Virus record (IMG/VR): IMGVR_UViG_3300036791_000462
Coordinates: 43,111-107,110 of that record
Direction: 5' to 3' (one strand)
Length of the DNA stretch: 64,000 nt
Source of the DNA: a virus
The notes under the pieces are model-generated. The model had not been told where the DNA came from. It ran no database searches and saw only the letters and a program-made list of their open reading frames with translations. The position numbers and the translations under genes are program-made. How positions within the stretch are numbered: position 1 is the stretch's first letter; each line of letters opens with the position of its first letter. Shown here one piece after another: positions 1 to 64,000 of this stretch.

Positions 1-662
1 TCGAAGTCCGCAGCGAACACCTCGGGCACCAGTTCGCGCAGCCGCGCCGGGCTGCCGTCGTACTCGTCGCCCGCGAGATCCTCCACGATGGCCTGAGCGC
101 TCGTGTGCGGCCCCGTGCCGCCGTAGCCGAACTCGAACTGGCCGTCTTCGCCGGGCGCGAGGTCGCGGCGCTCACCGTCGGCGTCAACGTGGTACAGCCG
201 TACCTCGGTTTGCTTGGGTCCGTCGGCGTTGAACTTCTCGGCCTGCTCGCGCTCCCAACCGTACACGTTCACCCACCGCTCGACGGTGATCGGCTCGCGG
301 ACGATCTCGAAGTGCTCACCGAGGGGTTTCAGCCAACCGGCGGCGTACACGTACCCGTATGACGCCTGGGTCGAGCCGACGATGATCCCCTGCTCATCCT
401 CGTAGAGCACCAGTTCCTGATCGAAGTCCTGCCGAAACATCCAGTAGTTCTCGCCGAGCCACTCGCGCATCTTCGCGATAGCGCCGGTGCCCTCCGGTGA
501 GCCGTTCAGCCACGCGACCAACTTGCTCTTGGCCTCGTCGTTCTCGGCGACGAGATCCTGACGGTCCCAGACGAGGTCGCTCGGGGCGATCAGCCGCGCG
601 CCCCACGCCGTTTTGATGTCTTTCGGAACGCCGGTCCGGCGTCCGTAGGCCAGGTCATCCAT
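1..662 (-). CDS. Hypothetical protein with DUF6166-like motif (truncated by window edge)
   Basis: Hand-translated from ATG at 662 behind CGACCGAGGAGG: MDDLAYGRRTG...QFEFGYGGTGPHTSAQAIV. Resembles the FEWGYGGSGP motif of DUF6166. Confidence 0.6.
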   Translation of the reverse strand, partial: MDDLAYGRRTGVPKDIKTAWGARLIAPSDLVWDRQDLVAENDEAKSKLVAWLNGSPEGTGAIAKMREWLGENYWMFRQDFDQELVLYEDEQGIIVGSTQASYGYVYAAGWLKPLGEHFEIVREPITVERWVNVYGWEREQAEKFNADGPKQTEVRLYHVDADGERRDLAPGEDGQFEFGYGGTGPHTSAQAIVEDLAGDEYDGSPARLRELVPEVFAADF

Positions 663-667
663 GCTTC

Positions 668-714
668 CTCCTCGGTCGTTTCTCTACATCCAGCTTAGCA
701 CACAACGCGCGTTA
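668..714 (-). promoter_or_regulatory. Repeated cassette: palindrome 696-714, extended -10 (TGCTAAGCT), CGACCGAGGAG
   Basis: TAGCACAC-AAC-GCGCGTTA; the upstream gene's stop is at 712-714. Confidence 0.75.
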
Positions 715-981
715 GAAGCAGGTGTCGCAGGTGCAGTGTGGCTGCTTGCCGCTTCTGCAGGTCGCCATCGCTTTGTGCCTCGGCATGAACGGGTCGAGCA
801 GCGGGTGCTCAACGATCTCGCGACACTGCTCGCAGTTGGGGTCGTAGATGCCGAGCTTCTCCCAGCGCGCGAGGCGCTCCTCGCGGGTTTCGCTGGCCCC
901 GAACGGCGAGATCGCGAACACGGTCTGGTTGCCGTTCTCGTCAAAGCGCTCGACGCTGCGGTCAATCAGCGGTTGTCCCAT
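712..981 (-). CDS. Small Cys-rich hypothetical protein
   Basis: MGQPLIDRS...CEQC...HCTCDTCF; abuts the neighbouring gene. Confidence 0.5.
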   Translation of the reverse strand: MGQPLIDRSVERFDENGNQTVFAISPFGASETREERLARWEKLGIYDPNCEQCREIVEHPLLDPFMPRHKAMATCRSGKQPHCTCDTCF

Positions 982-1340
982 CAGTCCTGCCACCTCCTGG
1001 TTCCGGCTTCCTCGAACTCCTCGCGGGTGATCTCCTGCACCTCGGCGAGCGGCACGAACCCCGGCTCGCCACGCGGCTCCATCACCGAGTAGCACCACGC
1101 ACAGAAGCTCTCGCGCATCGACCAGGCGTAGCGGGCGGAGTCGGCATCCTCGCCGTACAGACGGATGCTGTACCCGTAGATCGTGATCGCCTTGGCGGGT
1201 GCCATCGAGACGTACACGATCCCGTCGCGCTCGAACGGCTCCTGCGGGTTGCCGCCCCAGCGGCGTTTGAAGTAGAGCGGCTGGCCGTCGAGCGCGAACG
1301 GCGCGTCCGGCTCGGCCTGGTAGTCGAAGGTCGTGCTCAT
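981..1340 (-). CDS. Hypothetical protein
   Basis: 119 aa ORF in a tightly packed, overlapping gene run. Confidence 0.6.
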   Translation of the reverse strand: MSTTFDYQAEPDAPFALDGQPLYFKRRWGGNPQEPFERDGIVYVSMAPAKAITIYGYSIRLYGEDADSARYAWSMRESFCAWCYSVMEPRGEPGFVPLAEVQEITREEFEEAGTRRWQD

Positions 1341-1573
1341 GCGTTCGCGAGATCGTCGTGCATCCGCCCGATCTCGGTCGCCCGGCGGATCTCGCGCAGG
1401 TCCGCCTGATCCTCCAGGTAGCGGGCGTTGAGTCGCATCGCGGCGATCTCCGCGTCAGCGAGCGACGGGTAGGTCTTCGCGTTCTGGGTGCTGTTCGGGT
1501 AGCGCTGGTCGATCACCTTGAAAAACGGCGTGTTCAGCGCGTAGGTGGTGGTCGCCTCGTATGGCAGGTTCAT
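1337..1573 (-). CDS. Hypothetical protein
   Basis: CGACCGAGGAG RBS upstream; overlap with next gene. Confidence 0.6.
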   Translation of the reverse strand: MNLPYEATTTYALNTPFFKVIDQRYPNSTQNAKTYPSLADAEIAAMRLNARYLEDQADLREIRRATEIGRMHDDLANA

Positions 1574-1978
1574 CTAGCCCTCCTCGGTCGTGGTTTGCAG
1601 CCGGTCGATCAGCGCGTCGATCCGCGCGTCCATGAGATCGCCCAACGTGGGATCCCTGTAGCGCCACGTGGCGAGATCGAAGTCGAAGTCGTAGAAGGCG
1701 ATCAGCGCCCGCTGCGCACGGTCAAGACGCTGGAACGCTCGGGTCGCGTGCGACCGGTTCGCGGGGCTGCGCCCGTCCTTGACCGCCACCACCTGGAACG
1801 TCGCGTCGGCTTCGAGCACCGTGCGCACGAGCGCTAGCTCGCGCCGGTAGAGCTTCGCGTCGTCACCGTCGGCGCGGAACATCCGGCGCTGCTCGGCGGC
1901 GATCAGCTTGACCTTCGACTGCTGCTCGGCGCTGTACGCGCGAGCCCAGGCGACCTTGCGTTTCATCAGCTTGCTCAC
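1574..1978 (-). CDS. Hypothetical protein
   Basis: 134 aa ORF, packed. Confidence 0.55.
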   Translation of the reverse strand: MSKLMKRKVAWARAYSAEQQSKVKLIAAEQRRMFRADGDDAKLYRRELALVRTVLEADATFQVVAVKDGRSPANRSHATRAFQRLDRAQRALIAFYDFDFDLATWRYRDPTLGDLMDARIDALIDRLQTTTEEG

Positions 1979-2154
1979 GCGGCGGTCTGCTCCTCGTAGA
2001 ACCCCTGCGCGCGCTCCTGTGTGGAGAAGCGGTGAACCTGGATCGCCGCGCCCTGCTTGATCGTCACGATCCAGTCGGGCGTCCGTTTGGTGGTCGCGGT
2101 TCGGTGGTCGATGTACGGAGCGGTGACGGTCCGCTCAGAAGTGGTGCTCATCAT
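1975..2154 (-). CDS. Small hypothetical protein (59 aa, below ORF-track cutoff)
   Basis: MMSTTSERTVTAPYIDHR... directly after the cassette RBS; GTGA overlap with next gene. Confidence 0.55.
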   Translation of the reverse strand: MMSTTSERTVTAPYIDHRTATTKRTPDWIVTIKQGAAIQVHRFSTQERAQGFYEEQTAA

Positions 2155-2156
2155 GG

Positions 2157-2214
2157 CTCCTCGGTCGGTGCGGCCTCATCACCGCACCTACATCATAACA
2201 CACGATGCGTGTTA
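2157..2214 (-). promoter_or_regulatory. Repeated cassette (palindrome 2196-2214, TGTTATGAT, GGTGCGG/CCGCACC hairpin, CGACCGAGGAG)
   Basis: TAACACAC-GAT-GCGTGTTA; upstream stop at 2212-2214. Confidence 0.8.
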
Positions 2215-2475
2215 GGACAAGTCCGCCATGCAGGTCGAGAGCATCTCGCGCACGATGTCGCGCTGCTCGTCACGATCCAACCCCACCCAGGCGTACAACC
2301 AGAGCGCGCTCTTGGCCTCGGCGTGCAGCCGCGTCTGCTCGATCCGATCCTCGATGGTGCCGAACTCGATCCCCTCGGCGAGCATCACGTCGATGTGCTC
2401 AGGGTCCATTGCAGGCGCAGTCTCGCACCTCCCAACCCTGAAAACTAGAGCGTCTGACGTGAGCTTTCCTCGCAA

Positions 2476-2901
2476 TTAGCGGGATTCGGCAAGCTCGCGC
2501 GTCTCGATCCCCTCGCGCTCGATCAGCGACTTCGCGAACGAGATCGCCTGGCGCGCTCTGTTGCGCCGGAAGCAGTAGCTCTCCGCCCCCTCCAACTCAT
2601 CGCAGTCGAGCCAGCCGGTGAACACGTCGCTGCCCATCCACTCCTCGATCTGCTCGTCGGTCGTGAGCCCGTTGATGTCGAGCGCCCGGCCGTCCGGCAG
2701 GGCGACGTAGACGTGGTCAAGCTCGCCGTCGCGCCAGGCTCCCATCAGTTCCGCGCCGGGGATCAGTTCGCACAGCGCGAGCGCAAGGCTGTGGCAGTGG
2801 CCGCGTGAGAACACGTCATGCGCGTTCTCGTCCAGGACGCCGGGTTCAAGCTCAATCTCTGTGTCGCGCCCGAACCATCCGTTGTAGGTCCAGGTGGACA
2901 A
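2476..2901 (-). CDS. Hypothetical protein (GHCH...HVY...LD motifs, possible papain-like fold)
   Basis: Follows the cassette at 2908-2969; Cys/His/Asp spacing only suggestive. Confidence 0.55.
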   Translation of the reverse strand: MSTWTYNGWFGRDTEIELEPGVLDENAHDVFSRGHCHSLALALCELIPGAELMGAWRDGELDHVYVALPDGRALDINGLTTDEQIEEWMGSDVFTGWLDCDELEGAESYCFRRNRARQAISFAKSLIEREGIETRELAESR

Positions 2902-2907
2902 TTTCTA

Positions 2908-2969
2908 CCTCCTCGGTCGGTTGGAGGGGGAGCGTTTCCCACTAACATCCTAGCACAAAACGTGCGCTA
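2908..2969 (-). promoter_or_regulatory. Repeated cassette (palindrome 2951-2969)
   Basis: TAGCACAA-AAC-GTGCGCTA, TGCTAGGAT, CGACCGAGGAG. Confidence 0.7.
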
Positions 2970-3403
2970 GCGGAAACTATTCATGCTTGAATAGTTTGCT
3001 GCAGCTACGAGAAGCGGCCGTTGACCAGAACCAAGCAGATCGCGTACGTCGCAAAGACGCAGAGGAAGTACAGGAAGGTGCGGCTGGTCAAACCGCCCGG
3101 ATGGTACGGCTCAGGCTCGGCAGAGCCCCAGATACGTTGCCGCCGCCGCGATCACGGTCGGCAACCCGATCCAGAAGATCAGCGGGTCCACCGTCACCGC
3201 GAGAATCGAGAGGATCGGAACGGCGACCCAGCGCGCGAGCCCCCACACGGCGCGAGCCTCGGCTCCGTGGTCGCGCAGGCGTTCGGCCAGTTCCTGCGGC
3301 CCCGGTTCTGGGGCGCGCAGACGTTGGCGTTCGGCCTGCTCCTCCAGACGCCGCCGTTCGGCTCTGCGCCCGCTCGCTCTGCCGAGTAGGAGCCAGCCAA
3401 GCA

Positions 3404-3703
3404 TCAGCGGGAGGGCACCTCGCCGTCGAGCGGCACCCCGAAGCGCTGCAGGATGACCATCACGCCCCACAGCACCTTCAGCAGGTCAACCTCAGCGTCC
3501 GCGACAGGCCCAACGGCGGTGTAGTCACCAGTCGAGGCCTCCAGGTCGTACGCGCGTTTCCACGCTCTCGCGAACGTGTTGTCGTCCATGTGCGCAAGCG
3601 CGCTCGACACGTCCTTGCCTCGGTACTCGCACTCGGCGCAGTGGTCGTGAAGGATCTGCCGGGCGTCGAACCCGTCGAGCCCGTCGTGGTAGCTATGCGT
3701 CAC
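3404..3703 (-). CDS. Hypothetical protein
   Basis: 99 aa with GACCGAGGGGAG RBS. Confidence 0.55.
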   Translation of the reverse strand: MTHSYHDGLDGFDARQILHDHCAECEYRGKDVSSALAHMDDNTFARAWKRAYDLEASTGDYTAVGPVADAEVDLLKVLWGVMVILQRFGVPLDGEVPSR

Positions 3704-4100
3704 GGTTCTCCCCCTCGGTCGGCTTGTCGGGAAAACGCTGCAAATACTGCGGCGAAGCGATCAGCTTCGCCCCCTGGTTCAGCACCTCGGTAACGGAATG
3801 CCACGAGTCGTACAGGTACACGGGAACGTCCACCGTCAGCGCTTCGCCGAGCCCCAGCGTCAGCGCATCGTCACCGAGATCAACCTTCAACTGCTTGGTG
3901 AACCACAGGTGCGCAGCGCAGCGGTAGAGCGGGTCATCGCGCATCAGATTCTGGGCCAGGATCCGAAAGACGGCGATGCCCTTCGGGTCAAGCTGAGGGA
4001 TCACCTCCAGCGGAAGCTGCTTCTCGTAGCCGTGCTCTCTGCCCAGCGCGTACACCGTGAACACGCCCTGCAGATCGACTGCTTTGGCGTCGTCAAGCAC
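3693..4100 (-). CDS. Hypothetical protein
   Basis: GTG start inferred (VLDDAKAV...); packed. Confidence 0.5.
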   Translation of the reverse strand: MLDDAKAVDLQGVFTVYALGREHGYEKQLPLEVIPQLDPKGIAVFRILAQNLMRDDPLYRCAAHLWFTKQLKVDLGDDALTLGLGEALTVDVPVYLYDSWHSVTEVLNQGAKLIASPQYLQRFPDKPTEGENRDA

Positions 4101-4533
4101 GTGGCGTCCTGTCCGGCATGCGCTGGATGAACTCGCGCTCGCGCAGCGCCGGGTAGATGCTCGGCGCGTGCTCGCGCCTGCCGTTGCGCCGCCCATCCTC
4201 GTAGGCGGGCGAGCGGTCAAACTCGGGGTCGTCGCTGTGACGCTGGTAGAGCTTGGTCGCGAACTCTGGGGCACCGAACGCGAGCGTCAACGCTGGCTGG
4301 TCGCGCGTGAAGTTCTCCAGCGCGTCAGCCATCCCGTCAGCGAACCCCTGCCCGTACGGGATCAGGTCTTCGTTCAGCAGCGGATCGTTGGGGTGGGGTT
4401 CGCGCTGCTGCTGGTAGCGCATCGCGGCGAACGCGGCGTTTGGTGCGGTGTAGCCAAGCTGCAGCTTCTCGCGGTCGCCGCGCATCAGCGCAGCGGTCGT
4501 TTCGCGCAGCGACATCTCATACGGTTCAGCCAT
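4093..4533 (-). CDS. Hypothetical protein
   Basis: ATG after the cassette RBS. Confidence 0.6.
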   Translation of the reverse strand: MAEPYEMSLRETTAALMRGDREKLQLGYTAPNAAFAAMRYQQQREPHPNDPLLNEDLIPYGQGFADGMADALENFTRDQPALTLAFGAPEFATKLYQRHSDDPEFDRSPAYEDGRRNGRREHAPSIYPALREREFIQRMPDRTPRA

Positions 4534-4539
4534 CCGGCT

Positions 4540-4582
4540 CTCCTCGGTCGGGTAGACCAAGGGTAGCACACGACAGGAGCTA
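4540..4582 (-). promoter_or_regulatory. Repeated cassette (degenerate palindrome 4564-4582)
   Basis: TAGCACAC-GAC-AGGAGCTA; upstream stop at 4580-4582. Confidence 0.65.
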
Positions 4583-4907
4583 CGGGAAACGCATGTCGCT
4601 GTGATGCTTGGTGCTTGACCGACGCGCCGTGAGCCTCACCTCGAAGATCACCAAGGCGCTCATGTCCACCACCCACACCCGGCCCTCGTACGCGGCGCGG
4701 TACGCGGGCTCTGCCCACTGGATCGTACGCTTCCACTCGTGGCGCTCATCGCGGTCATGCGGCCAGCGGATCCGGGCGACCGCCCACGGCCACACCCGGC
4801 TCCAGTCGGTAATCCCCTGCATCTTCTTGCGGCCCAGCAGCACACGAATCTGCTCCGCCGGGGTCATCGCCCGACCCGTGAACTCGTCGGGATGCCCGCG
4901 CGGCAGA

Positions 4908-5639
4908 CTAGCCTGCAGCGGCTCCAGTATCGCCCCCACTTCCTCCGGTCCTTTCATCGTCGGACTGCAAGTCACGCGGAACCCCGAAGTCGGCAGCCAG
5001 TTGCGGGTCGATGGGAGGTGCCCCTTGATCCCACCCCGGCGGCGGTGTCCACGTTTGCTTGCCCGCACCCTTGCGATAGCGCAGCGGTTCCGGGGAGCCC
5101 GCCTCGAACGGCACGTCGATTCGCATCCCGGCGTCACGAATCTGCGTTTCGGTCATCCCCCCGGCCGGTAGCTCACTGGCCTGCGGGGGGTTCGGCAGGT
5201 CGCTGCTTGAGTCCGCTTCGCTCAACTGGTTCAAGTCCTGCAGCCACTGCGGGTCGTCGCCCGCGAAGTCCTCGTCCACCGGTCCTTCGGGCTCGGCGAC
5301 GCCCTGCACCGGCTCGGTCAGACGGTGCCTGCCGCCGACCATCCCGGCGATCTCCTCGGCGCTGGACGGCCACAGGTCATCCTGCGCCTGGGGGTTGGTC
5401 ATCCACCCGTTGTCGTTCTCAGAGAACGTGTCGCCGTCACCCGGTCCTGTCTGGCGGTACGGTGTCGTCCCGTCACGCAGCCAGTAGGTGTAGTCGCCGC
5501 CTTCGTAGTCCGATCTTGGTGGTCCCGGCAGCGGGCGTTGCGGCAGTGTTTGCGACGGGTCCGTTTCGCGGTTGACCGTCCCGCCTGGATCGACTGGTGC
5601 GAGCGGGTCGCGGGCCTCGTCCAACTCGTCGGCCATCAC
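4908..5639 (-). CDS. Acidic, Pro/Asp-rich hypothetical protein coupled to the zeta/NTase effector gene
   Basis: GTGA overlap with 5636..8494; low-complexity acidic sequence. Confidence 0.6.
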   Translation of the reverse strand: MMADELDEARDPLAPVDPGGTVNRETDPSQTLPQRPLPGPPRSDYEGGDYTYWLRDGTTPYRQTGPGDGDTFSENDNGWMTNPQAQDDLWPSSAEEIAGMVGGRHRLTEPVQGVAEPEGPVDEDFAGDDPQWLQDLNQLSEADSSSDLPNPPQASELPAGGMTETQIRDAGMRIDVPFEAGSPEPLRYRKGAGKQTWTPPPGWDQGAPPIDPQLAADFGVPRDLQSDDERTGGSGGDTGAAAG

Positions 5640-8494
5640 GCCACCCTCGGGCGCAGCACCCCGGTGAGCCGATTGCCCCGACGGGCGCGGTTACCTGTTG
5701 GTTCCTGGGTGCCTGCCAGGATCGCGTTGGTGCGCGCGGTCAGGCCCTTCAGTTCTCTGGCGGCAGCGCGCTGCTCGTCGCGGGTGCCGAGAATCACCTC
5801 GTGCGGGTCCGCGACGAGCCCGCCGTGCTGGGACACGCCCCACGCCCGGTCGTAGTACGGCTTCGCGGCTTTCTGCAGGTCCGCGACAACCTGTTTCTCG
5901 GCCGGTGTCGGCTCGCGTTTCTGCTGTTTGGCAAGCTCCTCGACCTGGCGTTCCAACTCGTAGTAGTGGTGGCCCGGCCCGATCTCCTTCGTCCACCACA
6001 GCGGGTTGGTGTTGACCTGAAGCTCGGTCGTCAGCCCACCGGCGGACTCGGGTGCGCGCAGGATCAGGGTCGTGTCGCCGTACCCGTTCTCCGTCGAGCG
6101 GTTCGACCCGTTCGCGTCCACCAGACGGCGTTTCATCCGCTCCACCGTCCAGCCCTTCGCAGCGACCTGCTGGCGGATCGTCGCGAGCGTGTGTTCGAGA
6201 TCCTGCGCGGTCGGGACGGTCACCGTCGCACGAACCGCGTCGTGCAGGTCAGAGAAGTCGTTCGCGTGACCCAGCGACGCCTGCTTCGCAATCGCTCGCT
6301 TCAGGCTCTTGATCGGCGCGACGATCAGGTGCGGCTGGTCCATGTTGTGCTGGATGTCCTGCCCGGTCTGCTGGAAGCTCTTGCCCTGCGAAATGTCGTG
6401 CTTGGTCCCGCCAAGCTGGTCGATCACGCCGGTGCCGATGTCGAGGATCTGCTGCAACGCCGGAAGCGTTTTCGACTCGCCTCGCGCGAGAAGCTCCTGC
6501 GGGTCGCTGACCGGCTGTTTCTTCTTCTCCCCGTCGCCGGTGATCCCGAACTGGTCGCGCATCGACTGAAACTCCTTCGAGACGTTGCGGCCCACACGAC
6601 GCTCGACCTCGGGGTTCGTTCGGGTCGTCTGCCCGCCCGTTTTCCAGACGCCGCGCTTCGGGCCTGCCACGTCACGCACGCCAGGTAGCTGCTCGTGCGC
6701 CTTGGCGAGCACCTGCGCGTACGCGCGGTCGGCAGGGATCGCGTAGTCCGAACCGTCGAGCTTCTTGTCCTCCGCGCCCGACGGGAAGCTGATCTTGCCG
6801 TCCGGCAGCGCTTGGGCTACGAGCCTCGGTGGGTTCGGTCGGCCGGACGCTTCGTCCAACCCCTGGTTGGTGTCGTACACGTGGACTCGCGCGCCCATCT
6901 GCGCCGCCTTGTCCATCACGCCGGGGATCGTCGCGGACACGTCGCGGTGGACCGCGCGCATGATCACGTCGGGGATCATGCGACCGCCCGCCTCGGCGTT
7001 CGCACGCGCCTTCTCGGCACGGTCCTTCGCGCGGCTGATCGCGTCGTTCGTCGGCGTGCTGACGTAGGAGATGCGCGGGTTGACGTACCCCGCGTCGGTG
7101 AACGACTTGACGCGCTTGGCGACCTCGTCGGCGTTCGTGTTCGTGATCCCGTCCACGATCACGTTCAGCTTGCGCTTCTGCGCCTCCGCCATCACGTGCT
7201 GCGCGATGTCCCACGCCTCGGCGTACACCCGCAGGTTCGCCTCCGGGTCATCCGCCGAGCTTGCCTGAAACTCGGGTAGCTCCGCCTTGATCAGGTCCGG
7301 GTCGAGGAGCAGCGCGTTCTGAGGCAGCGCATCCGGGTCGTCAGGGTGCTTCTGGCTGAGCATGTGCAACAGCCCGCCCTTCCCGGCCGCGTACCCACCG
7401 CCGGTGAACATCACGGTCGGCTTGCCGGACGGCGCTTTCAGATACGAGTTCGTTTTGCTGAGCCCCCGGTCGTTGCCCTTCGCGTCCAGGTTGTGCTCGC
7501 GCAGCATCATGTCGATGATCCGCGCGTGCAGCTTCGCGCGGGACTGGTCCCACGTGCCGTCCGGGTTGCGGTACATCTCAGCGGTCGTCGGCCTGGTGGT
7601 CGCATCCTCCGCGTACGCCAACAGCGTTTTCTGGGACACGCGGCCCGCATCGTTGAAGTGAACCTCCGCTTGGCTCAGATCATGCTCACCGCGAACCTGC
7701 CCAGCGGCCGGGGTTGAGCGTGACAGCCCGACGCGACGCACCCGGCGGCCGATCCGCTTCTCCAGCGACTTGGTGCGCCGTTCGTACAGCGCCGACTGGC
7801 CGTGCGCGAGCGTCTGCTTACGGTCGTGGATCGCGTTGGTGTGCGCCTGCTCCTTCGCGAAGTGCTCCGCCGCCGCCGCGTGGTCACCACGTTTCGCTGC
7901 CGCGTTGCCCGCCTTGCGTTCCTGGGTCGCGAGCCGCTCCAGGCGCTGGCGTCCAGCGAGGTGAACCTTCTGCGCGTCGGTGGCCTCCTGTTTGAACTGG
8001 CGCAGGCTCATCGCCTCCGGGAGCGTGCCGCCAGTCTGCACCGCCTTACCCGCAGGATGCGGTTCGGGGGTCGCGAACACGGGAAACTTCCCGCCTCTGA
8101 CGCCAGCCCGGCGGCCCTTCAGCACCTTGATCTCGCCCGGCATCCGCTCCGTCGGTGGGCGCTGGATCGTTTTCAGACGCGGGCCTGAGTGAACCGCTTT
8201 CGCGATCCGGTTCTGCGGCACGACCTCGTGGGAGCGGAGCTTCGCGTCGGCAAACGCGCCGCCGAGCTTGTCGATCCACTTCCCGCCACGGCCGCGCGGG
8301 TGCAGCACCTCGGTCCAGTCAACCTCCTGCAGGCCGGTGAGCGCCAGGTCGAGCACGCCTGCCTGCTCCCACAGGTCAAGTTCGGTGTGCGACACCCAGC
8401 CGATCCGGTCCAGATCGTCGGTGGTGGCGAGCCCCCGGCGCAAGAACTCCTCTCGGAGGGTGGCGTTCTCGCGCGCAATGGTGGCAGCCTCCAT
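5636..8494 (-). CDS. Tagged polyvalent effector: zeta-toxin-like P-loop kinase + C-terminal RelA/SpoT-like nucleotidyltransferase
   Basis: Tag LQEVDWTEVLHPRGRGGKWI. Zeta motifs TGGGYAAGKG, LLDPDLIKAELPEF, NVIVDG, GRMIP. RSH-synthetase-like motifs PIKSLKRAIAK, DLHDAVRATV, GYGD, ELQV. Confidence 0.75.
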   Translation of the reverse strand: MEAATIARENATLREEFLRRGLATTDDLDRIGWVSHTELDLWEQAGVLDLALTGLQEVDWTEVLHPRGRGGKWIDKLGGAFADAKLRSHEVVPQNRIAKAVHSGPRLKTIQRPPTERMPGEIKVLKGRRAGVRGGKFPVFATPEPHPAGKAVQTGGTLPEAMSLRQFKQEATDAQKVHLAGRQRLERLATQERKAGNAAAKRGDHAAAAEHFAKEQAHTNAIHDRKQTLAHGQSALYERRTKSLEKRIGRRVRRVGLSRSTPAAGQVRGEHDLSQAEVHFNDAGRVSQKTLLAYAEDATTRPTTAEMYRNPDGTWDQSRAKLHARIIDMMLREHNLDAKGNDRGLSKTNSYLKAPSGKPTVMFTGGGYAAGKGGLLHMLSQKHPDDPDALPQNALLLDPDLIKAELPEFQASSADDPEANLRVYAEAWDIAQHVMAEAQKRKLNVIVDGITNTNADEVAKRVKSFTDAGYVNPRISYVSTPTNDAISRAKDRAEKARANAEAGGRMIPDVIMRAVHRDVSATIPGVMDKAAQMGARVHVYDTNQGLDEASGRPNPPRLVAQALPDGKISFPSGAEDKKLDGSDYAIPADRAYAQVLAKAHEQLPGVRDVAGPKRGVWKTGGQTTRTNPEVERRVGRNVSKEFQSMRDQFGITGDGEKKKQPVSDPQELLARGESKTLPALQQILDIGTGVIDQLGGTKHDISQGKSFQQTGQDIQHNMDQPHLIVAPIKSLKRAIAKQASLGHANDFSDLHDAVRATVTVPTAQDLEHTLATIRQQVAAKGWTVERMKRRLVDANGSNRSTENGYGDTTLILRAPESAGGLTTELQVNTNPLWWTKEIGPGHHYYELERQVEELAKQQKREPTPAEKQVVADLQKAAKPYYDRAWGVSQHGGLVADPHEVILGTRDEQRAAARELKGLTARTNAILAGTQEPTGNRARRGNRLTGVLRPRVA

Positions 8495-8804
8495 TTGGGC
8501 GGCAATGCTAACGCCGCTGCAGGCGGTTACCTCAGACGAACGGTGAGCGCTCCTGCGGGCGCGTCAACCGCCACCACTTCCGTGCCTGCTCCACTTTCTG
8601 TCTGATCGCGGGTCGCTGGTCCTCGTAGATGCAGTGGTCGCACACCGCTTCGAACTGCAGCAGCCGCTCTTTCGCGAACCGGCCGCAACACCGGCAGCGA
8701 CACTGGTGCAGCGCATGTCGTTGGCTGGCCTCGCGGCGGTCGTCGTCCACATCCTGCGGTGAGACGAACAGTCGCAGGCTGCTTCGGTCGGGCATGCGCG
8801 GACT

Positions 8805-9038
8805 CTATCGTGCGCTTGCGACCCACTCTCGATAGAGGCTCATCACCTCATCCGGCGCGTAGCTGCGCGCGTCCAGGTCAAGCCACTCCAGGAACCGTAG
8901 TGCGCGGTCCTCCGAGGACTCGCCATCTTCGCCTTCCTCGAACACCGGTCCGAACGCGATCCCGGTCACGCTGTCGTACAGCACCGCGACCTCGCGGGAG
9001 TCGCCCGTCTCAAACCCGATGATGATCCTGACGCTCAC
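8805..9038 (-). CDS. Hypothetical protein
   Basis: 77 aa, VLYDSVTGIAFGPVF; plausible codon usage. Confidence 0.5.
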   Translation of the reverse strand: MSVRIIIGFETGDSREVAVLYDSVTGIAFGPVFEEGEDGESSEDRALRFLEWLDLDARSYAPDEVMSLYREWVASAR

Positions 9039-9048
9039 GTTGATCCTG

Positions 9049-9090
9049 CGACCCCCAGGACTTGGTGGTCCACCGTTGTCCTGGGGGTCG
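9049..9090 (-). terminator. Hairpin terminator after the Ig-repeat gene
   Basis: CGACCCCCAGGAC...GTCCTGGGGGTCG inverted repeat. Confidence 0.55.
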
Positions 9091-9103
9091 GTAGGTCAGG
9101 CGA

Positions 9104-10855
9104 TCAGGTCGCCTGAATCCGGACGTGCATCGCCTTGCGGTTCAGCACGACGCGGACCTGGTGCCCGTTGCGGATCAGACGGCGCAGAACGCCGCATGTC
9201 TGGCCCTTCCCATTCAGTTCGCGAATGAGAACCTCACATGAGGTCTTCGAGCCCTTCGAGTTGAGCCACAGCACGTTGCGATGACCCTTGCGCAGGTAGC
9301 TCACTCGCTCGCCAACGAGGCAGCGCAGCACCGGCGGCTTGCTACCAGTGGGGGCCACGTACGGAGGCGGCGTGTCAACGACAGGCATCGGGTAGACGCC
9401 CGGCATCGTCGGGGTCGTGACCGGCACGACAGTCGGCGCTGGGGTTGTCGCCCCGGTGCCTGAGCCCGTCCCTGAGCCCGTGCCCGTAGCGGGCGGGATG
9501 ACCGGCAGCGGCGGGGTGCCAGCAGTGGCGTTCGTGAACGTCACCTCGGTCACACCAGCGCTGATCGTGGCTGTGATCGTCCCTGCGGACAGGCTGTCCG
9601 AGACGAAGTCGGCCGATGGGTCAACCGCTTCGCCGATGACCGACAGTCCGGTCGTGGGCGTTTCGGTGATCGTCTCGGTCGCGCTGAGCGGGAACGAGCC
9701 CGCGATGGCGCAGAAGCCAGCCGGGACGCTCAGCGTCTGGCCGCCGATGGTGAACTTGAACACCTGGCCGACGGTGACGCCGGTACCCGCGTTCTTGCAG
9801 ACCTTCAGCAGACCCGGTGCGGCCGGGACGTTGGTGTAGAACACGTCCGTCTCGCCGGACCCGAGCGTCACGCTGACGTTCCCGCCATTGAGGTCGGTCG
9901 AGCCTGGCACCGCGCGGTTGTCGGTCACGTTGATCGCGCTGACAGCCGTGCCTGGGACGGCGGTTTCGTGGATGTTCAGAACGGTCCCGCCTGGGTACGG
10001 AGTCGGGATCAGCACACAGCTACCTGGGAACGGTTCGGCAACGGCGGTGTACGTGTTGCCGCCGACCGTGAACGAGTAGATCGTCCCGTTCAGGCTGGAC
10101 GCCCCCGCGATCTTGCAGATCTTCAGCCGCGAGGTTGAGTTGACGAACGTCTCGATGACTTCGTTGTTGACATCGGTGCCCTGCGGGACGTTGACCTCGG
10201 TCGTGTCAGCGGCGAGGTTGTCGGACAGCAGGTCGGTCGAGGGGATCGTGGAGACGGCCACCAGGTCGGTGTTGTTCGACCCGATCTCGTTGACCTGATC
10301 CGTTCCGGCTGGCACCCGGAACGAGTCCGAGCAAGCGCCGACCGGCACGCCCGAGACGACCTTGTCGAAGCCCATCGGCCCCTTGACCTCGAACGTGAAC
10401 GTGCCCGTCAACCCGGAGCCCTGCGCTGCTGATTTGCAGATCTCCAGAGTGCCGAACATCTCTTTGTTCGTGTATTCGACCGTGGTCGCGGTCGAGATGT
10501 CGCCCGCCGCGACCGTGACCACATCCGTGCGTGTGCTCAGGTTCGAGGACACGAGGTCGGCCTGCGGGATCGTGTCGGTCGCCGTCTCAGCCGTGAAGGT
10601 GTTCGACGCCTCCACGACCGTGTGGTTGCCAGCAGGCACCTGCAGCGGTGCCGAACACTGCCCGGTGAGCACAACTACCTGGTGCCCATCGACCGTGAAC
10701 GTGAACGGCCCCGTCACCGGCGCGGTGGAGTCTGAGTGCTTGCAGATCTCCAGGAATCCGGTTGGTACGGCGGTCGGTACGGACGCGCTCGCGAGCGCCG
10801 GTACGACCAGGGCGGCGACAGCGACAGCTACCGCCACCAGAATGACTTTCTTCAT
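9104..10855 (-). CDS. Secreted protein with four tandem Ig/prealbumin-like beta repeats, Pro/Thr linker and basic C-terminus
   Basis: Signal peptide MKKVILVAVAVAVAALVVPALASA; repeats L[EK][IV]CK...F.F.V.G...C...V.E...V.FTN. Confidence 0.7.
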   Translation of the reverse strand: MKKVILVAVAVAVAALVVPALASASVPTAVPTGFLEICKHSDSTAPVTGPFTFTVDGHQVVVLTGQCSAPLQVPAGNHTVVEASNTFTAETATDTIPQADLVSSNLSTRTDVVTVAAGDISTATTVEYTNKEMFGTLEICKSAAQGSGLTGTFTFEVKGPMGFDKVVSGVPVGACSDSFRVPAGTDQVNEIGSNNTDLVAVSTIPSTDLLSDNLAADTTEVNVPQGTDVNNEVIETFVNSTSRLKICKIAGASSLNGTIYSFTVGGNTYTAVAEPFPGSCVLIPTPYPGGTVLNIHETAVPGTAVSAINVTDNRAVPGSTDLNGGNVSVTLGSGETDVFYTNVPAAPGLLKVCKNAGTGVTVGQVFKFTIGGQTLSVPAGFCAIAGSFPLSATETITETPTTGLSVIGEAVDPSADFVSDSLSAGTITATISAGVTEVTFTNATAGTPPLPVIPPATGTGSGTGSGTGATTPAPTVVPVTTPTMPGVYPMPVVDTPPPYVAPTGSKPPVLRCLVGERVSYLRKGHRNVLWLNSKGSKTSCEVLIRELNGKGQTCGVLRRLIRNGHQVRVVLNRKAMHVRIQAT

Positions 10856-11795
10856 GCGAAGAACTCTCCCGTCACAAGATTTACAGAGAAACAGTTGATC
10901 CGTTGTGTCTCGTTTCTGCTAATTGCCCCCTCCCGAGCCCAGCGTCTGCGCAGCGGTTAGCTGCTCCACTTACACAGACAGTGGACTTAGATCAGCTTTA
11001 CCAGGTGCCACGGTGCCATCGCGGCGGGGGGATCTTACTCCCTGTGACGAACCCAACCAGGGTTTTTCTGGTGATCGTCTGTGGTCACCTCTCGCGCTCC
11101 CGATAGCCGCAGCCGCAGCACACGCGGTAGATCCGCCACGGCAGCCAGCCACGCACCCGAATGAAGTTGTGCCCCAACTCGCCCCACTTCGGACAGACGC
11201 TCATGGCGGCGTGCGGTTCGCGTCGGGGTGAGCGGCAAGCCAGTTCCGGTGAAGTTCTGGCGTAAGCCTTGGATCGGGTTCCTTCGTCGCCCACAGGCGA
11301 CCCCGATGCGCGTTCCCTCGCGGCGTATGACAGCGCTCGCCGACGCCTGCGCCGCAACTAGGACAGCCAATCGCAAGCGCATACCGTTCTGCCTGCTCGC
11401 TCAAATCACCACAGCCCTTCGGCAGCCGTGCGGAGGTCGGCGATGAACTCCTCAACCTCGTCGCGCGAGTACAAGGCCGGTCCTTCGCTGTCGGCTGTCC
11501 CACCGTTCGCGCGGTACACGACCAGCACGCGGCGTTGGCGTTCGCGTGTCCCGTCGCCCCAGACCTGCTCGGCGATCACCCAGCCCTTGTCCTCGTCAAC
11601 CACCCTGTCCCCCGTTCGTGAGCGGGGCTCGCCCGAACAGGATGCAGATCGCCTCGGAGGCAAGCGTGTCGCAACCCGCCTCGCAGATCTCCCACGGCTC
11701 CGTGTGACCCAGCGCATCGTGCAGCCGCATCGACAGGCCCCAGTGGCGCTCAATCGGGATGTGCTCAAAGTCGAGCGTGCCGCCAGGCTCGGCCA

Positions 11796-12047
11796 TCAGT
11801 TCCACGGCGCGGCTCGGCGCATGTCGGCAAAGTGATCGTCGGGGGTGATCTCCGGGTGCATCCACTTCCAGATCTCCCAGCGCCCAAGAGCGAACACGAA
11901 GCCGATGCCGACGCCGACCGCGACCCCTTCCAGCGGCGTCACCGACACGAGCGTCAGGACGCCGAACACGACGGCGGCGCTGAGCAACGCGTTCGGCCAG
12001 TAGCGCGGTGTCCACGCCCGGCGGGTGCGACTGTAAAACCTACTCAT
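11796..12047 (-). CDS. Small membrane protein (2 TM)
   Basis: Hydrophobic LLSAAVVFGVLTLV and VAVGVGIGFVFALG. Confidence 0.45.
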   Translation of the reverse strand: MSRFYSRTRRAWTPRYWPNALLSAAVVFGVLTLVSVTPLEGVAVGVGIGFVFALGRWEIWKWMHPEITPDDHFADMRRAAPWN

Positions 12048-12652
12048 CGCCCACGATCCCGCGTCGTCGGCATTCGCGTTCAAGCTCCGCCATCAGCGAC
12101 CGTTCGGGCTCGATCCCACGCTTGAACTGGTGGCGGCGATCAAGCTCCTGGAGGATGTCCAGCAGGCAGTAGGCCTCGGCGTCGCTGAACCCGTCCCAGC
12201 GCTTGCGGCGGTCGCGGCGACGCAGGCGGCGCGGCTGTCTCGGCACGTCGGACAGCGTGGCATCCATCTGCGGCATCCGGAAGACCGTGGTGTCGTCAGC
12301 GTCGGCCATACGGCCCACCCGCGCGGTTGACCGCGTCGATCAGGTCCGGCATCGCGTTGAGAGCCGCCTGCCGGGAGATCGCCCGCATCCTGACCACGTC
12401 GCACGCGGCCTCCTCGATGTCGAGCAACTGCTCCAGCCGCTCTGTGCGCCAGCACGCCCTGAAACGCTCCCAGCGGGTTTTGGCCTGGTGGTAGCGACAG
12501 TAGGTGCCGCGCCCCGATTTCAGGATCGCGATGTGGTGGGTGCGGGTGCAACGGCCCACGTAATGCTTGCCCAGGCGCATGCGGCGGACAGCGGGGCGGG
12601 CTTCACCGCGAGAGCGGTCAGCCTTCATCTCGGTCCATCACCCTAACCCCGC

Positions 12653-12946
12653 CTACCGGGTTCCTATCCCGGAATCGGCCTGCTGACCGGCCGATACCTT
12701 GAGCAATTCCAGCAACTCCATCGCGCGGTCGTGCGTGTTGTTGAAGTCCTCCTCGTCGCCGTCCGGCGTGACCCATTCTTTGTACTGGTGCTCAGCGTCG
12801 GCGTAGACGCCGTCGATCTGTTTGTGACCCGCGACCCAGCGCACAAACTGGTTCAGCCACACGGCCTCGGTTTTCAGCCGCTCGTTCTCGACGGTCAACT
12901 GCTCGATCACGCGCTCGGCCGCTCGCATCGCTGGCGGTTGAGGCAT
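12653..12946 (-). CDS. Hypothetical protein
   Basis: 97 aa with coiled-coil-like N-terminus. Confidence 0.5.
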   Translation of the reverse strand: MPQPPAMRAAERVIEQLTVENERLKTEAVWLNQFVRWVAGHKQIDGVYADAEHQYKEWVTPDGDEEDFNNTHDRAMELLELLKVSAGQQADSGIGTR

Positions 12947-13125
12947 CAGTCAGTCGGCCTGCTGCTCGGCCGATGTCTCTGAGGTCTTCGTGCGCTTGGC
13001 GTTAGCGCGACTGATCGCCACCTGCTCGCGCACACGCAGGTCGGGGTTGCCCTCGTTCGCGTCGGCGTAAGCGCCGGGACCGATCACCTCGTCGCAGACC
13101 TGCCGGGCGATGTCCCACATGTGAT

Positions 13126-13178
13126 CTCCTCTCGGTCGGGAACCGGTTTGGAGCATAACGCACGACGGGTGATAGAGT
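13126..13178. promoter_or_regulatory. Divergent copy of the cassette (palindrome 13156-13174)
   Basis: TAACGCAC-GAC-GGGTGATA; -10 TATGCT on minus and TG-A-TAGAGT on plus, at a strand switch. Confidence 0.65.
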
Positions 13179-13320
13179 CCCGCGCTTCCTTACCGGTCGT
13201 TTAGCCACCAACGAAAGGAGCCGCACCACACGACCAACTAGCTGAGCCCCCGGAACGTAAGCGAGTACGGGAACAGGCTCGGCGTGCTGATCAGTGACCT
13301 CAGACCGTCAGGAGGAGTCT

Positions 13321-13914
13321 TTGAAACGCTTGACTCTCGCGGCCAGCATCTTTGCGCTGGCCGTTGCTCTACCTGGAGCCGCCGACGCGCGGTTATCCGA
13401 CGCGCAGTACCACGCCTACTACCACGCCTACGCGCACGTGGTTCAGCAGTTCGGCCTACGCGCCGCCGGTTGCAAGCTGATGGGTGCGGACCGCACCTGC
13501 CACGAACAGCCAACCGACCAGCGGGTGCTGGCCTCGACGGACGTGCTGCACAGGATCGTCGGGCCTGTCGCGTACCCAGCAGCGGCGCACCAGTCGCATC
13601 ACTTCCGTCCGAACCTGCCCGCGAGCACGCCGTCGGTGCCGACCCCGGCGATGAACGGACCGGTGCTCGCGTCCTACTACGACCTCTCCGGTGATGGTGC
13701 GTGCGGCGCACCGGCGCAGTCGGGCTACCAGTTCGCTTCGCTGATCCTGCCGTGCGGGACGCGGATCGTGATCTGCAACGGCTCGACGTGCGTGACCGCG
13801 ACGATGAACGACCACGGCCCCTACGTCGCTGGGCGCACGTTCGACCTGAATGTGGCGTTGAAGGATGCGCTGGGCTGCGGCGGGCTCTGTGAGGTGACCT
13901 GGCGACCAGCCTAG
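13321..13914 (+). CDS. Secreted RlpA-like double-psi beta-barrel (lytic transglycosylase/expansin-like) protein
   Basis: GGAGGAG then TTG start; signal peptide MKRLTLAASIFALAVALPGAADA; ASYY...LPCGTRIVI...NDHGPYVAGRTFDLN. Confidence 0.8.
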   Translation: MKRLTLAASIFALAVALPGAADARLSDAQYHAYYHAYAHVVQQFGLRAAGCKLMGADRTCHEQPTDQRVLASTDVLHRIVGPVAYPAAAHQSHHFRPNLPASTPSVPTPAMNGPVLASYYDLSGDGACGAPAQSGYQFASLILPCGTRIVICNGSTCVTATMNDHGPYVAGRTFDLNVALKDALGCGGLCEVTWRPA

Positions 13915-14189
13915 GATGTGTGCTGCGCCGCTCTCCCGTGCCCTTTCGAGCGGGACGCTCGTCGGGAGAGCGGCGCGAACGAATCTGTGGCGCAGCCGCC
14001 CGGCGGCCGGATCATCTGGCGGGTGCTCGCGTTCATGATCCGCGTTGACGGTGGGGTGGAGATCTCCGGGAACGTTCGCGACCTCGCCGACCTGATCGGC
14101 TGGATCGCGGTCGCGGTCAAGCACGGTGAGGCGACCGCCGCGTACGTGACCGACGAGACGCTCACGAGACTGCGAATCGAACTGCTGGA

Positions 14190-14378
14190 CTAGTCGATCA
14201 GCAGTCGCTGGCCCATGCCCATCCCCAGGCCGCGTCCGAACCTTTCAAAGCACGGAACGCATTGATACGCCCACGGTCCCATCGTGGTCGCGGCATCGTA
14301 CGCTGCCGGTCGTTCCTTGCAGATGTCGCAGGTCGGTCGTTCGCTGAGCACGTCGGTGGCGGTGTCGTCGTACAGCAC
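14190..14378 (-). CDS. Small zinc-finger protein
   Basis: CDIC...YDAAT..GPWAYQCVPC; follows the cassette at 14387-14433. Confidence 0.55.
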   Translation of the reverse strand: MLYDDTATDVLSERPTCDICKERPAAYDAATTMGPWAYQCVPCFERFGRGLGMGMGQRLLID

Positions 14379-14386
14379 GCGGCATT

Positions 14387-14433
14387 CCTCTCGGTCGGTG
14401 TCCCACCACCAGCATAGCGCACGTCGTGCGTTA
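14387..14433 (-). promoter_or_regulatory. Repeated cassette (palindrome 14415-14433)
   Basis: TAGCGCAC-GTC-GTGCGTTA, -10 TATGCT, CGACCGAGAGGA. Confidence 0.7.
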
Positions 14434-15069
14434 GCGCAATGGTTTGCGCGACACGCCTACGACGCGAGGTCCAGCGACCCCTGGCCCGTCAACCCGCGCT
14501 TCATCTTCTGCACACAGTCGTCGTGCGCGAACACGTCGAGGTAGCGGTACACAACCCGGTCGGACATGTCGCGGCGGTTACCTGACGCGCGCAGCCGCTT
14601 GCGGGCGGTGAAGCACGACGTGGCCTGCCACACCTGCAGCCCATCCGGGTCAATCGGCTTCTTGCAGAAGAAACAGTTCATGGCTCTCCTCGGTCGCGGG
14701 ACATCCCGTCGCGAAATGTACGCGCAGCCGCAGACACCGCCCTTCCAAGACGCACGAACCAGGCTCCCAGGCGTTTGCAGGCTCCCTGAGCCCACCTCAG
14801 CGCCGTGGCGGCGATCCCAGCGACCCACACGGCCCCTGCAGCGACCAGCGCGCCGAGCGCCAGCACAGCCGCCCAGAGGCGCATCAGCACCGTCGGCCGC
14901 TCCAGTTGGATCCTCGGCGGTCCTGTCTGCCACTCCGGTTTGAAGCCGCTGACCCACATCGTTTCGGACCGGTGGCAGCGTTCGCACACGCGCGTCCTTG
15001 TCGGCAGGTCCGAGCCGTTGCGCCAGTCGGAGAACTCGTGGCCGTACAGCGCGCAGCGAACCCTGCCGG

Positions 15070-16089
15070 TCAGAGATACTCGCGGTTGGCGATCACCTGG
15101 TCGCGGTATTTCGGTGGCAGTGTCTCGCACAGAAGCAGCCGGTCGGACGATTCGCGCGCCTGCTCGATCTCACCGAGATGCCAGGCGGCGATGGATAGCT
15201 CAAATTCGCAGCCCCATTCGTACACCCAGCGGTGGACGAACAGCGCGTCTTCGGACATCGGGATCCGCGTGCCACGCTCAGCGACAACGTGCGCGGCGGC
15301 CCAGAACGCACGGTGACGCATCCGCCACGCGATCTCGTACAGCGGCTCGGCTCTGCTCGGGCGAAAGCTCCACGCTGCCAGCAGCCGCTCGATGTCGCCG
15401 GTCAGCTTGCCGATCTCGTACAGCGCGCAGAAGTGCTCCTCGGTCCAGCCGCCGAGCGCGGCGCGGTGCTCGTAGACGCTGAGCGCCTCGTCGCGACGGC
15501 CGAGGTCGCGCAGCGTGTTCGCGAGGTAGAAGACGGTGCGCGGGTCGTTGGGGTGGCGCTCGTTCTCGTCGGACAGGAGCTTCAGGTCACGCTCGAACTT
15601 CTCCGGGCGATGCCCACCATCGCCGCTGTGCAGCACCGTGATCGACCGCAGACGCTGCGGCGGGATCTCCGCCTCGTTCGTCGCGATGTACTCGTGCGTC
15701 GGCCCCACGAAAAACCAGTGTTTGTGACCTGACACCAATCGTTTGATCCAATACTCCGGGTCACCCTCATGGCGCAGCATGTAACTATCCACCGCAAGGT
15801 TCAGTTCGACCTCGTCGTATGTGACAGTGTGGTCGGCGTCGAGCAGCAGCAGCCAGTCAGCTTTCCCGTACGCCAACTCCATCAGTTCGGTGCGGTTGTG
15901 ACCAAAGTTCACCCATTCGCGTTCGTGCAGTTCACCGGGTATTCCGCTGCTTTCGATCAGGCGTTGGGTGCCGTCCTGGCTGCCGGTGTCAACGACCACA
16001 AACCTGTCCACCAGGCGGCGAACAGACTCCAGGCAGCGAACAATCGTGCTCGCCTCATCCCGAACGATCATCGCCAGCGCGATGCTCAG
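15070..16089 (-). CDS. Glycosyltransferase family 2 with C-terminal TPR repeats
   Basis: LAMIVRDE, VVVDTGSQDGT, WVNFGHNR, LLLDAD (DxD), HEY, TPR-like FYLANTLRDLGRRDEA. Start uncertain (possible CTG at 16089). Confidence 0.85.
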   Translation of the reverse strand: MSIALAMIVRDEASTIVRCLESVRRLVDRFVVVDTGSQDGTQRLIESSGIPGELHEREWVNFGHNRTELMELAYGKADWLLLLDADHTVTYDEVELNLAVDSYMLRHEGDPEYWIKRLVSGHKHWFFVGPTHEYIATNEAEIPPQRLRSITVLHSGDGGHRPEKFERDLKLLSDENERHPNDPRTVFYLANTLRDLGRRDEALSVYEHRAALGGWTEEHFCALYEIGKLTGDIERLLAAWSFRPSRAEPLYEIAWRMRHRAFWAAAHVVAERGTRIPMSEDALFVHRWVYEWGCEFELSIAAWHLGEIEQARESSDRLLLCETLPPKYRDQVIANREYL

Positions 16090-16963
16090 GACCGCCCCCG
16101 CCTTCGGCTCTCGCGTGCCATCGGTAGCAGGATCAGCAGCAGGTATGCGACACAGCCCACCTGCAACCCCGAACCGGCCATCAGGCGTCGCCCCACCATT
16201 CCTCGTCCTGGGTTTCGGTGTACCAGCGCGAGCCGTGCTGAGGCATTGGTCGTGCGCTCCGTCCGTGCGGGCCGGGGAGCGCCCCGGCTGCCCACGCTGT
16301 GCCACTGGGCGGGCATGACTGGCTACCCCGCAGGTGGACCGGGTCAGGGGTGGTGCAAGCATCGGCGATGGCGTCGAGGCGACGCAGAGCGTGCTCGCGA
16401 GCGAGGTCGTGCGTGAAGGTCATCCGCCGCTCCGAAGCGGCTGTCGGTGGGCCATCCGTACAGCCTCTTTCCACCGAGCCCATGTCCCCGACGGCGGCTC
16501 ACCTTCGCGCCCTGGGAACTCGACCACCTTCTTGCAAATGGTGCAGACCGCGACACCATCGGGGTATCGCGTGAGGTCGTGAACCGGCTGGCCTGGTCGG
16601 CATACCTTCCGGACTCCTGAGCCGCCGCACGTCGGGCATGTATCGACCGGCGGGTCGTCCAGCCACTCGGGTCTGTGGCTCACGCCCGTGCCATCGCAGT
16701 CGGAGCATTGCATCAGCGTCTCCACCCGATCACGAGCGCGCGCTGGGACAGGTACTCGCCCCACTCGTTGCGACGCCACGGGCGCAGGATGATCGCCTTG
16801 CTCGCATACCGGTTGCCCTCGCGGTCCAGCGTTGTGGCCTCGTCCACGATCCGGTAGCAGGTGCCCTGAATGCAGGTCGTGACGATCAGCCGCCCGAAGC
16901 GCTGGGCACGGAAGCGGTAGCGTCGCTCGGGTTCACGGCCCGCGCTCCTGCTCGCATAGTCGT

Positions 16964-17518
16964 TCATGCCTGCGACCGCCACGACGACGCCCACATGAAC
17001 GGGAACCCAGCGAGCTTCGCGCACTGCTCATCCTCAGGCCGGTCGCCGACGAACAGTCCCAGATGCGGCGGGTACATCTCGTCGTAGCGGTGGGCGATGT
17101 CGAGCGCCGCTTCGATCAGCAGCCCCGGCGATGGTTTGCGACACCAGCACCACGCCATCTCGGGGTCATCAGCGTGGGGGTGATGGGAGCACCACGCGAG
17201 CTTGTCGAACAGCTTGTCGGCCTGGTTGTACGTCTCGGTCATCGCAGCCTGCACCAGGCCGTAGCTGACGAGCCCAAGCGCGATCCCGCCCTGGTTCGAG
17301 ACGCCGATGATCCTGCCGCCCTGGCGTTTCCAGACGCGCATCCGCTCCACGGCTTCGGGGAACACGACCACGTCCTCGGGGCCGTTCACGAACCGGCCGA
17401 GCGGGTCGTCCTTGCCTTGGCGGACGGTGCCGTCGATGTCGAGCACGAGCAGCGGCACGCGCTTCTCGACAGCAAACTCGCTGGCCCGTGCTGCGGCTTG
17501 GCTTTGGCTCATAGCCAT
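16964..17518 (-). CDS. HAD-superfamily IIIA phosphatase (GmhB/histidinol-phosphatase-like)
   Basis: LDIDGT, VSNQGGI, CSHHP...CWCRKPSPG, FVGDRPED. Confidence 0.85.
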   Translation of the reverse strand: MAMSQSQAAARASEFAVEKRVPLLVLDIDGTVRQGKDDPLGRFVNGPEDVVVFPEAVERMRVWKRQGGRIIGVSNQGGIALGLVSYGLVQAAMTETYNQADKLFDKLAWCSHHPHADDPEMAWCWCRKPSPGLLIEAALDIAHRYDEMYPPHLGLFVGDRPEDEQCAKLAGFPFMWASSWRSQA

Positions 17519-17976
17519 CCCATTCGCTTCGCGGTGTTGTACAGCAACAGCCGGACCTCCGGGCCGTAGTCAAACCGTGTCGAGTTCTGCACGATGCTGC
17601 GACCCAGGTCACCGTCGGCGTGGCGGAGCGTCGCGGCTTTCCAGTCGGCGAGCATCTCCAGCACCTGGATCAGGTCCATGTCCCGCATCCCGTTCTCGAA
17701 ATGCTCGGGGTGATGGTCGTTCTGGCGGTAGTGGTGTTTCAGCCCCTCGCCCATCCCGAGCAGGAAACGCTTGTACTCCTCAGAGCCGTAGGTGCTGTCT
17801 CGCAGCTTCGGGGTGTACTCGTTGAAAACCGCCAGTTCGGGCTCGACCATCTTTGACTCGTCGTGGTGCTCAGCGCGGATCTGCAGGTCCACGATCACGG
17901 CTGCCAGCAGTTGCCGAACCTCGACTATGTGATCGAGCGTGTCCCGGCGGCTGTCGTAGCTCGTTGCCTCAGCCAC
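17509..17976 (-). CDS. HD-like protein (DUF5662-like)
   Basis: HHDESK, HHYRQNDHHPEHF, EMLADW. Confidence 0.7.
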   Translation of the reverse strand: MAEATSYDSRRDTLDHIVEVRQLLAAVIVDLQIRAEHHDESKMVEPELAVFNEYTPKLRDSTYGSEEYKRFLLGMGEGLKHHYRQNDHHPEHFENGMRDMDLIQVLEMLADWKAATLRHADGDLGRSIVQNSTRFDYGPEVRLLLYNTAKRMGWL

Positions 17977-18827
17977 GCGCGTAGCCCTCGATACCGAACT
18001 CGGCGAGGAGCGCGATCACGCCCTCGCTGATCTCACGGTCGGGCATCACCACGTCGGGAGCTTCGCGCATCACCGCGCCCGAGCCCGCACCGGCCGCCTG
18101 GAACGCGATCTCGCGGACACGGTCATCGAACCCGCGTTTGCGCTCGGTGCGGACGCCCTCGTCGTAGCCGGACATGATCGCGTTCGCGAACCAGCCGATC
18201 ATCGTGCCCTCGTCCGTCGGGATTCCGGGGTTCAAGCGGACGATCCGGGCGAACTCCTGCGCCCACGTCTGCGCGTCGGTGTTGCCGACTAGCTCCATCT
18301 CAACGTTGCTCACGGCATCTCCCTCGTGTGAGGCTTGGGCCTTCAGGTATCGGTAGCGCCGCTCGGCCACGCGGCCCGGTTCATCGTTACTCACGCTCAC
18401 GGAAGCTCCTTCATTCGGTGATCCACACACTCCTGGAACTCCGCTGCGAACCTACCGCCGCCACGAGCCGCCAGGCCGAATATCTGCGTCACGATCCCCG
18501 CTGCGCCATCAGGGCCGAACAGGTACATCTGCTTGACGCGGTCGGTGGCGTAGTTGATCCGGCCCTCCATGATCAGCGCCATCGACGGGGCCTCGTCGCG
18601 TTTGGAGTCCACCAGGATCACCTCGTTGTAGTCGAGCAGCACCGCGCCGCGCATGTCGAGCAGCGAGTCGCCCCGGCCGTACGGGGAGCCGCCGACGCTG
18701 TCACCGCCGCTGCGAGCCGGATCGTGAAGTTGTTCGGCGTGCTCGCGCATCACCGCGCGCAGGCGTTCCACCTCACGCGCAAGGTCGGCTTTCGGCCAGT
18801 CCATCAGACGGGCGGGAGGCGGTCCGC

Positions 18828-19301
18828 TCACACTGTTTCCGGCAGCGCCAGCAGCGGCGCTTCTAGCTCGATCCGGCCGTCGTGAGCAAGCTCCTCGTAG
18901 ACGGTCCTGTTGGTGCGCGGGTTGATCAGGTGCGGCAGGAACGCCTGCTCGAAGCTCTCCAGACCCTCGTCCACGGCCACCATCCGGGCCTTGAGGTTCC
19001 ACGCCAAGACACGCCAGATCCGCCGCTCCTCCTGCGCGTACATCTCGTTGCGAATCTGGGCGACGGTTTTGACGTGCGCGCGCACCGCTTTGGCTCGCAC
19101 GTCGTGCTCGTTGACGAGCGTCAGCGGCACGCGCATGCGCACGGTGTGAGCCTTGATCGTGAACGTGATCGCTGCCCACCGCCAGTTGCCTTCGCGCTCC
19201 TCACCGAACGCGAGCCGGTCAGCGCCGTGGTCTTGCAGCAGCTTGCGGATCTCCGCCTGCGAGCGTTCAACTGCGACGGTAGTGGTTGCGTATGCGGTCA
19301 T
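18828..19301 (-). CDS. Conserved phage hypothetical protein
   Basis: YATTTVAVERSQAEIRKLL...WRVL...LKA...SFEQAFLP. Confidence 0.6.
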   Translation of the reverse strand: MTAYATTTVAVERSQAEIRKLLQDHGADRLAFGEEREGNWRWAAITFTIKAHTVRMRVPLTLVNEHDVRAKAVRAHVKTVAQIRNEMYAQEERRIWRVLAWNLKARMVAVDEGLESFEQAFLPHLINPRTNRTVYEELAHDGRIELEAPLLALPETV

Positions 19302-19706
19302 GTCGCACTTGGCCCCCGGCTCGTGGCTTCGGATAGCGCTCGTCGCGTTTCGGCTTCGATCTCCTCAAGCCATGCCGACGTTTGGAGCGCCTGAGCGCTG
19401 TCGGCAGGGAGCATTTTGGCTTGGTTCATGTGCTCGACCGTGGCCCGTAAGAACACGGCGGCAGCGAAAGACAGGGTGACCGTGACTGACGCTTCGCTTC
19501 GGCCCATCAGGATTCGGACTCGGCGCACATCGGGCAGCGGTAGCGCTCGGCAAACTCGCGCCACAGGGATTCGGTCATCCCGACCTTGGCGGCTGCCGGT
19601 GGGATGTCCGGCAGGAAGTCGAGCAGCGTGCCGGTGCCGAGTGGTTGGTCGCAGGCGACGCATCGTGGGGGTTGGGCACGCACGACGCCTTGTGTTTCGT
19701 AGCTGC

Positions 19707-19997
19707 TCATACGCTCAGGTCGATGGCGTTGCGGTGATACCCGGAGTCGGGGTCGGCTTCGTGCTCGGCTAGCAGCCGCATCACCCGGTCGGTCACGAGC
19801 GGCTGTAGATCCTCGGGGACGCTGTCGTAGAAGGCCTCCAGCGGGATGCCCTGAAAGAACCCGCCGTCGCGGATGATCTCCTCGTCGGAGGGTTGCTTGG
19901 CGAACTCTTGCCAGAACGCCCCGTTGCATGGGTGGTCGTATCCAACGACAACTCGTTCCTGGCCGGTTGGGTATCTGCTCAGGATGATTCGGCTCAC
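19707..19997 (-). CDS. Hypothetical protein
   Basis: GTG after CGACCGAGGAG. Confidence 0.55.
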   Translation of the reverse strand: MSRIILSRYPTGQERVVVGYDHPCNGAFWQEFAKQPSDEEIIRDGGFFQGIPLEAFYDSVPEDLQPLVTDRVMRLLAEHEADPDSGYHRNAIDLSV

Positions 19998-20139
19998 GGC
20001 ATTGCTCCTCGGTCGGTGGGTAGAAAACCAACCCTAGCGTACGCACCTGACGTGTGTTAGGTTTCCCGCAACGAGCGGTCCTGAGTACGGCAGGGGAGCC
20101 GCCTCAAGCCAGCCTGTCGCCCCCGGCAGGCTCGCAGCG

Positions 20140-20185
20140 AACAGGAGCCCCGGTTCTGAGCACAATCAGCCGGGGCTCCTGTTTT
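20140..20185 (+). terminator. Strong hairpin with T tail
   Basis: AACAGGAGCCCCGG...CCGGGGCTCCTGTTTT. Confidence 0.65.
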
Positions 20186-21995
20186 GACATTTCGCGGCGC
20201 AACGCTCCTTCTAGGTAGGTATGGGCTACTACACGTTCGCGACTACCAACCACGCGCCGCGCTGCCAGCGGCAGATCGAGCCGGTGCTCGTCCGCCTCAC
20301 CAAGGCTCGCTACAACCTTGCGCCGCTTCAGACGGTGCGTTTCACGCCTCGGTACTTCGAGCCGGTGTCGTGCACCCGGCCGATGGTTTACGGCGTCGGA
20401 GGTGTCTCGCCGCGCATTCGCATGCGCCGCCAGGATCAGCTTGGGGTGCGCCGGATGCCGACGGATCGTTACGAGCCGATTGGGTAGAAAGAAGGTGCCC
20501 TCCGGACAACGGCGTCCTTGGCCGGTGAAGCGGGGCAGGGGTGGTGGGAAGTGCTCTGGCAACCACCACCAGATGAATGCAACTGCATACCCGGTGGTGG
20601 ACGCCAGCCGTGGCCGGGGGGTTCGGCTGACGCCCACCTCCTGGTTGGGAGGAGGGGCGTCGGCGCTTCGGGAGCGACCGGATTTGTTAGTAGCCGCCGA
20701 CGCCGCTTGCAATGGTGCGGCCTGGTGCTTTTCGGCAGGTGAAGTTTTCGGTGCTTTGGACGGATAGGCAGGCGCGTCGGACTGTCTGGCAGGGGGGCGA
20801 CAGCCGACGCGCCTAACGATTCAACGTAGGCGACCGGGCCGGACTTTGGGCTACAACGCGTGAATCGGGCGGAGGTCCACCGGCTGGCCGCACTTCTCGC
20901 AACGCACATCGGCGGCCCCGTCGTTCAGCGCGTCGAAGCTTGCGACCTGTAGCGCCTGCTCCAGGACGGCGTGCGCGCCTCCCTCCGGGCAGTCAAGTCC
21001 GTCGGGGGCGAACACCCCAAGTTCGCGCAGCGAGGCGTTCAGTGGCTTGCTCACGCGGTCGTGGGGGCGGTTGCGGGCGGGTTGGCTGCTGCCGCGTTGA
21101 TGCAGGTGGGGCACACGACTTTGATGGCTTGCGGGTAGCCGGGTTCGCATTTCACGCCCTTGCCACAGATGATGCAGGGACGGATTGACCACATAGTGGT
21201 TCTGACACTCATGAATGCCGCCTTTCGGCATGCGGCGTTCAGGCCGCTTTGAGTCCTTGCGCGGCGTCGCCGAGGATCAGGTCGAGCGTTTCGATGCCGC
21301 GTTCGAGTGCTTGGGCTTGGGGACCGGTGATGCTGCCTTGACCGTGGAGCGGTCCTTGGTGTTGGGTGGCGCTTATGTCGAGCAGCCACTGGCGTAGCTC
21401 AGGCAGGGACATTGGGGGCATGCGTCCTCCTCGGTCGTAGGGATCCGGGGATGCTACGCCTCTGAGCGCGGTCGCGGAAGTGTTTTCGAGCGGGCCGTGG
21501 ATCTTGCAGTCGCGGCCTGCGTGGTGTTCAGCGCAGGCGTCGAGCGGGTTCATGCGGCGTCCAGTTCGAACGGGATTTCGTCGGCGACGTTGGCGGGGGT
21601 GATTTGGATCGTCGCGTGAACGTGGACGATCTCGACACCGTTGTCGTGTTCGATGTCCACGTCGTCAAGGCTGAAGCCGGTCAGCGCGCAGCCTTGTTCG
21701 CGGGCGATGCGACGCGCCATCCGGATTGCTATTTCGGTGAAGGACTCCATAGGGCCGGTAGATACCCCATCGGTCGGACGTGCTCACACGGTCAGTTCGG
21801 GGAAGTTGCGCTCCTGGCGCTTGGCTCCGCTGGCGGCAGCGGTCAGCGCAACAGCGAGCGTTTTGCCCTGGCCGGTGTTCGTTTTGACCCACCGGCCGTA
21901 CTTCTTGTCTTGGCGGCGCAGGTCGCAGAACCACGATCCACCGAGGGTGCCGGGCTGGTGGCGAACGTCTATCGCCCAGCGCGGGTAGTCGTCGT

Positions 21996-22277
21996 TCATC
22001 GTCTCGATGTGCGCTCGGCGTGCTCGGCGGTGAACTGGTCGGCTTCGGGGCAGTCGGCGAAGTGGTTGAGGTGCAGCGGCAGGCTGTGTTTGCGGGCGAG
22101 GTCGAGGCTGATGCCGCTGAGTGTGATCGCGAGCTTCTGTCCAAGGTCGCGGGGCGCGAGGATCAGCACGTTGCCGTTGTCGGACGGGTTGGTGTTGATC
22201 GGCGCGGTTTTCCCGGCGGCGGTCAGCGCCCACGTCAGCGCCTGGCCGCACGCGGAGCAGTGGTTGAGGTTGTTCAT
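21996..22277 (-). CDS. Zn-binding phage hypothetical protein
   Basis: CSACG..LTWALT..GK..PI...GNV...HFADCP. Confidence 0.55.
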   Translation of the reverse strand: MNNLNHCSACGQALTWALTAAGKTAPINTNPSDNGNVLILAPRDLGQKLAITLSGISLDLARKHSLPLHLNHFADCPEADQFTAEHAERTSRR

Positions 22278-23510
22278 CCTTGGCCCATCGTTTCGATAGG
22301 GATGATCTGCAGTTCTTTGCCGTTGGCTTTGAACAGGGCGGTGAGGTGGACGAGCAGGTCAGCCATCGCGTCCACGTCATTGTTGTAGCCGTGGAGGCTG
22401 ATACCGCCGTGTTGGCCGTCGTCCAGGAAGATGATCGCCTTGTCGCCGAGTCTGGTTTCGGGGTGGGCGTCCATCGCTTTGCCCATCGCGTCGCAGATTC
22501 GGGTCAGGCGGTCGTGCGGTTTGCCCTGGGTGCGTTTGAGGTGGTTGTTGTTGGCGCTCATGGCTCGGCGCGCGCTCGGATCAGCCCGGCGATTTCGATG
22601 GCGTGAACGGGGGTGACCCCGGCGCGGTTGCGTTGGAGGTCTTCGATTTGTTGGGCGGCGCGCATCAGGTTCGCCCACGTGATTTGTAGGGTTTGTTCTT
22701 CTCCAGCCGCATCTTGCCGTGCTGCGGACATTTGGGTGCTGGGTCGCCTTCTCGCTGGAAGATGCGCAGCGGTGTTTTGGCCTTGTAGCAGGCGTCACAG
22801 ACATAGGCGCGGCGTTCAGACACGGCTCCGTCTCCATTGCGTGGGGTCGCGCAACCAGTCGCGCAGGGCTTCGATGGCGCGGTCACGTCTCTGTTCGGCT
22901 CGGATGTACACGCCGACGCCGTCCACGTTCGTTGCGGCCTGCGCGTCAACGACTTCTTGTGCCAGTCTCACAAGCGTTTCGGTTGGCGTTTCAGGCACTG
23001 TCGCGGACGGGGATGTGCGGGCCTTCGTGGCCTTTGGGGAGGCGGCAGTGTCCGTCTTCTGACTGGTGCCAGCACGCTTCGTAGCCGTAGATGGTTTGGT
23101 CGGGGTCTGGGCCTTCGGCTACGGCGATGCGGATGATGTCGTTGCCGCACACGGCGCACTCAATCGTGAGGGTTCCGGAGACGGCGTTGTAGACGGCCCA
23201 GGTGGGTTCTGAGGGGTGGCAGTTGCCGTGGAGGTACAGGCCGTCGTGGGCGGTGTGGTCGCAATCTGGTTCGTCGCAGCTAACGCGGTCGAGTTCTTGG
23301 CGGGTGAGGGTTCGGTCTACGGTCATGGCTGTCGCCCTTCGAGCAGCACGGTGACTTCTTCGCGGATCACTTCGCGGATGCCTGCCCAGAACGCGCGCTC
23401 GCGTGTTTCGGAGGCGAGGATCGCTGCGCCCTGGTCATGGCCGAGGTATTGCGCGGGGAGCGTGTGGATGTGGCGGATGGCTCGCACGGCTTCGGGGATC
23501 GGGTCGTCGG

Positions 23511-24050
23511 TCATGGCTCGATCAGCCCGCGTTCGAACTGCTTCTGGAACGAGTTGTCTGGGTCGAACTCGAAGCGGTAGGGCTCGGCTCGGAACGGAAC
23601 GTCGTCGCTGTCTGGGGTGCCGTAGACGGGTTGGAGGTCGTCGGTGTCTACGGGGATGTCGGTGTCCTGGGTGTGTGCTTGGCGGACGCTCGGGTTCTCG
23701 CGCGGGGTGCTTGAGCCGCTGGTGCCGGTGCGGGGCATGATCGCGTCGGCGACTACGTCTATCGCTTCGCGCTTGTTGCCGTCTTTCTCCCATTCACGCC
23801 AGCGGAGTCGGCCGGTGACCGCGAGCCCGTCGCCTTTCTTGAGGTTGCCTGCTACCCATTCGCCCATGCCTTTCCAGATGGTGATGTTGAAGTAGCCGGG
23901 TTTGTCGATCCAGTTGTCGCCGTCTTTGGTGCGGTCGTTGACGGCGAGGCGGAGGTCGCAGACGGTGGTGCCGGATGGGAGTGTGCGGAGTTCTGGATCT
24001 CTGGTGAGGTTGCCGCTCAAAGCGACGTGGTTCAAAGTGAATCCGGGCAC
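23511..24050 (-). CDS. ssb: Single-stranded DNA-binding protein
   Basis: NHVALSGNLTRDPELR, LRLAVN, KKGD.LAVTGRL..REWE, acidic DDVPF followed by a short extension. Confidence 0.92.
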   Translation of the reverse strand: MPGFTLNHVALSGNLTRDPELRTLPSGTTVCDLRLAVNDRTKDGDNWIDKPGYFNITIWKGMGEWVAGNLKKGDGLAVTGRLRWREWEKDGNKREAIDVVADAIMPRTGTSGSSTPRENPSVRQAHTQDTDIPVDTDDLQPVYGTPDSDDVPFRAEPYRFEFDPDNSFQKQFERGLIEP

Positions 24051-24300
24051 GTCAGTTCTCCTCGGTCGGGGGTTTGGTGGTTGGTGGGTTGATGGGGCTG
24101 AGTGCGGTGATGGCGTAGCTGAGCGGGCGGCTGTGTTCTCTGGCTTCTTGTTCGGTGATGGTGGGGAGGCGGTGTGCCGCGCGGTGGGCGCGGATCAGGT
24201 GGATGGCGGTCGGGATCAGGACGGCGAGGATGACGATAGCTACCACGGCGATGTAGACGGTTGTCACAAGTTGTGTGTTTGGGGGGGTTTGGCGGATGGG

Positions 24301-24591
24301 TTAGACGCGGGCGCGGGGGCGTCTGTAGTTGCACAGGCGGCAGATGCCTTCTCGGAGGATGCCCTGTTCGCAGCGTGGGCAGAGTTCGAGTGGTTGGGCG
24401 GGTAGCTCGGCGTTGGCGAGCGGGACGGCGAGGTACTCGGCGAGTGCTTGTTCCACGATGCTGGAGATTGATCGGCGTTTGCCTCGGGGAGTGAGTTCGG
24501 TTTGCGCTTGTGCTTGGAGGCGTTTGACGAGTTCGGGGTGCAGCGTCCAGTTGACGCACACGCGGATTCGGCGGTCAGTTCTGCGGGCCAT
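24301..24591 (-). CDS. Ribbon-helix-helix-like DNA-binding protein with C-terminal Zn ribbon
   Basis: RVCVNWTLHPELVKRL...SISSIVEQALAEYL; CPRC...CRLC. Confidence 0.55.
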   Translation of the reverse strand: MARRTDRRIRVCVNWTLHPELVKRLQAQAQTELTPRGKRRSISSIVEQALAEYLAVPLANAELPAQPLELCPRCEQGILREGICRLCNYRRPRARV

Positions 24592-25543
24592 CGGTCAGCA
24601 GGTAGCGCTCGAACGCAGCGGTCGCGAGTTCGCGGTCCTGGTGGGTGGAGAGCACCTCGCCGTCGGGGGCGACGAGCGCCCACCCGTCGTCGCTTGGTAG
24701 GACTCTGGTTTGGCGGCGTTGGTGGTGGCGGCAGTGGGCGCACTGGGTGGGGCAGCGCGGTCGTTTCGGGATCGCTTCGGGCATCGCGCAGTGAAAGGGG
24801 GTCTGTGAGCTTGCCTGCGGCTCGCTGACGCCCTCCGCGCTGGTCGGCGAGGGGTCGGGTTCTGGTTCGCTCACACGGCGTTAGGGGGCGTTGGTTGCCT
24901 GTTCTGCGAGTGACCGGCCGAGTTCGACCTGCAGCACCTGCCAGTGCGCGGCGACGGCGTAGCGGAGCGCGTCGAGTTCGGAGTCGAACACGACCGCGTC
25001 GAAGCTGCCGTCGTCGTTGTCCGGGTTGTAGCCGAACGCCATCCACAGGTCGCTGACTCGTTTGTCGCGCACGACATCGCGCTCGCGGGCGACGGTGAGC
25101 AGCGGGTCGGGCTCGGCGACCTCGACGGGTTCGTCGGCGACCTCGTAGCTCGCTTCGTCCACCGGGTCGATGGGTTCTTCGCCGTCGGCGAGGCGTGGAA
25201 GTCCCATCTCCAGCGCGCGTGGGCAGTCCCCGGCGTGGCGTTCGAGCGCGTCGAGGACACCGCATTCGCGGCAAGGTTCAGCGACGGCCATCGACTACCG
25301 CTGTTTGGATCCGGACGATCAGTTCGGAGGACTCGACGGCGGTCAGCCCGTCGGAGCGGACGATGTCGCGGGCTAGCTGCCCGAGGCGGCGTTCTTTGTC
25401 CTCGTCGGACTCTTGTATCTGGAGTGCTTCGGTCACCAGCGCGGCCCATTCCTCAAGCTCGCTCATTGTCTGTGCAAGCTACCACCGCAGGCTCACGGAA
25501 GGCGCTATGAAATGCCGCTGTTTGCGGGAAGTTCCCCCCGTAC

Positions 25544-25577
25544 ACGCTCACGTTGTGTGCTATGTTCTTAGTGCGGG
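25544..25577 (+). promoter_or_regulatory. Plus-strand cassette-type promoter driving a non-coding region and tRNA
   Basis: CAC-GTT-GTGTGCTA-TGTT followed by GTGCGG, as in the other cassettes. Confidence 0.6.
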
Positions 25578-25938
25578 TGTGGGAGCCCGCGAGAAGGCCC
25601 CGGCGGGACGCACAAAGGCCTCCCAGCCCAATGGCTCGCCGGGTCGCCCCGATGGGATTCCCTTCGGAGTGGAGATCCGCCGCGACGCTCATCCGCGAGC
25701 GGCGCAGCAGATCCCGGAGGGTCCGGACTCGGCTTCCGGACGGGGCACCGCAGAAGTGTGTGACGTGGGCATCCTTCAGGCGTGGAGAGCCGAGGATTGT
25801 GCCCGGAACGCCAGCGTCCGGTGTATCGAGGGGTTGATCTCCCTTGACGGGACGCAGCGACCACGGACGAATTGCCAGGAGGAGGGATCCTCGTTGTGCT
25901 GGTGAGTGAGGGCCGGTGGGTGTCCGCGTCGAGATCTT
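25570..25938 (+). ncRNA. Candidate ~370-nt structured RNA upstream of tRNA-Glu
   Basis: No convincing ORF. Many hairpins: GTCCGGA/TCCGGAC, GGGCATCCTT/GAGGATTGTGCCC, CCGGA/TCCGG, TCGAGGGG/CCCTTGA. Confidence 0.4.
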
Positions 25939-26011
25939 GCCGCTGTCGTCTAGCAGGTCAGGACGCCGCCCTCTCAAGGCGGAAGCACGGGTTCGAATCC
26001 CGTTGGCGGTG
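25939..26011 (+). tRNA. tRNA-Glu (CTC), no encoded CCA
   Basis: GCCGCTG/TGGCGGT acceptor, CCGCC-CTCTCAA-GGCGG anticodon arm, ACGGG-TTCGAAT-CCCGT T arm. Confidence 0.9.
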
Positions 26012-26014
26012 CTC

Positions 26015-26407
26015 TTACAGCGTTGCGCCTGCTGTCGCGAGGATGTTGCGCAGCGTGCCTGTCGGGATCGAGCCGGTGTGCGTTGGGACGATCACGCGCC
26101 TGCCGCCGTCGGGGTGTTCGAACACGGCGTGGCTGCCTTTCTGGCCGACTCGTTTGAACCCGGCTTTGCGGAGCATGCGGTGGATCTGCTTGGCTGTCAT
26201 CGCTGGCAGCTTCGAGGGTGGGTGCGCTGCGTGGATCACGCCTGAGAGCGTGAACTCGCCGCTGCGGTTACGCGGGTGCAGGATCTCGTCCCACGCGAAG
26301 TGCGACGGGTCGCGACGTTCGAGGATCAGGGTCGCGGCGCGCATCGCTACCGGTCGGCTCAGGCCGCGCGCTTCGTGGATCGCGACCTGGTCCCAGTAGC
26401 CGGGCAT
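26015..26407 (-). CDS. hicA: HicA-family RNase with N-terminal variant tag
   Basis: AWDEILHPRNRSGEF then AKQIHRMLRKAGFKRVGQKGSHAVFEHPDGGRRVIVPTH...IPTGTLRNIL. Confidence 0.85.
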   Translation of the reverse strand: MPGYWDQVAIHEARGLSRPVAMRAATLILERRDPSHFAWDEILHPRNRSGEFTLSGVIHAAHPPSKLPAMTAKQIHRMLRKAGFKRVGQKGSHAVFEHPDGGRRVIVPTHTGSIPTGTLRNILATAGATL

Positions 26408-26618
26408 GGCCGGATCGTAAGGTGGTCTGGCGACCCGGTCACAGATCGAACCGGGTCGCCTGGTTTTTGCGGAGGCTCTGGCGGGATCTGTCCCTCAGGT
26501 TGGGTCGCCGCCCTCCTCGTGCTCTACGTCTCTAACCGTGCTCGCGGGCTCGGGTGTGACATCCACCTCGTAACGTCTGACGTGTGTTGTAGGTTCCCGC
26601 GTGGCACGGCTGGTCTGA

Positions 26619-26646
26619 GCGCCCTCGCTGAAAATGCGGGGGCGCT
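26619..26646 (-). terminator. Hairpin after the lysis cluster
   Basis: GCGCCCTCGC-TGAAAAT-GCGGGGGCGC. Confidence 0.45.
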
Positions 26647-26843
26647 GCCTTATGCGGTCTGGAAGTCGATGTGGTCGATGTCGGCCGGGTCGTACACGGT
26701 CAGCGTCGGCGTACCGCTCTCGTCGGTGGTGGTCACGTGAACGTTGCCGTCGCCGACGATCCCGATGTGGGTCACGTCGATGGGGGTGTCGGGGTCTGCG
26801 GCGAGGAACACGCGGCCGGGCGTGTCGGTGGGCCGGTACGCCA

Positions 26844-27749
26844 TCACGGTGCTGGGGCGAACGGGATCAGGCTCGCGACCTTACCCTTGTCGCTCCCGTT
26901 CCAGGCTGTCTCGCCCTTCGGCTGCCACGTGTAGACGGTCGAGCCGTCGGTCAGGGTGACGAACACGTGCAGCACGCCCTGGGCGTTGGTCGAAGCGGAG
27001 ATGCCTCGGATCTCACTGGGCGCGTCGGCGAGCTTCACGAGCTTCGCGACCTGTTTGCCAGCGGCTCCGCCGTTCCAGGCTGACTCGCCTTTCTTCTGCC
27101 ACGTGTACCAGACGGCTTTGCGTTGCGGTCCGACCACGAACGTGTGCAGGCTGCCGTTGTCCGCGACGGCGGATGCGATCATCTCTATCTCCTCAGGCTT
27201 GGGCGGTGTCGGTTCGGGCGAGCTTCCGCTGGCGTGTTGTCGGGCGGCTGCCAGGATCGCCTGGAGCGGGAAACCGGGGCCGCAATCGCTGTGCCCGCCT
27301 CCTGCTGCGCCTAGCTGCTTGTGCTCGCAAACCCCGGCGCTGGCACCCTGTGCTTGGGCGTCGGACAGCGCGACTATCGGAATGCCGAAGTACGTGGCCT
27401 CCTCGGCGATCCAACGAGCTACGTTGTCGAGCATGGCGGGGTGGGCGTTCCATTCCTCCCGGCTCCAGTGCGCAAAAGCACAGATTTCCATGTTCATGCT
27501 CGGCGGGTTGTAGGCGGCACAGGTCCAGGCCTTGTCGGGCCGTCGCACGTACTCGCCGATCACCCCTGGGGTGGAGTCGATGCCGACGTGCGAGCTTGCT
27601 TGGACGTTGCCCCTGAAGTACGCCCCGAGCGCCTGAAACGTCAAGGCCCCTTCAGCGGTGTGGCAAACCAGGAGCCTTACCCGCGCGCCTCCGCGCGAGG
27701 AGTAGTTAGGGCTCGGGATCAGGGTTCGTTTCAGCGGCGGTGTCGGCAT
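26844..27749 (-). CDS. N-acetylmuramoyl-L-alanine amidase (Amidase_2) endolysin with two C-terminal beta-propeller-like repeats
   Basis: SPNYSSR, LLVCHTAEG, ASSH, AWTC..YN...MEIC, HSDCGPGFP; repeats G.LH.FV...YTWQ.KGE.AWNG x2. Confidence 0.85.
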   Translation of the reverse strand: MPTPPLKRTLIPSPNYSSRGGARVRLLVCHTAEGALTFQALGAYFRGNVQASSHVGIDSTPGVIGEYVRRPDKAWTCAAYNPPSMNMEICAFAHWSREEWNAHPAMLDNVARWIAEEATYFGIPIVALSDAQAQGASAGVCEHKQLGAAGGGHSDCGPGFPLQAILAAARQHASGSSPEPTPPKPEEIEMIASAVADNGSLHTFVVGPQRKAVWYTWQKKGESAWNGGAAGKQVAKLVKLADAPSEIRGISASTNAQGVLHVFVTLTDGSTVYTWQPKGETAWNGSDKGKVASLIPFAPAP

Positions 27750-27860
27750 GTGGGATCTCCTCCGGGTGCGACGGTTCTTCGTCGGGCTCGGGGTTGGGCT
27801 CCGGCCAGTCTGGGTCGTTCTCCTGGTCGTAGATCGTGTGCTCGTAGTCCTCCTGGTCTG

Positions 27861-28181
27861 TCACTTCGTGCCTCCTGCGGCTTGCTTGGGCTGTTCGATC
27901 TGCACTGGCTCTGGGACGGGCGTGGCGGCGATCCCCTTCTGCACCTTCTGCTCCCACGCAATCCAGCCTCGCAGCCAGGACTGCTGGCCGAGCCAGACGA
28001 GCAGGCTGGTGAGCCCGAACACGAGCGCTTGGGTCAGCCACTTGGTGATCGAGGATGCGTTGGTGTGCCAGTTGGTGAGGAAGTGCAGATGGACGAATAA
28101 CCAATCCACCACGGCCCCCGAGAGGATCGCGATATACGGACCGGCGAACGCGACGATCCGGTTGAGTGGCACGTTACTCAT
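27861..28181 (-). CDS. Holin candidate (2 TM)
   Basis: Two hydrophobic segments; lies between the two endolysins. Confidence 0.55.
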   Translation of the reverse strand: MSNVPLNRIVAFAGPYIAILSGAVVDWLFVHLHFLTNWHTNASSITKWLTQALVFGLTSLLVWLGQQSWLRGWIAWEQKVQKGIAATPVPEPVQIEQPKQAAGGTK

Positions 28182-28188
28182 GAATACC

Positions 28189-28986
28189 TCACTTCTTGCG
28201 CTTGTACTTGTCGCGCAGCAGCTTGATCGTTTGCGGTCCGACAACGCCGTCGGCGGTGAGCTTGTTCTTCTTCTGGAAGTTCTGCACCGCCTTGGTCGTG
28301 CGGGCTCCGTAGTCGCCGTCGATGGCCGGTGGGATCTTCTTCGCCTTGTCGCCCTTCGGTAGGTAGCCGCCGCGCAGCAGGTAGGTCTGGACCTCTTTCA
28401 CGTCGTTGCCGGTGTCGCCCTGGCGGAGCGTGCGGTCAGGGAGCTTGCCGGTCTTGCCAGGCACCACGGCGTCGCCGAGCGCGCTGGCTCGCGCGTAGCG
28501 TTGCTGGCGGTCTGTGAGCCCGTTGGTACCGCCGTTGATCCGCCGGGTCGCGGCGTTCACGTCGCGCTGGTCAGCGATGGGGTTCAGCCCGTGCTGCCAC
28601 CACCACCAGGCGCTGATCCGGAAGGCGTTGCGCGGCTGTGCGGCTAGTTCCGGGTGGTTGATCAGGTCAAGGCCGAGCGCTTTGCCTGCGGCGGCGTAGT
28701 TCGTGCGGCCGGTCAGTTGGATCGGGCCGCGTCCCTTGTACCGTCGGCCGTCGCCAGGTTGGGTGTTGCCGAGATCGGCGCGGCCTTGGTACGCGGCCCC
28801 GGAGGCGATCTCCTCCATGTACTTGAGGCTGCCGCTTTCGTGTCCCACCTGGCTTAGCCACATTTGCGCGCGTTCGGGGGTGTTGATCTGGAACTCGTTC
28901 ATCGCCTGTTCCATGAACGGGAGGTACGCCTGGGCGGTGTGGCGCGGTAGGCCGGGCATCGCTTTCATCAGCGTTTCGACGTTCAC
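28189..28986 (-). CDS. GH19 (chitinase-like) endolysin with C-terminal peptidoglycan-binding domain
   Basis: QVGHESG, YKGRGPIQLTGRTNY, TRRINGGTNGLTDR; LRQGDTG.DVKEVQ...DGDYG..T..AV..FQ....L.ADGVVGPQT. Confidence 0.92.
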   Translation of the reverse strand: MNVETLMKAMPGLPRHTAQAYLPFMEQAMNEFQINTPERAQMWLSQVGHESGSLKYMEEIASGAAYQGRADLGNTQPGDGRRYKGRGPIQLTGRTNYAAAGKALGLDLINHPELAAQPRNAFRISAWWWWQHGLNPIADQRDVNAATRRINGGTNGLTDRQQRYARASALGDAVVPGKTGKLPDRTLRQGDTGNDVKEVQTYLLRGGYLPKGDKAKKIPPAIDGDYGARTTKAVQNFQKKNKLTADGVVGPQTIKLLRDKYKRKK

Positions 28987-29522
28987 GCGGGCTCGTCTTC
29001 GGTGGGGTGCGCGGGTGTTTCGGACGGCTCATCGGGTGCGATGGGCACGCCGTCGTCGTCGGTGTCGGGCACGTCGGCGTCGTCCAGTTCGGTGGGGTCG
29101 TCCGGCAGGTCAGTCACGCGGCGCTCCTCGCGGTTGGGTGTGTGCCGCCGACTGTACGCCCGCGCCCGGCGCGGACCGCAATCAGGCTTCGATCTGCGCC
29201 TGCGGTCTGTGTGGCAGCAGGCGCTCGCCGGACGGTAGCTCGCGGTGCGTCATGTCGATGGGCACGAGGTTGACGATGATCACGATCCCGCCGGGTTCGA
29301 ACGTCGCCGAGTGCCCGCGCTCCACCCTGATCGGCGTCAGGTCCAGTCGGCCCCACTCGCCGCGAACCTGCATCGCGCCACGGGTGATCCAGCCAACGTC
29401 CTTGATGTCCCACGTCACCGGGTCGAGGTTGCGAACTGTCAGGTCCGCGTAAAGCGCGAGCGCGATCAGCTTCGGTGGTGCCCAGACCTCGTCGGTGCCG
29501 ACGGTGACGAGCGCGTGGGCGG

Positions 29523-29732
29523 TCACGCCGTGTCGGGCGACTGGTCTTCGGACAGGCCCGAGCGGTCCATGTCAAGCAGGTAGGTTCCGACCCGGTCGGA
29601 CAGGTTCTCCCTGTCGGTCGTGTCGAGGTCGGTGTCCGCGTTCAGTTGCTGGCGGATCTGCTTGAGCCCTTCCCGGTCGGGGAAGCGGCGCTCGATCTCG
29701 TCCGCGTATGCGTTTGCGTCCATAGCGCTCAT
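29523..29732 (-). CDS. Small helical protein directly downstream of the effector array
   Basis: 69 aa; position compatible with an immunity or chaperone gene. Confidence 0.45.
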   Translation of the reverse strand: MSAMDANAYADEIERRFPDREGLKQIRQQLNADTDLDTTDRENLSDRVGTYLLDMDRSGLSEDQSPDTA

Positions 29733-29733
29733 C

Positions 29734-32409
29734 TTAGGCTAATCCCTCGGTTTTGAATGTCCGGTCCAGGTCGCTGACGTTGATGCCCTTCTCGGCCAGC
29801 GGGCCTAGTGATGCTGCGTCTCGCAGCCGTGCCAGATACGCCTGTGCCGGGGAGATCTTCATCACTCCCAGCGCGTTGGACACGTCCCGGTGGATCCGGT
29901 CGATCTGCTCAGCCGGAATGTTTTGGCCCTGCATCCACCTGTCGGCGACTGTCATCGCGTGGTGATGCTCAGCGCTGCGCACTCTTGGCGCTTCCGCTGT
30001 CACCGGTCGCGGGGTCGGCGCTGACGGTTGGTCGATCTGGTCGCCCGCGACCCACAGGCGTCCGCCGTCTTTGAGCACGACCAGCGCGTTGTTCTCGTTC
30101 ACGTCGAAGACCGTGCCGTCCAGTTGCCGTCCTGAGCCTGCCAGCGCGAACTTGACCTGGTCGCCCGCCTGCACCTTGCGTCCGCTGGCGGTGGTGACGG
30201 TCGGCATCTCCGTTTTGATGTCGGACAGGTCGGGTGTGACGACGGGGTCAAACGTGCTGTGCGTGATTTGCTTCGCGTCGGGGTGAAGGAGCGCGCCTCG
30301 TAGCGTCTTGACTCCTGGTCGTGACTGTTGCGCGAGCGCGATCAACTCCTGGTGCTGGTCGGCGGTGGCGCGCTGGAACTTCAGTTCGCGGAGCTTGGAG
30401 CGGCGCTGCTCGTCGCTCAGGCCCGCGCTGCGCATGATCGCCCCAACCTGCGCACGGTATTTCGGGTAGGTGCCGCGCACGCGGTAATCCATCGGGTGGC
30501 GTTTGACGGCTTCGAGCACGTCGGTCATCCCGTAGCTGCGTAGCCAGTCGGCGACCTCCAGGTGTCCTGTCTCCTCGGTCAGCGCCTCCTCAACGTTGAC
30601 GCCGAACCCCTTGTAGTCCTGTGCCTGGATGCCGCCGAGCACGCCGACGCCGTGGTTGATCTCGTGCTGGAGGATCTCCAGGTCGTTGTAGAAGTTCAGC
30701 CGCTCGTTGTCGGTCTGCTGCTTACCTTCGGCGCGGGTGGTGAGGAAGTCGCTGGCGTTGTCGAGGTAGCGCTGCTTGATCCCTATCGACCCGTTCCAGC
30801 GGTGGATGCCAGCGGCGTTGCGGGGGATCCGCTCGGCGTCCACGTGCTTGACGTTCTGCTCGGTTTCGTAGCGCTTGGCGAGTTCGTCCGCGCGGCCGAG
30901 TACGTCGGTCAGCAGTTCGTCCAGGTTCTTCGGCGCTTGGCCGTGTGGCAGCCGGGTGCGGTTCTGCGGGACGATCTCGACCTTCGAGATGTTCGGAGCG
31001 CGTCTGAGCGCGCCCCCGATGTACTGCGGCTCGACGGTGAGTCTCACGGTCGAGCGGTCGGGCAGGACCAGCTTGCTGGAGAGCGTCGGCGTGGTGCCGG
31101 GCTCCTGGGGTAGCTTCACGGCCCCGAGACGTTCCAGTAGCTGCGTCGCGCTGTACACGTCCATGTTTCCTAGCTCGTGCAGCAGCGCCTTGTTGTCACG
31201 GCCGACCAGCGCCGCTTTGATCGCCTCGTCCTTCTGCACGGCCTCCTCGCGCTTGCGCTTGATCTCGTCCTGAGCCTCCTGCCAGACGCGCACGTCGTCG
31301 GCGCGCTGCTCGGGCGTCACGATCATGTGGTCCCAAACCATCGAGCCGTGGCCCGCGTTGACGACCTCCAGCGGACGTTGGTACTCGGGGTCTGAGGGGT
31401 TGCCGCCTCGGCGCATGTGCAGCACGAGCGAGTCGGGCGGCTGGCCGGGGCCGACCTCCTTGTCGAACCGGGTGACGCCCTCCACGCCTTCGGGGAGGCT
31501 GCCTGCGGATAGCTCGCCACGGTTCTGGGACACCTTCATCCGCCAGCCCGAGTCGATGGTGTGCAGCGCGTTGACGACAGTGTTGGCGTTGTCGCCCGGT
31601 TTGACGTGGGCGAACGGGTTCTCCTGGATCGCGGCGAGCTTCGCGCTCGCGACCTCGCTGTCGGTTGGGCGAAACGCGGTGACCTTGCCGACCTGCACGC
31701 CGCCGGGGGTGTCGTCCACACGCAGCGCACGGCCCTGCCCGTTGGGGTGAACGAACTCCATCCAGTCGTCGCCGTTTTCGTTGACGACCTTCGGGCGGCT
31801 GTAGCCCGCACCGCGCATCGAGTTGCGAACGGTCTGCGGGTCGCCGTGGGTCAGCAGCGCGGCGACCGGGTCGCTGTTCGGGATCGGGGGGTGCAGTTCG
31901 GCGCTGGCGTCGGCGACGGTGCCGCCTGGTGCTTCGCCGAACCCTGGTCCCTTGAGCGTCAGGTGCAGGTCCGCTCCCTGCGTGTGCGAACGGAAGACCT
32001 GTTTGCGGTTGTCGCCGCTGACGTAGTGGAAGTCAAGCGGCATCGGGTGCCCGCCGCGAGCGGCGGTTTCGAGCGACATCGAGCCGCTGCGGATCTCGCT
32101 CATCGTCTGGCCGATCAGCCCGGCGGCGAGGTCGTGCGACGGGTGTGTCTCATCGAGGATCGCGGGCGGGCGCTCCAGCGTTTCGATCCACTTGCCGCCG
32201 CGTCCTCGCGGGTGCTCAAACGCTTTGAAGTCCGCTTCGCTGATCTCGCCGTACAGCGACTGTTCGATCTCGCGGTCGATCTGCTCAAGCTCGGCGCGGT
32301 CCTGTGCGCTCATCTGATCCCAGTTGCGCCGGGCCTGTTCGATCTCCTGCTCGGTGGGTTCCTCAGCCCCGACCTGGCCGTCGGTGATCTTCAGCGGTTC
32401 GGGGTTCAC
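29734..32409 (-). CDS. Tagged polyvalent effector with zincin metallopeptidase and SH3/KOW-like domain
   Basis: Tag ISEADFKAFEHPRGRGGKWI; LQHEINHGV...VEEALTE; VQAGDQVKF...GTVFDV...ALVVL. Confidence 0.65.
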   Translation of the reverse strand: MNPEPLKITDGQVGAEEPTEQEIEQARRNWDQMSAQDRAELEQIDREIEQSLYGEISEADFKAFEHPRGRGGKWIETLERPPAILDETHPSHDLAAGLIGQTMSEIRSGSMSLETAARGGHPMPLDFHYVSGDNRKQVFRSHTQGADLHLTLKGPGFGEAPGGTVADASAELHPPIPNSDPVAALLTHGDPQTVRNSMRGAGYSRPKVVNENGDDWMEFVHPNGQGRALRVDDTPGGVQVGKVTAFRPTDSEVASAKLAAIQENPFAHVKPGDNANTVVNALHTIDSGWRMKVSQNRGELSAGSLPEGVEGVTRFDKEVGPGQPPDSLVLHMRRGGNPSDPEYQRPLEVVNAGHGSMVWDHMIVTPEQRADDVRVWQEAQDEIKRKREEAVQKDEAIKAALVGRDNKALLHELGNMDVYSATQLLERLGAVKLPQEPGTTPTLSSKLVLPDRSTVRLTVEPQYIGGALRRAPNISKVEIVPQNRTRLPHGQAPKNLDELLTDVLGRADELAKRYETEQNVKHVDAERIPRNAAGIHRWNGSIGIKQRYLDNASDFLTTRAEGKQQTDNERLNFYNDLEILQHEINHGVGVLGGIQAQDYKGFGVNVEEALTEETGHLEVADWLRSYGMTDVLEAVKRHPMDYRVRGTYPKYRAQVGAIMRSAGLSDEQRRSKLRELKFQRATADQHQELIALAQQSRPGVKTLRGALLHPDAKQITHSTFDPVVTPDLSDIKTEMPTVTTASGRKVQAGDQVKFALAGSGRQLDGTVFDVNENNALVVLKDGGRLWVAGDQIDQPSAPTPRPVTAEAPRVRSAEHHHAMTVADRWMQGQNIPAEQIDRIHRDVSNALGVMKISPAQAYLARLRDAASLGPLAEKGINVSDLDRTFKTEGLA

Positions 32410-33932
32410 GTCTTCCTCCGCTTCGCTGCGGCGGCGGCTCTGCGTGCCGTCTCGGCTTCCACGTCGGCGTCCTGGCGGCGCTGCTGTTCAGTCCAGACGA
32501 CGGCCTGTAGCTCGTGCGGTTTGAGCCCCACCCTGTCGGCGACGGCGTGCACACGGTTCGCGGTCCACAGGTAGCCGCTGTTCTTGGCGGTGGGTTTACC
32601 TGAGCCGATCACGATCTCGCCCGCCTTGTCGTAGTCGGCACGGGCGGTTTCGCCGAGCAGCGCGCGGGCCATCAGCGTGTCCACGGTGACGGTCGTCGGC
32701 TGGTCGGGGAACGCGAGGTTGTTGTAGAAGCTGCGGGTCTTCGGGTAGCTCAGCACCGCGTCGGGGTTCTCGCCTCGGTACAGGCGCAGCGCGGCTTTCA
32801 GCGAGTTGCGCATCATCGTCGGGCGCTCCAGCCTGGCAGCGAGCGCGTTCGGGTCTTCGTTGGGATGCGCCCTGGCGATCTTCATCGCGCGCAGCGCCGC
32901 TTCGAGGTTCTCGTACTTGCCCGCTTTCGGGCCGGTCTGCCACTGCCAGCGCATGCGCGGTGAGGTCGCGGCAACCATCGCGGTCAGCACCGCCGGGTCC
33001 ACGTTGTTCTTTGCGGCGACCTGCCCGATCAGGTTGTGCGCGTCGGCGTACCAGCGCGCGTCGTGCTCGCCGTGACCGGTGCTCATCGCCTGGCGGTACA
33101 TCTCCTCGAAGCGAGCCTCCGCCTGGGCGTCGGTTAGCTCCACGCGGCTGTGTTCGTGTCCGCGCTGCTCCAGCGGCGTGACGCGGCCGAGGTCGCCCTG
33201 TTCCTGGGCGGTCGGTTCGCGGGTGTGCTTGTCCCACTCCTCGGGGAGTCCCAGCCCGATGCCCTTCTTGCCGGGCGCGGTGTAGACGGTGACGTGCGGC
33301 GGCGGCACGGGGATCTTCTCGCCCGCCTGTTCGGAGAGCTTGTCGTACAGATCGGAGGCACCCTCGACTTTTGCGGGGATCACGAGCGAACGTCGATCAC
33401 CCTTCTCGGCGATACGCCACGGCGGTCCGATGTGCGTGACGCTCACCGGCGCGTTCTGCACCTGGTTGGCCATCTGCTTCAGCGTCGCCTCGTCGGTGAT
33501 GGAGGTCGCGCGCTTGACCCGCCGGGAGTCGAACATCGTGACGTGCGGGTTTCGCACCTTCTCCCAGCGCTCACCGCCGACGGTGATCGTTTGCGGCAGG
33601 TCGGGCAGCTTGACCTCCAGCCCCCGGTAGTGCTCGCCCTTGTGCAGCGAGGAGGTGATCCACTTGCCCCCACGTCCGCGCGGGTGCTCCAGGTCATCCC
33701 AGACGCTTTCGGTTAGCTCGCTGTCGCCGTTGCCCGCGAGCGCCTGCACCTGCTGCCAGAACTCCCAGTCGTCGTCGTGGGTCGCGTCGTCCGGTGGGAG
33801 CGACAGGTCGGGCCAGCGGTCGCTGACAGTCGCAGCGGCTTGCGCCCAGTCTGGGCCGCCGCGTTTGACGACCTGCAGATCGCCGGGTTTCCAGGCGAAG
33901 CGGTCGGTGGGGTCGGGTTCCTCGACGGCCAT
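32406..33932 (-). CDS. Tagged effector: 2H phosphoesterase + HhH-glycosylase-like (DUF7178-like) domain
   Basis: Tag LTESVWDDLEHPRGRGGKWI; two PHVT motifs; WY..AH, AATSPR..W..N, PKTRSFYNNL, VTVD, ELQAVVW. Confidence 0.7.
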   Translation of the reverse strand: MAVEEPDPTDRFAWKPGDLQVVKRGGPDWAQAAATVSDRWPDLSLPPDDATHDDDWEFWQQVQALAGNGDSELTESVWDDLEHPRGRGGKWITSSLHKGEHYRGLEVKLPDLPQTITVGGERWEKVRNPHVTMFDSRRVKRATSITDEATLKQMANQVQNAPVSVTHIGPPWRIAEKGDRRSLVIPAKVEGASDLYDKLSEQAGEKIPVPPPHVTVYTAPGKKGIGLGLPEEWDKHTREPTAQEQGDLGRVTPLEQRGHEHSRVELTDAQAEARFEEMYRQAMSTGHGEHDARWYADAHNLIGQVAAKNNVDPAVLTAMVAATSPRMRWQWQTGPKAGKYENLEAALRAMKIARAHPNEDPNALAARLERPTMMRNSLKAALRLYRGENPDAVLSYPKTRSFYNNLAFPDQPTTVTVDTLMARALLGETARADYDKAGEIVIGSGKPTAKNSGYLWTANRVHAVADRVGLKPHELQAVVWTEQQRRQDADVEAETARRAAAAAKRRKT

Positions 33933-33942
33933 TCTACCTATT

Positions 33943-35535
33943 TTAGCGCACATCCTGTGCTTGCGGCGGCAGGGCTTCCAGGATCACGCTGCGGTTGCCC
34001 CACTGGTCCTCGTTGACCTCCGCGACGCGGAACGTCGTGTTGCGGGGCAGCAGCACCTCGGACTCGGGTAGTCCCGAGCCGCCGCCGATGTGCAGTCCTT
34101 CCTCGAACGCGAAGGCGTGGATGCCAGCCGGTAGCCGGATCGAGGTCACCTCGTCGCCGGGTCTGGCGGCTATCGGGCTGCGCAGTGACGTGGACACGAA
34201 CGCGGGATCGCGGACCTCGTCGCCGACGTGCAGGTTCGCGAACTGGCCGACCGGGCCGCCTCGGTAGACGGTGACGTTCTCCTTCAGGGTGGACTTGCCG
34301 ATGGCGGAGTCGAGCCGGTCGATCATCTGTCCGACGGTCGCGCCGCTCGGGGGTGTCGAGTACCACGCCGACGGCGAGTCGCGGGTGACCTCGGGGTTGA
34401 GGTTGCGCAGGAACTCGTTGACGTGCACGAACCCGGACGCCTGGTAGGACGACAGCGCCCACTGTTCGTCGGTTGTCGTGCCGCTGCTGGTGAACGCCTT
34501 GTTCGCGAACTCGCGGGCGGATTGCATCTGGGTTTTGAACTCGCCCTCGTCGGATGGTTCGCGAGCACCGAACCCCTGCGTCTGCCACGACTCGGGCTCG
34601 GGCCACTTCGCAGGCTCAGGCTCTGGCGGCTGCTCGCGCAGGTCAAGCTCGCCTTTCCAGTGGGAGCCGATCATCAGTTCCTTGCCCGGCCAGTTGCGCG
34701 TCTTGGGCGGGCCGGTGCCGGTCGAGTAGTCGTGACGTTCGGGTGGGGTTTCCCACCACCAGTGATCGAGCCCCCATCCGGCTAGCTCCGCTTCGGAGCC
34801 GAACTCCCCGGCGGTCAGCTTGCGCTCCAGTTCGGTCATCGTCTGCTCGGTGGCGCGGCTGGCGATCTGTTTCCAGCGGCCGTCCTTCTTGGCGTCGGCG
34901 AGGATCTGTTTCTGCACCGCCTGCTTGTTGCCGGTCCAGACGAACCCGCGTCTCGCCCAGGCGTAACCGCCGACGGACACCGCTTCCACATCGGCCTTGT
35001 CCACCCCGGCGTCGCGCAGCGTGCCGAGGAAGTGGTTGGTGAACGCCGCCCCGAACCCGTTGCCCTGCTCGGAGCCGCGCAGGTAGATGTTCGACAGTTC
35101 GGCATGCCGTTCGCCACGGAGGTTCGGTGGCTTCAGCGTGACGCGAGCGAGCCCCACCGGTTCGATCTCCCCGACCTTCTGGAGGTTGAGCCACACCTCC
35201 CCGTACAGGTTCTGGGTTTTGGTGCGACCGGAGCGGACAGCGACGATCCCGGCGTGCTGGAACCCGTCCATCGCTTTGGCGAAGTCCTCGCCGGTGAAGC
35301 TCTCCCCGACACGTGGCGCTGCGGGTTTCGCGACACCTGGCTCGGGCGCAGATGTGTGGTGGTGGATGCCGCTGGTGATCCACTCGCCGCCCCGACCGCG
35401 TGGGTGTAGCCACTCGATGAAGTGCGCTTCCTGTAGCTCCTCGCCGTCGTTGTCGGTTGGCACGTCCACGGTCGCGAGCAGGCGTGCGACCTCGTCTTCG
35501 GGTACGCCGAGGAACAACGCAGTCGGAACGGTCAT
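33943..35535 (-). CDS. Tagged effector: GNAT acetyltransferase + VIP2/Alt-like ADP-ribosyltransferase
   Basis: Tag LQEAHFIEWLHPRGRGGEWI; QGNGFG, GGYAWARRGF; Y......VNEFLR, VYRG, FVSTS, ESEVLLPR (R-S-E class). Confidence 0.85.
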   Translation of the reverse strand: MTVPTALFLGVPEDEVARLLATVDVPTDNDGEELQEAHFIEWLHPRGRGGEWITSGIHHHTSAPEPGVAKPAAPRVGESFTGEDFAKAMDGFQHAGIVAVRSGRTKTQNLYGEVWLNLQKVGEIEPVGLARVTLKPPNLRGERHAELSNIYLRGSEQGNGFGAAFTNHFLGTLRDAGVDKADVEAVSVGGYAWARRGFVWTGNKQAVQKQILADAKKDGRWKQIASRATEQTMTELERKLTAGEFGSEAELAGWGLDHWWWETPPERHDYSTGTGPPKTRNWPGKELMIGSHWKGELDLREQPPEPEPAKWPEPESWQTQGFGAREPSDEGEFKTQMQSAREFANKAFTSSGTTTDEQWALSSYQASGFVHVNEFLRNLNPEVTRDSPSAWYSTPPSGATVGQMIDRLDSAIGKSTLKENVTVYRGGPVGQFANLHVGDEVRDPAFVSTSLRSPIAARPGDEVTSIRLPAGIHAFAFEEGLHIGGGSGLPESEVLLPRNTTFRVAEVNEDQWGNRSVILEALPPQAQDVR

Positions 35536-38138
35536 TCCGGTTTGACTCCGTTCATCCAGTCACCGATCTGCCGCACCCAGCCGGGCCACTCCACCGCTTT
35601 GTAGTACGGGCCTGTCACGAGCGATGCCGCCTCCGCGAACGTTTCGGTCGCGTAGCCCCCGGCAATGTTCGAGTACGGCCCGGTGGCGCGTCGCTGCGCC
35701 GCTCCCTCGTAGTCGGGGTTGCCCGCCGCGTACTGGCTGAGCCCCTTCGCGACCGCGCTCCAGTCGATCTCACCGTTGTGCTTTGGCAGCATGTCGATGA
35801 ACTGCTGGCGCTGGGTGTCGCTCAGCGCTTCCCACAGCCCGTGGCCCCACTCGTGGCGCAGCACGCCCGCCGGGTCATTGGTGGACGTGAACTGGTCGCC
35901 AGGTTTCGATGGCTTCGGGCCGTAACGGTCAGGGAACTCGTCGGCGAGCCGCTGGCCGACAGACATCGCGGGAGCGTTGATCGAGGTGAGGTTCTGAGGC
36001 ACGTTGCGGCTGGCGGTCACGAACACGTCCCGGACGCCTCCGGGGGCACGGCCATAGCCCTTTTCGGAGATCAGGATCTGGTTGTCCTCGACGGCGGGCC
36101 AGCGGTCACGCAACGCCGCGAAGCGCGGCAGCGCATCGTTCGCGGCGTTCGCCGCACGCACCGCTCGGTACGCGCGTTTGCCGTCCTCGCCAGTGTCGGC
36201 TGCGACCGCGCCACGGTAGTTCTTGCGCTGCGACGCGAGCGTCGTCGCTCTGAACTTGTCGGTCAGATCCTGCGCTGAGTTGGTGATCGTCTCGACGGCG
36301 TTCGGGTCGCTCAGGAACGCGCCCTTGCCGATCCGCTCGGGGTACTCCAACAGCTTCGAGTTGACGGTCGCGCGCAGTTCGCCGGTGTCCCACATCGACA
36401 CGAACACATCGACCGTGCCCATGTCGAGTTGGTCGTTCGCCTTCGCGTTGGCGAGGAAGTCGGGAAGCTGTGCCAGCCCCGTCTCCAGGTCGCGCTGTGC
36501 CCGGTCGGCGTAGCCACTCGCGGCCATCTGCGCCGCTTCGGCGTAGCTGCCAGCGAGCCTGGTCGGCGTGCGCCTGGTCGGCGGTGGCGACGGCGGCGGG
36601 TTCAGCAGGTGGCTGATCGCCTGCACGGTCTGCTCGGGCGTCTGCTGCGAGGAGTCAACGATGTGAGTCGCGCCGCTTCTCGCCGCGTCGATTCGGGGAG
36701 CGTCAAGCTGGTCGCGTTCGGTGATTGCCGCGTGCGCCTGCGGGACGGTCAGCCCGCGCGACTCCGCCCGGCGCTGCGCACGGACGTGCGGGTCGGCGGT
36801 CAGGAAGATCCGGTCGTGCGCGTTCAGCGCGCTGCCAGCGTCGCGGCCGTCGGCAACGAACAGTCCGCCTTCGGCGATGCGCTGGTGGATCGCCGAGTCC
36901 ACAGCGCTGCGAACCTCCGTCTCGCCGCCGAGCGCGGACGCGGCACGGTCCACGTTGGTGTTGCGGATCTGCTGGGAGATGTCACGGCCGTCAAGCGTGA
37001 CAGTCGAACCGTCAGCGCGGATCCGTCCGGCGCGGAGCGCTCTGACAGGGTCGATTCCCATCGTCTTCGCGAGCCCTGCCGCGCGGTAGTGAGCGCCGGT
37101 ATCGACGTACGTCCCGCCGAGCCGTTGCGCGAGCCTGCGAGCGACGGTGCTTTTGCCGGACGCGGCCGGGCCGTCGATGGCGATCACGTGCGCGGTGCCG
37201 AGCTTGTCGATCCATTCGCCGCCGCGCCCACGCGGGTGCTGTAGCTCCGTCCAGACGCTTTCCTGTATGCCCTGTAGCTGGGCGAGTGCTCGCGCCACGC
37301 TGGGGCGCACCTCCAGCCCGCTGAGCCACTGCTCGACCTCCCCTGGGTCTGCGACCACCCTGATCGCTTCCTCCAGCGCCAGAGCCGCCCTGGCGTCTCT
37401 GGCGGCCTGTGCCGGTTCGGGCACCGTGTCACCCGGCCCGAGCGGTTTCAGCCAGCAGCCGCAGCCGGTGTGGATCGGCGGTGGGATCGCGTCGAGCACG
37501 CCCCACGGCCACGCTTTGCCCGCGAGCGCGAGGCAGCCTCGGGTGTGGTTCTTGCGGTCGCCGAGCATCCACTTCGCACCGAGCGGCGACCGTGCTTTGA
37601 CGAGCGCGTTCTCGACGTGCGCGGTGGCTCTCGCCATCATCGCCTGTTGGCGCAGCTTGGAGTAGTGCTGCTCGCGGCTGATGATCGCGTTGATCCGCGC
37701 CTGCTGTTTGCTGTCGGGAAGCTGCCCTGCAGCGTTCAGGTCGTCCTGGACGCGCGCCAACGCTTTCTGCTGAAACAGCCGCTCGTATTGCATCTCCCTG
37801 GCGACAGCTTCGCGGATCACGGCCGGGTCGGCGTTCGGGTAGCGGCTGCGCAGTTGCTTGGTCAGCCAGTCGGCCGAGTCAGCGTGGTGGCGGCGGAACA
37901 GCGCACGCAGGATGCGCAGCGCGACGGCGATCTTCAGGCCGGTGACCGCAATCCCAACCGGCACCTTCGCGGCAGCGACAGCGGCCTGGGCTGGCAGCGT
38001 GACGGTGACCGCCGGTATCGCCGCCACGCCGACGGCGACCTTAGCGGCCTGCCCTGCAGCAGCGGCTTTCAGGATCTGCTGGACCGACGACGACTGCGGC
38101 GGCTGTTGGGGTTGCTGCCCCTGGTCGGGAACGGCCAC
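35532..38138 (-). CDS. MuF-like head morphogenesis protein fused via the tag to cytidylate kinase and a zincin toxin domain
   Basis: Downstream of portal. MuF-like C.ALAGK...PPPIHTGCGC; tag IQESVWTELQHPRGRGGEWI; VIAIDGPAASGKST, VDTGAHYRA, ADGRDAG, FLTA (Cmk); RHEWGH...SQYA...ETFAE. Confidence 0.8.
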   Translation of the reverse strand: MAVPDQGQQPQQPPQSSSVQQILKAAAAGQAAKVAVGVAAIPAVTVTLPAQAAVAAAKVPVGIAVTGLKIAVALRILRALFRRHHADSADWLTKQLRSRYPNADPAVIREAVAREMQYERLFQQKALARVQDDLNAAGQLPDSKQQARINAIISREQHYSKLRQQAMMARATAHVENALVKARSPLGAKWMLGDRKNHTRGCLALAGKAWPWGVLDAIPPPIHTGCGCWLKPLGPGDTVPEPAQAARDARAALALEEAIRVVADPGEVEQWLSGLEVRPSVARALAQLQGIQESVWTELQHPRGRGGEWIDKLGTAHVIAIDGPAASGKSTVARRLAQRLGGTYVDTGAHYRAAGLAKTMGIDPVRALRAGRIRADGSTVTLDGRDISQQIRNTNVDRAASALGGETEVRSAVDSAIHQRIAEGGLFVADGRDAGSALNAHDRIFLTADPHVRAQRRAESRGLTVPQAHAAITERDQLDAPRIDAARSGATHIVDSSQQTPEQTVQAISHLLNPPPSPPPTRRTPTRLAGSYAEAAQMAASGYADRAQRDLETGLAQLPDFLANAKANDQLDMGTVDVFVSMWDTGELRATVNSKLLEYPERIGKGAFLSDPNAVETITNSAQDLTDKFRATTLASQRKNYRGAVAADTGEDGKRAYRAVRAANAANDALPRFAALRDRWPAVEDNQILISEKGYGRAPGGVRDVFVTASRNVPQNLTSINAPAMSVGQRLADEFPDRYGPKPSKPGDQFTSTNDPAGVLRHEWGHGLWEALSDTQRQQFIDMLPKHNGEIDWSAVAKGLSQYAAGNPDYEGAAQRRATGPYSNIAGGYATETFAEAASLVTGPYYKAVEWPGWVRQIGDWMNGVKPE

Positions 38139-38166
38139 AGCCGAAGCCTACGGGCGAACCGGGTGG

Positions 38167-38667
38167 TTAGCTCAAACCGTTACCGTTGCGCCGCAGGATC
38201 GTGTTCTGCACTTCGCCCTCGGGCGTGCAGGCCCACACGATGATCTCGACCCCAGCGTCACCCAGACGGCGCTCGCTCGTGCGGTACACCAGCGGCGGGT
38301 CGTAGCGGACGTGCTTGGTTCCGCCCTCCGCCATCTCGTTCAGCCGGGGCAGAACACAGTCGCGCGGCTTGCCCATCTGCTTGGCTAGCTCGGTGCCGGT
38401 GAGACGCTTCCCGCTCAGCGCCAGCAACGTCTGCGCACGCGACTTCTCGTAGTCCAGCTTGGGATTGACCGCCGCGTCCTTGGCCGTATCAGGATCGGTG
38501 CGCCGGGCCATTGCGTCACCGGAGAGGTCGGCCTCCTTCGCGCTGAGGACGGCGATGTCGTCCCCGTAGTCGATGCCCTCGGCCTCGTACGCCTGCTTCA
38601 TCTTTGCCAGGAAGACGCGGACCTCCTCGGGGGTCGCATCTTCTGCTGGGCGCGAGACGATCTGCAT
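38167..38667 (-). CDS. Winged-helix DNA-binding protein
   Basis: ARRTDPDT...LTGTELAKQMG....VLPRLNEM; start uncertain. Confidence 0.55.
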   Translation of the reverse strand: MQIVSRPAEDATPEEVRVFLAKMKQAYEAEGIDYGDDIAVLSAKEADLSGDAMARRTDPDTAKDAAVNPKLDYEKSRAQTLLALSGKRLTGTELAKQMGKPRDCVLPRLNEMAEGGTKHVRYDPPLVYRTSERRLGDAGVEIIVWACTPEGEVQNTILRRNGNGLS

Positions 38668-38695
38668 CCCGCCACCCTATCGCGTTAGCGCACGG

Positions 38696-40789
38696 TCAGT
38701 GCTTGCCGTTGCCGTTGGCTGCCGCTTCGGCGAGCATCTGGTCCACGACCTCGCCGATCTCCTCGTCCCAGAAGCGCATGATCTCCTCGACACGTTCGGG
38801 GCTCAGGCCCTCGTCGGCTGCGGCCTGCTGCATCTGCTGTCCCTGTCCCTGGTTGCCCTGGTACTGAGACGAGAAGCCCTGAGCGCCGTACGGGTTCATC
38901 TCGCCGTCGGGGCCTTGCCCCGGCACCATCGCCTGCGGCGCGAACGGATTCGGCCCGGACGGAATCAACGGTGGTGCTGGCCCTCCGCCGCCGCCGGGTT
39001 GCGCGTCGGTGGGGGGAGGTCCGGCCATCTGCTGGGCCATCAGCGGATCGACATACCCCTCAGGAAGGATTCGCTCGACGGCGGCGGCCGGGTCGGCGAG
39101 TTCGAGCCCCTGGCCGAGCGCGACAGCGAGCAGCGTCCGGCTTAGCTCAAGGTTGGTGTTGTTCGGATCGAACGTGCGCGCCAGGTTCGCGATGCTGGTT
39201 ATCAGGTCGGACATCTGCCGCTTGAGCGGCGAGGGCATCGAGAACTCGTAGCTGAGGTTGCGTTCCGTGTCCTCCTCATCCTCCGTCTGGCCGTGGTAGG
39301 CCTCAGTCAGGCCCTGCGCGCCGTAGACGGCGGTATCCATCGGCTCGGTCATCGAGGACGGCGGCTCTGTCTGTGCGGGTGACGGTGGCGTCGCGCCCTC
39401 CCCGCCGGGCACCTGCTCGCCGGGCTGCTTGGACTTCAGCTTCGCGCGTTCCTCCGGGGTCAGTTGCGTCGGGAGCGTCCCGGCGTCCACCGCCTTCTGG
39501 ATCACCCGGTCTGTGAACGTGCGAAACAGGCCCTCGAACAGTTCCTGGAACGCCTCGACCTTCTTCATCACCGGCAACTCCAGCGACGCAGCGGTCGCAA
39601 GGTTCGCGTTTGACTGGTCGCCGAGATAGTGCTGCGGCCACGTTCCGGCGGAGATCTGGGAGCGGATCATCTGCGCGTCCTGGGACGCTTGCGCCGCCTG
39701 GGTGGAGACGGAGAACGGTTCGGTCGTGACGCCCGCTGATTCGTTCAGCATCGACGCCGGTCGCGGCCCTGGTGTGATCACCCCCGCGTCCGGCGAGTCA
39801 ATCGACGTGGCAGCGAGCGTCGAGGTGCGCGACAGTGCCTGCGCGGCGATAGCCGCGACCTGCTGCGGAGAGCCCTTGACAGTTCTCCTCATGATGAACG
39901 CTGCCGCTGCCTGGGTCATGTCCACCCGTGCGGCCATGAAGTCGTTCAGCGCCGCCATCCACTTGACCATTCGGCGCATCGCGGGGATGCCGAACACCTG
40001 CTCGGTGCCCCGGTTGATCGCGATGTGGTAGACGAGCCCTTCGCCGAGCTTCTCCGGTGGGCACGGCGGATCTTCGGTCAGCAGCAACCCTGTTTCGGAG
40101 TCGGTCGCGGCGAGCGACTGGTAATACTGGACGACGGGCTGACCGCCCTGCTGCAGGCTCGCCGCCGACTTCAGGCTGACGCGGTCCATCGTGTAGTCCC
40201 ACTGGTATTCACGTCTGCGGGCGACGTAGTAGAGGACGCGCAGGCGGTTCTGGGAATCGCGGACGGCGTCCTCCACGAGATCGTGGTTGAGCATCCCGAG
40301 CTTGACCTTCCCGTCGTCGCCGTTCTCGAAGAACAGGATGAACAGGTTCGACTGAAGCACCAGGTCGGTGCAGAGCGCCACCTGGGCGGGGAACGTCGTC
40401 AGCGCCGCCATGTTGTCCGGATCCGACCACGCCTCGTCCACGACTTCCTGCACCTTCTCGTCCACGCACTTGGGCTTCGGGACACCGCGACCAAAGATGA
40501 ACTGGCAGGAGATGTCCACGTTCGCCCCGGCGACGGGATCCTGAATCCAGACCATCCGGGCCTGCGCGGCCATCTTCCGGCGCTCGATAGCCTTGACCTC
40601 CTGCGGCTGCCCGCCGATCTGGTCAAGGACGTAGTAGCCGAGCATGTCGAGTTCCTTCTGCATCGCCCGGCGCTCGACATCGCTGGCCTCAAGCAGTTGC
40701 AGGCGGTCCTGGTCAACGACCGTCTTGCCGGTGCGCTGCTCGACGGCCTCCTGGAGCTTGCCGATCAGGCCGCTACTTCCCCGCGCCAT
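38696..40789 (-). CDS. Portal protein
   Basis: DPVAG..VD....FIFGRG, HIAINR....FGIP, PQHYLGD..NANLATA.SLELP; position between TerL and MuF. Confidence 0.85.
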   Translation of the reverse strand: MARGSSGLIGKLQEAVEQRTGKTVVDQDRLQLLEASDVERRAMQKELDMLGYYVLDQIGGQPQEVKAIERRKMAAQARMVWIQDPVAGANVDISCQFIFGRGVPKPKCVDEKVQEVVDEAWSDPDNMAALTTFPAQVALCTDLVLQSNLFILFFENGDDGKVKLGMLNHDLVEDAVRDSQNRLRVLYYVARRREYQWDYTMDRVSLKSAASLQQGGQPVVQYYQSLAATDSETGLLLTEDPPCPPEKLGEGLVYHIAINRGTEQVFGIPAMRRMVKWMAALNDFMAARVDMTQAAAAFIMRRTVKGSPQQVAAIAAQALSRTSTLAATSIDSPDAGVITPGPRPASMLNESAGVTTEPFSVSTQAAQASQDAQMIRSQISAGTWPQHYLGDQSNANLATAASLELPVMKKVEAFQELFEGLFRTFTDRVIQKAVDAGTLPTQLTPEERAKLKSKQPGEQVPGGEGATPPSPAQTEPPSSMTEPMDTAVYGAQGLTEAYHGQTEDEEDTERNLSYEFSMPSPLKRQMSDLITSIANLARTFDPNNTNLELSRTLLAVALGQGLELADPAAAVERILPEGYVDPLMAQQMAGPPPTDAQPGGGGGPAPPLIPSGPNPFAPQAMVPGQGPDGEMNPYGAQGFSSQYQGNQGQGQQMQQAAADEGLSPERVEEIMRFWDEEIGEVVDQMLAEAAANGNGKH

Positions 40790-40939
40790 CTGGGACCACC
40801 ACCCTCCACCCTTCGAGGCGCGCGCTGGGCACGCACTCGATCTCGCAGTTGAGCGCGTCCTCGATCACGGCCTGGCCGCTTTCTGGTAGATCGAGGACGT
40901 ACACGAGTTGGCGCTCGTTGGTCAGATACAGCCGCTCGG

Positions 40940-41308
40940 TTAGCGGTCGTGTTCTCGGTCCGTTAGCCACCGGTCGCGCTCCTGGGCCTCTGCGGCGAGC
41001 GCCAGCGCGTCGTTGCGCTCACGATCTTCAGGGTGCCCGGCGGTCAGGTCGCCGTGGCGGTTCAGTAGTGGGCGGACGGTCTTGGAGGCAATGTAGGCCT
41101 CGCGGTCTTTGCGCCATGTCGGGCAGGTCTGGTAGCCCTCGGCGTTGAAGCAGTACGCCGCTAGCGTCGAGGGGTCGTGGCGGCTGTCGATCACGTCTGA
41201 GGTGATCCGGCAAGCGCACCCCGTGCCACCTGCTGCCTCAGCCACGAGAGAGCCTGCGGGGCACGGGGGTTCGTTCGGATGGGGAACGACGATGCGCTCG
41301 TACTCCAT
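40940..41308 (-). CDS. Cys-containing hypothetical protein
   Basis: 122 aa upstream of portal. Confidence 0.5.
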   Translation of the reverse strand: MEYERIVVPHPNEPPCPAGSLVAEAAGGTGCACRITSDVIDSRHDPSTLAAYCFNAEGYQTCPTWRKDREAYIASKTVRPLLNRHGDLTAGHPEDRERNDALALAAEAQERDRWLTDREHDR

Positions 41309-41740
41309 GCGGCCACCTTACCGCCGCTCAGAGCATCTTCCTCAGAGGAAAATCTCTCCCCGGTCGCGAGCGGCATCGTGTTTCGCCGGGGAGCCGGTAC
41401 GGGCCGCGATGCCCGCCCTGCGAGTGTGACGCATTGCCTGCTCGCGGGAATTTGCGCCCGCCTCCAGGTTGCTCCGCTCTCACTGTGCAAGCTCAGCCTA
41501 ACACATCACGTGCGATAGCGGTCGAGTGCTTCGGCGGCGATCTCAGCGAACCGCTCCAGCGCGACGCGGTAGTGCTCGCGCTCGACGCTGAGCCTGAGGA
41601 TCTCGGCGGCGAGGCGCTTCGCGTCGGTGAGCGCTTCCCCGGAGTCGCAGTAGGCGTCGGTGCCGGGGGGACCGTCGGAGTAGAACTCCACCCGCGCGAT
41701 CACGTCATCGACCGACTCGTCCCTGCGCCCCGGTTCAGAG

Positions 41741-42088
41741 TCAGGCATCCTCCACAGTGTCGCGCCTCAGCTTGGTGATGACCTCATCGAATGTTCGGTG
41801 CAGACGGTCGTCCCATCCAGGCGGCATCTCCAGTTCCTCGGGTCGCATCGCCTCGCGCATCAGCTTCAGGCGGATCGCGATGCTGTCCCAGCCGTAGCGC
41901 CACAGCCAGCCGACGCACACGACCTCCTTCTCGGCCTGCGACTGGTGGCAGGCGAAGACCGGAGCCCCGAACTGGTCGTCGGTGGTTCGCACGAGTTCTT
42001 CAGCGAGGTCCAGCGAGAAGTTGGGGATCTCGTCGGCGTGCTGGTCGATGCGCCACGGACACGATGGGCAGGGCTGCCGCTCGCTCAT
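41741..42088 (-). CDS. DUF6283-like Cys-rich phage protein
   Basis: PCPSCPWR...FACHQS....CVGWL. Confidence 0.6.
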   Translation of the reverse strand: MSERQPCPSCPWRIDQHADEIPNFSLDLAEELVRTTDDQFGAPVFACHQSQAEKEVVCVGWLWRYGWDSIAIRLKLMREAMRPEELEMPPGWDDRLHRTFDEVITKLRRDTVEDA

Positions 42089-42601
42089 TTCGATTGCCTC
42101 GCATGCTGCCAGCAGTAGTCGCTGTCGTTGGCTTGGGTCCGCTCGCACCGAATGCCAGCCTTGGTGGTCGCTTTGCAGCGCACGTCCTGTGCCAGGTCGT
42201 AGGTGCTCCTACCCCACTGGCGCTGGCGTGCCGGGACGACCTTGAGCGGGCCGGGGTTGATGTTGAATCGACCGGCGCTTTGACCCACTGTCGCGCTCGT
42301 TGTCGCCTCGGTCGCCGCCGCGCAGGACGAGCACATCTGCACGCTGATCAGTCCGGGAATCGAACTGGCGATCCGCAGCGACGTGGTGGCCTCGGCCGTG
42401 CAGCAGCCGACGACGGTCGGGTGGTTGACCGAACACAGGCAATGGCAGCCCATCAGCCCGGTGTCCTTACGTGGGTCTTGCCGGTGCGCTCACGCACGCG
42501 GCGGATCTCGCGGTCGCGGATCTTGATCGTCGGGCACCAGCGGTCATCGACCCGCCAACCCCAGCGCGCTTTGCGGACCTGGATCACGCCACTCTGGCCC
42601 A

Positions 42602-43093
42602 TCAGTGGAACTCCACGAGCCCGTCGTCGGCTGCTAGCTCGAACGCCCGCCGCCAGGTGACGTACTCCTCGTAGTAGCTCCCTGGCGCGTTGTCGTCGCG
42701 CGCCTGCTCGTCATGCTCGGCGAATGCCTGAGCGATTCGTTTGGCCGGACCGGGTCCGATGATCCCCTCGTTGTCGGCGAAGTGGATCAGTTCGAAGAAC
42801 GGCTTGTCGGCGTACTCCTCGGGGTTGTTCCAGGCCGTGCTGGCCGGGACGCCGAGCGCCACATGGCTGAGCCAGTCGCGGAAGGCGTTGTAGCTGCTGT
42901 AGCTGCCCGCCGGGAAGTCGAACCGCTGCTCGTAGGAGTAGTACCCCGCCTTGCAGCCGTCGGCGCGGTCGGCGAAGTCGCGGTTGGGGTAGGCGTACTC
43001 GTACCCCTGGTCGAGCATGTCGTCGTAGTTGTAGCCGTCGCCCTCGGCAGTCATGAACCTGGCCTTGCTCAGCGCGGTCACATCCAAACCCAT
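42602..43093 (-). CDS. Conserved hypothetical protein
   Basis: MGLD...GSYSSYNAFR...PFFELIHFADNEG.IG...V.FH. Confidence 0.65.
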   Translation of the reverse strand: MGLDVTALSKARFMTAEGDGYNYDDMLDQGYEYAYPNRDFADRADGCKAGYYSYEQRFDFPAGSYSSYNAFRDWLSHVALGVPASTAWNNPEEYADKPFFELIHFADNEGIIGPGPAKRIAQAFAEHDEQARDDNAPGSYYEEYVTWRRAFELAADDGLVEFH

Positions 43094-43324
43094 CAGAGGA
43101 TCCCCTCTCGTTCTCGTGCGTAGCTGATCAGTGCGTCTCGCGCCTCGGCATACGCGGTGATCCGCCGGTTGATCTCATGGGCGGCTTGTTCACGGGCGTC
43201 CGGCTCGCGCGTGTCCACGCCGAGCTTGCCCTGGAGCCCGTCGATCATCGCTTCGGCGGCGGTCATGTAGGCGGTGGTCAGGCCCAGGAGCGTCAGCCAC
43301 TCCTGGACCATCGGGTCGCTCACC

Positions 43325-44038
43325 TCAGGCATCGTCCCGCCTCGCGCACCGCGAACAGGTGATCGCCCCCTCGGTCTTCTCGTACAGGGACGAGCGTCGC
43401 AGCAGCGCTCCGCACACCAGCCGGGTCGCCCCGTCGATCTGGGCAGCGAGGTGGACGTTCGTCCCCTGTCGTCCGTAGAGCTTGATCCGGAACGTGTCGG
43501 TGGCGGCGTCGAGCGCGGCGCGCTTGGCGGCTTTGCGCTCGCGCTCACGCTGCTCCCACCGTGCCGACTCGGGGTCTTGAAACGCGACGTGCCCGTAGAA
43601 GTTCACGTCGAAGTAGTCCACCTGGACCTCTGAGCCGTCGTGGTTGTAGGCGTTGTGGATCCGTTCCAGGGTCATCTTCGCGACGGCGGCCTCATCGGTC
43701 AGGATGCTGTGCGCGGTCGCTCCCTCACGCGCGTCGCCACGCGCGGCGCACCACATGTTCGGGCAGCCGGTCGCGACGGAGCTTCCGTCTTCGAACGTGC
43801 GGCGGCTGCCGGGGACGATCCCCTCGCACTCGGTCCAGGCGTCGGCGCAGTCCTTGACGCGCACGTTGATCGAGCTTCCCCCGGAGAAGCTCTCGCTGAC
43901 GACGCTGTACTTCCAGCGCTCCGGGAGCATCCCGTCCCTGATCGCGCGTTTGATGTCAGCGCGGATCAGCTTCGCGATGTCGGTGGTCGAGAGCCCTTTC
44001 TGCTGCTCGTATTTGTAGCCGTAGCTGCGTTCGTACAT
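43325..44038 (-). CDS. LPD29-like (large-polyvalent-protein-associated) domain protein
   Basis: IAKLIRADIK...KYSV....FSGGSSINVRV...YNHDGS....DYFDVNFY. Confidence 0.7.
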   Translation of the reverse strand: MYERSYGYKYEQQKGLSTTDIAKLIRADIKRAIRDGMLPERWKYSVVSESFSGGSSINVRVKDCADAWTECEGIVPGSRRTFEDGSSVATGCPNMWCAARGDAREGATAHSILTDEAAVAKMTLERIHNAYNHDGSEVQVDYFDVNFYGHVAFQDPESARWEQRERERKAAKRAALDAATDTFRIKLYGRQGTNVHLAAQIDGATRLVCGALLRRSSLYEKTEGAITCSRCARRDDA

Positions 44039-44044
44039 CAGTGT

Positions 44045-44103
44045 CTCCTCGGTCGTGCGACCTTCTCTGGCCGCACCTACATCATAGCACACGTCGTGCG
44101 TCA
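44045..44103 (-). promoter_or_regulatory. Repeated cassette (palindrome 44085-44103)
   Basis: TAGCACAC-GTC-GTGCGTCA, TGCTATGAT, GTAGGTGCGG leader, CGACCGAGGAG; upstream stop at 44101. Confidence 0.8.
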
Positions 44104-44228
44104 CTGGGTGGTCACGATCAGCGCCGCGACCACCATCAGGAAAGCGACAGCGAACGCGCAGTACGCGAGTGCGTAGGCCACCGTGTCGGAGGTCAGGAAC
44201 CAGTCGATGAAACGGTGGAAGCGTTCCA

Positions 44229-44873
44229 TCAGAATTGCGGCCCTTCCGCGACGGCGTCGTTCGCGGCGTCGTTCGCGGCGTCGCGGCGCTCCTGGCGCTT
44301 CTCCTCCAGGAACTCCTGCCACTCGTCGGCGTCGGTCGGCTCGCCCTTCTCGTCAACCTCGCCCTCGTACTCATCGGCGAACTCCGACTCGTCGGCGTCG
44401 GGGTCGTCCATGCCCTCGATCTCATCGGCCATCGACTCGATCTCGTCGGCGGCGGACTCGCACGCCTCGGCCTTCTCGCGGATCTCCTCGCTCTGCTGCG
44501 TCTCGTGCCCGAAGCCGTCTTCCATGTTGTCGGCCGATTCGGTGTAGCTCTCGCTGGCCTCGCGCACGCCGTTCGCGTACTCGCGGACGATCTCGGCCAG
44601 GTCGGTCAGGGTCGCTTCGGGCACCTGCGCGAGCGCGTCTTCGGCGGCTTCCTGCGCGGCGTAGATCGTCTGCAGGTGCGGGCTGGTGGTCTGGTCGGAC
44701 GGGCGGATCCGGCAGTTGGCGCAGAAGTTCTTGCGCTGGCTGTAGCGGCCGATCCGGTTCGCGAACCACTTATACGGCTGGCCTGGCAGGATCTCGGTGC
44801 CGCACTTGATGCAGCGGCGGCTGTGGCCGTCCTTGCGCCCCTTGGCGCTCTTGACGTATGTGACTCGGGCCAT
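44229..44873 (-). CDS. Zn-finger + highly acidic coiled-coil protein
   Basis: CIKC...CANC then a long D/E-rich helix. Confidence 0.6.
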   Translation of the reverse strand: MARVTYVKSAKGRKDGHSRRCIKCGTEILPGQPYKWFANRIGRYSQRKNFCANCRIRPSDQTTSPHLQTIYAAQEAAEDALAQVPEATLTDLAEIVREYANGVREASESYTESADNMEDGFGHETQQSEEIREKAEACESAADEIESMADEIEGMDDPDADESEFADEYEGEVDEKGEPTDADEWQEFLEEKRQERRDAANDAANDAVAEGPQF

Positions 44874-45083
44874 CGTTCTCCTCTGGTGGTCAGTCGCCGT
44901 CGTTGCCCCTCAGGGCCTCGGACAGCGAACGGGTGAGCATCTCCTCGGCGCGCGCCGCGTCGCCCCGGCGGAGCCAGTAGTCGTGCGACTCGCGTCCCGC
45001 CTGCTCCAGGTAGTCCCAGTAGCTCTCGCCGCCGTAGTTGGTGCGCTGCGCGTCGCGAGCAGCCTGGACCTCGTAGGTTTTCA

Positions 45084-45407
45084 TCACGCCTCCCTGGTGA
45101 TCGCGTCACCGAAGTCGTAGGAACGGAAGCTCGACGCGCGGTAGGCAACCTCGCCGACCTCGTCGGCGTAGACGTTGCGCTGCTCGCCCTTGATCCAGAC
45201 CTTCGCGCCGCGCTTGAAGACGCGGCGGACGACGTAGGTGTCGTCCCAGTCGAGGTCCACGGTGACGCTGTAGCCAGCGCCGACCTTCAGCGTGACCCCG
45301 GTGTCGCGGCGTTCGATCCTTCCGCCGCTGATCGCGAGGATGTTCATCCGCCCGATCTGCACAACGGTTTGTTGCACGTCGCACGAGCGAAACGTTTCGG
45401 TTGTCAT
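45084..45407 (-). CDS. Hypothetical protein
   Basis: Follows cassette; QIG...LAISG...DDTY.V...E..NVYADE. Confidence 0.6.
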   Translation of the reverse strand: MTTETFRSCDVQQTVVQIGRMNILAISGGRIERRDTGVTLKVGAGYSVTVDLDWDDTYVVRRVFKRGAKVWIKGEQRNVYADEVGEVAYRASSFRSYDFGDAITREA

Positions 45408-45413
45408 GGCATC

Positions 45414-45473
45414 TCCTCGGTCGTTGGAGCGGCTCTCTCACCGCACCTACAGCATAGCACAGGTCGTGTGCTA
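45414..45473 (-). promoter_or_regulatory. Repeated cassette (palindrome 45455-45473)
   Basis: TAGCACAG-GTC-GTGTGCTA; upstream stop at 45471. Confidence 0.8.
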
Positions 45474-45823
45474 GCGGATGCGACTGACGCCACGTTGGCG
45501 GTCGTCGGACGGCCACGCTCGCCAGCAGACCATCGGGATATCGAGATGAAGCTCGAACGCGGGTTTGCGACCGCGCAGCTTGACGAAGGCGTACGCGCGC
45601 ACGTGCGGGTGCTCGACCTGCACCTGGTCGATGTGCTCGTGGATCATCACGAACTGGAAGGTGTTGATCCCCTGCGGGTCGAGGCGCTTGACGAGGTGCG
45701 GCGGTAGCTGGCGGTTGTAGCCAGCGGCCCTGGCGCGCTGGATCGCGGCCATCAGTTGCTTGTAGTTGCACCAGCGGCCTGCCTGCACGTCGCCGGGGAG
45801 CTTCTGGATCAGGTCGGGGTCAG

Positions 45824-46780
45824 TCATCGGACTAGCTCGAAAACCCTGCGCTTGAAGATCAGCGGCTTGCCGTCCGGACCCTTGACGTACGGGGCGATCC
45901 AGATCTGGCGGTAGATCGTGCGCCTGGTCCCGTCGTCGTCGCGCTCGATGTACGGCTGGTTGCGCCAGTGGCCCTGCACCATCCAGCGGTGCGACCACTG
46001 AACGTCACGCTCGTCACCCTCGTACTCGGGCGTGTTCTTGGCGCGGCGCAGGGTGAACACGACAACCTCGCGGATGTCCCGCCAGGTCGCCTTGGCGCGT
46101 TTCCAGACCGGCCGGGCGGCGCGTTCGCGGAACGGGATCGCGACTTCCTGCTGGCAGAGGCGGAAGAAGACCTTCACGTGCGCGAGCACGTCGCGGATCG
46201 TTTCGTCGTCGTCGTAGACCTTGGATGCCTGCTCGAAGCGCATGAACGTCGCGTACTCCAGCACCAGGTCGGACCCTCCGACGCGGCTGTCGTGGTAGAC
46301 GGCGTCATCCACCGGGTCGCCGTCGCCCCGGTGGGAGTAGAGCGCGATCAGCAGCCCGGTGCGTTCGGGGTTGATGCTCCACTCGAACGCGCGGAACGGC
46401 ATCTGCAGCCCGCGCGTGTCGGTGACGTACACCGGCTTGGCGAAGTAGGCGAAGCCGTCGGGGACCATCAGGTCGGTCAGGATCAGCGGCTCGGGTCTGA
46501 ACTTCTCGGCGGCGAAGTCGATCAGTTCGACCAGGTCGCCGCTGACGTAGAACGGGTCACACTCAGGCAGGCTGGTCGTGACGAGGTGCACCAGGTTGGA
46601 CGCATAGTCGTCCAGGTTCACGTTCGTGAAGTCACCTGTCAGCGGGTCGTACGCGCCCGCGCGGATCAGGGCGCGCACGAACCCGTCAAGGTACTCGCGC
46701 CCCTCAAGCGTGCCGAACGAGCGCAGCAGCGATGTCTGCGCGTCGAGCGCTGTGTCCCACCCTTCGTTGCGAACAGTCAC
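45824..46780 (-). CDS. Conserved phage hypothetical protein (GHWR motif)
   Basis: SHRWMVQGHWRNQPY...IWIAPYVKGP. Confidence 0.7.
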   Translation of the reverse strand: MTVRNEGWDTALDAQTSLLRSFGTLEGREYLDGFVRALIRAGAYDPLTGDFTNVNLDDYASNLVHLVTTSLPECDPFYVSGDLVELIDFAAEKFRPEPLILTDLMVPDGFAYFAKPVYVTDTRGLQMPFRAFEWSINPERTGLLIALYSHRGDGDPVDDAVYHDSRVGGSDLVLEYATFMRFEQASKVYDDDETIRDVLAHVKVFFRLCQQEVAIPFRERAARPVWKRAKATWRDIREVVVFTLRRAKNTPEYEGDERDVQWSHRWMVQGHWRNQPYIERDDDGTRRTIYRQIWIAPYVKGPDGKPLIFKRRVFELVR

Positions 46781-46804
46781 GTCAGGTTCCTCGGTCGGTA
46801 CTGC

Positions 46805-47230
46805 TTACCTGTCAGTGTACTCAAGCTCGAAGTAGCGCGCGACACGCGGGTCTTCGCGCATCCCGTCCAGTCGTGCGAACACCTCATCGAAGTAGGTGCG
46901 CAGCCCCTTCTGGGAGAACCGGGCGACCGGCTCTGAGCGCGTCAGCCCAAGCCCCTCGAACAGGGTGTAACTCTGTGAGGTGCCGATCCGTCGTCCGTCC
47001 TGGTAGATCGTCTCCTCGGTGACGCGGCTGATTGACGAGTAGTAGCTCCGGGGGCTGGTGTTGCCGCTGAAGTAGTTGATGCCGCCCTTCGTGTAGCCGA
47101 CGCGGAAGCTGGCGTACTCGCGGCGCTCCTCGCCGTCGCGTCCGCCGTTGTCGGTGCTGACAAGAAAGTCGGCGGTGATCGTCCGCGCGTTCGTGTTGAC
47201 GGTGATGCGCGGTTCGGTGGTGGTAGTCAT
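46805..47230 (-). CDS. Hypothetical protein
   Basis: CGACCGAGGAG RBS. Confidence 0.6.
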   Translation of the reverse strand: MTTTTEPRITVNTNARTITADFLVSTDNGGRDGEERREYASFRVGYTKGGINYFSGNTSPRSYYSSISRVTEETIYQDGRRIGTSQSYTLFEGLGLTRSEPVARFSQKGLRTYFDEVFARLDGMREDPRVARYFELEYTDR

Positions 47231-47274
47231 GGTTCTCCTCGGTCGTGTTGGTCAGGCGGTCGCGGCCCGGAAGA

Positions 47275-47694
47275 TCACCCGTAGACGATCTCTCCGAGCA
47301 GCGCGACCTGGGCGATCACGTCGGCAGCATCAGCGTCGATGTTCCCGGCGTCGTTCTCAGCGTCGGCGACCATGATCATCGCCCGCAGCCGGTCGTTGAT
47401 TCCGATCTCGCCGCGCTTGATCTTGCCGAGCCCTCGCGCGACGGCGTCGAAGTCAAGGTCGAGCCCCTCGTCCTTGTAGCCCGTCTCGTCGTCGTTCATC
47501 TCGTGCAACGTGGCGCGTGTGTCGTCGCCCTGCCGCTTGCCGGTGTAGACGCTGAGCTTGCCGTCGAAGATCCCGGAGTAGTCGCCATACTGGTACTGGC
47601 TCACCTGTGCCCAGTAGCCGGTCCCGCCCTCGACGGCGGTGGTGATGATGTCGGCGAGGAACTGTTTGCGCTCCTCGGTTCTGGCTCGTGTCAT
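47275..47694 (-). CDS. Conserved phage hypothetical protein
   Basis: TAVEGG.GYW...IDADAAD.I.Q.AL.GEIVYG. Confidence 0.65.
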   Translation of the reverse strand: MTRARTEERKQFLADIITTAVEGGTGYWAQVSQYQYGDYSGIFDGKLSVYTGKRQGDDTRATLHEMNDDETGYKDEGLDLDFDAVARGLGKIKRGEIGINDRLRAMIMVADAENDAGNIDADAADVIAQVALLGEIVYG

Positions 47695-47898
47695 CGGTTA
47701 CCTCCCCAGCTTGTCCAGCGCCACGCTGATCCGCGCGGCGGCTGAGCCGATCCTGGCGCGCTCGCCGAGGGTGGATCCGCGTTCGTCCAGCACCTCGCCG
47801 AGGTCCATCACCTCGCTCAGCGCGGTCTTGAGTAGCTCGCGGACGGTGAGTTCGCCGAGCGTTCGTGTTGCTCGTAACGTCTCCTGTCCCATGTGTTC

Positions 47899-47956
47899 CT
47901 CCTCGGTCATTGCGGTCTTCTGACCGCACCTACATCGTAGCACACATCGTGCGTCA
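47899..47956 (-). promoter_or_regulatory. Repeated cassette (palindrome 47938-47956)
   Basis: TAGCACAC-ATC-GTGCGTCA, TGCGGTC/GACCGCA hairpin; upstream stop at 47954. Confidence 0.75.
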
Positions 47957-48547
47957 GTCGCTGGGAAGGTACAGGCCCTTCGGGTTGCGCGTCGTGGTCA
48001 TCCCGACGATGTCGATGGGCACGTACCCCTCCATCCCCGACTCGCAGATCGCGTCGATGATCTCTCCCGCAGGCCAGCCCTCGACGGGCGCGTGCGCGAG
48101 CGCGATCCACCCCGCCTCGTCCAACGGCCCGAGCATCTCCAGGAACGCGAGCGCCGACGGCGAGAACGGCTCGCGCGGCGTCAGCTTGATCACCGGGCCG
48201 GTTGCCGAGTTCGGGCGGCCCCACGCCCAGATCAGGCCCTTGCCGTGCGGACGGTGCCGAACGTTGGCTTTGCCGACCCAGACGCCCTGGACGGTCTGGT
48301 CGTAGCTCCAGAGCGTCGGGTCAACGATCACCGCCTTGTCGGCGTAGCAGTCGTCGCCGAGCACCAGCCAGGAGTGCTGGCCGGGTACGCCCTGGCAGAA
48401 CCCGCGTGCTACACGGCAGGTGCCGAAGCGCCCGGAGCGCATCAGCGCGACGCTCGCGGCGTGGCAGCGGTGTGCCCAGTCGTCCAGTGGCGCGAGTGTC
48501 TGTTCAGCCAGGTCGGCTAGGGCGACCCGGAAGGGTTCGTAGGTCAC
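47954..48547 (-). CDS. Hypothetical protein with Cys-His-Asp (transglutaminase-like) spacing
   Basis: HRCHAAS...QHSW...VDPT; GTG start inferred. Confidence 0.5.
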   Translation of the reverse strand: MTYEPFRVALADLAEQTLAPLDDWAHRCHAASVALMRSGRFGTCRVARGFCQGVPGQHSWLVLGDDCYADKAVIVDPTLWSYDQTVQGVWVGKANVRHRPHGKGLIWAWGRPNSATGPVIKLTPREPFSPSALAFLEMLGPLDEAGWIALAHAPVEGWPAGEIIDAICESGMEGYVPIDIVGMTTTRNPKGLYLPSD

Positions 48548-49019
48548 CGCCCGTACAGCGCCTGGGAGCGCCTGTCGCGCGCCTCGGCAGCGAGGTCGCG
48601 CACCGGTGCGGTCTTGCCCGTCTTGACGAGCGATGCCAGGCCCACGAGCCCGATGAACTCGCCCTCCAGTGTCTGGACGTAGCACATGCCCATCGTCCCG
48701 TTGGCGGGGCAGCCGAACGGCTGGGTCTTCTGCACCTCGCGGCCTGCGTAGGCCATCACGCGAGCGCTTGTCAGGTCGAGCAGCCCTCCCGGCTCAAGCC
48801 GGTAGACAGCCTTGTTCTTGGTCTTCGCCATCACGCCACCTCCTCCATTTCGATCTCGGCCTCGTAGAGCGTCTGGCCCAGCCGGTCGGCGCAGCGTGCG
48901 CACGACAGGTACCAGTCGAGCACCGGGTGCTTGCACGCGCCCTCTGCGGCCCGGTCGCATTTCGCGAACGCTTGGCAGCGGACGTTGTCGCTGGCCTCCA
49001 GTGTCTTCGTCATGTCGCC

Positions 49020-49084
49020 CTCCTCGGTCGGTTGGTGCGGCCCCTCTGACCGCACCACCAGTATAGCGCACATCGTGTGCTCTA
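49020..49084 (-). promoter_or_regulatory. Repeated cassette (palindrome 49064-49082)
   Basis: TAGCGCAC-ATC-GTGTGCTC, TATACT, GGTGCGG/CCGCACC hairpin. Confidence 0.8.
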
Positions 49085-49285
49085 GCTGACGCTGCTGAGG
49101 ACGCCGTCCACGATCTGGTAGTTGACGGGCTCGTCGCTCTCGACAACGCGCGTGTCGCGGACCAGGGTCCAGCGCATGGACAGGTCGCGAACGTACATCT
49201 GCGCCTCGGCCTCGGTCGCGAAGCGCAGCGCGTTCCCGGCCCACGTGCCGCTGTCGTCAGCGATCACCTCTGCTTTGAAGCTCAT
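49082..49285 (-). CDS. Small conserved phage protein
   Basis: WAGNALRFATEAEA..Y..DL..RW..V.DTRV.ESD.PVNY. Confidence 0.6.
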   Translation of the reverse strand: MSFKAEVIADDSGTWAGNALRFATEAEAQMYVRDLSMRWTLVRDTRVVESDEPVNYQIVDGVLSSVS

Positions 49286-49879
49286 GTTTCACCTCCCCTC
49301 TCCACTAGCTCGACAAGGGTGTCGGGATCGACCCAGCGCAGCGTGGTCCGCAGCCCCTGTGGGGTTACGTCGAGCCGCGCGAGCTTGACCTTGTCGGAGC
49401 GCTGGCCGTCGAAGTAGATGACCGTCTCGTACAGCGCCTTACCGCCGACGATGCGGATCCGCTTGTCGCCCTCGTAGCCGATCAGATCCCACGCGCGGAC
49501 GACGCCCCACCAGTCCACGGTGTTGGTGCAGGTCGTACATTCGACGCGGCCGTCCGGCCGGTTGATCGTGTCGCGGTCTTCGTAGCAGACCGCGCACCAC
49601 ATCAGCGGTCCCCCCTCAGCGATGCGCGCACGGCCTGGCGGCTGCGCTTGTCCTTGCGCACGCGGCCCTTGCCGGACTTGCCCATCGCCCCGGCGCTGTT
49701 GCGCTGGTGGGCAGCGACGGCGACCCAGGAGCGAACCTTGGTCTGTTTGGCGCTCATGCCCACAACTCCTCATCGAAGTGGTGCCAGAGCGGCGAGCGGC
49801 CGTACTGCGAGTCGGTCCACGGCGCGTCGAGCGCGTTGATCCAGCTTTGGATCCATGCCCTGAGCTTTCTCATCGCTGC

Positions 49880-49943
49880 CTCCTCGGTCGGTGGGGGCGG
49901 GGCCTCTCTCCCGCACCACCAGTATAACACACAACGTGTGTTA
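49880..49943 (-). promoter_or_regulatory. Repeated cassette (perfect palindrome 49925-49943)
   Basis: TAACACAC-AAC-GTGTGTTA, TGTTATACT; upstream stop at 49941. Confidence 0.85.
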
Positions 49944-50571
49944 GCTGCGTGCCCGGAGAACTGCGCGGCCCTTGTCGGTGATCCGCCAGCGCTCATGCGC
50001 GTTGCGCGACACGAGCCCGCGCTCCTCCAGCCGCCAGAGCACGTCGGAGCGGACGCCCAGCCACTTGGCGGTACGTCCGTTGCCGAACTCCAGCGAGCCG
50101 AGCACGGTCATCTGTCGGCGCGTCAGCTTCACGAGTCGTCGTCCTGCGCGTAGGGGTCGCGCCAGCCTCTGTCTTCACCGGCTCGCCACGCCGCCCACGA
50201 ATCGAGTTCGTCTTCGGTATCCATCGCGAGGTCGAGCAGCCGGTCGCGTTCCGCCAACTCGTCGTCAGTCAGCTTGCGCTGGCGCGGCAGCCCCCACCCG
50301 TAGTCCTGGCTGTCCCAGGTCATCACGCCTCCAGCGCCCGAGCGAACCCGAACGTGGCCTTGGTCTTGGTGGTCGCGGCCTCGGTCAGCATCACCGCGCC
50401 GACGTTGATCGTGATCGTCTCGCCGTCGGTCGTGATGAACTGGCGGATCCCGTCGTCGTCGCCCATCGTCCGGCGCTTCAGCGTCGAGCCGATATCGGCG
50501 GCGCGGCCCTTGACGGTCCTGGCGAGCCCGTTTGCGAAGTACAGAGTGGTCGCTGCGTCCATCCTTCAGGC

Positions 50572-50636
50572 CTCCTCGGTCGGGGGAGATTGCGCCCTTG
50601 GGGGCGCACCTAAAGAATAGCACACATCGCGCGCTA
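50572..50636 (-). promoter_or_regulatory. Repeated cassette (palindrome 50618-50636)
   Basis: TAGCACAC-ATC-GCGCGCTA, TGCGCCC/GGGCGCA hairpin; HNH stop at 50634. Confidence 0.75.
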
Positions 50637-51272
50637 GCGCACCCTGCGAGAGTGCCCTTTGATGAAGTGCGTCGGCTGTCCCTTCACGTGTCCCTTCGCG
50701 CTGTTCGTCATCTTCGCGATGGACGTTCTCTGACCGCAGCCGCACTCGCACAATCCGGGACCGAAGACCGGTTCTGGACGCTCAACTCGATCCCAGGTGT
50801 CCCCTCGTACCGCCATCTGCACGGTCGAGATCGAGACGCCGTATTCGTCGGCGAGAGCACGGCTGCGTTCGCCTGTGTGGTAGCGCTCGCGAATCGCTCG
50901 CACGCTCTCCAGGGTTAGCCTGCTCGCCTGCCGCTCGCGGTCGTACATATCGGCGGCGTTGTCGCGCTGGCTTCCGCCAAGCAGATGCGACGGGTTACAG
51001 CAAGGCGGGTTGTCGCAGGTGTGTCTGACTGATCGCGGCAGCGTGCCGTGGGTCAACTCGAAGATCAACCGTGTGGCTTGCCGAACTTTTTGGCCTCCCT
51101 CCACCACGACCACAAGCTGCCCGTAGCCATGGCTCTGCCTTCCCACCCAGAGCCAGCACTCGTCCGGTCCGCGAACGTCAACCTTCGCCCACAGCCGCTC
51201 GATCAGTCGCGAGGTCCACGGCGTCTCAGTACCCGTCGTCGTCGCTGTCGTCGTCGCTGCCGTGGAATCCAT
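50634..51272 (-). CDS. HNH endonuclease with HTH and Cys-rich C-terminus
   Basis: ECWLW...GYG...VRHTCDNPPCCNPSHL.GS..DN..DM; LCECGCG; start uncertain, overlaps the TerL end. Confidence 0.85.
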   Translation of the reverse strand: MDSTAATTTATTTGTETPWTSRLIERLWAKVDVRGPDECWLWVGRQSHGYGQLVVVVEGGQKVRQATRLIFELTHGTLPRSVRHTCDNPPCCNPSHLLGGSQRDNAADMYDRERQASRLTLESVRAIRERYHTGERSRALADEYGVSISTVQMAVRGDTWDRVERPEPVFGPGLCECGCGQRTSIAKMTNSAKGHVKGQPTHFIKGHSRRVR

Positions 51273-52977
51273 TGCTGTCGTCGTAGACGTACGAGCCGTC
51301 GTCACGGCCTGGGGAATACTCCATCGAGTCTTCGCGCAGCGTCGAGCGCTGGAACCCCAGTTGTTCCATCTCGTCTATGGACGTGATCTCCTCGCGACCC
51401 ACCTGTTGCCGTATCCAAAGACATTCCGACGCAACAACAGAGTAGCAAAAGGCTTGCATGTAGTCGTCGGGACCGTCGGCGCGGTAGAGCACCTTGACCT
51501 TGCCGAGATCGTCCTGCTCGACAGAGCGGACGTTCGAGCACATCTGCGCGACGAATGCTTCAGGGAGGTCTTGGGGGAGGTGTTCGCGTTGGGCGCGGAT
51601 GCGTTCCTGGGCAGCGTCTATCGCCTCGGTGCGCCGCACGCTCGCGCGGCGTTGGAGGTCGTTCACGGTCAGCACGTCCTTCTGCTCGCCGGTGGCGTAG
51701 TTGACGATGAACACGCGACCGGCGAAGCGGTTCGCAAACGCTGCCGCGAGACGCCCTTCGGGGAGGTGGTCGATGCCTGCCATGTTCACCCGGAAGCGGT
51801 CCATCAGCTTCGCGAGATCCTCGAAGCTGTCCACCAGCCCGACGTGCAGCGCGCGGCTCTGGGTGTCGCTCGTGTGCTCGCTGACCCACACGTTCAGCGA
51901 GCGGGTGCTCGCGACATCGACGCCCATCGTGACGGGGTTGGCCCCGGTGTACGCCTGCTGCTGGGTGTAGTCGCGCTGGGCGGCAGCGATCATCGCAGCG
52001 GTCAGCCTCGCTCCCTCGGCCTCCCACGGCTCCCCGAGATCGCGGTTGTAGAAGACCTGGCGGCGGTAGACCACCTGTTCGCGGGACGCGGCGATCAGCT
52101 TCGGAACGATCTCCTCGCTGGGGAGGATCAGCTTTGTCACGTGGTAGCCGCGCACGTCACGGCCGGGGTAGGTCGCGACCCACTCGCCGACGGCGACGTT
52201 CAGTGGACCGCGACGACACTGAGAACACACCCTGCCGCCGCGATCCAGGTCTATGTTCTCAGGCCACCGCACCGCCTGCCACAGGCCGCAGAACTCGCAG
52301 CGGACAGTCCACTCGCGCTGGTCACTCTTGTCCCACTCCTTGTGGATCCCGTGCTGAGAGATCGTCGGGAAGCCGATCCGGCGGATCAACCCGAGCGAGT
52401 CCTGCCCGCCGACACGGCGCTCGGCGATAGGGATGTGCGCCTGGACCAACAGGTCGTGCTCATCGAGGCACAGCGCGTCGGCGTCGATGCTCTCAAGCCC
52501 GGCCTCGGCCTCGCTGCCTCGGAAGTAGCAGATCCCGAGCCCCACGGACTTCAGCGTCTTGTTCATCACGCTGGCGGGCGGGACGCGGGTGCGGAGGTAC
52601 TCGCCGAGAATCAGCGGTTTGATGCGCCCGTCGGAGAAGTCGAGTAGCTGACGTTCGCGTGGGAACAGGTAGAGCACGCGCGCACCGTGCATGTCGGCCC
52701 AGCACAACGCCCAGCGCACGAGCCACGCGGAGATCCCAAGCTGGGTCGCTTTCATCACCACAACCTCTTTGTCATCGAACCCCTGCTCGTAGAGTTCGCG
52801 CTGGAACGGCCAGCGGCGGAAGTCGAGCGGGCCTTTGGATTCGGGCACCTTGATCGCCCAGTCCAGGAAGCTCGCGCGGCGCTGCTCGGCGGCGTCCAGG
52901 TCGGATTGGAGCGCGTCGAGGAAAGCGTCGGTGACGCTCAGCTTGAAGCTGTCACGCGGATCGAGCTTCAGCGGCAC
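51226..52977 (-). CDS. terL: Terminase large subunit (gpA-like)
   Basis: VVMKATQLGIS, YLFP, LCLDEHD, GFPT, CEFC..CSQC, FYNRDLGEPW, MGVDV, PDDYMQA. Confidence 0.9.
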   Translation of the reverse strand: MPLKLDPRDSFKLSVTDAFLDALQSDLDAAEQRRASFLDWAIKVPESKGPLDFRRWPFQRELYEQGFDDKEVVVMKATQLGISAWLVRWALCWADMHGARVLYLFPRERQLLDFSDGRIKPLILGEYLRTRVPPASVMNKTLKSVGLGICYFRGSEAEAGLESIDADALCLDEHDLLVQAHIPIAERRVGGQDSLGLIRRIGFPTISQHGIHKEWDKSDQREWTVRCEFCGLWQAVRWPENIDLDRGGRVCSQCRRGPLNVAVGEWVATYPGRDVRGYHVTKLILPSEEIVPKLIAASREQVVYRRQVFYNRDLGEPWEAEGARLTAAMIAAAQRDYTQQQAYTGANPVTMGVDVASTRSLNVWVSEHTSDTQSRALHVGLVDSFEDLAKLMDRFRVNMAGIDHLPEGRLAAAFANRFAGRVFIVNYATGEQKDVLTVNDLQRRASVRRTEAIDAAQERIRAQREHLPQDLPEAFVAQMCSNVRSVEQDDLGKVKVLYRADGPDDYMQAFCYSVVASECLWIRQQVGREEITSIDEMEQLGFQRSTLREDSMEYSPGRDDGSYVYDDSNGFHGSDDDSDDDGY

Positions 52978-53165
52978 GGGTGATCCTTTCGAGGTGGTAG
53001 GCGCAGTAGCTCTCGCGCGGCATCGCCTGCTCCGGGCAGCCGGGCGTCTCGCAGCGTTTACTCACCGGCCGTCGGCCTGAGCGCATCCTGGCGACACCGT
53101 CTCGTTCCATCGCTCCCGCCACCGCCGCGAACTGGTCACGGTGCTCGACGCAGAAACGCGAGCCC

Positions 53166-53753
53166 TCAGCCCGATCCGTTGGACACCTGGGGCTGCTGCA
53201 CCGCATCGGCTCGGAGCGTGTCGAGGATCGCGCGCTTCATCTCCGGGGTGGCTCCCTGCTCTGTGAGGACGGTCACGAGCCGGACGGCGAGCGATTGCAC
53301 GTCGAGTTCGAGGCGCAGGGTGCCGAGGTCGTGCGGGAGGATGCCGGTCGCTTGCATCAGTTCGGCGGTGCGGGTCAGCGCGTTCATCTGGGCGTTGATC
53401 GCGGAGATCTCGGTCGCCTCGGTGGTGGTCGAGTCGGCGACCTCGGCTAGCTGCTCGACCCAGCTTTCGAGCCGGTCGAGCATCCCGTGAACGATGGCGA
53501 TGGGATCGCGGCCCTGGTAGGTCGCCTGGTTGGCGTCACGCCACTGCCCGTAGATCTCCTTGCACTGGCGCTGGGTGAGGTCGTACTTGGAGGACAGGTA
53601 CGCCCAGCCCTGGCCGCGCAGCTTGTCGCGGATCAGTTCAGCGTTGCGCGCTTCGCGCTCGCGCTCGGTGAGCCCCGGCTTGCGCCCGTGCTTGCGCCCC
53701 TCGGCATCGGCCATGCCCTCAATCGTGCGCTTGTCGGCGGGCTCGTCCGTCAC
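53166..53753 (-). CDS. Terminase small subunit candidate
   Basis: HTH-like N-terminus plus helical body, upstream of TerL. Confidence 0.6.
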   Translation of the reverse strand: MTDEPADKRTIEGMADAEGRKHGRKPGLTEREREARNAELIRDKLRGQGWAYLSSKYDLTQRQCKEIYGQWRDANQATYQGRDPIAIVHGMLDRLESWVEQLAEVADSTTTEATEISAINAQMNALTRTAELMQATGILPHDLGTLRLELDVQSLAVRLVTVLTEQGATPEMKRAILDTLRADAVQQPQVSNGSG

Positions 53754-54632
53754 GGCTTCAAGCGTACCGCCGCGCTGGTGCCCTACTGGGACTGGGTATC
53801 GACCTGGGCCGGATGCGGCGGCTCGGCCGTCTGCGCTGCCTGGGTCGCAGCGGTGAGTTGGGTCGTGACCGATTGCAGGCTGTCGTGGATCTCGTCTAGC
53901 TGGGCCTGGGTGACGGTGCCCGCTTGCATGGTGGTAATGAGGTTCGCGAGCGTTTCCAACTCGTTCGCAGCCGCCGCCTCGGCGTCCTTGAGCGCTGCGA
54001 TGTCCGCCTGTATCTGCGCGATGTCAGCCATCATCTTCTCCAGTAGATCGGTGAGGGGCCAGAACTGCAGGTACCTGGCGCGGAGTTGCCGTAGGTAATC
54101 GAACACGTCGTCCATGCCTGGTAGCGCGCATCCTACGCCAGTGGGATCAGCGCATGCGTTCCGCGAGCCAGGCGTCACGCTTGGCGACACGGTCGCGCTG
54201 CTTCTTCTCGCTCTCGGAGCCGAGTTCGACCCCGAGCCCGCAGCGGCGGCACAGGCCGCGTGGCGCGTCGTGGCCGTGCTGTTCGCAGACGAGCGCTGCC
54301 GCCTGTGGCTCTGGCATCCCGTCGGAGCGCAGCGACAGGTAGTGGCCGAGCGCGAGGTACTCCTCTACGGCCGTCTCGTCGTAGCCGTGAAAGTCTTTGA
54401 TCCGGCCGTGTAGCTCGGCGCGCAGATCGACGGGCTCCTGCGACTCAGGCGGTGGGGGGCTCGTCGTCACGGTCGAAGTACCCTGACAGGCGCGCGGGGC
54501 CAATCCGAATGTCGATCCCCCACCTGCCTACCTCCACGTAGCACCGTCTGGGTCCGAGGCGAAGCCAGCGCACGTCCTGCTCGTCGCCGCTGCGGTCGTA
54601 GCGGGTGTACCACGGTCGGCTGACGAGCGCCA

Positions 54633-54929
54633 TTAGAACGGCTCGACGGGCTCGACCTTCAGTTTCTTGGTGATCTCCTCACGGGTACGAAGCGCTTCGG
54701 CCCAGTTACGCATCGGGACTGCGCGCCAGATGCCCTCGCGGCCCTTCGCGACCTCGGTGACAGCGTTGTGGCGGATCGTGGTAGTCGCGCCACCGGCTTC
54801 GACCCATGCGACCACGGTGTCGCCGTTGTCGTCTTTGAGTTCGCGCTGTTCCAGCACGACGTACTCGGTCGGCTGCTGGGTGCGGCCGTTCGTCTTGCCG
54901 TCTTCTTTGGCTGCCGCTTTGGTCGCCAT
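54633..54929 (-). CDS. Hypothetical protein
   Basis: 98 aa, coupled to the HTH gene. Confidence 0.5.
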   Translation of the reverse strand: MATKAAAKEDGKTNGRTQQPTEYVVLEQRELKDDNGDTVVAWVEAGGATTTIRHNAVTEVAKGREGIWRAVPMRNWAEALRTREEITKKLKVEPVEPF

Positions 54930-55258
54930 CAGCTTGCCGCCGCGCGCTTGCGGGTGCGCTTTGGTTTGACCGGCTCTGGTTCCGGCTCGGGTTCGGGGTC
55001 ACGGTTGCGGCGGTTCGCTTCTACCCAGTCGCTCATGCGCTCGATGTCCTTCCGGTGCCAGATCGGGGTTGCTTGTAGTCTCGCTGCTGTCGGTGGCATC
55101 ACGCCTCGCTTGATCCAGCGACCGATGCGAGGTCGCTCGACGCCGAGGAGTTCCGCGACCTCTGCGGTGCCGACGACATCGAGTTGCCGGACCTGCTTCG
55201 GCTGCTTCGGCCTTGGGGGTATGTGCCCGTTTCTTTCTAGGATTTTGACGCTGCTCAT
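54929..55258 (-). CDS. Excisionase/AlpA-like HTH regulator
   Basis: VVGTAEVAELLGV....IGRW.....MP.P.A.LQATPIW...DIE; own TGTGTTATGCT promoter. Confidence 0.75.
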   Translation of the reverse strand: MSSVKILERNGHIPPRPKQPKQVRQLDVVGTAEVAELLGVERPRIGRWIKRGVMPPTAARLQATPIWHRKDIERMSDWVEANRRNRDPEPEPEPEPVKPKRTRKRAAAS

Positions 55259-55639
55259 ACCCTCCAGCATAACACAAGATTGGCGCTTGGTGCGGTCAGC
55301 GTCCCATCCGGCGTCGGATGGCATCGAGGGTCGGGCAGATGTACCCGTTGTAGCGGTGGGTGCAGCCCTCGCCGAGCGCGGCGATCTCCGCCATCGTGGT
55401 GCGGGTCGTGATCGGGCACCGGCATCCCCGGTTGCGGTCTAGCTCATCGCGGATGATCGTCTGCAGCTTGGTGCGAGCCTCCTGCTCGCGGTGGCGCTCC
55501 GCGCCCTCCTGTAGCCGGTCGCGGTCGCGCTGCCGTTTGCGAGCGGCGCGCTCCTCCTCTAGCGGTGTCGTCATCACAGCCATCGGGTTCTCCTCGGTCG
55601 GGTGGTGCCCGACGGCGGGTGACCGCCGGGCACCTGGGG

Positions 55640-56002
55640 TTAGTTCGGGAAGCGCTGCAGCGGCATTTCGATCTCGCGGTCGGGAGCTTCGCGCAGCGCC
55701 TGGATGCACGCTCGATGGATCGAGCCGCGTCCGCTCAGCCGCAGCACCGATTCGGGTAGATGCCCGATTCGGTGTGTGCTGAGCGCCTCTGCAGCCGCGT
55801 AGCCGGTGAACAGCCGGTTGTCGATGCTCTCGTCCAGCCAGCCGCCCAGGCCGCGTGCCTTCATTGCTGCCGACACCTGCGCGGGTGTTTGGGTCGGCAC
55901 GACGGCGCGGTCATGGGCGTCGAGTTCGTCCAGCTTCTCAACGTCGTAGACGCTGTGCGAGTCGAGGTCGCTCAGCCAGTCAGCCAGTTCTTTGTTGGTC
56001 AT
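55640..56002 (-). CDS. Hypothetical protein
   Basis: Packed ORF with RBS. Confidence 0.5.
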   Translation of the reverse strand: MTNKELADWLSDLDSHSVYDVEKLDELDAHDRAVVPTQTPAQVSAAMKARGLGGWLDESIDNRLFTGYAAAEALSTHRIGHLPESVLRLSGRGSIHRACIQALREAPDREIEMPLQRFPN

Positions 56003-56004
56003 AG

Positions 56005-56433
56005 TCACCTCCCTTCTGTCCAGTAGCCGTACACGCAGCGGGTGCCGTCACGCGACGGGTCGTGCGTGTCATGGATCACGCCGTCGATCACGGCGGTGAC
56101 GTGTTTGGACACCGAGACGATCAGTCGCCCGTCGGGCAGTTCGCCGTTTGCGAGGTGCACGGTGCAGCCTGAGCCGATCTGCATCGTCGGCGTCCAGTCC
56201 CAGCCGAGGCTGGCGAGATACCGGCGGAGGGTTGGGGACTTCACGCCTGTGCGCGCGTGCGAGCGTCTGCTCCCGCTGCGGGGTCGTTCGCGTTGCGCGA
56301 CCTGGTTGAGCGCGTCGTAGATCTGCAGGTACGGGATGCCGGTGGCGATGGCTATCGCGCGGGTCACGCAGTCACCTGTCGTGCCTTTGAACCCGGCGGC
56401 GGCTCTGCCGCCGTCGTCGTGTACCCACTGCAT
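56005..56433 (-). CDS. Conserved phage protein (GDCVTRAIAIA; peptidase-like Cys-His-Asp)
   Basis: GDCVTRAI...KHVTAVIDGVIHDT.D...VYGYW. Confidence 0.7.
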   Translation of the reverse strand: MQWVHDDGGRAAAGFKGTTGDCVTRAIAIATGIPYLQIYDALNQVAQRERPRSGSRRSHARTGVKSPTLRRYLASLGWDWTPTMQIGSGCTVHLANGELPDGRLIVSVSKHVTAVIDGVIHDTHDPSRDGTRCVYGYWTEGR

Positions 56434-56678
56434 CAGCGTTCGTCTTCTCTACGGGTCGCGAAGTGGAACCCGTGGCAGAAGCTGCACTCGTAGATGCACT
56501 TGCCAGAGACTCTGTAGCGCTCGGCATGTGTGATTGCAGCCTGGCGCGTTTTGAACCTGCGCTTCGGTTTACCGTCTGCGCGGAAGTGTTCACCAACTAT
56601 CCTGGTCACTGCAGACTCCTCGGTCGATGTGGAGTGACCCGAAGGCCACTCACACATTATAGCATCCGAGGTGTAAGG

Positions 56679-57338
56679 TCAGTCGATCCGCGACTCACCG
56701 TAAGCGGTGATCCCACCCTCGCGCAGCACCTCGGCGACCGCGTAAGCGGCTGCCTCCCACCTGGTCAGTGACTGTGAGCCACGGTCACCGCAGATCTTCC
56801 ACAGGCTCATGCGCACACCGCCCGCGTAACTGTCAGGTGAGCCGTAGCCCTCCTTGATCAGCCACCGTGCGAATCGTGAGCCGCCCGGCCGGACGCTCAC
56901 CCAACCGAAGCCGCAGACACCCTCGCGCACTTCGTAGATGTTCTCGTTGGGATCGAACCCGCCGCCGTCGCCGCCCATCAGCGACCCCATCACGTCCTTC
57001 GGCGTACCGACGTACATCGTTGTCGGGATCGCTTCCCGGAATGCTTTCTCGCCAGCCTCAGCCGCACGTGCGAGCAGGGACTTCATCTCGGCCGTGCTCA
57101 GCTTGGTCGAGCCGCCCCCGCCGCTTGCCTTGTTCCGGCAAGTCGAGCAGATCGCGTACTCGCTCAGGGAGCCAGCGTCCTGACGCTCGATCCGACCGCG
57201 ACTCCACGAGCCGCGCCGGTCGCCCTTGATCTCGGACACGTCCTTGCCGCAGATCGTGCGACTGGAGTCGGAGTCGGTCGCGTAGTGCCAGCGGGGCTGA
57301 CGGTACGCGCCCGGATTGGTCTTCCGGATCGCTTCCAT
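56679..57338 (-). CDS. Hypothetical protein (CGFGWV motif)
   Basis: GVCGFGWV.V.PG...FARWL...QS....EAAA.A.A.VL...GI.AY..SRID. Confidence 0.65.
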   Translation of the reverse strand: MEAIRKTNPGAYRQPRWHYATDSDSSRTICGKDVSEIKGDRRGSWSRGRIERQDAGSLSEYAICSTCRNKASGGGGSTKLSTAEMKSLLARAAEAGEKAFREAIPTTMYVGTPKDVMGSLMGGDGGGFDPNENIYEVREGVCGFGWVSVRPGGSRFARWLIKEGYGSPDSYAGGVRMSLWKICGDRGSQSLTRWEAAAYAVAEVLREGGITAYGESRID

Positions 57339-57347
57339 TCTTCAAAC

Positions 57348-57460
57348 CTCCTCGGTCGGGGGAAGTCGGGGCTATCACCCCGCACCTACAGAGTAGCACA
57401 TATCGTGTGCTGGGCGTGCTATGATGTTCGTGCGGGCATGAGCCCGTATGACCGAGGAGG
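57348..57460. promoter_or_regulatory. Divergent cassette pair
   Basis: Palindrome 57394-57412; plus-strand TGCTATGAT; (C)GACCGAGGAG on both strands. Confidence 0.75.
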
Positions 57461-57465
57461 AAGAC

Positions 57466-57654
57466 TTGAGCATCGCACTGACCAGAGCGCAGGCCGTGGC
57501 GCTCACCAAGCTGATTGTCGATGACGTGATCGAGAGCGACAGCGGCGATCTGCTGCTGACCCCGCAAGGCAGCGGCAGCATCTACGCAGCGTTCCAGCGC
57601 GGGAGTTTCACGATCCTCACTGACGGCACCACCACCGAGGAGGACTTCGGCTGA
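57466..57654 (+). CDS. Small hypothetical protein
   Basis: TTG after GACCGAGGAGG. Confidence 0.5.
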   Translation: MSIALTRAQAVALTKLIVDDVIESDSGDLLLTPQGSGSIYAAFQRGSFTILTDGTTTEEDFG

Positions 57655-57655
57655 G

Positions 57656-57934
57656 ATGGCACGGTCCCGTGAGCAGGCGAAGCGTCAGATGGCGCGTAGC
57701 TGGCGGCGACTGGCTGCTTCGTCAGCCGCTCGCGTCGATGCGCTGCTGCACGCGATCACCATCGCGCAACTCTCGACGGACCTTGAGGTTGGGAGCTTGC
57801 GGAAGGTTCTGACCGCCGAAGTTGAAAGCCACCTGTATCACCAGGCTCGCGCCGACGGCGACGCCCACCCAGCGGCGCTGGAGAAGTCCCGACAGGGTCG
57901 CAAGCAGGTGGACGCGCTCGCTGGCTGGAACTAG
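57656..57934 (+). CDS. Hypothetical protein
   Basis: Coupled to the previous gene; followed by hairpins. Confidence 0.45.
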   Translation: MARSREQAKRQMARSWRRLAASSAARVDALLHAITIAQLSTDLEVGSLRKVLTAEVESHLYHQARADGDAHPAALEKSRQGRKQVDALAGWN

Positions 57935-58009
57935 GAGAGGGGGGCCAGCCTCAGCCGACCCCCCTCTTATTGCGTTTGCGCTCAGTGCGCGTGCAATAAG
58001 TTCCCGAGG

Positions 58010-58056
58010 TGACCGGCCCCCTGGACACCGGGTAAGTGAGGGGGCCGGTCTTTCTC
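58010..58056. terminator. Hairpin between convergent genes
   Basis: GACCGGCCCCC...GGGGGCCGGTC-TTTCT; a second hairpin GAGGGGG/CCCCCTC at 57938-57967. Confidence 0.55.
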
Positions 58057-58203
58057 CTCGGTGTAAGTCTGCCCTACTCGTCCTCGTCGGGAGCAGGTTC
58101 CGTCCCTGGGTCGGGCTCGACGGGGGTGGGCTCGGGCTCGGCGGGCTCCGTCGGGACTTCAGGCTCTTGGACGCTCACGTCATGCTCCTCGGTTGGGGTT
58201 GCC

Positions 58204-58752
58204 TCAGCCGGTCAACGCTAACTGATCGGAGGGGCTCTGTGCTGCTAGCTCCAGTTGGCCGTCCTCCGCGCAAGCAGACACCACCCAGACCCGGATCTCG
58301 GCGCGGGGCGGATCTCCGTAGCGCTTCTCCGCACGGACGGAGACGACCTGGCCGTCGTCGGCGTACAACACGCCTGTGAGCGCGTCGAGGATCGCACGCA
58401 GGTACTTGTCCACGTCGGGCCGGACGGCCGGATACGTGGGCGCGGAGGCTTTCAGCAGGTGCGCGTTGCGGCCTGTACCGAAGTGCCCGGAGTTGCGCGA
58501 CTGGTAGAAGATCACCTCAACGCCAACCGGCTGGTTCGGGGCGATCCGGCCACCCGCCTTCTCGCGAGCTTCCAGCGCACAGCTTGCGACAGCGTGCTCC
58601 CACACGCGACCGCGCGCACCGGCAGCGTTGCGGGTGACGACCGCTGGGTTACCGTTCTCGCGTACGACAATCGAGCCGTCCTTGTGCTTAGCCACGAAAC
58701 TCGAAGTCGAGCCCTTCGTCACCGGCTTACCGATCACCGTGAACTGGATCAT
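58204..58752 (-). CDS. rusA: RusA-family Holliday junction resolvase
   Basis: F.V.GKPV.KGS, RPDVDKYLRAILDALTG....DDGQVV.....KRY. Confidence 0.9.
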   Translation of the reverse strand: MIQFTVIGKPVTKGSTSSFVAKHKDGSIVVRENGNPAVVTRNAAGARGRVWEHAVASCALEAREKAGGRIAPNQPVGVEVIFYQSRNSGHFGTGRNAHLLKASAPTYPAVRPDVDKYLRAILDALTGVLYADDGQVVSVRAEKRYGDPPRAEIRVWVVSACAEDGQLELAAQSPSDQLALTG

Positions 58753-59485
58753 GCTGTGAGTCTACGACCCGCCTCAGACGAGCTTTGTTGGGCTCGGGTT
58801 TCGGGTACGGCAGCGGCGTCAGCTTGAGCGCACGCCGGGCTCGGCGGGTGCGCGGCTTGACGTAGCGATACTTCGGGATGCCCTCGATCCGCGTCCACCC
58901 TCGCTCGGCGGCGACACGCGCCTCGCCCTGGTAGGGCCGCTCGCCGTCTCGGAGTCCCTGCTCGACCGCGATCCGCCACGGCCGCTTCTTGCCGACGCGC
59001 GTTTTGCCGTCAGAGTCCAGGTAGTGGTAGGCACTTTTGGTCCGGCCGGTGTAGAGCCACGACGCTGCCTGGTAAAGCCCACCGTGGTTGCGGTATTCGG
59101 TGTTGGCGTCGGTGTGGGGATAGGGGTCTGCGTAGGCGACAAGCATCTCGATCTGGGGCGGTAGCTGCGCAACCGTGCGCCTGAGGAACCACGTCCCAGT
59201 GTTCGGGTCCAGGCCGTCGATGGTGTAGAAACGGGTTAGCTCGGCGGTGTTGGCGCGGGTGCCGCCGTCCCACAGCGAGGCGGTGACGTTCTCACGGACG
59301 GGCGGGGCGAACACGGCAGCGCCGACGAGCAGGCTGGGAGCGAAGCTCAGTTGCCCGGTCGTGGTTGCCGCTGCGTACAGCCCGTAGTTGTGCCCGCCGG
59401 TCCAGACGGTTCCGAGGTAGTGCCCCTGTTCGAGCAGGCCGCGTGCCGTGGCGATGTCGATGGGGCGCACCTCGTAGTCGTCCAT
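58727..59485 (-). CDS. Mom-like GNAT-fold DNA-modification protein
   Basis: HYL, ELTRFY, LVAYADP...HGGLYQAASWLYTG, KYRY, PYPK. Confidence 0.75.
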   Translation of the reverse strand: MDDYEVRPIDIATARGLLEQGHYLGTVWTGGHNYGLYAAATTTGQLSFAPSLLVGAAVFAPPVRENVTASLWDGGTRANTAELTRFYTIDGLDPNTGTWFLRRTVAQLPPQIEMLVAYADPYPHTDANTEYRNHGGLYQAASWLYTGRTKSAYHYLDSDGKTRVGKKRPWRIAVEQGLRDGERPYQGEARVAAERGWTRIEGIPKYRYVKPRTRRARRALKLTPLPYPKPEPNKARLRRVVDSQHDPVHGDR

Positions 59486-59490
59486 TCCGT

Positions 59491-60186
59491 TCAGGTCGAT
59501 AGCTTCGCTTCGAGTTCGTTGGCTTTGGCGAGGAACTGTGGGATTTCCTCGGGGCGGCGTCCGTTGGTGCTGCGGAGTTTGATTATCAGTTCTCGTGTGT
59601 CCTGGTCGCCGCGCATGAGGTCGCACGATGCCAGGATCTCCTCGGCCCAGCTTTTCATTGAGAGGACTTCTTCGTACACCGTCACCAACTCGTCGGCCGG
59701 TACGTGCTTCCAGAAGATCATCCCGTCGGCGCACATACGCCTCAGCAGCCCGGCAAGTTCAACGACCCGGCGGCGAGCTTCGATCCAGCGGCTTTGTGAC
59801 TTTGTGCCGAGTGCGTTTTCGATCCGGCGGTATTCGGCGATTCGGCCCGCTTCGCCCTCCAGCGGCCTGCCAAGCTGGTGGCGGTGTTTTGCGGTTTTCT
59901 CGCGTTTGTAGCGGGCAGCTTGCGGTGCGATCTGGCTGTCAGGGGTGATCTCGTAGATGCGAGCCAGGTGTTGCTGTTTGCGGGAGCGGATCAGCCCTTC
60001 GGCTTCTAGTTCGATCCGGGGTTTGGTGGGATAGTCGGCGCGGCTCCATTTCCACCGCCGCCCGTCGGCCAGCACACGGTCCTGTTGAAAGAACTTCGTC
60101 ACCTGCGGCCCGGTTTCCTCCAGCACGGCGTACATCAGCCGTGCCTCGTATGAGACTTGGCCCAGGGCCTGCTCTTTGGTGGTCAT
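59491..60186 (-). CDS. Hypothetical protein
   Basis: 231 aa with GAAAGGA RBS. Confidence 0.6.
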   Translation of the reverse strand: MTTKEQALGQVSYEARLMYAVLEETGPQVTKFFQQDRVLADGRRWKWSRADYPTKPRIELEAEGLIRSRKQQHLARIYEITPDSQIAPQAARYKREKTAKHRHQLGRPLEGEAGRIAEYRRIENALGTKSQSRWIEARRRVVELAGLLRRMCADGMIFWKHVPADELVTVYEEVLSMKSWAEEILASCDLMRGDQDTRELIIKLRSTNGRRPEEIPQFLAKANELEAKLST

Positions 60187-60248
60187 CGTTTCCTTTCAGC
60201 CCAGGGGAACGGGCGGCCACGTGGCCGCCCGTTCCTCGGAGCTACTTG

Positions 60249-60977
60249 CTATTCGCCGTTGCCGTTGGCGTCGGCGGGGGCGCGGAACTTGAACGCTCCC
60301 TCTGCCTTGTCTTGGGCGGTCTTCATGGCCTTGCTGAGTTCCCGGTTTGCGGGGGCCTTCAGCGCCGGTACCTGCTTGGCCCACAGGCCGATCTTCTCGC
60401 CGGTCGCACCGGCGAGACGACCGATCTTGTCGAGTTCCGGCCGGACGGCATCCTGCCGGATGTACTTTTCTTCGGCAGTCAGATAGACCAGGGTCTTGGT
60501 CTTGACGAGCATCGTGCCGTCTTCCCGTTCAGCGATGGTGCGCTGGAGCGGGCCGCCGGGGTTCATGTCGAACGCTTTCCAGACCTTCGTGCGTGCAGCT
60601 TCCCACGCATCGCGTTCTGCCCCGTCGAGGGCGTCCCAGGCGTTTTCGTCGTCTGGGGTAGCCATGCCGTCGATAACGGCTCCGGTGACCTCGTCGCGGT
60701 CGGCGGAGCCGTCGTGCGTGTTCTTGTCCACCACGAGGTCATGCTGGTCAACCTGGTCAAGGACGCGGTCGCGGATCGCGTCGAGATCGAGATTCTCGAC
60801 AATCCCCCCGTTCTTGTCCCTGCTGAGCTTGGTCAAGCCACGCTCACGGAACAGCCGACGGCTGTTGATCTCAATCAGCCCGCTACTGGAACTGTTGAGT
60901 TTGACGGAAGTCTCATACGACTCCGCCGCTGATTTTGCGTCCTCCTCGGTGAACGCATCGGTCGCTGTAGCAACCAT
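60249..60977 (-). CDS. Hypothetical protein
   Basis: 242 aa with GGAAGGAG RBS. Confidence 0.6.
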   Translation of the reverse strand: MVATATDAFTEEDAKSAAESYETSVKLNSSSSGLIEINSRRLFRERGLTKLSRDKNGGIVENLDLDAIRDRVLDQVDQHDLVVDKNTHDGSADRDEVTGAVIDGMATPDDENAWDALDGAERDAWEAARTKVWKAFDMNPGGPLQRTIAEREDGTMLVKTKTLVYLTAEEKYIRQDAVRPELDKIGRLAGATGEKIGLWAKQVPALKAPANRELSKAMKTAQDKAEGAFKFRAPADANGNGE

Positions 60978-61167
60978 TTTGGACTGCTCCTTCCTCCCGT
61001 GCCGAAATCCCGGTAGGGGATAGACGGTCGGGGGTCCGGGGTTTACGACGGGGAAGCTAGCGAGTCCGGTTCACGATGTCAAGGGGTCGGTCGTGAAGGG
61101 GTACCAGAGGTTATCGTAGGTCATCCTCGGGTATCTAATGTCACCTCAGTTAGCTACCATCCGAATC

Positions 61168-61407
61168 ATGCCGAACGTCACCGAAACCGCTCTCGTAGGA
61201 GTCGCCGAAGCTGCCGAGATCCTTGGCGTGTCCCGTGCGCTCGTGGGCCGCTGGCACCGCACGGGGACGGTGGCACTCGCCGACGGACGGCGGGTGCTGT
61301 TCCCCAAGCCGGTCGCTCAGCTTCGGGCTACGCCCGTCTGGCGGCAGGCGGACATCGAGCGGCTGCGTGATGCGCGCAACGCCCCGGCCGACATCAGGCC
61401 GGTTTAG
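61168..61407 (+). CDS. Excisionase/AlpA-like HTH regulator (paralog of 54929..55258)
   Basis: LVGVAEAAEILGV....VGRW...FPKPVAQLRATPVW...DIE. Confidence 0.75.
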   Translation: MPNVTETALVGVAEAAEILGVSRALVGRWHRTGTVALADGRRVLFPKPVAQLRATPVWRQADIERLRDARNAPADIRPV

Positions 61408-62411
61408 AGCCCGTTGCGGATCTCGCGGACCTTGGTCACCAGCGCTTCGGCGTCGGCCTGTTCGCCCTCCCGCCGCTGCTCCAGCACCTTCTCGTCGGCG
61501 AACTCCATGACGGCGTCGATCACGATCTGGGCCAGCACGTCGGGTGGTAGCGCCTCAAGCTGGGCGGTGTCACCCGAGCCGCCCGCCGCGATCTGCTCGG
61601 CCTGCCAGCGCAGTCGTTTGGTGCGCTCGCCGCGCATGCGCAGCGTGTCGGACGGGATGTGCAGCAGTTGCTCGATCACGTTGTGGTCGATGATCTGGTC
61701 GATGGTCAGCGCCAGCCGCACGGGCTGGAACAGCCCGAGCCACTCCGTTACCTGCTCTGTCGTCGGCTCCTCGCTCGCGCGTCTCGCTGCGCGCACTCGA
61801 TCCTGCGCGGCGAACATCTGCGCGTCTTCGGCCAGCGACTGGTAGATGACCGTCCCGTTCGGGTCGTTGTCGCCGACGTGGAGCATCACCGTCGGCTTGT
61901 TCTCGGCACGCGAGGCGTCGGCGAGCGCTTTGACGACGGTCAGGCTGGTTTGCCCGCCGCCGGAATGCACTGTGCAGGGGAGGTCGCCGAGCGCGCGTTG
62001 AAGCTGGGGCTTTGTGCCTGCCGCTTCGGTCCAGACGATGATCCGGTAGGGCTGGCCCTCCGCTCTGTGGCGGCGGTGGTTTCCGGCGCGCTTTTCGGTG
62101 AGCGTCCAGAAGTCGCCTTGGCGGATCTCTACGTCCGTGCGCGGCACGGCCAGACCTTCTACGTCGGCGTCGGTGATGCTCTCGAAGGGGATCAACTCCG
62201 CACGTCTTGCGTTCGCGATGTGTCCCACCAGGCTGTCGTAGGCCGCGTCCGATTTGCCGATCACGCCTTTGCCAATCAGCCGGTAGAAGATCTGCCGAAC
62301 AGTCAGCGGAAGGTAGTTCTCGTACTCGTCCAGGACTGCCTCGACGTGGGCGAGTAGCTGCAGCGTTTCAGGCTTGAATCGGTGATCGGGCTTGTAGCCG
62401 CGCACACTCAT
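61404..62411 (-). CDS. TOPRIM-domain protein (TopoVI-A/JetD-like)
   Basis: LTVRQIFYRL, IVWTE, HVGDNDPNG (DxD), RLALT, QLEALPP. Confidence 0.75.
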   Translation of the reverse strand: MSVRGYKPDHRFKPETLQLLAHVEAVLDEYENYLPLTVRQIFYRLIGKGVIGKSDAAYDSLVGHIANARRAELIPFESITDADVEGLAVPRTDVEIRQGDFWTLTEKRAGNHRRHRAEGQPYRIIVWTEAAGTKPQLQRALGDLPCTVHSGGGQTSLTVVKALADASRAENKPTVMLHVGDNDPNGTVIYQSLAEDAQMFAAQDRVRAARRASEEPTTEQVTEWLGLFQPVRLALTIDQIIDHNVIEQLLHIPSDTLRMRGERTKRLRWQAEQIAAGGSGDTAQLEALPPDVLAQIVIDAVMEFADEKVLEQRREGEQADAEALVTKVREIRNGL

Positions 62412-62420
62412 AGACTTCGT

Positions 62421-62490
62421 CTCCTCGGTCGGTTGTCCCCTCAGGGTAACACGAGACGTGTGCTATGCTCAGGCAAATTGACCGAGGAGG
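62421..62490. promoter_or_regulatory. Divergent cassette (palindrome 62447-62465)
   Basis: TAACACGA-GAC-GTGTGCTA; -10 on both arms; GACCGAGGAG on both strands. Confidence 0.8.
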
Positions 62491-62494
62491 AGTG

Positions 62495-62872
62495 ATGCCC
62501 ACCGAGAAGATCGCGTGCGCTCGGTGCCATAGGGTGCTGGCGTTCGAAGTACAAGTCGAGGATCGGGAGTACGACGGCGACTCGCCAGAGGATGTGTTGG
62601 TGCGTCTTCCGGAGGGTGTGCTGTCCGCAGTCTGCATCGGTTGCACGACTACGCGCGAGGCGCATCAGCACCTGATGGAACTAGCCTCGCAGATGCTCAC
62701 AATCAACGAGAGCTATATCGAGGAGATCGAGGGAGTTGGCACGGTCATGCCAGCGCTGCTCGATGATCCGCAGGTGAAGGCCGGTCTGGCGCAAGCACGA
62801 CAGCGAGCACTGGAGGCCCGTGCCCAGCTTCAGGCACTGAGCGAACTTGAACACGAGATCGAGGGCGAGTGA
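62495..62872 (+). CDS. Zn-binding hypothetical protein
   Basis: CARC...CIGC after the cassette RBS. Confidence 0.55.
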   Translation: MPTEKIACARCHRVLAFEVQVEDREYDGDSPEDVLVRLPEGVLSAVCIGCTTTREAHQHLMELASQMLTINESYIEEIEGVGTVMPALLDDPQVKAGLAQARQRALEARAQLQALSELEHEIEGE

Positions 62873-63141
62873 GCAGCGACTACCTACAGCGCTATCCCAG
62901 CCCGTACGGCACGGGCATCGGCGACATCTGGAGCGCCGAGGAATCGGAGATAGGACGACGGATCAAGAACAAGCACGGCGGCGTCCTAATCCACGAGGTG
63001 TTCAAAAGCGACAACGGCAAACCCGAGGAGCGCATCTACTGGGTCGAGGAAAACAACCCGGACCCGGCGATGCAGAAGTTGATCGCGCGGGCTCGCGCAG
63101 GCACGCCGCTGTGGGTCGAAGCTCAGGCGAGGCGAAACTGA
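62869..63141 (+). CDS. Hypothetical protein
   Basis: GTGA overlap. Confidence 0.5.
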   Translation: MSSDYLQRYPSPYGTGIGDIWSAEESEIGRRIKNKHGGVLIHEVFKSDNGKPEERIYWVEENNPDPAMQKLIARARAGTPLWVEAQARRN

Positions 63142-63356
63142 TGAGTCGGCGTTATCCAGAGGGCGGAGTAGCAACCGCGACCTGCTCAACCGGTAAGCGG
63201 CGCTACCGGACGCAGGACAGCGCGGAGAACGTTTTGCGAAGCATGGCGCGCGGCAAGAAGTGGATCCGCCGTGCGGTGCACGGGCATCACGAACTTCGCG
63301 CGTACCGCTGCCCGCGTTGCGACGGCTGGCATCTCACCTCTCAGGTGAAGCGGTGA
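63141..63356 (+). CDS. Small Zn-finger protein
   Basis: GKRRY......YRCPRCDGWHLT. Confidence 0.55.
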   Translation: MSRRYPEGGVATATCSTGKRRYRTQDSAENVLRSMARGKKWIRRAVHGHHELRAYRCPRCDGWHLTSQVKR

Positions 63357-63889
63357 TGGCCTACCTCGACCGGTTCATCCCCAAAGCCCGCGAGGTCATA
63401 GCTCGCAGCGACACGCGGATGGATCCCAGCGTCGTGGCGCACATGGATCAGACGATGGCTCGCAACGACGCGGTGGCCCGCGAGGTCGGGAAGCTGATCG
63501 GCACCGAACCGATGAAACAGCCGCAGCTTCGAGCGCAGGCGCTGATGATGGCAATCGGCGAAGCCGCCGAGCGTCTGCAACCCAAACCGTGCCCGCACTT
63601 CGATTACAGCGTCCCACCGTTCGAGCAGGACATTCACATCCACCTGTCGTTCGGAACAGCGGCGTGCCACGACTGCCTCGGGGAGTTCATCGAAGCTCAC
63701 GTCGCCAAGCACGGGCTGACGCCGGTCAGCGGACCGGACGACCGCTGCGACCTGTGCGACGCGCCGTCCACCGACTTTCGGGAGATCGGCACGCAGTGGG
63801 GTGTCGCTCGCGTGTCGATGAACGTGTGCGACGAGTGCTACGACTGGCTGAATCCGACGGACTACATCCAACGCTTCCCCTCCCAATGA
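63356..63889 (+). CDS. Cys-rich hypothetical protein
   Basis: CPH..CHDC..CDLC..CDEC. Confidence 0.5.
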   Translation: MAYLDRFIPKAREVIARSDTRMDPSVVAHMDQTMARNDAVAREVGKLIGTEPMKQPQLRAQALMMAIGEAAERLQPKPCPHFDYSVPPFEQDIHIHLSFGTAACHDCLGEFIEAHVAKHGLTPVSGPDDRCDLCDAPSTDFREIGTQWGVARVSMNVCDECYDWLNPTDYIQRFPSQ

Positions 63890-64000
63890 CCATTCCGATG
63901 CAAGATTCCAGAGCAGGGGTGGCCTATGGCCCACTGGGGGTCACAGGAGCTTGCAGAACATTCCGCCGCTGAGTTCCGAGGCAGGTTTCGCAGGCCCGGT

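Follow-up and report, generated by a model that had tools for sequence, protein, structure and literature searches.

A repeated control block resembling a promoter with an inbuilt palindromic protein site heads about twenty transcription units of an uncultured soil phage

The dispersed elements closest to the one described here are the PeSL cassettes, the SAS/ESAS elements and dispersed operators. In PeSLs, the stem-loop is commonly located between or over the -35 and -10 boxes (PMC2839356). An earlier note on this DNA had likened the element to PeSL and SAS/ESAS, and this likeness is borne out for the design, not for the sequence. The Cluster K consensus had 2 matches in the phage compared with 1.4 expected, i.e. 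no enrichment. Moreover, PeSLs conserve structure, whereas the palindrome of the present element conserves sequence and not structure.

The window (the whole stretch of DNA analyzed) is the right-hand 64 kb of a 107 kb IMG/VR soil phage record; the phage is uncultured and its genome size is about 107-122 kb. The same control block of ~50-80 bp heads about twenty transcription units of this phage. It looks like a host-type promoter with an inbuilt palindromic, putative protein site; what usually comes next is an RNA hairpin and then a fixed motif for ribosome binding. Judged from its sequence, we regard the block as a genuine, conserved regulatory design, a variant of kinds already known in other phages. 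The cassettes are oriented on the minus strand, as are nearly all genes in the window, and with falling coordinates the order is palindrome (highest), -10, hairpin, motif and start codon. The promoter layers are separable: some copies are leaderless, some lack the motif and drive tRNAs, and half of the motifs lie promoter-less inside operons.

The 19-bp palindrome (consensus TAGCRCAC-GWY-GTGTGCTA) was found at 15 of the 15 coordinates given in the earlier note, although the degenerate pattern proposed there fits exactly only at 14415 and 49925; eight sites deviate by one mismatch, four by two and 4564 by three. With up to three mismatches, 20 palindromes are present in the window, against 1.84 ± 1.44 in shuffled sequences (0 of 100 shuffles reach 20). 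The suggested degenerate copies at 20041, 25544, 55270 and 56660 could be confirmed. However, the copy at 26571 lacks TAnnnT, was missed by the covariance model and is unsupported. Absent from the earlier list were the copy at 33944, a promoter on the plus strand at 57416-57459, the palindrome at 62447 as read on the plus strand and, upstream of the window, four copies at record positions 21183, 36936, 37728 and 43007. The same element recurs on six or more contigs of related phages. In four related genomes, which share about 73% identity across a third of their length, 98 copies were found in total: each genome carries 17-25 palindromes (at most two mismatches; shuffles 0-2) and 22-29 exact ribosome motifs (controls 0). 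Palindromes are also present at 18 of 18 IMG/VR loci encoding an HTH protein at least 63% identical to that of the phage, and the motif at 17 of them.

The terminal TA of the palindrome is the start of a TAnnnT -10 box, mostly within TGTGnTAnnnT, which upholds the earlier claim that one arm forms an extended -10. When palindromes of the four genomes were selected by their arms only, TAnnnT was found on at least one side of 84 out of 85; a single palindrome lacked it, compared with 59 expected by chance. T-15 and G-14 are present in 82 of 98 copies. A TTG lies exactly 17 bp upstream of the -10 in 17 of 98 copies, and at any other offset in at most one of 98. About 12 copies (about 2 expected) are leaderless, with an ATG opening a long ORF 6-11 nt after the -10, and motif-less copies drive tRNA-Glu or a structured RNA. 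In a distant relative (G006), one copy is located about 9 nt before a tRNA; the promoters of this genome consist of TTGACA/G, a 17-nt spacer and TATAST, and the TG motif is absent. Such a -35 without TG motif matches the known trade-off between -35 and extended -10 in sigma-70-type promoters. A promoter for host primary-sigma RNA polymerase within the element is the best explanation of these sequence features.

The palindrome itself looks like a protein site occupying the promoter spacer, because its sequence is conserved and arm-to-arm covariation is absent. Conservation ranges from 65 to 99% per arm position and the centre reads G-W-Y; the flanks and the bases inside the -10 are variable. 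Pairs between the arms, including G-U, numbered 664, compared with 666.6 ± 2.9 when right arms were shuffled among sites. The single steady asymmetry is found at arm position 5 (left G, right A). In the right arm this position is T-15 of the TG motif, and therefore two constraints are superimposed. The G006 right arm GTTAGCTA mirrors the left arm AGCACAC at only 5 of 7 positions, which weakens the picture of a strictly symmetric dimer.

A protein bound in the spacer might act positively: the palindrome could dock an activator or a sigma-appropriating factor needed by the host polymerase and thereby switch on a phage promoter class, analogous to the MotA box of T4 middle promoters or to MerR-type activators bound in the spacer. 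The lack of a TTG at -35 in 81 of 98 copies would fit such control, as would the finding that the right arm and -10 occur without the left arm in four cases, no more than by chance. In addition, the fold of the candidate regulator described below is MerR-like, and the gap between -35 and -10 is precisely where MerR proteins bind. However, we consider positive control unlikely. The spacer has the optimal 17 bp and not the 19-20 bp needed for MerR-type activation, many bacteria have extended -10 promoters that lack a -35 and work unaided, and a site at -29 to -11 extends over bases that sigma regions 2.4 and 3.0 contact. Furthermore, copies with near-consensus -35, spacer and -10 retain the full palindrome, among them promoters with TTGACA, 17 nt and TATACT, or with TGTGnTATGAT, which are expected to be strong unaided. 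Therefore, the palindrome does not appear to be required for polymerase recruitment. It is solely the position of the site that points to repression over activation.

A hairpin following the -10, as described in the earlier note, lies at the predicted 5' end of the transcript. It is present at the palindromes starting at 2196, 44085, 45455, 47938, 49064, 49925, 50618 and 57394, and weak at 2951. The leaders at 696, 4564, 13156, 14415 and 62447 are short and hairpin-less; at 41499 neither hairpin nor motif was found. Of the 41 long leaders, 39 fold (mean -13 kcal/mol, mean z -2.6). Their pairing starts 3-7 nt downstream of the -10, and the 39 hairpins include 24 distinct stems. In a covariance-model alignment of 52 copies, which was fitted to the model structure and hence favors it, 82% of cells are paired compared with 65 ± 2.4 in shuffles (0 of 500 reach this value), and the covariation score is 0.235 versus 0.094, dropping to at most 0.063 with partners slid. 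Because it covaries, the leader hairpin looks like an RNA structure.

The palindrome and/or the hairpin could alternatively stop incoming transcription in a PeSL-type composite, the 50-80 bp blocks being chiefly recombination points that shuffle small genes. The spacer location recalls the PeSL stem-loop, and the cassettes lie between a stop codon and the next start, the left-arm TAG/TAA/TGA often being that stop. Cassette-rich stretches are indeed gene-plastic: about half of the cassette-headed genes are without homologue in three relatives, and several genes occupy different cassette slots per genome (e.g. 49082-49285, 981-1340 and 8805-9038). Nevertheless, this explanation is improbable. 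The palindrome shows no compensatory change, forms only 5-6 of 8 Watson-Crick pairs (mean folding energy -6 kcal/mol) and keeps its sequence, the reverse of PeSLs; the hairpin, lying beyond the predicted start, would terminate the very transcript that contains it, and a T-run was looked for after it and none was found. Recombination at the blocks could go along with the main explanation, that of a promoter with an inbuilt protein site, without replacing it.

Exact copies of the ribosome motif CGACCGAGGAG number 19 in the window, all of them on the minus strand; allowing up to one mismatch raises the count to 33 (4.5 expected). The whole record contains 22 exact copies and none of the reversed-pattern control. 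The motif most often stands 5-7 nt before the start codon, and sequence and position identify it as a predicted extended Shine-Dalgarno: the 16S tail pairs with AGGAG(G) of (CC)CGACCGAGGAG but not with its CGACC part. Promoters are linked to 62 of 129 motifs; most others are at gene junctions within operons, as is the promoter-less minus-strand copy at 1580-1590. Further promoter-less copies lie at 14686-14696, 21427-21437, 24058-24068 and 47235-47245, and one at 55590-55600 (minus strand) stands behind a large hairpin.

Full cassettes, all on the minus strand, are found at seven positions. The cassette at 2157-2214 has a TTG -35 (cTTGTCC), palindrome 2196-2214, -10 TATGAT (2192-2197), hairpin 2168-2187 (-11.6 kcal/mol), motif 2157-2167 and ATG 2154. 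At 44045-44103, the palindrome (44085-44103, left arm TGA...) is followed by TATGAT, hairpin 44056-44075, motif 44045-44055 and ATG 44038. The cassette at 45413-45473 (palindrome 45455-45473, TATGCT, hairpin 45426-45447, motif 45413-45423, ATG 45407) heads a gene whose homologue is cassette-headed in G001 too. At 47899-47956 we found palindrome 47938-47956, TACGAT, hairpin 47911-47928, TGACCGAGGAG at 47899-47909 and ATG 47892. TATACT is the -10 at both 49020-49082 (palindrome 49064-49082, hairpin 49033-49057 with -18.8 kcal/mol, motif 49020-49030, ATG 49013) and 49880-49943 (exact palindrome 49925-49943, hairpin 49893-49920, motif 49880-49890, ATG 49873). Finally, the cassette at 50572-50636 comprises palindrome 50618-50636, TATTCT, hairpin 50587-50611, motif 50572-50582 and ATG 50562; the homologous gene is cassette-headed in both G001 and G002.

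Among the other minus-strand copies, short leaders are found at 668-714 (palindrome 696-714, -10 TAAGCT 692-697, CGACCGAGGAG 668-678, ATG 662 of a 249-aa gene), where the left-arm TAA is the stop codon of the upstream gene; at 4540-4582 (left arm decayed, 3 mismatches; TACCCT, motif 4540-4550, ATG 4533); at 13128-13174 (palindrome 13156-13174, TATGCT, variant motif CGACCGAGAGG 13128-13138, ATG 13120); and at 14387-14433 (TTG -35 aTTGCGC, exact palindrome 14415-14433, TATGCT, variant motif 14387-14397). The cassette at 2909-2969 combines palindrome 2951-2969, TAGGAT, a weak hairpin (2925-2943), motif 2909-2919 and a TTG start at 2901 (141 aa). At 20005-20059, an 8-4-8 variant (TAACACAC-GTCA-GGTGCGTA) with TACGCT and motif 20005-20015 precedes a 96-aa gene. 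The left arm is decayed at 56616-56676, which retains TATAAT, hairpin GTGGCC/GGTCAC and motif 56616-56626. The copy at 33932-33962 is the leaderless promoter of a gene called as 508/515 aa: palindrome 33944-33962 is followed by TAAAAT (33940-33945), which also contains the stop codon of a 530-aa gene, and 7 nt on by ATG 33932 (508-aa gene). The palindrome at 41495-41517 (TAGGCT) has a long leader and lies upstream of a 122-aa gene and the portal operon. On the plus strand, the promoter at 25544-25592 (-10 TATGTT, 25561-25566) carries a 5' hairpin, lacks the ribosome motif and heads a conserved structured RNA and tRNA-Glu (25939-26012).

Two regions are read in both directions. In the divergent control region at 57348-57459, conserved in G001, G002 and G003, palindrome 57394-57412 overlaps the spacer and -10 of a minus-strand cassette (hairpin 57363-57387, motif 57348-57358, 219-aa gene) and also covers the -35 zone of the plus-strand promoter at 57416-57459, which has a half-site only (GTGCTATGAT), -10 57420-57425, a hairpin and TGACCGAGGAG at 57449-57459. 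At 62421-62489, palindrome 62447-62465 gives a -10 on each strand: TACCCT with motif 62421-62431 and a 335-aa gene on the minus side, TATGCT with TGACCGAGGAG at 62479-62489 on the plus side.

The earlier note had proposed a single-operator regulon of early or accessory genes. One palindrome type common to the promoters fits one regulator; the restriction to such genes does not hold, as the same promoter also heads terminase, portal and head units. Cassette-headed units contain the large terminase, portal and MuF-like genes, a 609-aa core gene, a tRNA and the candidate regulator; the head operon runs from a 48-aa gene through to the major capsid protein. A second dispersed promoter motif was sought in the phage and not found. 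Therefore, the phage appears to use the cassette promoter as its general promoter type.

The candidate regulator, a MerR-like winged HTH protein (Pfam HTH_17; 109 aa as called, 54929-55258), is encoded on the minus strand together with its own promoter at 54929-55288. This promoter comprises the variant palindrome AAGCGCCA-ATC-TTGTGTTA and TATGCT (55266-55288), and the ATG follows after 7 nt, i.e. it is leaderless. Among 126 ORFs, the only DNA-binding Pfam families were HTH_17 and a weak HTH_20 match; most phage ORFs belong to no recognized family. Orthologues of roughly 85-110 aa, 70-88% identical across the phage family, stand behind a palindrome promoter in all four genomes. Structure prediction (pLDDT 80.5) gave a fold that matches RacA, the MerR-family regulator HiNmlR and BldC. 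In contrast to true MerR proteins the candidate lacks the long dimerization helix, and relatives such as BldC bind direct repeats, whereas its proposed site is a palindrome. Since it is the only conserved HTH of the family and its own promoter carries the palindrome, it is the best candidate for the palindrome binder, on circumstantial grounds. A function as excisionase is unlikely because an integrase was sought in the phage and not found.

A host transcription factor, exploited by the phage to sense the host state, could also bind the palindrome. Most phage ORFs lack a recognizable DNA-binding domain, and the site is nearly unchanged across phages differing by 27% in DNA, as for a slowly evolving host reader. 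We nonetheless consider this improbable. A search of 185,579 reference genomes with the promoter-leader pattern (right arm, -10 and hairpin start) gave seven scattered single matches, all in unrelated taxa, and no host regulon; the palindrome is not known to resemble the actinobacterial operator consensuses CIRCE, LexA, IdeR, CRP or NrdR. Moreover, the promoter of the phage HTH gene itself retains the site, and does so even in a distant relative (L070, 49% identity). That the copies are alike merely because one promoter cassette with a functionless spacer was recently duplicated or spread by gene conversion is very improbable: recombination among many short copies is plausible, but only the arms and -10 contact bases are conserved while inner -10, flanks, stems and leader lengths vary within each genome, and one consensus is shared by four genomes in which the flanking DNA aligns at about 73% identity or not at all.

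Taken together, we think it probable that an uncultured phage family, with terminally repeated genomes of 110-134 kb, uses the block as its standard gene header, which works in three layers: promoter-operator, leader hairpin and ribosome site. Host primary-sigma polymerase would read the TAnnnT -10, which in this clade is preceded by TGTGn, with TTG 17 bp upstream in a minority. The 19-bp palindrome, occupying the 17-bp spacer and the first two -10 bases, would be read as sequence by a dimeric DNA-binding protein. The predicted transcription start lies roughly 7 nt beyond the -10 and coincides with, or falls within, the foot of a hairpin that is rich in G+C and has a purine-rich loop. This 5'-terminal hairpin probably guards the mRNA against 5'-end-dependent RNases and insulates the ribosome site from sequence context upstream; at the ribosome site, (CC)CGACCGAGGAG would act by pairing of AGGAG(G). 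If every unit uses one promoter type and a simple repressor, late-gene timing is unexplained by that alone. As the palindrome spans -29 to -11, the bound protein, for which the MerR-like winged HTH is the candidate, most likely excludes polymerase, and one bound repressor would therefore shut or throttle some 20-25 transcription units together.

When up to 3 mismatches were allowed, the 19-bp palindrome was found at 20 sites of the window, compared with 1.84 ± 1.44 expected. All 15 positions at which an earlier note had placed this palindrome were recovered with this tolerance, but the exact pattern proposed there matched at two sites only and was replaced by mismatch-tolerant scans. Among the degenerate copies suggested in the same note, those at 20041, 25544, 55270 and 56660 proved to be true variants, whereas the copy at 26571 found no support. 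Three sites with 3 mismatches (38686, 42176 and 56515) were set aside; 42176 and 56515 lie within genes and lack TAnnnT. The stretch 38667-38704 (minus strand) holds a 3-mismatch palindrome, TAGGGT and, after 6 nt, the ATG of a 166-aa gene located directly 3' of the portal gene, so that 38686 may represent a shifted leaderless promoter. The ribosome motif CGACCGAGGAG occurs 19 times in exact form in the window, always on the minus strand, and 33 times with at most one mismatch (4.5 expected). On this strand the elements follow the order palindrome, -10, hairpin, motif and start codon. Four additional cassette copies are present in the record upstream of the window.

Relatives were found using a DNA pattern taken from the cassette, which yielded 11 loci on 8 IMG/VR contigs. 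Three related phage genomes were taken whole, G001 (122,349 bp), G002 (110,271 bp) and G003 (122,419 bp, with direct terminal repeats), all sharing approximately 73% identity with the record across about one third of its length. These three genomes contain 17-25 palindromes each at up to 2 mismatches (0-2 in shuffled sequences) and 22-29 exact copies of CGACCGAGGAG (reversed control, 0). Once oriented and de-duplicated, the four genomes provided 98 promoter-oriented copies. A search of 185,579 reference genomes with the extended cassette pattern gave seven scattered single matches in unrelated taxa, which we read as chance, and in the literature the CGACCGAGGAG string was found in unrelated papers only (mostly on eukaryotic or Streptomyces genes) and in no case as a motif of phages. 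Judged by its sequence, the element is a real, strongly conserved modular header, in which a host-type promoter with an integral operator usually precedes a 5' hairpin and an extended ribosome site.

The record is a linear sequence of 107,110 bp with 66% G+C and a CheckV completeness of 86%, and its genes lie almost entirely on the minus strand. PHROGs searches identified the large terminase (51226-52977), the portal (38696-40789), large proteins with matches to MuF, ADP-ribosyltransferase and kinase families and, upstream of the window, the major capsid protein, tail sheath, tube and tape measure. By this set of genes, the phage is myovirus-like. A run of very large proteins (868, 530, 515 and 891 aa; 29734-38138, minus strand) follows the portal, and a further one of 952 aa is encoded at 5636-8494 (minus strand); the PHROG matches of these proteins are to a minor head protein, an ADP-ribosyltransferase and a kinase-like stretch. 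The leaderless cassette promoter at 33944 falls within this array. The Pfam tally of the record includes a Mom-family protein, a HicA toxin domain, RusA, SSB and, as separate matches, Amidase_2 and PG_binding_1.

A megablast search with an 8 kb query against 50,697 phage records returned no match. By tblastn, the large terminase and the capsid protein reached at most about 27% identity to any isolate, and matches of the large terminase, the capsid protein and the lysin were either distant (about 27%) or spread over mixed hosts. These data suggest a phage lineage without a close cultured member. The GH19 lysin (28189-28986) has its closest relatives in phages of Myxococcus, Corynebacterium, Ochrobactrum and Microcystis; since these hosts are very different, it does not point to a host. 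A sequencing-run search detected the phage in DNA runs of soil metagenomes only and in no RNA run. The four related genomes, two of them with a completeness of at least 99%, yielded no tyrosine or serine recombinase and no integrase or resolvase, and the family looks virulent from its gene content. Leaderless starts together with the extended -10 hint at a host among the Actinomycetota; no WhiB gene was found in the phage.

It had been proposed that one arm of the palindrome forms an extended -10 element, and the comparison of the four genomes bears this out. TAnnnT is present in 84 of 85 palindromes that were picked by their arms alone, leaving a single palindrome without it, compared with 59 by chance. 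T-17, G-16, T-15 and G-14 are provided by the right arm in 92, 97, 82 and 98 of the 98 copies, respectively, and form an extended -10 of the TRTGn type, which is known from Gram-positive bacteria. In 17 of 98 copies, a TTG is located exactly 17 bp 5' of the -10; at any other offset it was seen in at most one copy. Trading of the -35 for an extended -10 is known behavior of sigma-70-type promoters. In a scan of positions 43900-51000 for the canonical -35/-10 consensus, none of the cassette promoters was called because the -35 is absent. We infer that the element is a promoter of the sigma-70/SigA type with an extended -10. A family-wide phage sigma factor was ruled out, since a sigma-70 region-2 match was limited to G003. 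A census of 10-mers outside the cassettes revealed no second dispersed motif besides the ribosome motif, and inspection of the gaps 5' of the capsid, sheath, terminase and portal genes revealed no common alternative promoter.

The position of start codons relative to the -10 is in line with this assignment. An ATG opening a long ORF follows the -10 at a distance of 6-11 nt in approximately 12 copies, compared with about 2 by chance. Leaderless geometry, with the start codon 6-10 nt after the -10 and no Shine-Dalgarno sequence, was observed in the window at 33944 and, in front of the helix-turn-helix (HTH) gene, at 55270 (ATG 7 nt after the -10 in both cases), as well as at about 10 sites in the relatives (e.g., 91558 and 107037 in G002, 8053 and 117747 in G003); the 5' ends here are predicted ones. 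In G006, a more distant relative of 134 kb, the spacer element is flanked by TTGACA/G, a consensus -35, and by TATAST; the spacer measures 17 nt and the TG motif is absent. One copy is located about 9 nt 5' of a tRNA, and two copies are leaderless. The G006 element (IMGVR_UViG_3300049571_000258, loci L078-L086) reads (A/T)AGCACAC-GAY-GTTAGC, with a right arm that only partly mirrors the left, and is not accompanied by CGACCGAGGAG. This makes G006 useful material for studying regulator-site co-evolution.

At 25544 (plus strand), a promoter without the ribosome motif heads a conserved structured RNA and a tRNA-Glu, an arrangement also found in G001 and G003. The RNA, of about 105 nt (25567-25940, plus strand; core at approximately 25641-25760), lies between this promoter and the tRNA-Glu, and has orthologues 3' of G001 16165, G002 4827 and G003 98875. 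It has an outer stem of 6 bp (GCCCCG/CGGGGC) with an ACC-like tail behind it, a long composite arm and a hairpin resembling a T-arm (CCGGGyTCrryTCCCGG), and 13 of the 40 predicted pairs display compensatory changes among the four sequences. Neither ARAGORN nor Rfam called it; it may be a tRNA-like or Y-RNA-like molecule. The tRNA-Glu (anticodon CUC; 25939-26012, plus strand) is encoded on the strand opposite to nearly all genes and is conserved in G001 and G003; in G003 a tRNA-Thr adjoins it.

The palindrome extends from -29 to -11 and hence covers the entire spacer plus the first two bases of the -10. Across the 98 copies, its arms are highly conserved at each position and the center reads G-W-Y, while the inner -10 bases, the flanks and the leaders are variable. 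Watson-Crick pair counts between the arms equal the expectation for independence at every position, and arm pairs including G-U numbered 664, compared with 666.6 ± 2.9 when the right arms were shuffled among sites. One systematic asymmetry was observed, at arm position 5, where the left arm carries G and the mirrored base of the right arm is A. This position of the right arm corresponds to T-15 of the TG motif, and therefore a polymerase requirement seems to be superimposed on a symmetric site. In at least 5 of the 17 copies of the record, a TAG, TAA or TGA in the left arm serves as the stop codon of the preceding gene, which accounts for R and G as variants at arm positions 2-3 and illustrates the tight packing of the module. 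Thus, by its pattern of conservation, the palindrome behaves as a protein-binding site and not as a hairpin.

Near-consensus promoters retain the palindrome, both in G003 at 90331 (TTGCGC, 17 nt, TATGAT with TG) and in the TTGACA promoters of G006. It is therefore unlikely to serve polymerase recruitment, and this dispensability is the main argument for negative control. The layout of two control regions points in the direction of an operator as well. In the divergent region 57348-57459, one palindrome overlaps, on the minus strand, the spacer and -10 of the promoter for a conserved 219-aa gene and, at the same time, covers the -35 zone of a promoter on the plus strand with a half-site only; this arrangement is kept in G001, G002 and G003. 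At 62447, a single palindrome yields a -10 on both strands. Both regions appear to show operator logic. The 219-aa protein itself (56679-57338, minus strand) is 65-70% identical in all relatives, and its gene always sits next to the divergent promoters. Its N-terminus is rich in Cys (CGK...CSTC). The protein has no Pfam family, belongs to a PHROGs family of unknown function only, and was placed by the ESM Atlas in a cluster of virus proteins only. None of the ten proteins encoded around the divergent promoters was assigned to a Pfam family.

A Pfam search of 126 ORFs of 45-340 aa gave HTH_17, with one member, and a weak match to HTH_20 as the only families that bind DNA. The HTH_17 gene (54929-55258, minus strand) has orthologues in all four genomes, each right behind a palindrome promoter and with a very short or absent leader. 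Its product is among the best conserved proteins of the family, with 70-88% identity in 52 metagenomic clusters, many of them on contigs of 110-125 kb. The AlphaFold model (pLDDT 80.5) displays a winged HTH with the recognition helix GVERPRIGRWIKRG, an 18-residue C-terminal helix and a disordered tail. The nearest structures in Foldseek were RacA, the MerR-family protein HiNmlR, BldC and excisionases (E 6e-3 to 2e-2; rmsd about 1.9 Å over 51-59 aligned residues). A role as an excisionase is unlikely because the genome has no integrase. IMG/VR loci encoding an HTH protein at least 63% identical contained the palindrome in 18 of 18 cases and the ribosome motif in 17 of 18. In L070, a distant locus whose HTH protein is 49% identical, the promoter of the HTH gene itself keeps the palindrome and has a leaderless ATG. 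On these circumstantial grounds, we tentatively put forward the HTH_17 protein as the palindrome binder, with less than even confidence. A diverged HTH_17 paralogue of 89 aa (61138-61407, plus strand) differs in its recognition helix, GVSRALVGRWHRTG, and by an insertion of 10 residues. This type has orthologues of its own (P0052), and the paralogue may read a different site.

A different behavior was found for the second dyad of the cassette. Leaders of at least 20 nt fold in 39 of 41 cases, with a mean of -13 kcal/mol and a mean z of -2.6 against shuffles, and pairing starts 3-7 nt 3' of the -10, that is, at the predicted 5' end. The stems comprise 24 different 5-nt arms in 39 copies, and arms combined across sites are fully complementary in only 7% of pairings. 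Orthologous cassettes before the 48-aa gene carry the compensatory stems GCGAGGG/CCCTCGC, GCGGGC/GCCCGC and GGAGGG/CCCTCC. No pairs were predicted by RNAalifold on a plain MAFFT alignment of the leaders, because the stems are unequal in length and were misaligned; this was solved by aligning 52 copies with a covariance model (R1). In this alignment, which is fitted to the structure of the model, 82.4% of cells pair, compared with 64.8 ± 2.4 in shuffles, none of 500 of which reached 82.4%. Cells changed on both sides numbered 36 versus 16.5, and the covariation score was 0.235 versus 0.094, falling to at most 0.063 when partners were slid. Loops are purine-rich and often GNRA-like (e.g., GAGA). 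No T-run follows the leader hairpins, and a terminator scan of 43900-51000 called none of them. Hence, the leader hairpin behaves as an RNA structure on the evidence of covariation. Most likely, by analogy with 5'-terminal stem-loops of other mRNAs, it would protect the 5' end and insulate the ribosome site.

Each copy of CGACCGAGGAG is oriented as its gene; the distance to the start codon is 4-8 nt in the cassettes of the window and mostly 5-7 nt overall. In the four genomes, 62 of 129 copies lie behind a palindrome promoter, and the remainder are mostly at gene junctions within operons. Its AGGAG(G) part would fit the anti-Shine-Dalgarno sequence CCUCC. In contrast, CGACC would fall outside the 3' end of a typical 16S rRNA and thus be unable to pair with it. 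The motif can thus be described as a putative start-associated sequence in the Cluster K sense, plus the 5' extension CGACC. In relatives with a diverged HTH protein (L068/G006, L069 and L070) CGACCGAGGAG was absent, and it appears to be limited to a narrower clade.

Cassettes head many small ORFans in gene-plastic stretches of the window (41.5-50.6, 0-5 and 12-20 kb). A restriction to early or accessory genes, as had been assumed, is not supported, since they also head the unit running from the HTH gene through to the terminase, the unit of the portal and large virion proteins, the unit of the 609-aa core gene and that of the 48-aa gene with which the 21-kb head-tail block begins. For about half of the first genes behind a cassette, the three relatives contain no homologue, and 8 of 18 have a homologue that is likewise headed by a cassette. 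The cassette slot of several genes changes from one genome to another. Recombination at the conserved cassette blocks would be plausible as a side effect or a second function.

The element combines ideas of PeSL cassettes, SAS/ESAS elements and dispersed operators but is a member of none of these classes. The earlier comparison with PeSL and SAS/ESAS, as alike in design and different in sequence, was sound: the SAS consensus GGGATAGGAGCCC is not enriched, with 2 matches at up to 2 mismatches against 1.37 expected. Like T4-type PeSLs (PMC2839356, PMC4122927), the cassette is an intergenic module leading from a stop codon through a host-sigma promoter, a dyad and a Shine-Dalgarno sequence to the next start. 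Both occur in dozens of copies per genome and are enriched before small ORFans in plastic regions, where genes seem to change slots; PeSLs have been associated with gene plasticity (PMC2839356). However, PeSL stem-loops vary in sequence (polyG/polyC) and position and were shown to terminate transcription (PMC2839356, PMC4122927), whereas the spacer dyad described here is fixed in sequence without covariation, and a separate covarying hairpin without a T-run follows the predicted start. The fixed 11-nt ribosome motif, the phage lineage and the G+C-rich genome are further differences.

With the SAS/ESAS elements of Cluster K (PMC3203893, PMC12699233), the cassette shares an 11-13 nt Shine-Dalgarno motif a few bases before the starts of a subset of genes, in one orientation and kept at orthologous genes. 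In both systems, about half of the motifs are joined to an upstream inverted repeat with non-compensatory departures. ESAS are imperfect 17-bp inverted repeats with a spacer of 4-13 bp, not described as part of a promoter (PMC3203893, PMC12699233), while the repeat found here is 8-3-8, fused to the -10 and located 10-40 nt from the motif. Cluster K elements include no equivalent of the 5' hairpin, and the Cluster K phages are temperate siphoviruses of 60 kb, in contrast to the present myovirus-like phages of 110-134 kb without an integrase. The cassette offers a clue to the function of SAS/ESAS-type elements, a question standing since 2011: here, ribosome motif and inverted repeat are physically separable, and one of them is clearly part of a promoter.

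The operators of P1 C1 are dispersed operators of a single regulator. With these, the Cluster O sites and the stoperators, the palindrome has in common that a short site occurs 20-35 times per genome and is presumably read by one phage protein. The Cluster O palindrome of 17 bp, TGTTCGG-N3-CCGAACA, even has the same arm-N3-arm geometry, but those sites show no link to the predicted SigA promoters, and many of them are intragenic (PMC4351075), whereas every site described here is built into a promoter. Cluster A stoperators are asymmetric 13-mers that are bound by a monomer and block elongation in lysogens (PMC6550527, PMC9283540); the present site is symmetric and 19 bp long, in a phage without integrase or lysogeny genes. 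Akin to MerR systems, the operator dyad lies between -35 and -10 and the candidate binder has a winged-HTH fold (RacA 5i44, HiNmlR 5d90, BldC 6ama). The spacer, however, is 17 bp wherever a -35 is seen and not 19-20 bp, and the candidate protein lacks both the long antiparallel coiled coil and an effector domain. As for the hairpin, the ompA and T7 gene 10 leaders are 5'-terminal stabilizing stem-loops of bacterial and phage mRNAs. They resemble the cassette in having a stable hairpin at or near the 5' end (predicted, in our case) and then a strong ribosome site, but the present hairpin is a reusable module of about 10 transcripts per genome.

A single module of 60 bp thus pairs a fixed, non-covarying dyad of the protein type with a free, covarying dyad of the RNA type, and this contrast provides a yardstick for interpreting dispersed phage palindromes. 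The module is also a compact natural part, consisting of promoter, stabilizer and ribosome site, that may function in G+C-rich bacteria. Taken to its full extent, the reading would be that, in this virulent, uncultured family of phages of about 120 kb, one type of host-sigma promoter with the same operator drives essentially the whole genome, from accessory, packaging and head genes to tRNAs and the gene of the regulator itself. A single MerR-like mini-protein would in that case serve the entire genome as a master switch or rheostat, for example to time a shut-off, to keep out superinfecting relatives or to maintain a dormant carrier state. CGACC would be recognized by another factor specific to the phage, for instance a RegA-like translational regulator or a processing nuclease. 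We consider this full reading unlikely. For a lineage without a cultured relative, the element amounts to a regulatory map of about 20-25 transcription units per genome, which also marks probable 5' ends, a leaderless class and one candidate regulator-operator pair.

Follow-up and report, generated by a model that had tools for sequence, protein, structure and literature searches.

The DNA analysed here, which we call the window, is a stretch of 64,000 nucleotides (positions 43,111 to 107,110 of IMG/VR record IMGVR_UViG_3300036791_000462) from a 107-kb phage genome of 66% GC; the phage is uncultured, and its clade is known only from metagenomes. A 19-bp palindrome with arms in an 8-3-8 arrangement, TAGCRCAC-N3-GTGYGCTA in consensus, recurs along it as the 5′ end of a cassette of 45-75 nt. 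In 5′ to 3′ order, the cassette has the palindrome with its -10 element, then in some copies a hairpin whose stems covary, then the leader CGACCGAGGAG and last a start codon, which is that of the first gene of a block. The copies in the window and their neighbours are as follows.

660-714, minus strand: short-type cassette without hairpin; palindrome 714-696, -10 TAAGCT, leader at 677, ATG at 662; the TAA at 714-712 is the stop of gene 712-981
2152-2214, minus strand: long-type cassette; palindrome 2214-2196, -10 TATGAT, hairpin, leader, ATG at 2154; the TAA at 2214-2212 is the stop of gene 2212-2409
2899-2969, minus strand: cassette behind an AT-rich terminator-like hairpin lying between gene and palindrome; the upstream gene ends at 3111, with no stop coincidence
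4531-4582, minus strand: cassette with a degenerate left arm; the TAG at 4582-4580 is the stop of gene 4580-4939
14376-14433, minus strand: cassette; the upstream stop (gene 14457-14681) lies 24-26 nt upstream, with no coincidence
25544-25568, plus strand: palindrome, -10 and hairpin without an SD leader, ~370 nt upstream of tRNA-Glu
33940-33962, minus strand: weak copy, -10 TAAAAT; the palindrome lies inside the 530-aa gene 33943-35535, whose stop is the TAA of the -10 (offset +17)
44036-44103, minus strand: long-type cassette; -10 TATGAT, ATG at 44038; the TGA at 44103-44101 is the stop of gene 44101-44229 (conserved in L011)
45405-45473, minus strand: long-type cassette; ATG at 45407; the TAG at 45473-45471 is the stop of gene 45471-45827
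47890-47956, minus strand: long-type cassette; the TGA at 47956-47954 is the stop of gene 47954-48547
49011-49084, minus strand: long-type cassette; ATG at 49013; the upstream gene stops at a TAG (49084-49082), 2 nt before palindrome position 1 (49082)
49871-49943, minus strand: long-type cassette, perfect 8/8 palindrome with AAC...GTT; the TAA at 49943-49941 is the stop of gene 49941-50132
50560-50636, minus strand: long-type cassette; the TAG at 50636-50634 is the stop of an HNH endonuclease ORF (50634-51305)
57336-57450, both strands: divergent promoter region, with a minus-strand cassette (palindrome 57412-57394) on one side and, pointing the other way, a plus-strand -10, hairpin and leader for genes 57466-57934; no co-directional gene lies upstream
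62409-62497, both strands: single palindrome (62447-62465) between divergent genes 61404-62411 (minus) and 62495-62872 (plus), with TAnnnT and a leader after each arm

All genes of the stop/palindrome coincidences lie on the minus strand. Outside the window, the same genome holds two more exact coincidences, one at genome position 21201, where the preceding gene encodes 1353 aa, and the other at 36954; a further copy, at 37746, is non-coincident. Seven copies fall within the 10 kb that separate the terminase gene (51226-52977) from the portal gene (38696-40789), and the HNH endonuclease ORF is inserted after the large terminase gene. The only tRNA gene, that for tRNA-Glu (25939-26012, plus strand), is preceded by the copy at 25544-25568 in the correct orientation. 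The phage encodes a RusA resolvase. We found in it no integrase or other sign of lysogeny, and it is probably a compact, virulent phage.

About 25 related metagenomic contigs carry the cassette. It is inherited with the downstream gene while the upstream genes differ, and for 86 of 100 cassettes the best match was the orthologue in another genome. The collection of isolate phages gave no DNA match, and the nearest isolate terminase is 27% identical. The exact 22-mer was absent from the viral contigs searched, as was the motif-plus-leader pattern from 185,579 prokaryote genomes; scanning metagenomes and querying with a second protein added no relatives to those already found.

Anatomy of the palindrome and the cassette

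Among 108 unique copies from more than 20 contigs, positions 4, 6, 14 and 16 of the palindrome are conserved at nearly 100%, and the first triplet is its least conserved part (T 62%, A 78%, G 77%). Positions 15-23 read as an extended -10 (TGnTAnnnT) within the right arm. Copies detected by left arm and leader only retained this arm, with T15 in 80%, G16 in 91%, T18 in 86%, A19 in 89% and T23 in 85%. The commonest departure from symmetry is G5/T15, seen in 74 of the 108 copies; the pair 3-17 is A-C in 24, and outer pairs are often mismatched. The second hairpin, present in 44/83 copies, has stems that covary freely, whereas the palindrome is an inverted repeat of fixed spacing whose sequence is kept across copies and genomes. 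No -35 box was found: a consensus scan of 44000-51400 gave no sigma-70 -35/-10 pair, only the extended -10 being conserved. An Rfam scan matched the tRNA and no other RNA family.

The anatomy of a composite element, with upstream stop, predicted promoter, stem-loop and SD/start in one short repeated intergenic unit, holds across the 108 copies. It points to a repeated promoter/operator element as the likely identity of the cassette, which would both start transcription and bind a regulator; the 8-3-8 arms would most likely be bound by a putative dimeric one. The only regulator candidate is a conserved 109-aa MerR/excisionase-like HTH protein (54929-55258). Two divergently transcribed small proteins gave no DNA-binding signal in Pfam, PHROGs or Atlas, one divergently transcribed small gene product resembles a helical membrane protein, and the other small proteins near cassettes gave no regulator lead. 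Two further ideas were discarded. A likeness to the CIRCE heat-shock operator, which shares TAGCAC, was dropped on arm spacing (9 versus 3), and a design that stops all three frames was rejected, as only 17/108 cassettes close all three before the start codon.

The palindrome could instead act mainly in RNA, as a hairpin that terminates or attenuates upstream transcription and holds the stop codon in the base of its stem. An 8-bp stem with a 3-nt loop is indeed predicted in several copies, the G5/T15 departure would give a G-U pair in the sense RNA, and the copy at 50636 precedes a T-rich run and was detected by a terminator scan. There is also a precedent in the promoter-early stem-loop (PeSL) cassettes of T4-type phages (Arbiol et al. 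2010, PMC2839356; Comeau et al. 2014, PMC4122927), whose stem-loops overlapping the -10 are proven terminators (PMC2839356). However, most copies lack a U-tract, several predicted folds do not contain the palindrome hairpin, and the TG of the extended -10 accounts for T15. The mismatches at the outer pairs, including A-C at 3-17, and a stem that lacks the covariation of the second hairpin also speak against a terminator, which we consider very unlikely to be the main function.

Stop codons at the palindrome

A preliminary description of this DNA had reported that 8 of the 12 co-directional copies in the window begin exactly on the stop codon of the preceding ORF, and this was reproduced: the ORFs end at 712, 2212, 4580, 44101, 45471, 47954, 49941 and 50634, with TAA, TAA, TAG, TGA, TAG, TGA, TAA and TAG, respectively. 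The 2-nt shift it gave for the stop at 49082 and its reading of the 49925 copy (49943-49925) as CTAAC-N11-GTTA were likewise correct. The three remaining copies, at 2969, 14433 and 57412, do not fit.

Against a null of one third, 8 or more of 12 has a probability of 0.019, and 10 or more of 14 a probability of 0.004. The earlier statement that coincidence exceeds the one third given by frame alone therefore holds in this genome (10/14), but it fails in relatives. Exact coincidence was seen at 13/47 copies (28%) in four full-length relatives, which is about what frame alone gives, so that the figure here is not a family rule; it was seen at 23/67 (34%) over all related loci and at 13/34 when counted by upstream-gene family (P = 0.33). 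The excess is specific to this genome and was chosen after the fact.

The family does show a concentration of stops at the cassette edge. At 49 of 67 copies the stop lies on the first triplet of the palindrome or at most 11 nt upstream, and offset 0 is by far the most frequent single position: of the 67 related loci, 23 show offset 0, 5 show +17 and 6 show read-through. For stops between -12 and +20, frame 0 is over-represented, at 16:6:2 by upstream-gene family. The same junction can vary between genomes. That at 2214 is kept in three relatives with offsets 0, 0 and -6, and orthologous junctions of the terminase gene have gene-to-palindrome spacings of 0, -1, -5, -6, -10 and -11. Among homologues of gene 47954-48547, those of three relatives end on a palindrome, and those of four overlap the following gene at their end.

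Codon usage sets these stops apart. At offset-0 junctions we counted 17 TAG, 8 TAA and 4 TGA (86% TAG/TAA), whereas TGA makes up 708/956 stops elsewhere (74%; odds ratio 17.8, P = 4e-11). Four gene families (14, 58, 63 and 10) keep the same last residue, and the codon after it is the palindrome's TAG/TAA in some cases and a TGA overlapping the next ATG in others. The comparison of C-termini with homologues proposed earlier thus showed that one protein end can close with the palindrome or, in a different genome, with an ATGA overlap. Ordinary gene junctions have a median gap of -1 nt.

These observations suggest that the stop coincidence probably arises from genome compaction around a promoter/operator cassette. 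The cassette would begin with TAG (or TAA) because its left arm mirrors the CTA of the right arm. With genes packed without spacer, an upstream gene reaching it in frame 0 would end on this first triplet, so that it would need no stop of its own. Genes arriving in the other frames would have their own stop a few nucleotides upstream, use the TAA of the -10 (+17) or read through to the next start. Deletion and selection for compactness may move junctions to offset 0. The evidence favours the alternative offered in the preliminary description, in which trimming left genes ending at the closest rare stop triplet. A point against compaction is that the 10/14 of this genome and the frame-0 excess fit it only if selection against read-through is assumed.

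The preliminary description itself preferred a recombination or capture junction like those of integrons. On such a reading the palindrome would be an attC-type site where a dedicated recombinase captures gene cassettes. Our element resembles an attC site in several ways: both are imperfect palindromes, both lie at gene boundaries where they may overlap a stop codon, and in both the genes between copies vary; gene blocks do vary among our relatives, and two copies carry AAC...GTT. Integron cassettes are promoterless, and an attC site is some 60-140 nt long, built of outer and inner repeats, and has conserved AAC/GTT core sites. Our palindrome is not of attC size: it has 19 bp, neither inner repeats nor extrahelical bases, and AGC...GCT as its consensus at positions 2-4/16-18, AAC...GTT being confined to the two window copies. 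The element includes a predicted promoter and an SD sequence, and it is co-inherited with the gene that follows it, which it is expected to drive. The recombinase search suggested earlier gave no match to Phage_integrase (PF00589) or Resolvase (PF00239), hence no tyrosine or serine recombinase, in this genome (G000) or five relatives (G004-G008); three of these are 99-100% complete, and the controls were positive. Most breakpoints, moreover, fall at ordinary gene boundaries. The capture junction is not supported, and the integron-like reading is extremely improbable, close to refuted.

Possible recombination at the cassettes

The cassettes could still be exchanged without a dedicated recombinase. 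As portable homology of 45-75 nt, they might allow cassette-plus-gene blocks to be inserted, deleted or swapped, building the hyperplastic region between terminase and portal; this would add to the promoter/operator reading. In that 10-kb region the cassettes cluster among small genes, most of them without annotation, and each relative has a different gene content and order there. Cassette copies align with one another at 80-84% over ~62 nt, the RusA resolvase is available, and there are precedents in the PeSLs (PMC2839356, PMC4122927) and in the 17-bp palindromes of Cluster O mycobacteriophages (Cresawn et al. 2015, PMC4351075).

The earlier proposal that indel breakpoints fall within the palindrome was examined by genome alignment. 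Genome-wide and pooled, 100/127 motif junctions were broken against 595/1165 others, with all pairwise odds ratios above 1, although pooled statistics of this kind count related genomes repeatedly. Between G004 and G007, 13 of 66 indels touch a motif, and motifs make up only ~9% of junctions. Starts of homology blocks pile up from -5 to +4 of palindrome position 1, with none at -100 to -11; conservation of the palindrome in all copies would by itself give such a sharp 5′ edge of homology. The outcome named earlier as refuting the proposal, a fixed gene order with breakpoints unrelated to the motif, was not obtained: relatives differ widely in gene order, and homology blocks often begin within 5 nt of palindrome position 1.

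However, within the hyperplastic region motif and ordinary junctions were broken at nearly equal rates (77.6% versus 75.0%), and the closest pair of genomes showed no significant difference (9/15 versus 57/116), with 53 of its 66 indel events missing every motif. No clean pair of cassette-gene-cassette against single cassette was found between genomes. Concerted evolution or gene conversion among cassettes was not seen either, identity being 0.517 within and 0.492 between genomes. Breakpoints are only modestly enriched at cassettes and are not special to the motif, and we regard exchange through cassette homology as rather unlikely. We put forward only tentatively that the cassette could be a plug-in module, its 5′ stop triplet letting a promoter-operator-gene unit join the last sense codon of any gene without spacer, and that PeSL-like exchange might have built the variable 10-kb island.

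Known systems and meaning

The closest likeness is to the PeSLs. Both are repeated composite intergenic elements running from an upstream stop through promoter and stem-loop to a downstream SD/start, and both cluster in hyperplastic regions before small genes of unknown function. PeSLs have sigma-70 -35 and -10 boxes in AT-rich DNA, whereas the present cassette has no -35, lies in a 66% GC genome and carries an operator-like 8-3-8 palindrome overlapping an extended -10. Promoter and terminator activity are proven for PeSLs, which have also been shown to recombine with one another and to form mini-circles; for our cassette the promoter is a prediction from sequence, and recombination between copies is only a possibility.

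The palindromic repeat of Cluster O also occurs in high-GC phage genomes, and its many copies sit for the most part in short gaps between genes transcribed in the same direction. It too is an inverted repeat with a 3-bp spacer and is read as the site of a dimeric protein. The Cluster O phages likewise have an HNH gene inserted directly after the terminase stop codon. Its arms differ, being 7-3-7 with TGTTCGG.... Indels in Cluster O were attributed to recombination between repeat copies; most sites lie away from promoters, the authors deemed a transcriptional role unlikely, and no relation to stop codons was reported (PMC4351075). The stoperators of Cluster A mycobacteriophages (PMC6550527, PMC9283540) resemble our element as many short regulatory sites along a genome, mostly in one orientation relative to transcription. 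They are asymmetric, bind a monomeric immunity repressor of temperate phages and block elongation, whereas ours is symmetric, forms part of a predicted -10 promoter and belongs to a phage without integrase.

For a phage clade known only from metagenomes, the analysis defines a conserved cassette of operator, extended -10, hairpin and leader that may serve annotators as a marker of transcription units and as bait DNA for its putative regulator. It extends the PeSL idea, in form, from AT-rich T4-type phages to a GC-rich lineage. It also carries a caution, namely that a sharp edge of homology at a repeated element is by itself no proof of recombination there. The compact, high-GC phage appears to overlay regulatory and coding signals, with a probable promoter/operator supplying the stop of the preceding gene; such a borrowed stop would be the counterpart, at promoter junctions, of the ATGA overlaps between coupled genes.

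Stop codons at the palindrome in this genome and its relatives

The window covers the final 64 kb of a virus record of 107,110 bp. Its DNA has a G+C content of 66%, with nearly all genes on the minus strand. According to the preliminary description, the stop codon of the preceding gene coincides with the first triplet of the 19-bp palindrome. This was confirmed for 8 of the 9 minus-strand ORF ends listed there, and the stop of the shifted copy (49082-49084) indeed precedes palindrome position 1 by 2 nt. The ORFs lying upstream are genuine genes, most of them with homologues in relatives. The coincidence is absent from three well-formed copies, at 2969, 14433 and 57412. At 14433, the stop of the upstream gene lies 24-26 nt before the palindrome, and copy 57412 is part of a divergent promoter region without a co-directional upstream gene. 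Directly upstream of copy 2969, gene and palindrome are separated by an AT-rich hairpin carrying a run of T (2970-3010), unusual for DNA of 66% GC, that looks like a classical intrinsic terminator set before a promoter. At the 33962 copy, the stop is at offset +17, counted from the first triplet. Beyond the window, exact cases were found at genome positions 21201 and 36954, along with one non-case.

No isolate phage matched at the DNA level. The gpA-type large terminase, a 583-aa gene at 51226-52977, is 27% identical to its nearest isolate homologue, and the sole isolate match of the putative portal gene (38696-40789) is an unannotated protein. About 25 related contigs are present in IMG/VR. 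Some are genomes 110-125 kb in length, of which two have direct terminal repeats; four genomes of this size class were used at full length.

The excess claimed over a chance expectation of one third holds in this genome (8/12, P = 0.019; 10/14, P = 0.004), but the relatives are near one third. Exact coincidence was found in 13/47 cases in the four full-length relatives, in 23/67 across all related loci, and in 13/34 when counted by upstream-gene family (P = 0.33 versus 1/3), so the excess is not a property of the family. Close abutment is such a property, as 49 of 67 stops lie on the first triplet or at most 11 nt upstream of it. For stops between -12 and +20, frame 0 is favoured, 16:6:2 by upstream-gene family. 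Nonsense mutations just 5' of an ancestral offset-0 stop would keep frame 0 and could produce this bias, as could selection against ORFs entering the operator.

Anatomy of the cassette

The consensus over 108 unique copies is T-A-G-C-G/A-C-A-C, three spacer bases, and G-T-G-T-G-C-T-A, with positions 4, 6, 14 and 16 nearly invariant and the first triplet conserved least. TG is found at positions 15-16 and TAnnnT at 18-23. Both persist in copies detected through the left arm and leader only (T15 80%, G16 91%, T18 86%, A19 89%, T23 85%), so the right arm is an extended -10, and its need for TG accounts for the common G5/T15 asymmetry. No conserved -35 box was found. From the sequence we infer promoter activity and protein binding: the element would combine a -10-type promoter with an overlapping site for a dimeric regulator. 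The only candidate found that might bind the palindrome is a 109-aa MerR/excisionase-like HTH protein (54929-55258), kept in all relatives within the block upstream of the terminase.

A second hairpin occurs in about half of the copies; its stem sequences vary freely while pairing is kept, whereas the palindrome is conserved in sequence. The 3' part of the cassette is the leader CGACCGAGGAG, followed by the start codon. The genome contains 40 matches to the leader, versus 5.7 in shuffled sequence, many of them without a palindrome, and the leader precedes about 30 start codons (for example, window positions 1590, 14696, 20015, 21437, 24068, 47245, 55600 and 56626). Its Shine-Dalgarno-like part is GGAG only, and it can be likened to the sequences associated with starts in Cluster K mycobacteriophages.

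One plus-strand copy is leaderless and precedes the only tRNA gene in the correct orientation. A stretch of 578 nt without a gene call (25437-26014), where the GC skew switches sign (about 20000-26000), contains this plus-strand cassette-like promoter, with tRNA-Glu(CTC) 370 nt downstream. The interval between promoter and tRNA may represent a non-coding RNA, or else a long leader of the tRNA.

Origin of the stop triplet

Of the 29 stops at offset-0 junctions, 25 are TAG or TAA, versus 74% TGA for the remaining genes of five genomes (odds ratio 17.8). This bias indicates that the triplet is supplied by the palindrome, as the mirror of the CTA/TTA opening the -10, and not by the gene. Members of families 14, 58 and 63 have the same last residue before the TAG/TAA of the palindrome or before a TGA overlapping the next ATG, and in family 10 a tail of 3-8 residues is missing at cassette junctions. 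Terminase-to-cassette spacing across relatives is 0, -1, -5, -6, -10 or -11; offset 0 is the lower limit of a variable spacer rather than a fixed requirement.

Moreover, all three frame outcomes were found: offset 0 (n = 23), +17 (n = 5) and full read-through (n = 6). In the +17 copies, the stop is the TAA of the -10 and the palindrome is translated as ...THDVC; in the read-through copies, the ORF reaches the next start and the leader is translated as ..TEE... One small gene family translates the whole short-type cassette (palindrome, -10 and leader) and ends overlapping the next start, so that a promoter seems to lie inside coding sequence.

Members of the read-through family in related metagenomic loci
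L019, 14240-14467
L022, 14310-14537
L021, 15424-15648
L024, 13533-13706
L018, 6683-6925

The median gap at ordinary co-directional junctions is -1 nt. Together with the origin of the triplet, the C-termini, the spacing and the frame outcomes, this makes the coincidence the promoter-junction form of a general zero-spacer packing. The observation is thus confirmed, and its mechanism is probably an ordinary one, compaction with a stop codon donated by the promoter/operator cassette.

Recombination, the gene island and known systems

Gene order and content vary among the relatives. In the hyperplastic region between the terminase and putative portal genes, both the genes and the order of blocks differ in every relative. 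Large terminase and portal genes are usually adjacent; here they are separated by 40789-51226, where some 25 small genes accompany seven cassettes. Homology blocks frequently start no more than 5 nt from palindrome position 1, and the stretch 11-100 nt upstream contains no such start; cassettes are passed on together with the downstream gene (families 20, 17 and 11). The motif is nevertheless no privileged breakpoint. Broken junctions in the hyperplastic region amount to 77.6% at the motif versus 75.0% at other gene junctions. Of 66 indel events in the most similar pair of full genomes, 13 touch the motif, and in this pair 9/15 motif versus 57/116 other junctions are broken (not significant); the pooled genome-wide counts, 100/127 versus 595/1165, go in the same direction, with related genomes counted repeatedly. 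No clean case of a two-cassette versus one-cassette event was found among relatives, nor any concerted evolution of cassettes.

The palindrome had been proposed to be an integron-like recombination or capture junction. This analogy breaks down at each defining feature that was tested, and neither this genome nor the complete relatives encode a tyrosine or serine recombinase; site-specific recombination of this kind is highly improbable. The clade genomes (G000 and G004-G008) lack integrases and resolvases, and the cassette pattern does not occur in 185,579 prokaryote genomes. Together, these findings suggest that the phages are virulent and that prophages do not represent their host. A Mom-family protein (58727-59485) adjoins a RusA Holliday-junction resolvase (58204-58752).

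Some relatives, unlike others, have an HNH homing-type endonuclease gene inserted after the terminase stop and ahead of the first cassette. In L012/L010, a near-identical pair, the HNH swap extends further, replacing the cassette as well as the first ~65 nt of the gene that follows.

HNH inserts
Window, 50634-51305
L010, 2483-3067
L019, 11778-12227

In form, the element comes nearest to the promoter-early stem-loop (PeSL) cassette of T4-type phages, in which an upstream stop codon is followed by promoter, stem-loop, Shine-Dalgarno and start codon; PeSLs cluster in hyperplastic regions and mediate shuffling (PMC2839356; PMC4122927). A similar contribution of the present cassettes to shuffling is possible, though not probable. 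The high-GC Cluster O mycobacteriophages carry many intergenic copies of a 7-3-7 palindrome, to recombination between which indels were ascribed, and share with the present phage an HNH gene inserted directly after the terminase stop (PMC4351075). Stoperators differ from the present element in that the sites are asymmetric and belong to a monomeric repressor (PMC6550527). The element belongs to a known kind, the repeated regulatory cassettes of phages, here in an uncultured clade.

Follow-up and report, generated by a model that had tools for sequence, protein, structure and literature searches.

A peptide tag of about 20 residues precedes unrelated enzymatic modules in proteins of an uncultured 107-kb tailed phage and represents a widespread, apparently undescribed mark of the modules that make up the polyvalent effector proteins of phages. 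The window analysed here comprises 64,000 nt of the phage record. In five of its proteins the motif [LI]xE-xx-[WF]-x4-HPRGRGG[KE]WI was observed: LQEVDWTEVLHPRGRGGKWI (LQE-VDW-TEVL-HPRGRGGKWI; 8273-8332, residues 55-74 of P0001, HMM score 72.5 bits), ISEADFKAFEHPRGRGGKWI (ISE-ADF-KAFE-HPRGRGGKWI; 32185-32244, residues 56-75 of P0002), LTESVWDDLEHPRGRGGKWI (LTE-SVW-DDLE-HPRGRGGKWI; 33657-33716, residues 80-99 of P0003), LQEAHFIEWLHPRGRGGEWI (LQE-AHF-IEWL-HPRGRGGEWI; 35377-35436, residues 34-53 of P0004), and IQESVWTELQHPRGRGGEWI (IQE-SVW-TELQ-HPRGRGGEWI; 37209-37268, residues 291-310 of P0005, directly after a MuF-like domain). A variant without the upstream LxE, AWDEILHPRNRSGEF (26252-26296, HMM score 67.6 bits), is part of the N-terminal extension of a HicA toxin. 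All six copies are located on the minus strand, those of P0002, P0003, P0004, and P0005 were likewise recognized by the HMM, and no further such motif was found in any other frame of the window. The five motif-bearing proteins, the HicA variant, and the position of the tag ahead of the enzyme in each of the six proteins had been reported in an earlier note on this DNA and are confirmed, but its total of six is too low for the genome: two extra copies occur in one 612-aa protein combining PG-binding and ParB-like regions, 1.7-3.6 kb before the window start, resulting in eight copies.

The claim that the copies are synonymously diverged and conserved at the protein level holds as well. Over the 30 nt of the tag core, mean DNA identity is 23.9/30 compared to 23.86/30 expected from the codon usage of the genome given the peptides, and identical codons at identical residues occur with a frequency of 0.50 (0.46 expected). 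Since the identity of the core DNA equals the expectation from codon usage, selection acts on the peptide.

Four of the carriers form an array of overlapping genes (29734-38138, all on the minus strand) headed by the portal gene P0007 (697 aa, 38696..40789, minus strand; phrog_10963, E 8e-23). As noted before, the array lies just past the portal; a single 166-aa gene (38167..38667, minus strand; phrog_1123, unknown function) intervenes. Due to the location of the large terminase gene (51226..52977, minus strand; phrog_675, E 1.5e-78), the array is assigned to the packaging/head region. Capsid protein, sheath, and tape measure genes were also identified in this phage. P0005 (868 aa, 35532..38138, minus strand) consists of the MuF-like N-terminal domain, the tag, a cytidylate kinase (aa 319-510), and a C-terminal zincin-like HEWGH motif (aa 762); the genes downstream of it encode further tagged enzymes. 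In case of P0004 (530 aa, 33943..35535, minus strand), an acidic leader and the tag are followed by a weakly matching GNAT-like region (E 0.0084, under the Pfam cut-off) and a C-terminal ADP-ribosyltransferase (PF03496, aa 341-521). P0003 (515 aa, 32406..33953, minus strand) carries an acidic leader, the tag, a two-H-V-T module (aa 137 and 220), and DUF7178 (aa 274-489). In P0002 (891 aa, 29734..32409, minus strand), acidic leader and tag precede a module with an HExxH motif at aa 582 (30652-30666), for which the domain search matched no known family.

The N-terminal domain of P0005 had been termed a MuF domain. Pfam PF04233 (Phage_Mu_F) was not detected in it, and we refer to it as MuF-like on the basis of the PPxHxxCxC motif (PPIHTGCGC at aa 220), the gene position, and structural similarity: six of the 10 look-alikes listed from the Atlas carry PF04233, with TM scores of 0.53-0.69. 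The domain also contains an invariant ALALEEA sequence (aa 252-258; 37365-37385).

The remaining carriers are situated far from the portal. P0001 (952 aa, 5636..8494, minus strand) comprises an acidic 57-aa leader, which is homologous to the leaders of other Zeta-type tagged proteins, the tag, a Zeta-toxin-type kinase (aa 355-541), and a C-terminal part of considerable length. With net charges of -7 to -11 in the four free-standing enzymes, the leaders are indeed acidic in most copies. The HicA protein P0006 (130 aa, 26015..26407, minus strand) adjoins endolysin genes and is identified by its PF07927 match (aa 73-127, E 3.5e-17, above the Pfam cut-off) as a toxin domain with double-stranded-RNA-binding fold; the variant tag is also present on a 127-aa homologue in the related 110-kb phage record L034. 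The location of the HicA and Zeta proteins at a distance from the portal counts against a role as head cargo. Considering cytidylate kinase, CCA-adding enzyme, NUDIX, and PG-binding modules among the cargo of the phage and its relatives, in addition to a possible 2H-type module suggested by motifs only, the earlier term toxin arsenal is too narrow; such cargo rather resembles enzymes of host takeover or counter-defence.

The tag occurs far beyond this phage. Searching 1.84 billion proteins with a profile retrieved 423 tag-bearing clusters, defined at 50% identity, at E<=1e-3 (85 at E<=1e-10), with up to 16 tags per matching protein, a median spacing between tags of 300 aa, and a median of 303 aa between the last tag and the C-terminus. 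The universal core reads [WFY]-x-E-x-[LK]-HPR-x3-G-[KR]-[WF], in which H-P-R, the glycine, and the aromatic positions hardly vary among phages of 31-72% GC. For 19 of 148 matches the tag constitutes the extreme N-terminus, 9-30 residues from the initial methionine. Examples are gp67 of Gordonia phage GodonK and a 6,290-aa protein of a Streptomyces phage-like linear replicon, both encoded directly downstream of the portal; a second tag was not found within the first 4,706 aa of the latter. Some giant proteins possess a single N-terminal tag, others one tag per module, and a single role may therefore not cover all of them. Neither Pfam (six 40-aa tag segments, no match at E<=10) nor a PDB sequence search with the tag (no relevant solved chain) related it to a known family or structure, and no paper on it was found in the literature.

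In relatives of the phage, the same modules are fused into polyproteins with up to four tagged modules, each module being preceded by a tag. The arrangement in relative L017 is MuF-like domain, tag at 292, NUDIX, tags at 1004 and 1221, tag at 1948, and Zeta, whereas relative L012 contains PG-binding, tags, and Zeta. Points of gene fission and fusion between the phage and its relatives coincide with tags, and module content varies among phages whose protease/scaffold proteins are approximately 80% identical. P0003 is homologous in leader and tag to the CCA-enzyme gene of relatives, and this homology ends at the last tag residue. Multi-tag proteins display hallmarks of polyvalent proteins, namely InPase, ART-PolyVal, Zeta, ADP-ribosyltransferase, and a MuF match below cut-off; many tag-bearing proteins lack a peptidase domain.

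The LxE element behaves differently from the core. In the lineage of this phage, [LIVM]xE is located exactly at positions -10 to -8 in 43 of 79 tags (54%) and almost never at other offsets, compared to 25% of 387 tags overall at the same position. Thus tag and cut site are two separable elements, and LxE, originally regarded as part of the motif, is lineage-specific. Pre-tag residues vary between lineages while the core is constant. Within the genome, LxE precedes six of the eight tags, the exceptions being the HicA tag and, of the two tags in the PG-binding protein, the N-terminal one. A candidate prohead protease is encoded upstream of the capsid gene. Its AF2 model (pLDDT 85) has T4 gp21 (5jbl) as top match among 48,161 PDB chains (Z 8.7, rmsd 3.4, 127 residues aligned), followed by the herpesvirus assemblins (VZV, HCMV, and KSHV proteases), and its language-model neighbours in the Atlas are Peptidase_S77/S80 clusters. 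The Pfam S77 and S80 models gave no match to this protein, and its family assignment is based on similarity in predicted fold and language model. In the protease/scaffold protein, [LI]xE occurs 23 times (6.8+-2.3 in shuffles) and [LI]xE[AS] at 13 sites (1.3+-1.1 in shuffles), a tenfold excess, part of which could be explained by the helical periodicity of the helical and acidic scaffold-like part, since residue shuffling ignores it. In an alignment of six protease/scaffold homologues, one of them at 44% identity, approximately 12 [LIVM]xE positions are present throughout, and the capsid protein has a conserved LEE/A (the slash marking the candidate cut) just before its HK97-fold match. Proteases of the gp21 clade from T4, phiKZ, and SPN3US all cleave after Glu (PMC5694885). 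Taking the gp21-like fold, the [LI]xE[AS] excess, and the capsid site together, it is credible that [LI]xE before the tag represents a prohead-protease site in this lineage; the equation of LxE with a protease site in the earlier note is supported to this extent, but not as a universal property.

Polyvalent effectors are thought to be carried in the phage head and delivered with the DNA. We lean, by a narrow preference, towards the reading that the tag marks the start of modules in such effectors, with a protease site upstream and a core that marks head cargo. In the lineage of approximately 125-kb myoviruses to which the phage belongs, the effector set would have been split over several genes, each module keeping its tag: downstream of the portal lie the MuF-like gene and three translationally coupled genes, and other parts of the late region encode three more tagged proteins. 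The lineage-specific [LI]xE, 8-10 residues before the His, would be cut in the prohead by the phage's own T4 gp21-like, presumably Glu-specific, protease. The predicted cut would strip the acidic leader or the preceding module and leave the universal core approximately seven residues from the new N-terminus of the mature module. The core may then label its polypeptide as cargo of the head that is to be incorporated, retained, or released through the tail, because it is the sole element common to otherwise unrelated proteins and because, in many phages, the protein encoded after the portal has it at its very N-terminus. Cleavage at LxE, packaging, delivery, and a component that reads the core are what we infer from these observations.

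It is tempting to go further and to regard the HPR core as an address label that is portable between proteins and valid for the head cargo of tailed phages in general. Some conserved part of the portal vertex or exit pathway would read it, any polypeptide beginning with it would be loaded into the prohead and delivered to the host, and the upstream site would merely expose the core at a free N-terminus; we consider this extension rather doubtful. Of the portable address label proposed in the earlier note, portability, conservation at the peptide level, and occurrence before unrelated modules near the portal are borne out, but the core does not resemble a removable T4 leader. The near-invariance of the core among phages with strongly diverged capsid, portal, and protease proteins argues against a phage-specific structural receptor.

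This invariance across phages of 31-72% GC would suit a function in the host after delivery, in which the core binds a highly conserved bacterial component such as a chaperone, a protease adaptor, the membrane, or a nucleic acid and refolds, localises, or stabilises the modules: phage structural proteins are probably too divergent to provide an equally conserved pocket, and, judged from sequence, a cut at LxE would leave the core attached to the mature module. Since a candidate partner was not identified, the tag matches no solved chain or Pfam family, and a host-side role alone leaves the strong positional link to portal and MuF genes unexplained, we regard this as quite unlikely. Somewhat better founded, though in our view still unlikely, is that the core is an exosite recognized by the prohead protease or by embedded zincin-like peptidases and sets the scissile bond upstream without any addressing role. 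The fixed offset of the candidate cut site (-10 to -8), the presence of one tag per module in many polyproteins, the HExxH motifs of P0002 and P0005, and the release of domains by embedded metallopeptidases as predicted by Iyer et al. 2017 (PMC5512222) would all fit such a processing signal. However, tags at the extreme N-terminus are common and have nothing to release, the lone tag of the 6,290-aa protein separates no modules (first 4,706 aa), and many tagged proteins are devoid of a peptidase domain. Furthermore, a constant core combined with pre-tag residues that differ by lineage would be odd if one protease family read both.

The break of homology between P0003 and the gene of its relatives exactly at the tag end, the different module content of phages with similar protease/scaffold proteins, and the fission and fusion points at tags are reminiscent of a cassette junction, i.e., a recombination boundary with little function of its own, as in CdiA (VENN) or at the Rhs core end. 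Due to the fact that the core DNA offers no homology beyond codon-usage expectation for recombination, and that peptide conservation across phyla requires a function at the protein level, this is very unlikely to be the main role of the tag. Hardly credible is an explanation of the tagged proteins as late cytoplasmic or lysis-released enzymes that never enter the virion, with a tag for assembly-independent regulation: it would account for HicA beside the endolysin genes and for the Zeta and PG-binding proteins far from the portal, but tagged proteins are associated with MuF-like and portal genes in unrelated phages as well, the same modules are joined to a preceding MuF-like head domain in relatives, and the LxE site fits the head protease.

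To our knowledge, how a tailed phage chooses the proteins that are loaded into its head and injected is understood only for a few models (T4 leaders and covalent MuF/portal fusions). If our preferred reading of the tag as a mark of head cargo is true, a short peptide that is common to hundreds of protein clusters from phages of 31-72% GC and always opens an effector module would amount to a general loading rule. Sequence alone would suffice to predict which effectors are injected, among them counter-defence enzymes without a known family (e.g., P0002); the shuffling, splitting, and fusing of effector sets would be explained; and a compact handle for putting foreign proteins into phage capsids would be available. 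The combination of a variable protease site and a constant tag leads to predictions testable by virion mass spectrometry.

In secreted bacterial proteins, VENN of CdiA and the Rhs core end each occur once, ahead of the C-terminal toxin. Similar to these, the HPR tag is a short peptide at the border of constant and exchangeable parts at which homology between relatives breaks; in contrast to them, it precedes every kind of module, occurs up to 16 times per protein, and shows no extra conservation at the DNA level. Encapsulin cargo-loading peptides are usually C-terminal and have another consensus and a solved binding pocket. As proposed for the tag from sequence, they are short portable peptides sending unrelated enzymes into an HK97-fold shell, whereas the tag is located at the module start, differs in consensus, and would bind the capsid only hypothetically.

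With the T4 capsid targeting sequence and the cleavage of T4 internal proteins and Alt by gp21, and with the Glu-specific processing of ejection proteins in phiKZ and SPN3US (PMC5694885), the phage shares cargo leaders of variable length, a candidate x-x-Glu site, a modelled protease of gp21/assemblin fold, and, as in the T4 gp21 system, scaffold and protease peppered with the same candidate sites. The targeting sequence of T4 is a removed leader of approximately 10 residues, whereas the conserved element here would remain on the module, being located past the candidate cut; moreover, the HPR tag is conserved across very distant phages, unlike the lineage-specific leaders of the T4 type. Leaders of different tagged proteins gave no mutual matches in short-query BLAST, in which only those of P0001 and P0003 matched orthologous leaders. 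A T4-type removable targeting leader was rejected as an interpretation of the tag because the only shared element lies past the candidate cut and many tagged proteins have no leader.

In the polymorphic toxins of the MuF type (Jamet et al. 2017, PMC5576092), an N-terminal MuF head domain precedes variable enzymatic or toxic domains at the C-terminus, beside the portal gene, an arrangement resembled by P0005 with its MuF-like domain. That paper mentions no junction motif and deals with temperate phages, whereas the phage studied here resembles a large myovirus with no sign of temperate life, and most of its tagged proteins lack a MuF domain.

The tagged proteins also resemble the polyvalent proteins described by Iyer et al. 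2017 (PMC5512222), for which packaging, processing by peptidases, and delivery together with the DNA are predicted. Common to that paper and our data are strings of Zeta kinase, ART, GNAT, NUDIX, ParB-like, zincin peptidase, and MuF modules beside portal-terminase genes, and the families InPase and ART-PolyVal in multi-tag proteins. At least two unrelated effector domains per polypeptide are present in P0005, P0004, and the 612-aa protein, and the array starts one gene after the portal in the late/head region with the portal-terminase genes. A conserved peptide at module starts is not described in the parts of that paper searched. In contrast to the systems presented there, the effector set here is partly split into separate genes that keep the tag, and its likely processor would be the prohead protease instead of an embedded metallopeptidase. 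The earlier reading is partly supported, and the tag represents a new feature within a known kind of system, the phage polyvalent proteins.

Genes of this phage are located nearly all on the minus strand. In the window, the large terminase gene is followed in minus-strand order by the portal gene, a 166-aa gene, the overlapping genes of the tagged proteins P0005, P0004, P0003, and P0002, two endolysin genes, the gene of the tagged HicA (P0006), a glycosyltransferase gene, and the gene of tagged P0001. Beyond the window, this order continues with the gene of a PG-binding protein carrying two tags, those of two giant proteins, and that of a 494-aa protein, before the genes of an HK97-type capsid protein, the tail sheath, and the tape measure. 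These genes belong to a large myovirus, whose head genes are in a Mu-like order. The two giant late proteins (1,406 and 1,994 aa; genome 21199-31660, minus strand), encoded after the tagged PG-binding gene and ahead of the capsid genes, are both untagged, and the larger one contains Laminin_G_3 (concanavalin-like) domains. A 243-aa protein without family match (window 4908-5639, minus strand) is encoded with a 4-nt overlap to the end of the Zeta-kinase gene.

A six-frame scan of the window placed all tag copies on the minus strand, at 8273-8332, 32185-32244, 33657-33716, 35377-35436, 37209-37268, and 26252-26296, and detected no others there. As described in the earlier note, five of them share the identically spaced pattern [LI]xE-xx-[WF]-x4-HPRGRGG[KE]WI; that of HicA is a variant. 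The six copies of that note are complete for the window but not for the IMG/VR virus record (107,110 bp, estimated 86% complete), in which a profile search with the six tags yielded eight; both additional tags belong to one 612-aa PG-binding/ParB-like protein encoded just before the window start. The codons of the copies had been described as synonymously diverged, and indeed the identity over the 30 nt of the core (23.9/30) equals the value predicted from codon usage (23.86/30). Therefore, the conserved unit is the peptide, without extra nucleotide similarity, and an origin of the tag as a DNA-level repeat or by gene conversion is ruled out by this test.

The tagged cargo is diverse: a Zeta-toxin kinase in P0001, DUF7178 in P0003, a weak GNAT match below the Pfam cut-off together with an ADP-ribosyltransferase in P0004, a cytidylate kinase in P0005, and HicA in P0006. 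P0002 is without family, but carries an HExxH motif (HEINH, aa 582; window 30652-30666, minus strand), and P0005 has a further one at its C-terminus (HEWGH, aa 762; window 35841-35855, minus strand). Both are without Pfam match and possibly mark zincin-like peptidases, a type common in polyvalent proteins. The module of P0003 between tag and DUF7178 (aa 100-260; window 33174-33656, minus strand) contains the H-V-T motif twice (PHVTMF, aa 137; PHVTVY, aa 220) and resembles in this pairing the 2H phosphoesterases and 2',5' RNA ligases. Considering also that PF13563 was found in other tagged proteins of large phage contigs and CCA-adding enzymes in those of close relatives, these motifs suggest a tRNA-repair theme among the tagged cargo.

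In case of P0005, the tag is preceded by a MuF-like domain. The N-terminal 285 residues do not match the Pfam MuF model, and the sole PF04233 match in the genome is spurious and located on the plus strand. Among the structural look-alikes of this region in the ESM Atlas, Phage_Mu_F is among the families listed in 6 of 10 rows (TM 0.53-0.69), and the domain includes a PPxHxxCxC motif. The heptapeptide ALALEEA (aa 252-258; window 37365-37385, minus strand), about 40 residues ahead of the tag, is invariant or nearly so across 14 MuF-like domains and resembles the conserved LEE followed by Ala at the N-terminus of the capsid protein, making it a candidate for a second protease site.

The strict tag pattern was found at 28 IMG/VR loci, many of them in records of 110-127 kb, which carry the same modules in fused form. 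One protein of 2,359 aa (L017) comprises a MuF-like domain, a tag at residue 292, NUDIX, tags at 1004, 1221, and 1948, and Zeta, and a second one (L012) PG-binding, two successive tags, and Zeta. Closer relatives, whose protease/scaffold protein is approximately 80% identical, have different cargo, e.g., a CCA-adding enzyme and GNAT. P0003 and the CCA-enzyme gene of these relatives have leader and tag in common, and their homology ends with the final tag residue. The tags are thus the places where modules are exchanged, fused, and split.

The profile search proposed in the earlier note was run exhaustively against 1.84 billion representative proteins and returned 423 clusters at E<=1e-3, 85 of them at <=1e-10. 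The highest tag counts are 16 in a protein of 5,313 aa and 15 in one of 7,334 aa; the median spacing between tags is 300 residues, and a median of 303 residues extends beyond the last tag. Of 148 proteins, 60 have their first tag in the N-terminal 60 residues and another 29 at 250-350, the latter being the post-MuF position of the relatives examined. Multi-tag proteins contain Zeta, ART, InPase, and ART-PolyVal domains as well as a MuF match below the cut-off; InPase and ART-PolyVal were established as families for the polyvalent proteins described by Iyer et al. (2017, PMC5512222). Pfam (E<=10) gave no match for the tag, and PDB sequences gave chance matches only.

At the DNA level, the general form W-D-E-x2-HPRD-x2-G-[KR]-[FW] occurs in at least 120 viral stretches of 31-72% GC. 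In cultured phages and replicons, e.g., Gordonia phage GodonK (gp67), the giant protein encoded directly downstream of the portal gene starts with the tag. As a further example, a 131.5-kb linear non-mobilizable Streptomyces "plasmid" of PLSDB (L047, NZ_CP122459.1 60823-88891) encodes a phage portal, followed by one small gene and a "DEAD/DEAH helicase family" protein of 6,290 aa, whose tag is at residue 27; this replicon is probably a phage-plasmid, and further matches fall on similar Streptomyces replicons of 125-131 kb. In the plasmid collection, marginal matches (E 3-9) were confined to non-mobilizable actinomycete replicons of approximately 125-145 kb, with none in a mobilizable or conjugative context, and two plasmid matches, located in tcmP genes and carrying the tag in the form of the window, are probably due to chance. 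Among 185,579 species genomes, the strict pattern was confirmed at one locus, on the chromosome of Nostocoides jenkinsii Ben 74 (L046:9683-10924, plus strand). This 413-aa open frame without family is located among genes of unknown function, adjoining housekeeping peptidases; with the Met of MSVHDESQHPRGRGGKW as the start, about 9 residues would precede its tag.

Over 389 instances and counted from the tag His, position -5 of the conserved core is aromatic, -3 is Glu (71%), and -1 is Leu or Lys; H-P-R itself follows, and +6 is Gly, +7 Lys or Arg, and +8 Trp or Phe. The LxE that the earlier note included in the tag is much weaker overall: [LIVM]xE occupies -10 to -8 in 96 of 387 tags, but in 43 of 79 tags within the phage's own lineage, where it is nearly absent at other offsets. 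Tag and candidate cut site are therefore two elements rather than one. In other lineages, different residues such as K-W-D-E, A-E-W-D-E, or L-x-L-E-W-D-E are found instead, and the IMG/VR stretches L048-L127 fall into lineage-specific groups, e.g., of the forms x-K-W-D-E-S-Q-HPRD..G-Q-F, D-A-E-W-D-E-S-K, and L-x-L-E-W-D-E-G, with F-D-S-V-[ND]-W-D-E in low-GC contigs. These groups may represent cut sites for different protease types; Peptidase_S78 had no match in nine other tag-bearing viral records of the K-W-D-E and A-E-W-D-E groups.

A protease for the LxE sites is possibly provided by the 494-aa protein (L038; genome 17552-19036, minus strand), encoded outside the window upstream of the capsid gene. 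It has no Pfam family, and none of the 120 matches listed among its 336 homologues (E<=0.001) is annotated by Pfam. Residues 55-240 were modelled from 45 sequences (pLDDT 85), and the best match of this model among 48,161 PDB chains is T4 prohead protease gp21 (5jbl; Z 8.7, rmsd 3.4, 127 residues). The varicella-zoster protease comes second (Z 6.7), unrelated rows reach 5.3 at most, and the list also includes the HCMV and KSHV proteases. Foldseek with this model gave nothing at E<=0.001 and herpesvirus proteases among weak rows only, phmmer with the 494-aa protein found no match in the PDB, and the Pfam S77 and S80 models had no match in this genome; the language-model neighbours of the protein are Peptidase_S77 and S80 clusters. 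In 45 aligned rows, His aa 105 and Ser aa 174 are present in all and His aa 82 in at least 90% (numbering from the alignment offset). The protein and its homologues form an unannotated family with a predicted T4 gp21-like fold. The T4, phiKZ, 201phi2-1, and SPN3US proteases of this clade all cut after Glu (PMC5694885). The 494-aa protein itself contains 23 [LI]xE and 13 [LI]xE[AS], compared to 6.8±2.3 and 1.3±1.1 in residue shuffles, and about 12 [LIVM]xE positions are conserved in 6 of 6 aligned homologues, one of them at 44% identity; in the capsid protein, a conserved LEE immediately precedes the HK97-fold match. Sites in scaffold, capsid protein, and cargo would fit a prohead protease cutting after [LI]xE, a pattern that is expected of such an enzyme and bears on it indirectly.

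Concerning the core, AF2 predicts the tag alone as mostly coil (pLDDT 72); one short helix precedes the core, and a bridge of two residues spans HPR...KW as a small hairpin. This prediction indicates no independent domain and does not bear on function. For the MuF-like domain (P0005 aa 60-285, alignment of 14 rows) and the tag (78 rows), a complex prediction without controls scored 0.01, which speaks neither for nor against an interaction. AT-hook-like DNA binding by HPRGRGGK was rejected, since the general form, HPR-[GD]-[ED]-x-G after W-D-E, is not basic. The core could be a pure processing signal, and the candidate protease sites next to it in this lineage are in line with this, or a cassette junction, in line with the homology break at its end; both explanations are kept. 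However, the core is often found at the extreme N-terminus or as the sole tag on a giant protein, so it is more than a linker or cut site. Its near-invariance despite very divergent phage structural proteins favours a very conserved reader, of the phage or of the host, and a host-side function is likewise kept as an explanation. Placement, presumed retention after cleavage, and near-invariance together lead us to lean, if cautiously, towards the tag as a label at the start of head-cargo modules, which a protease cut specific to the lineage would expose.

A description of the tag was found neither in the accessible part of Iyer et al. (2017, PMC5512222) nor in Jamet et al. (2017, PMC5576092) or by full-text searches of the literature. 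Established knowledge covers polyvalent proteins, toxins fused to MuF, and the Glu-specific processing of proteins carried in the head; the new points are the arrangement in split genes, the test at codon level, the fold assigned to the protease, and the homology break exactly at the tag. A cut at LxE would leave the core in place approximately 7 residues from the new N-terminus, and in this the tag would differ from the removable leader of the T4 type.
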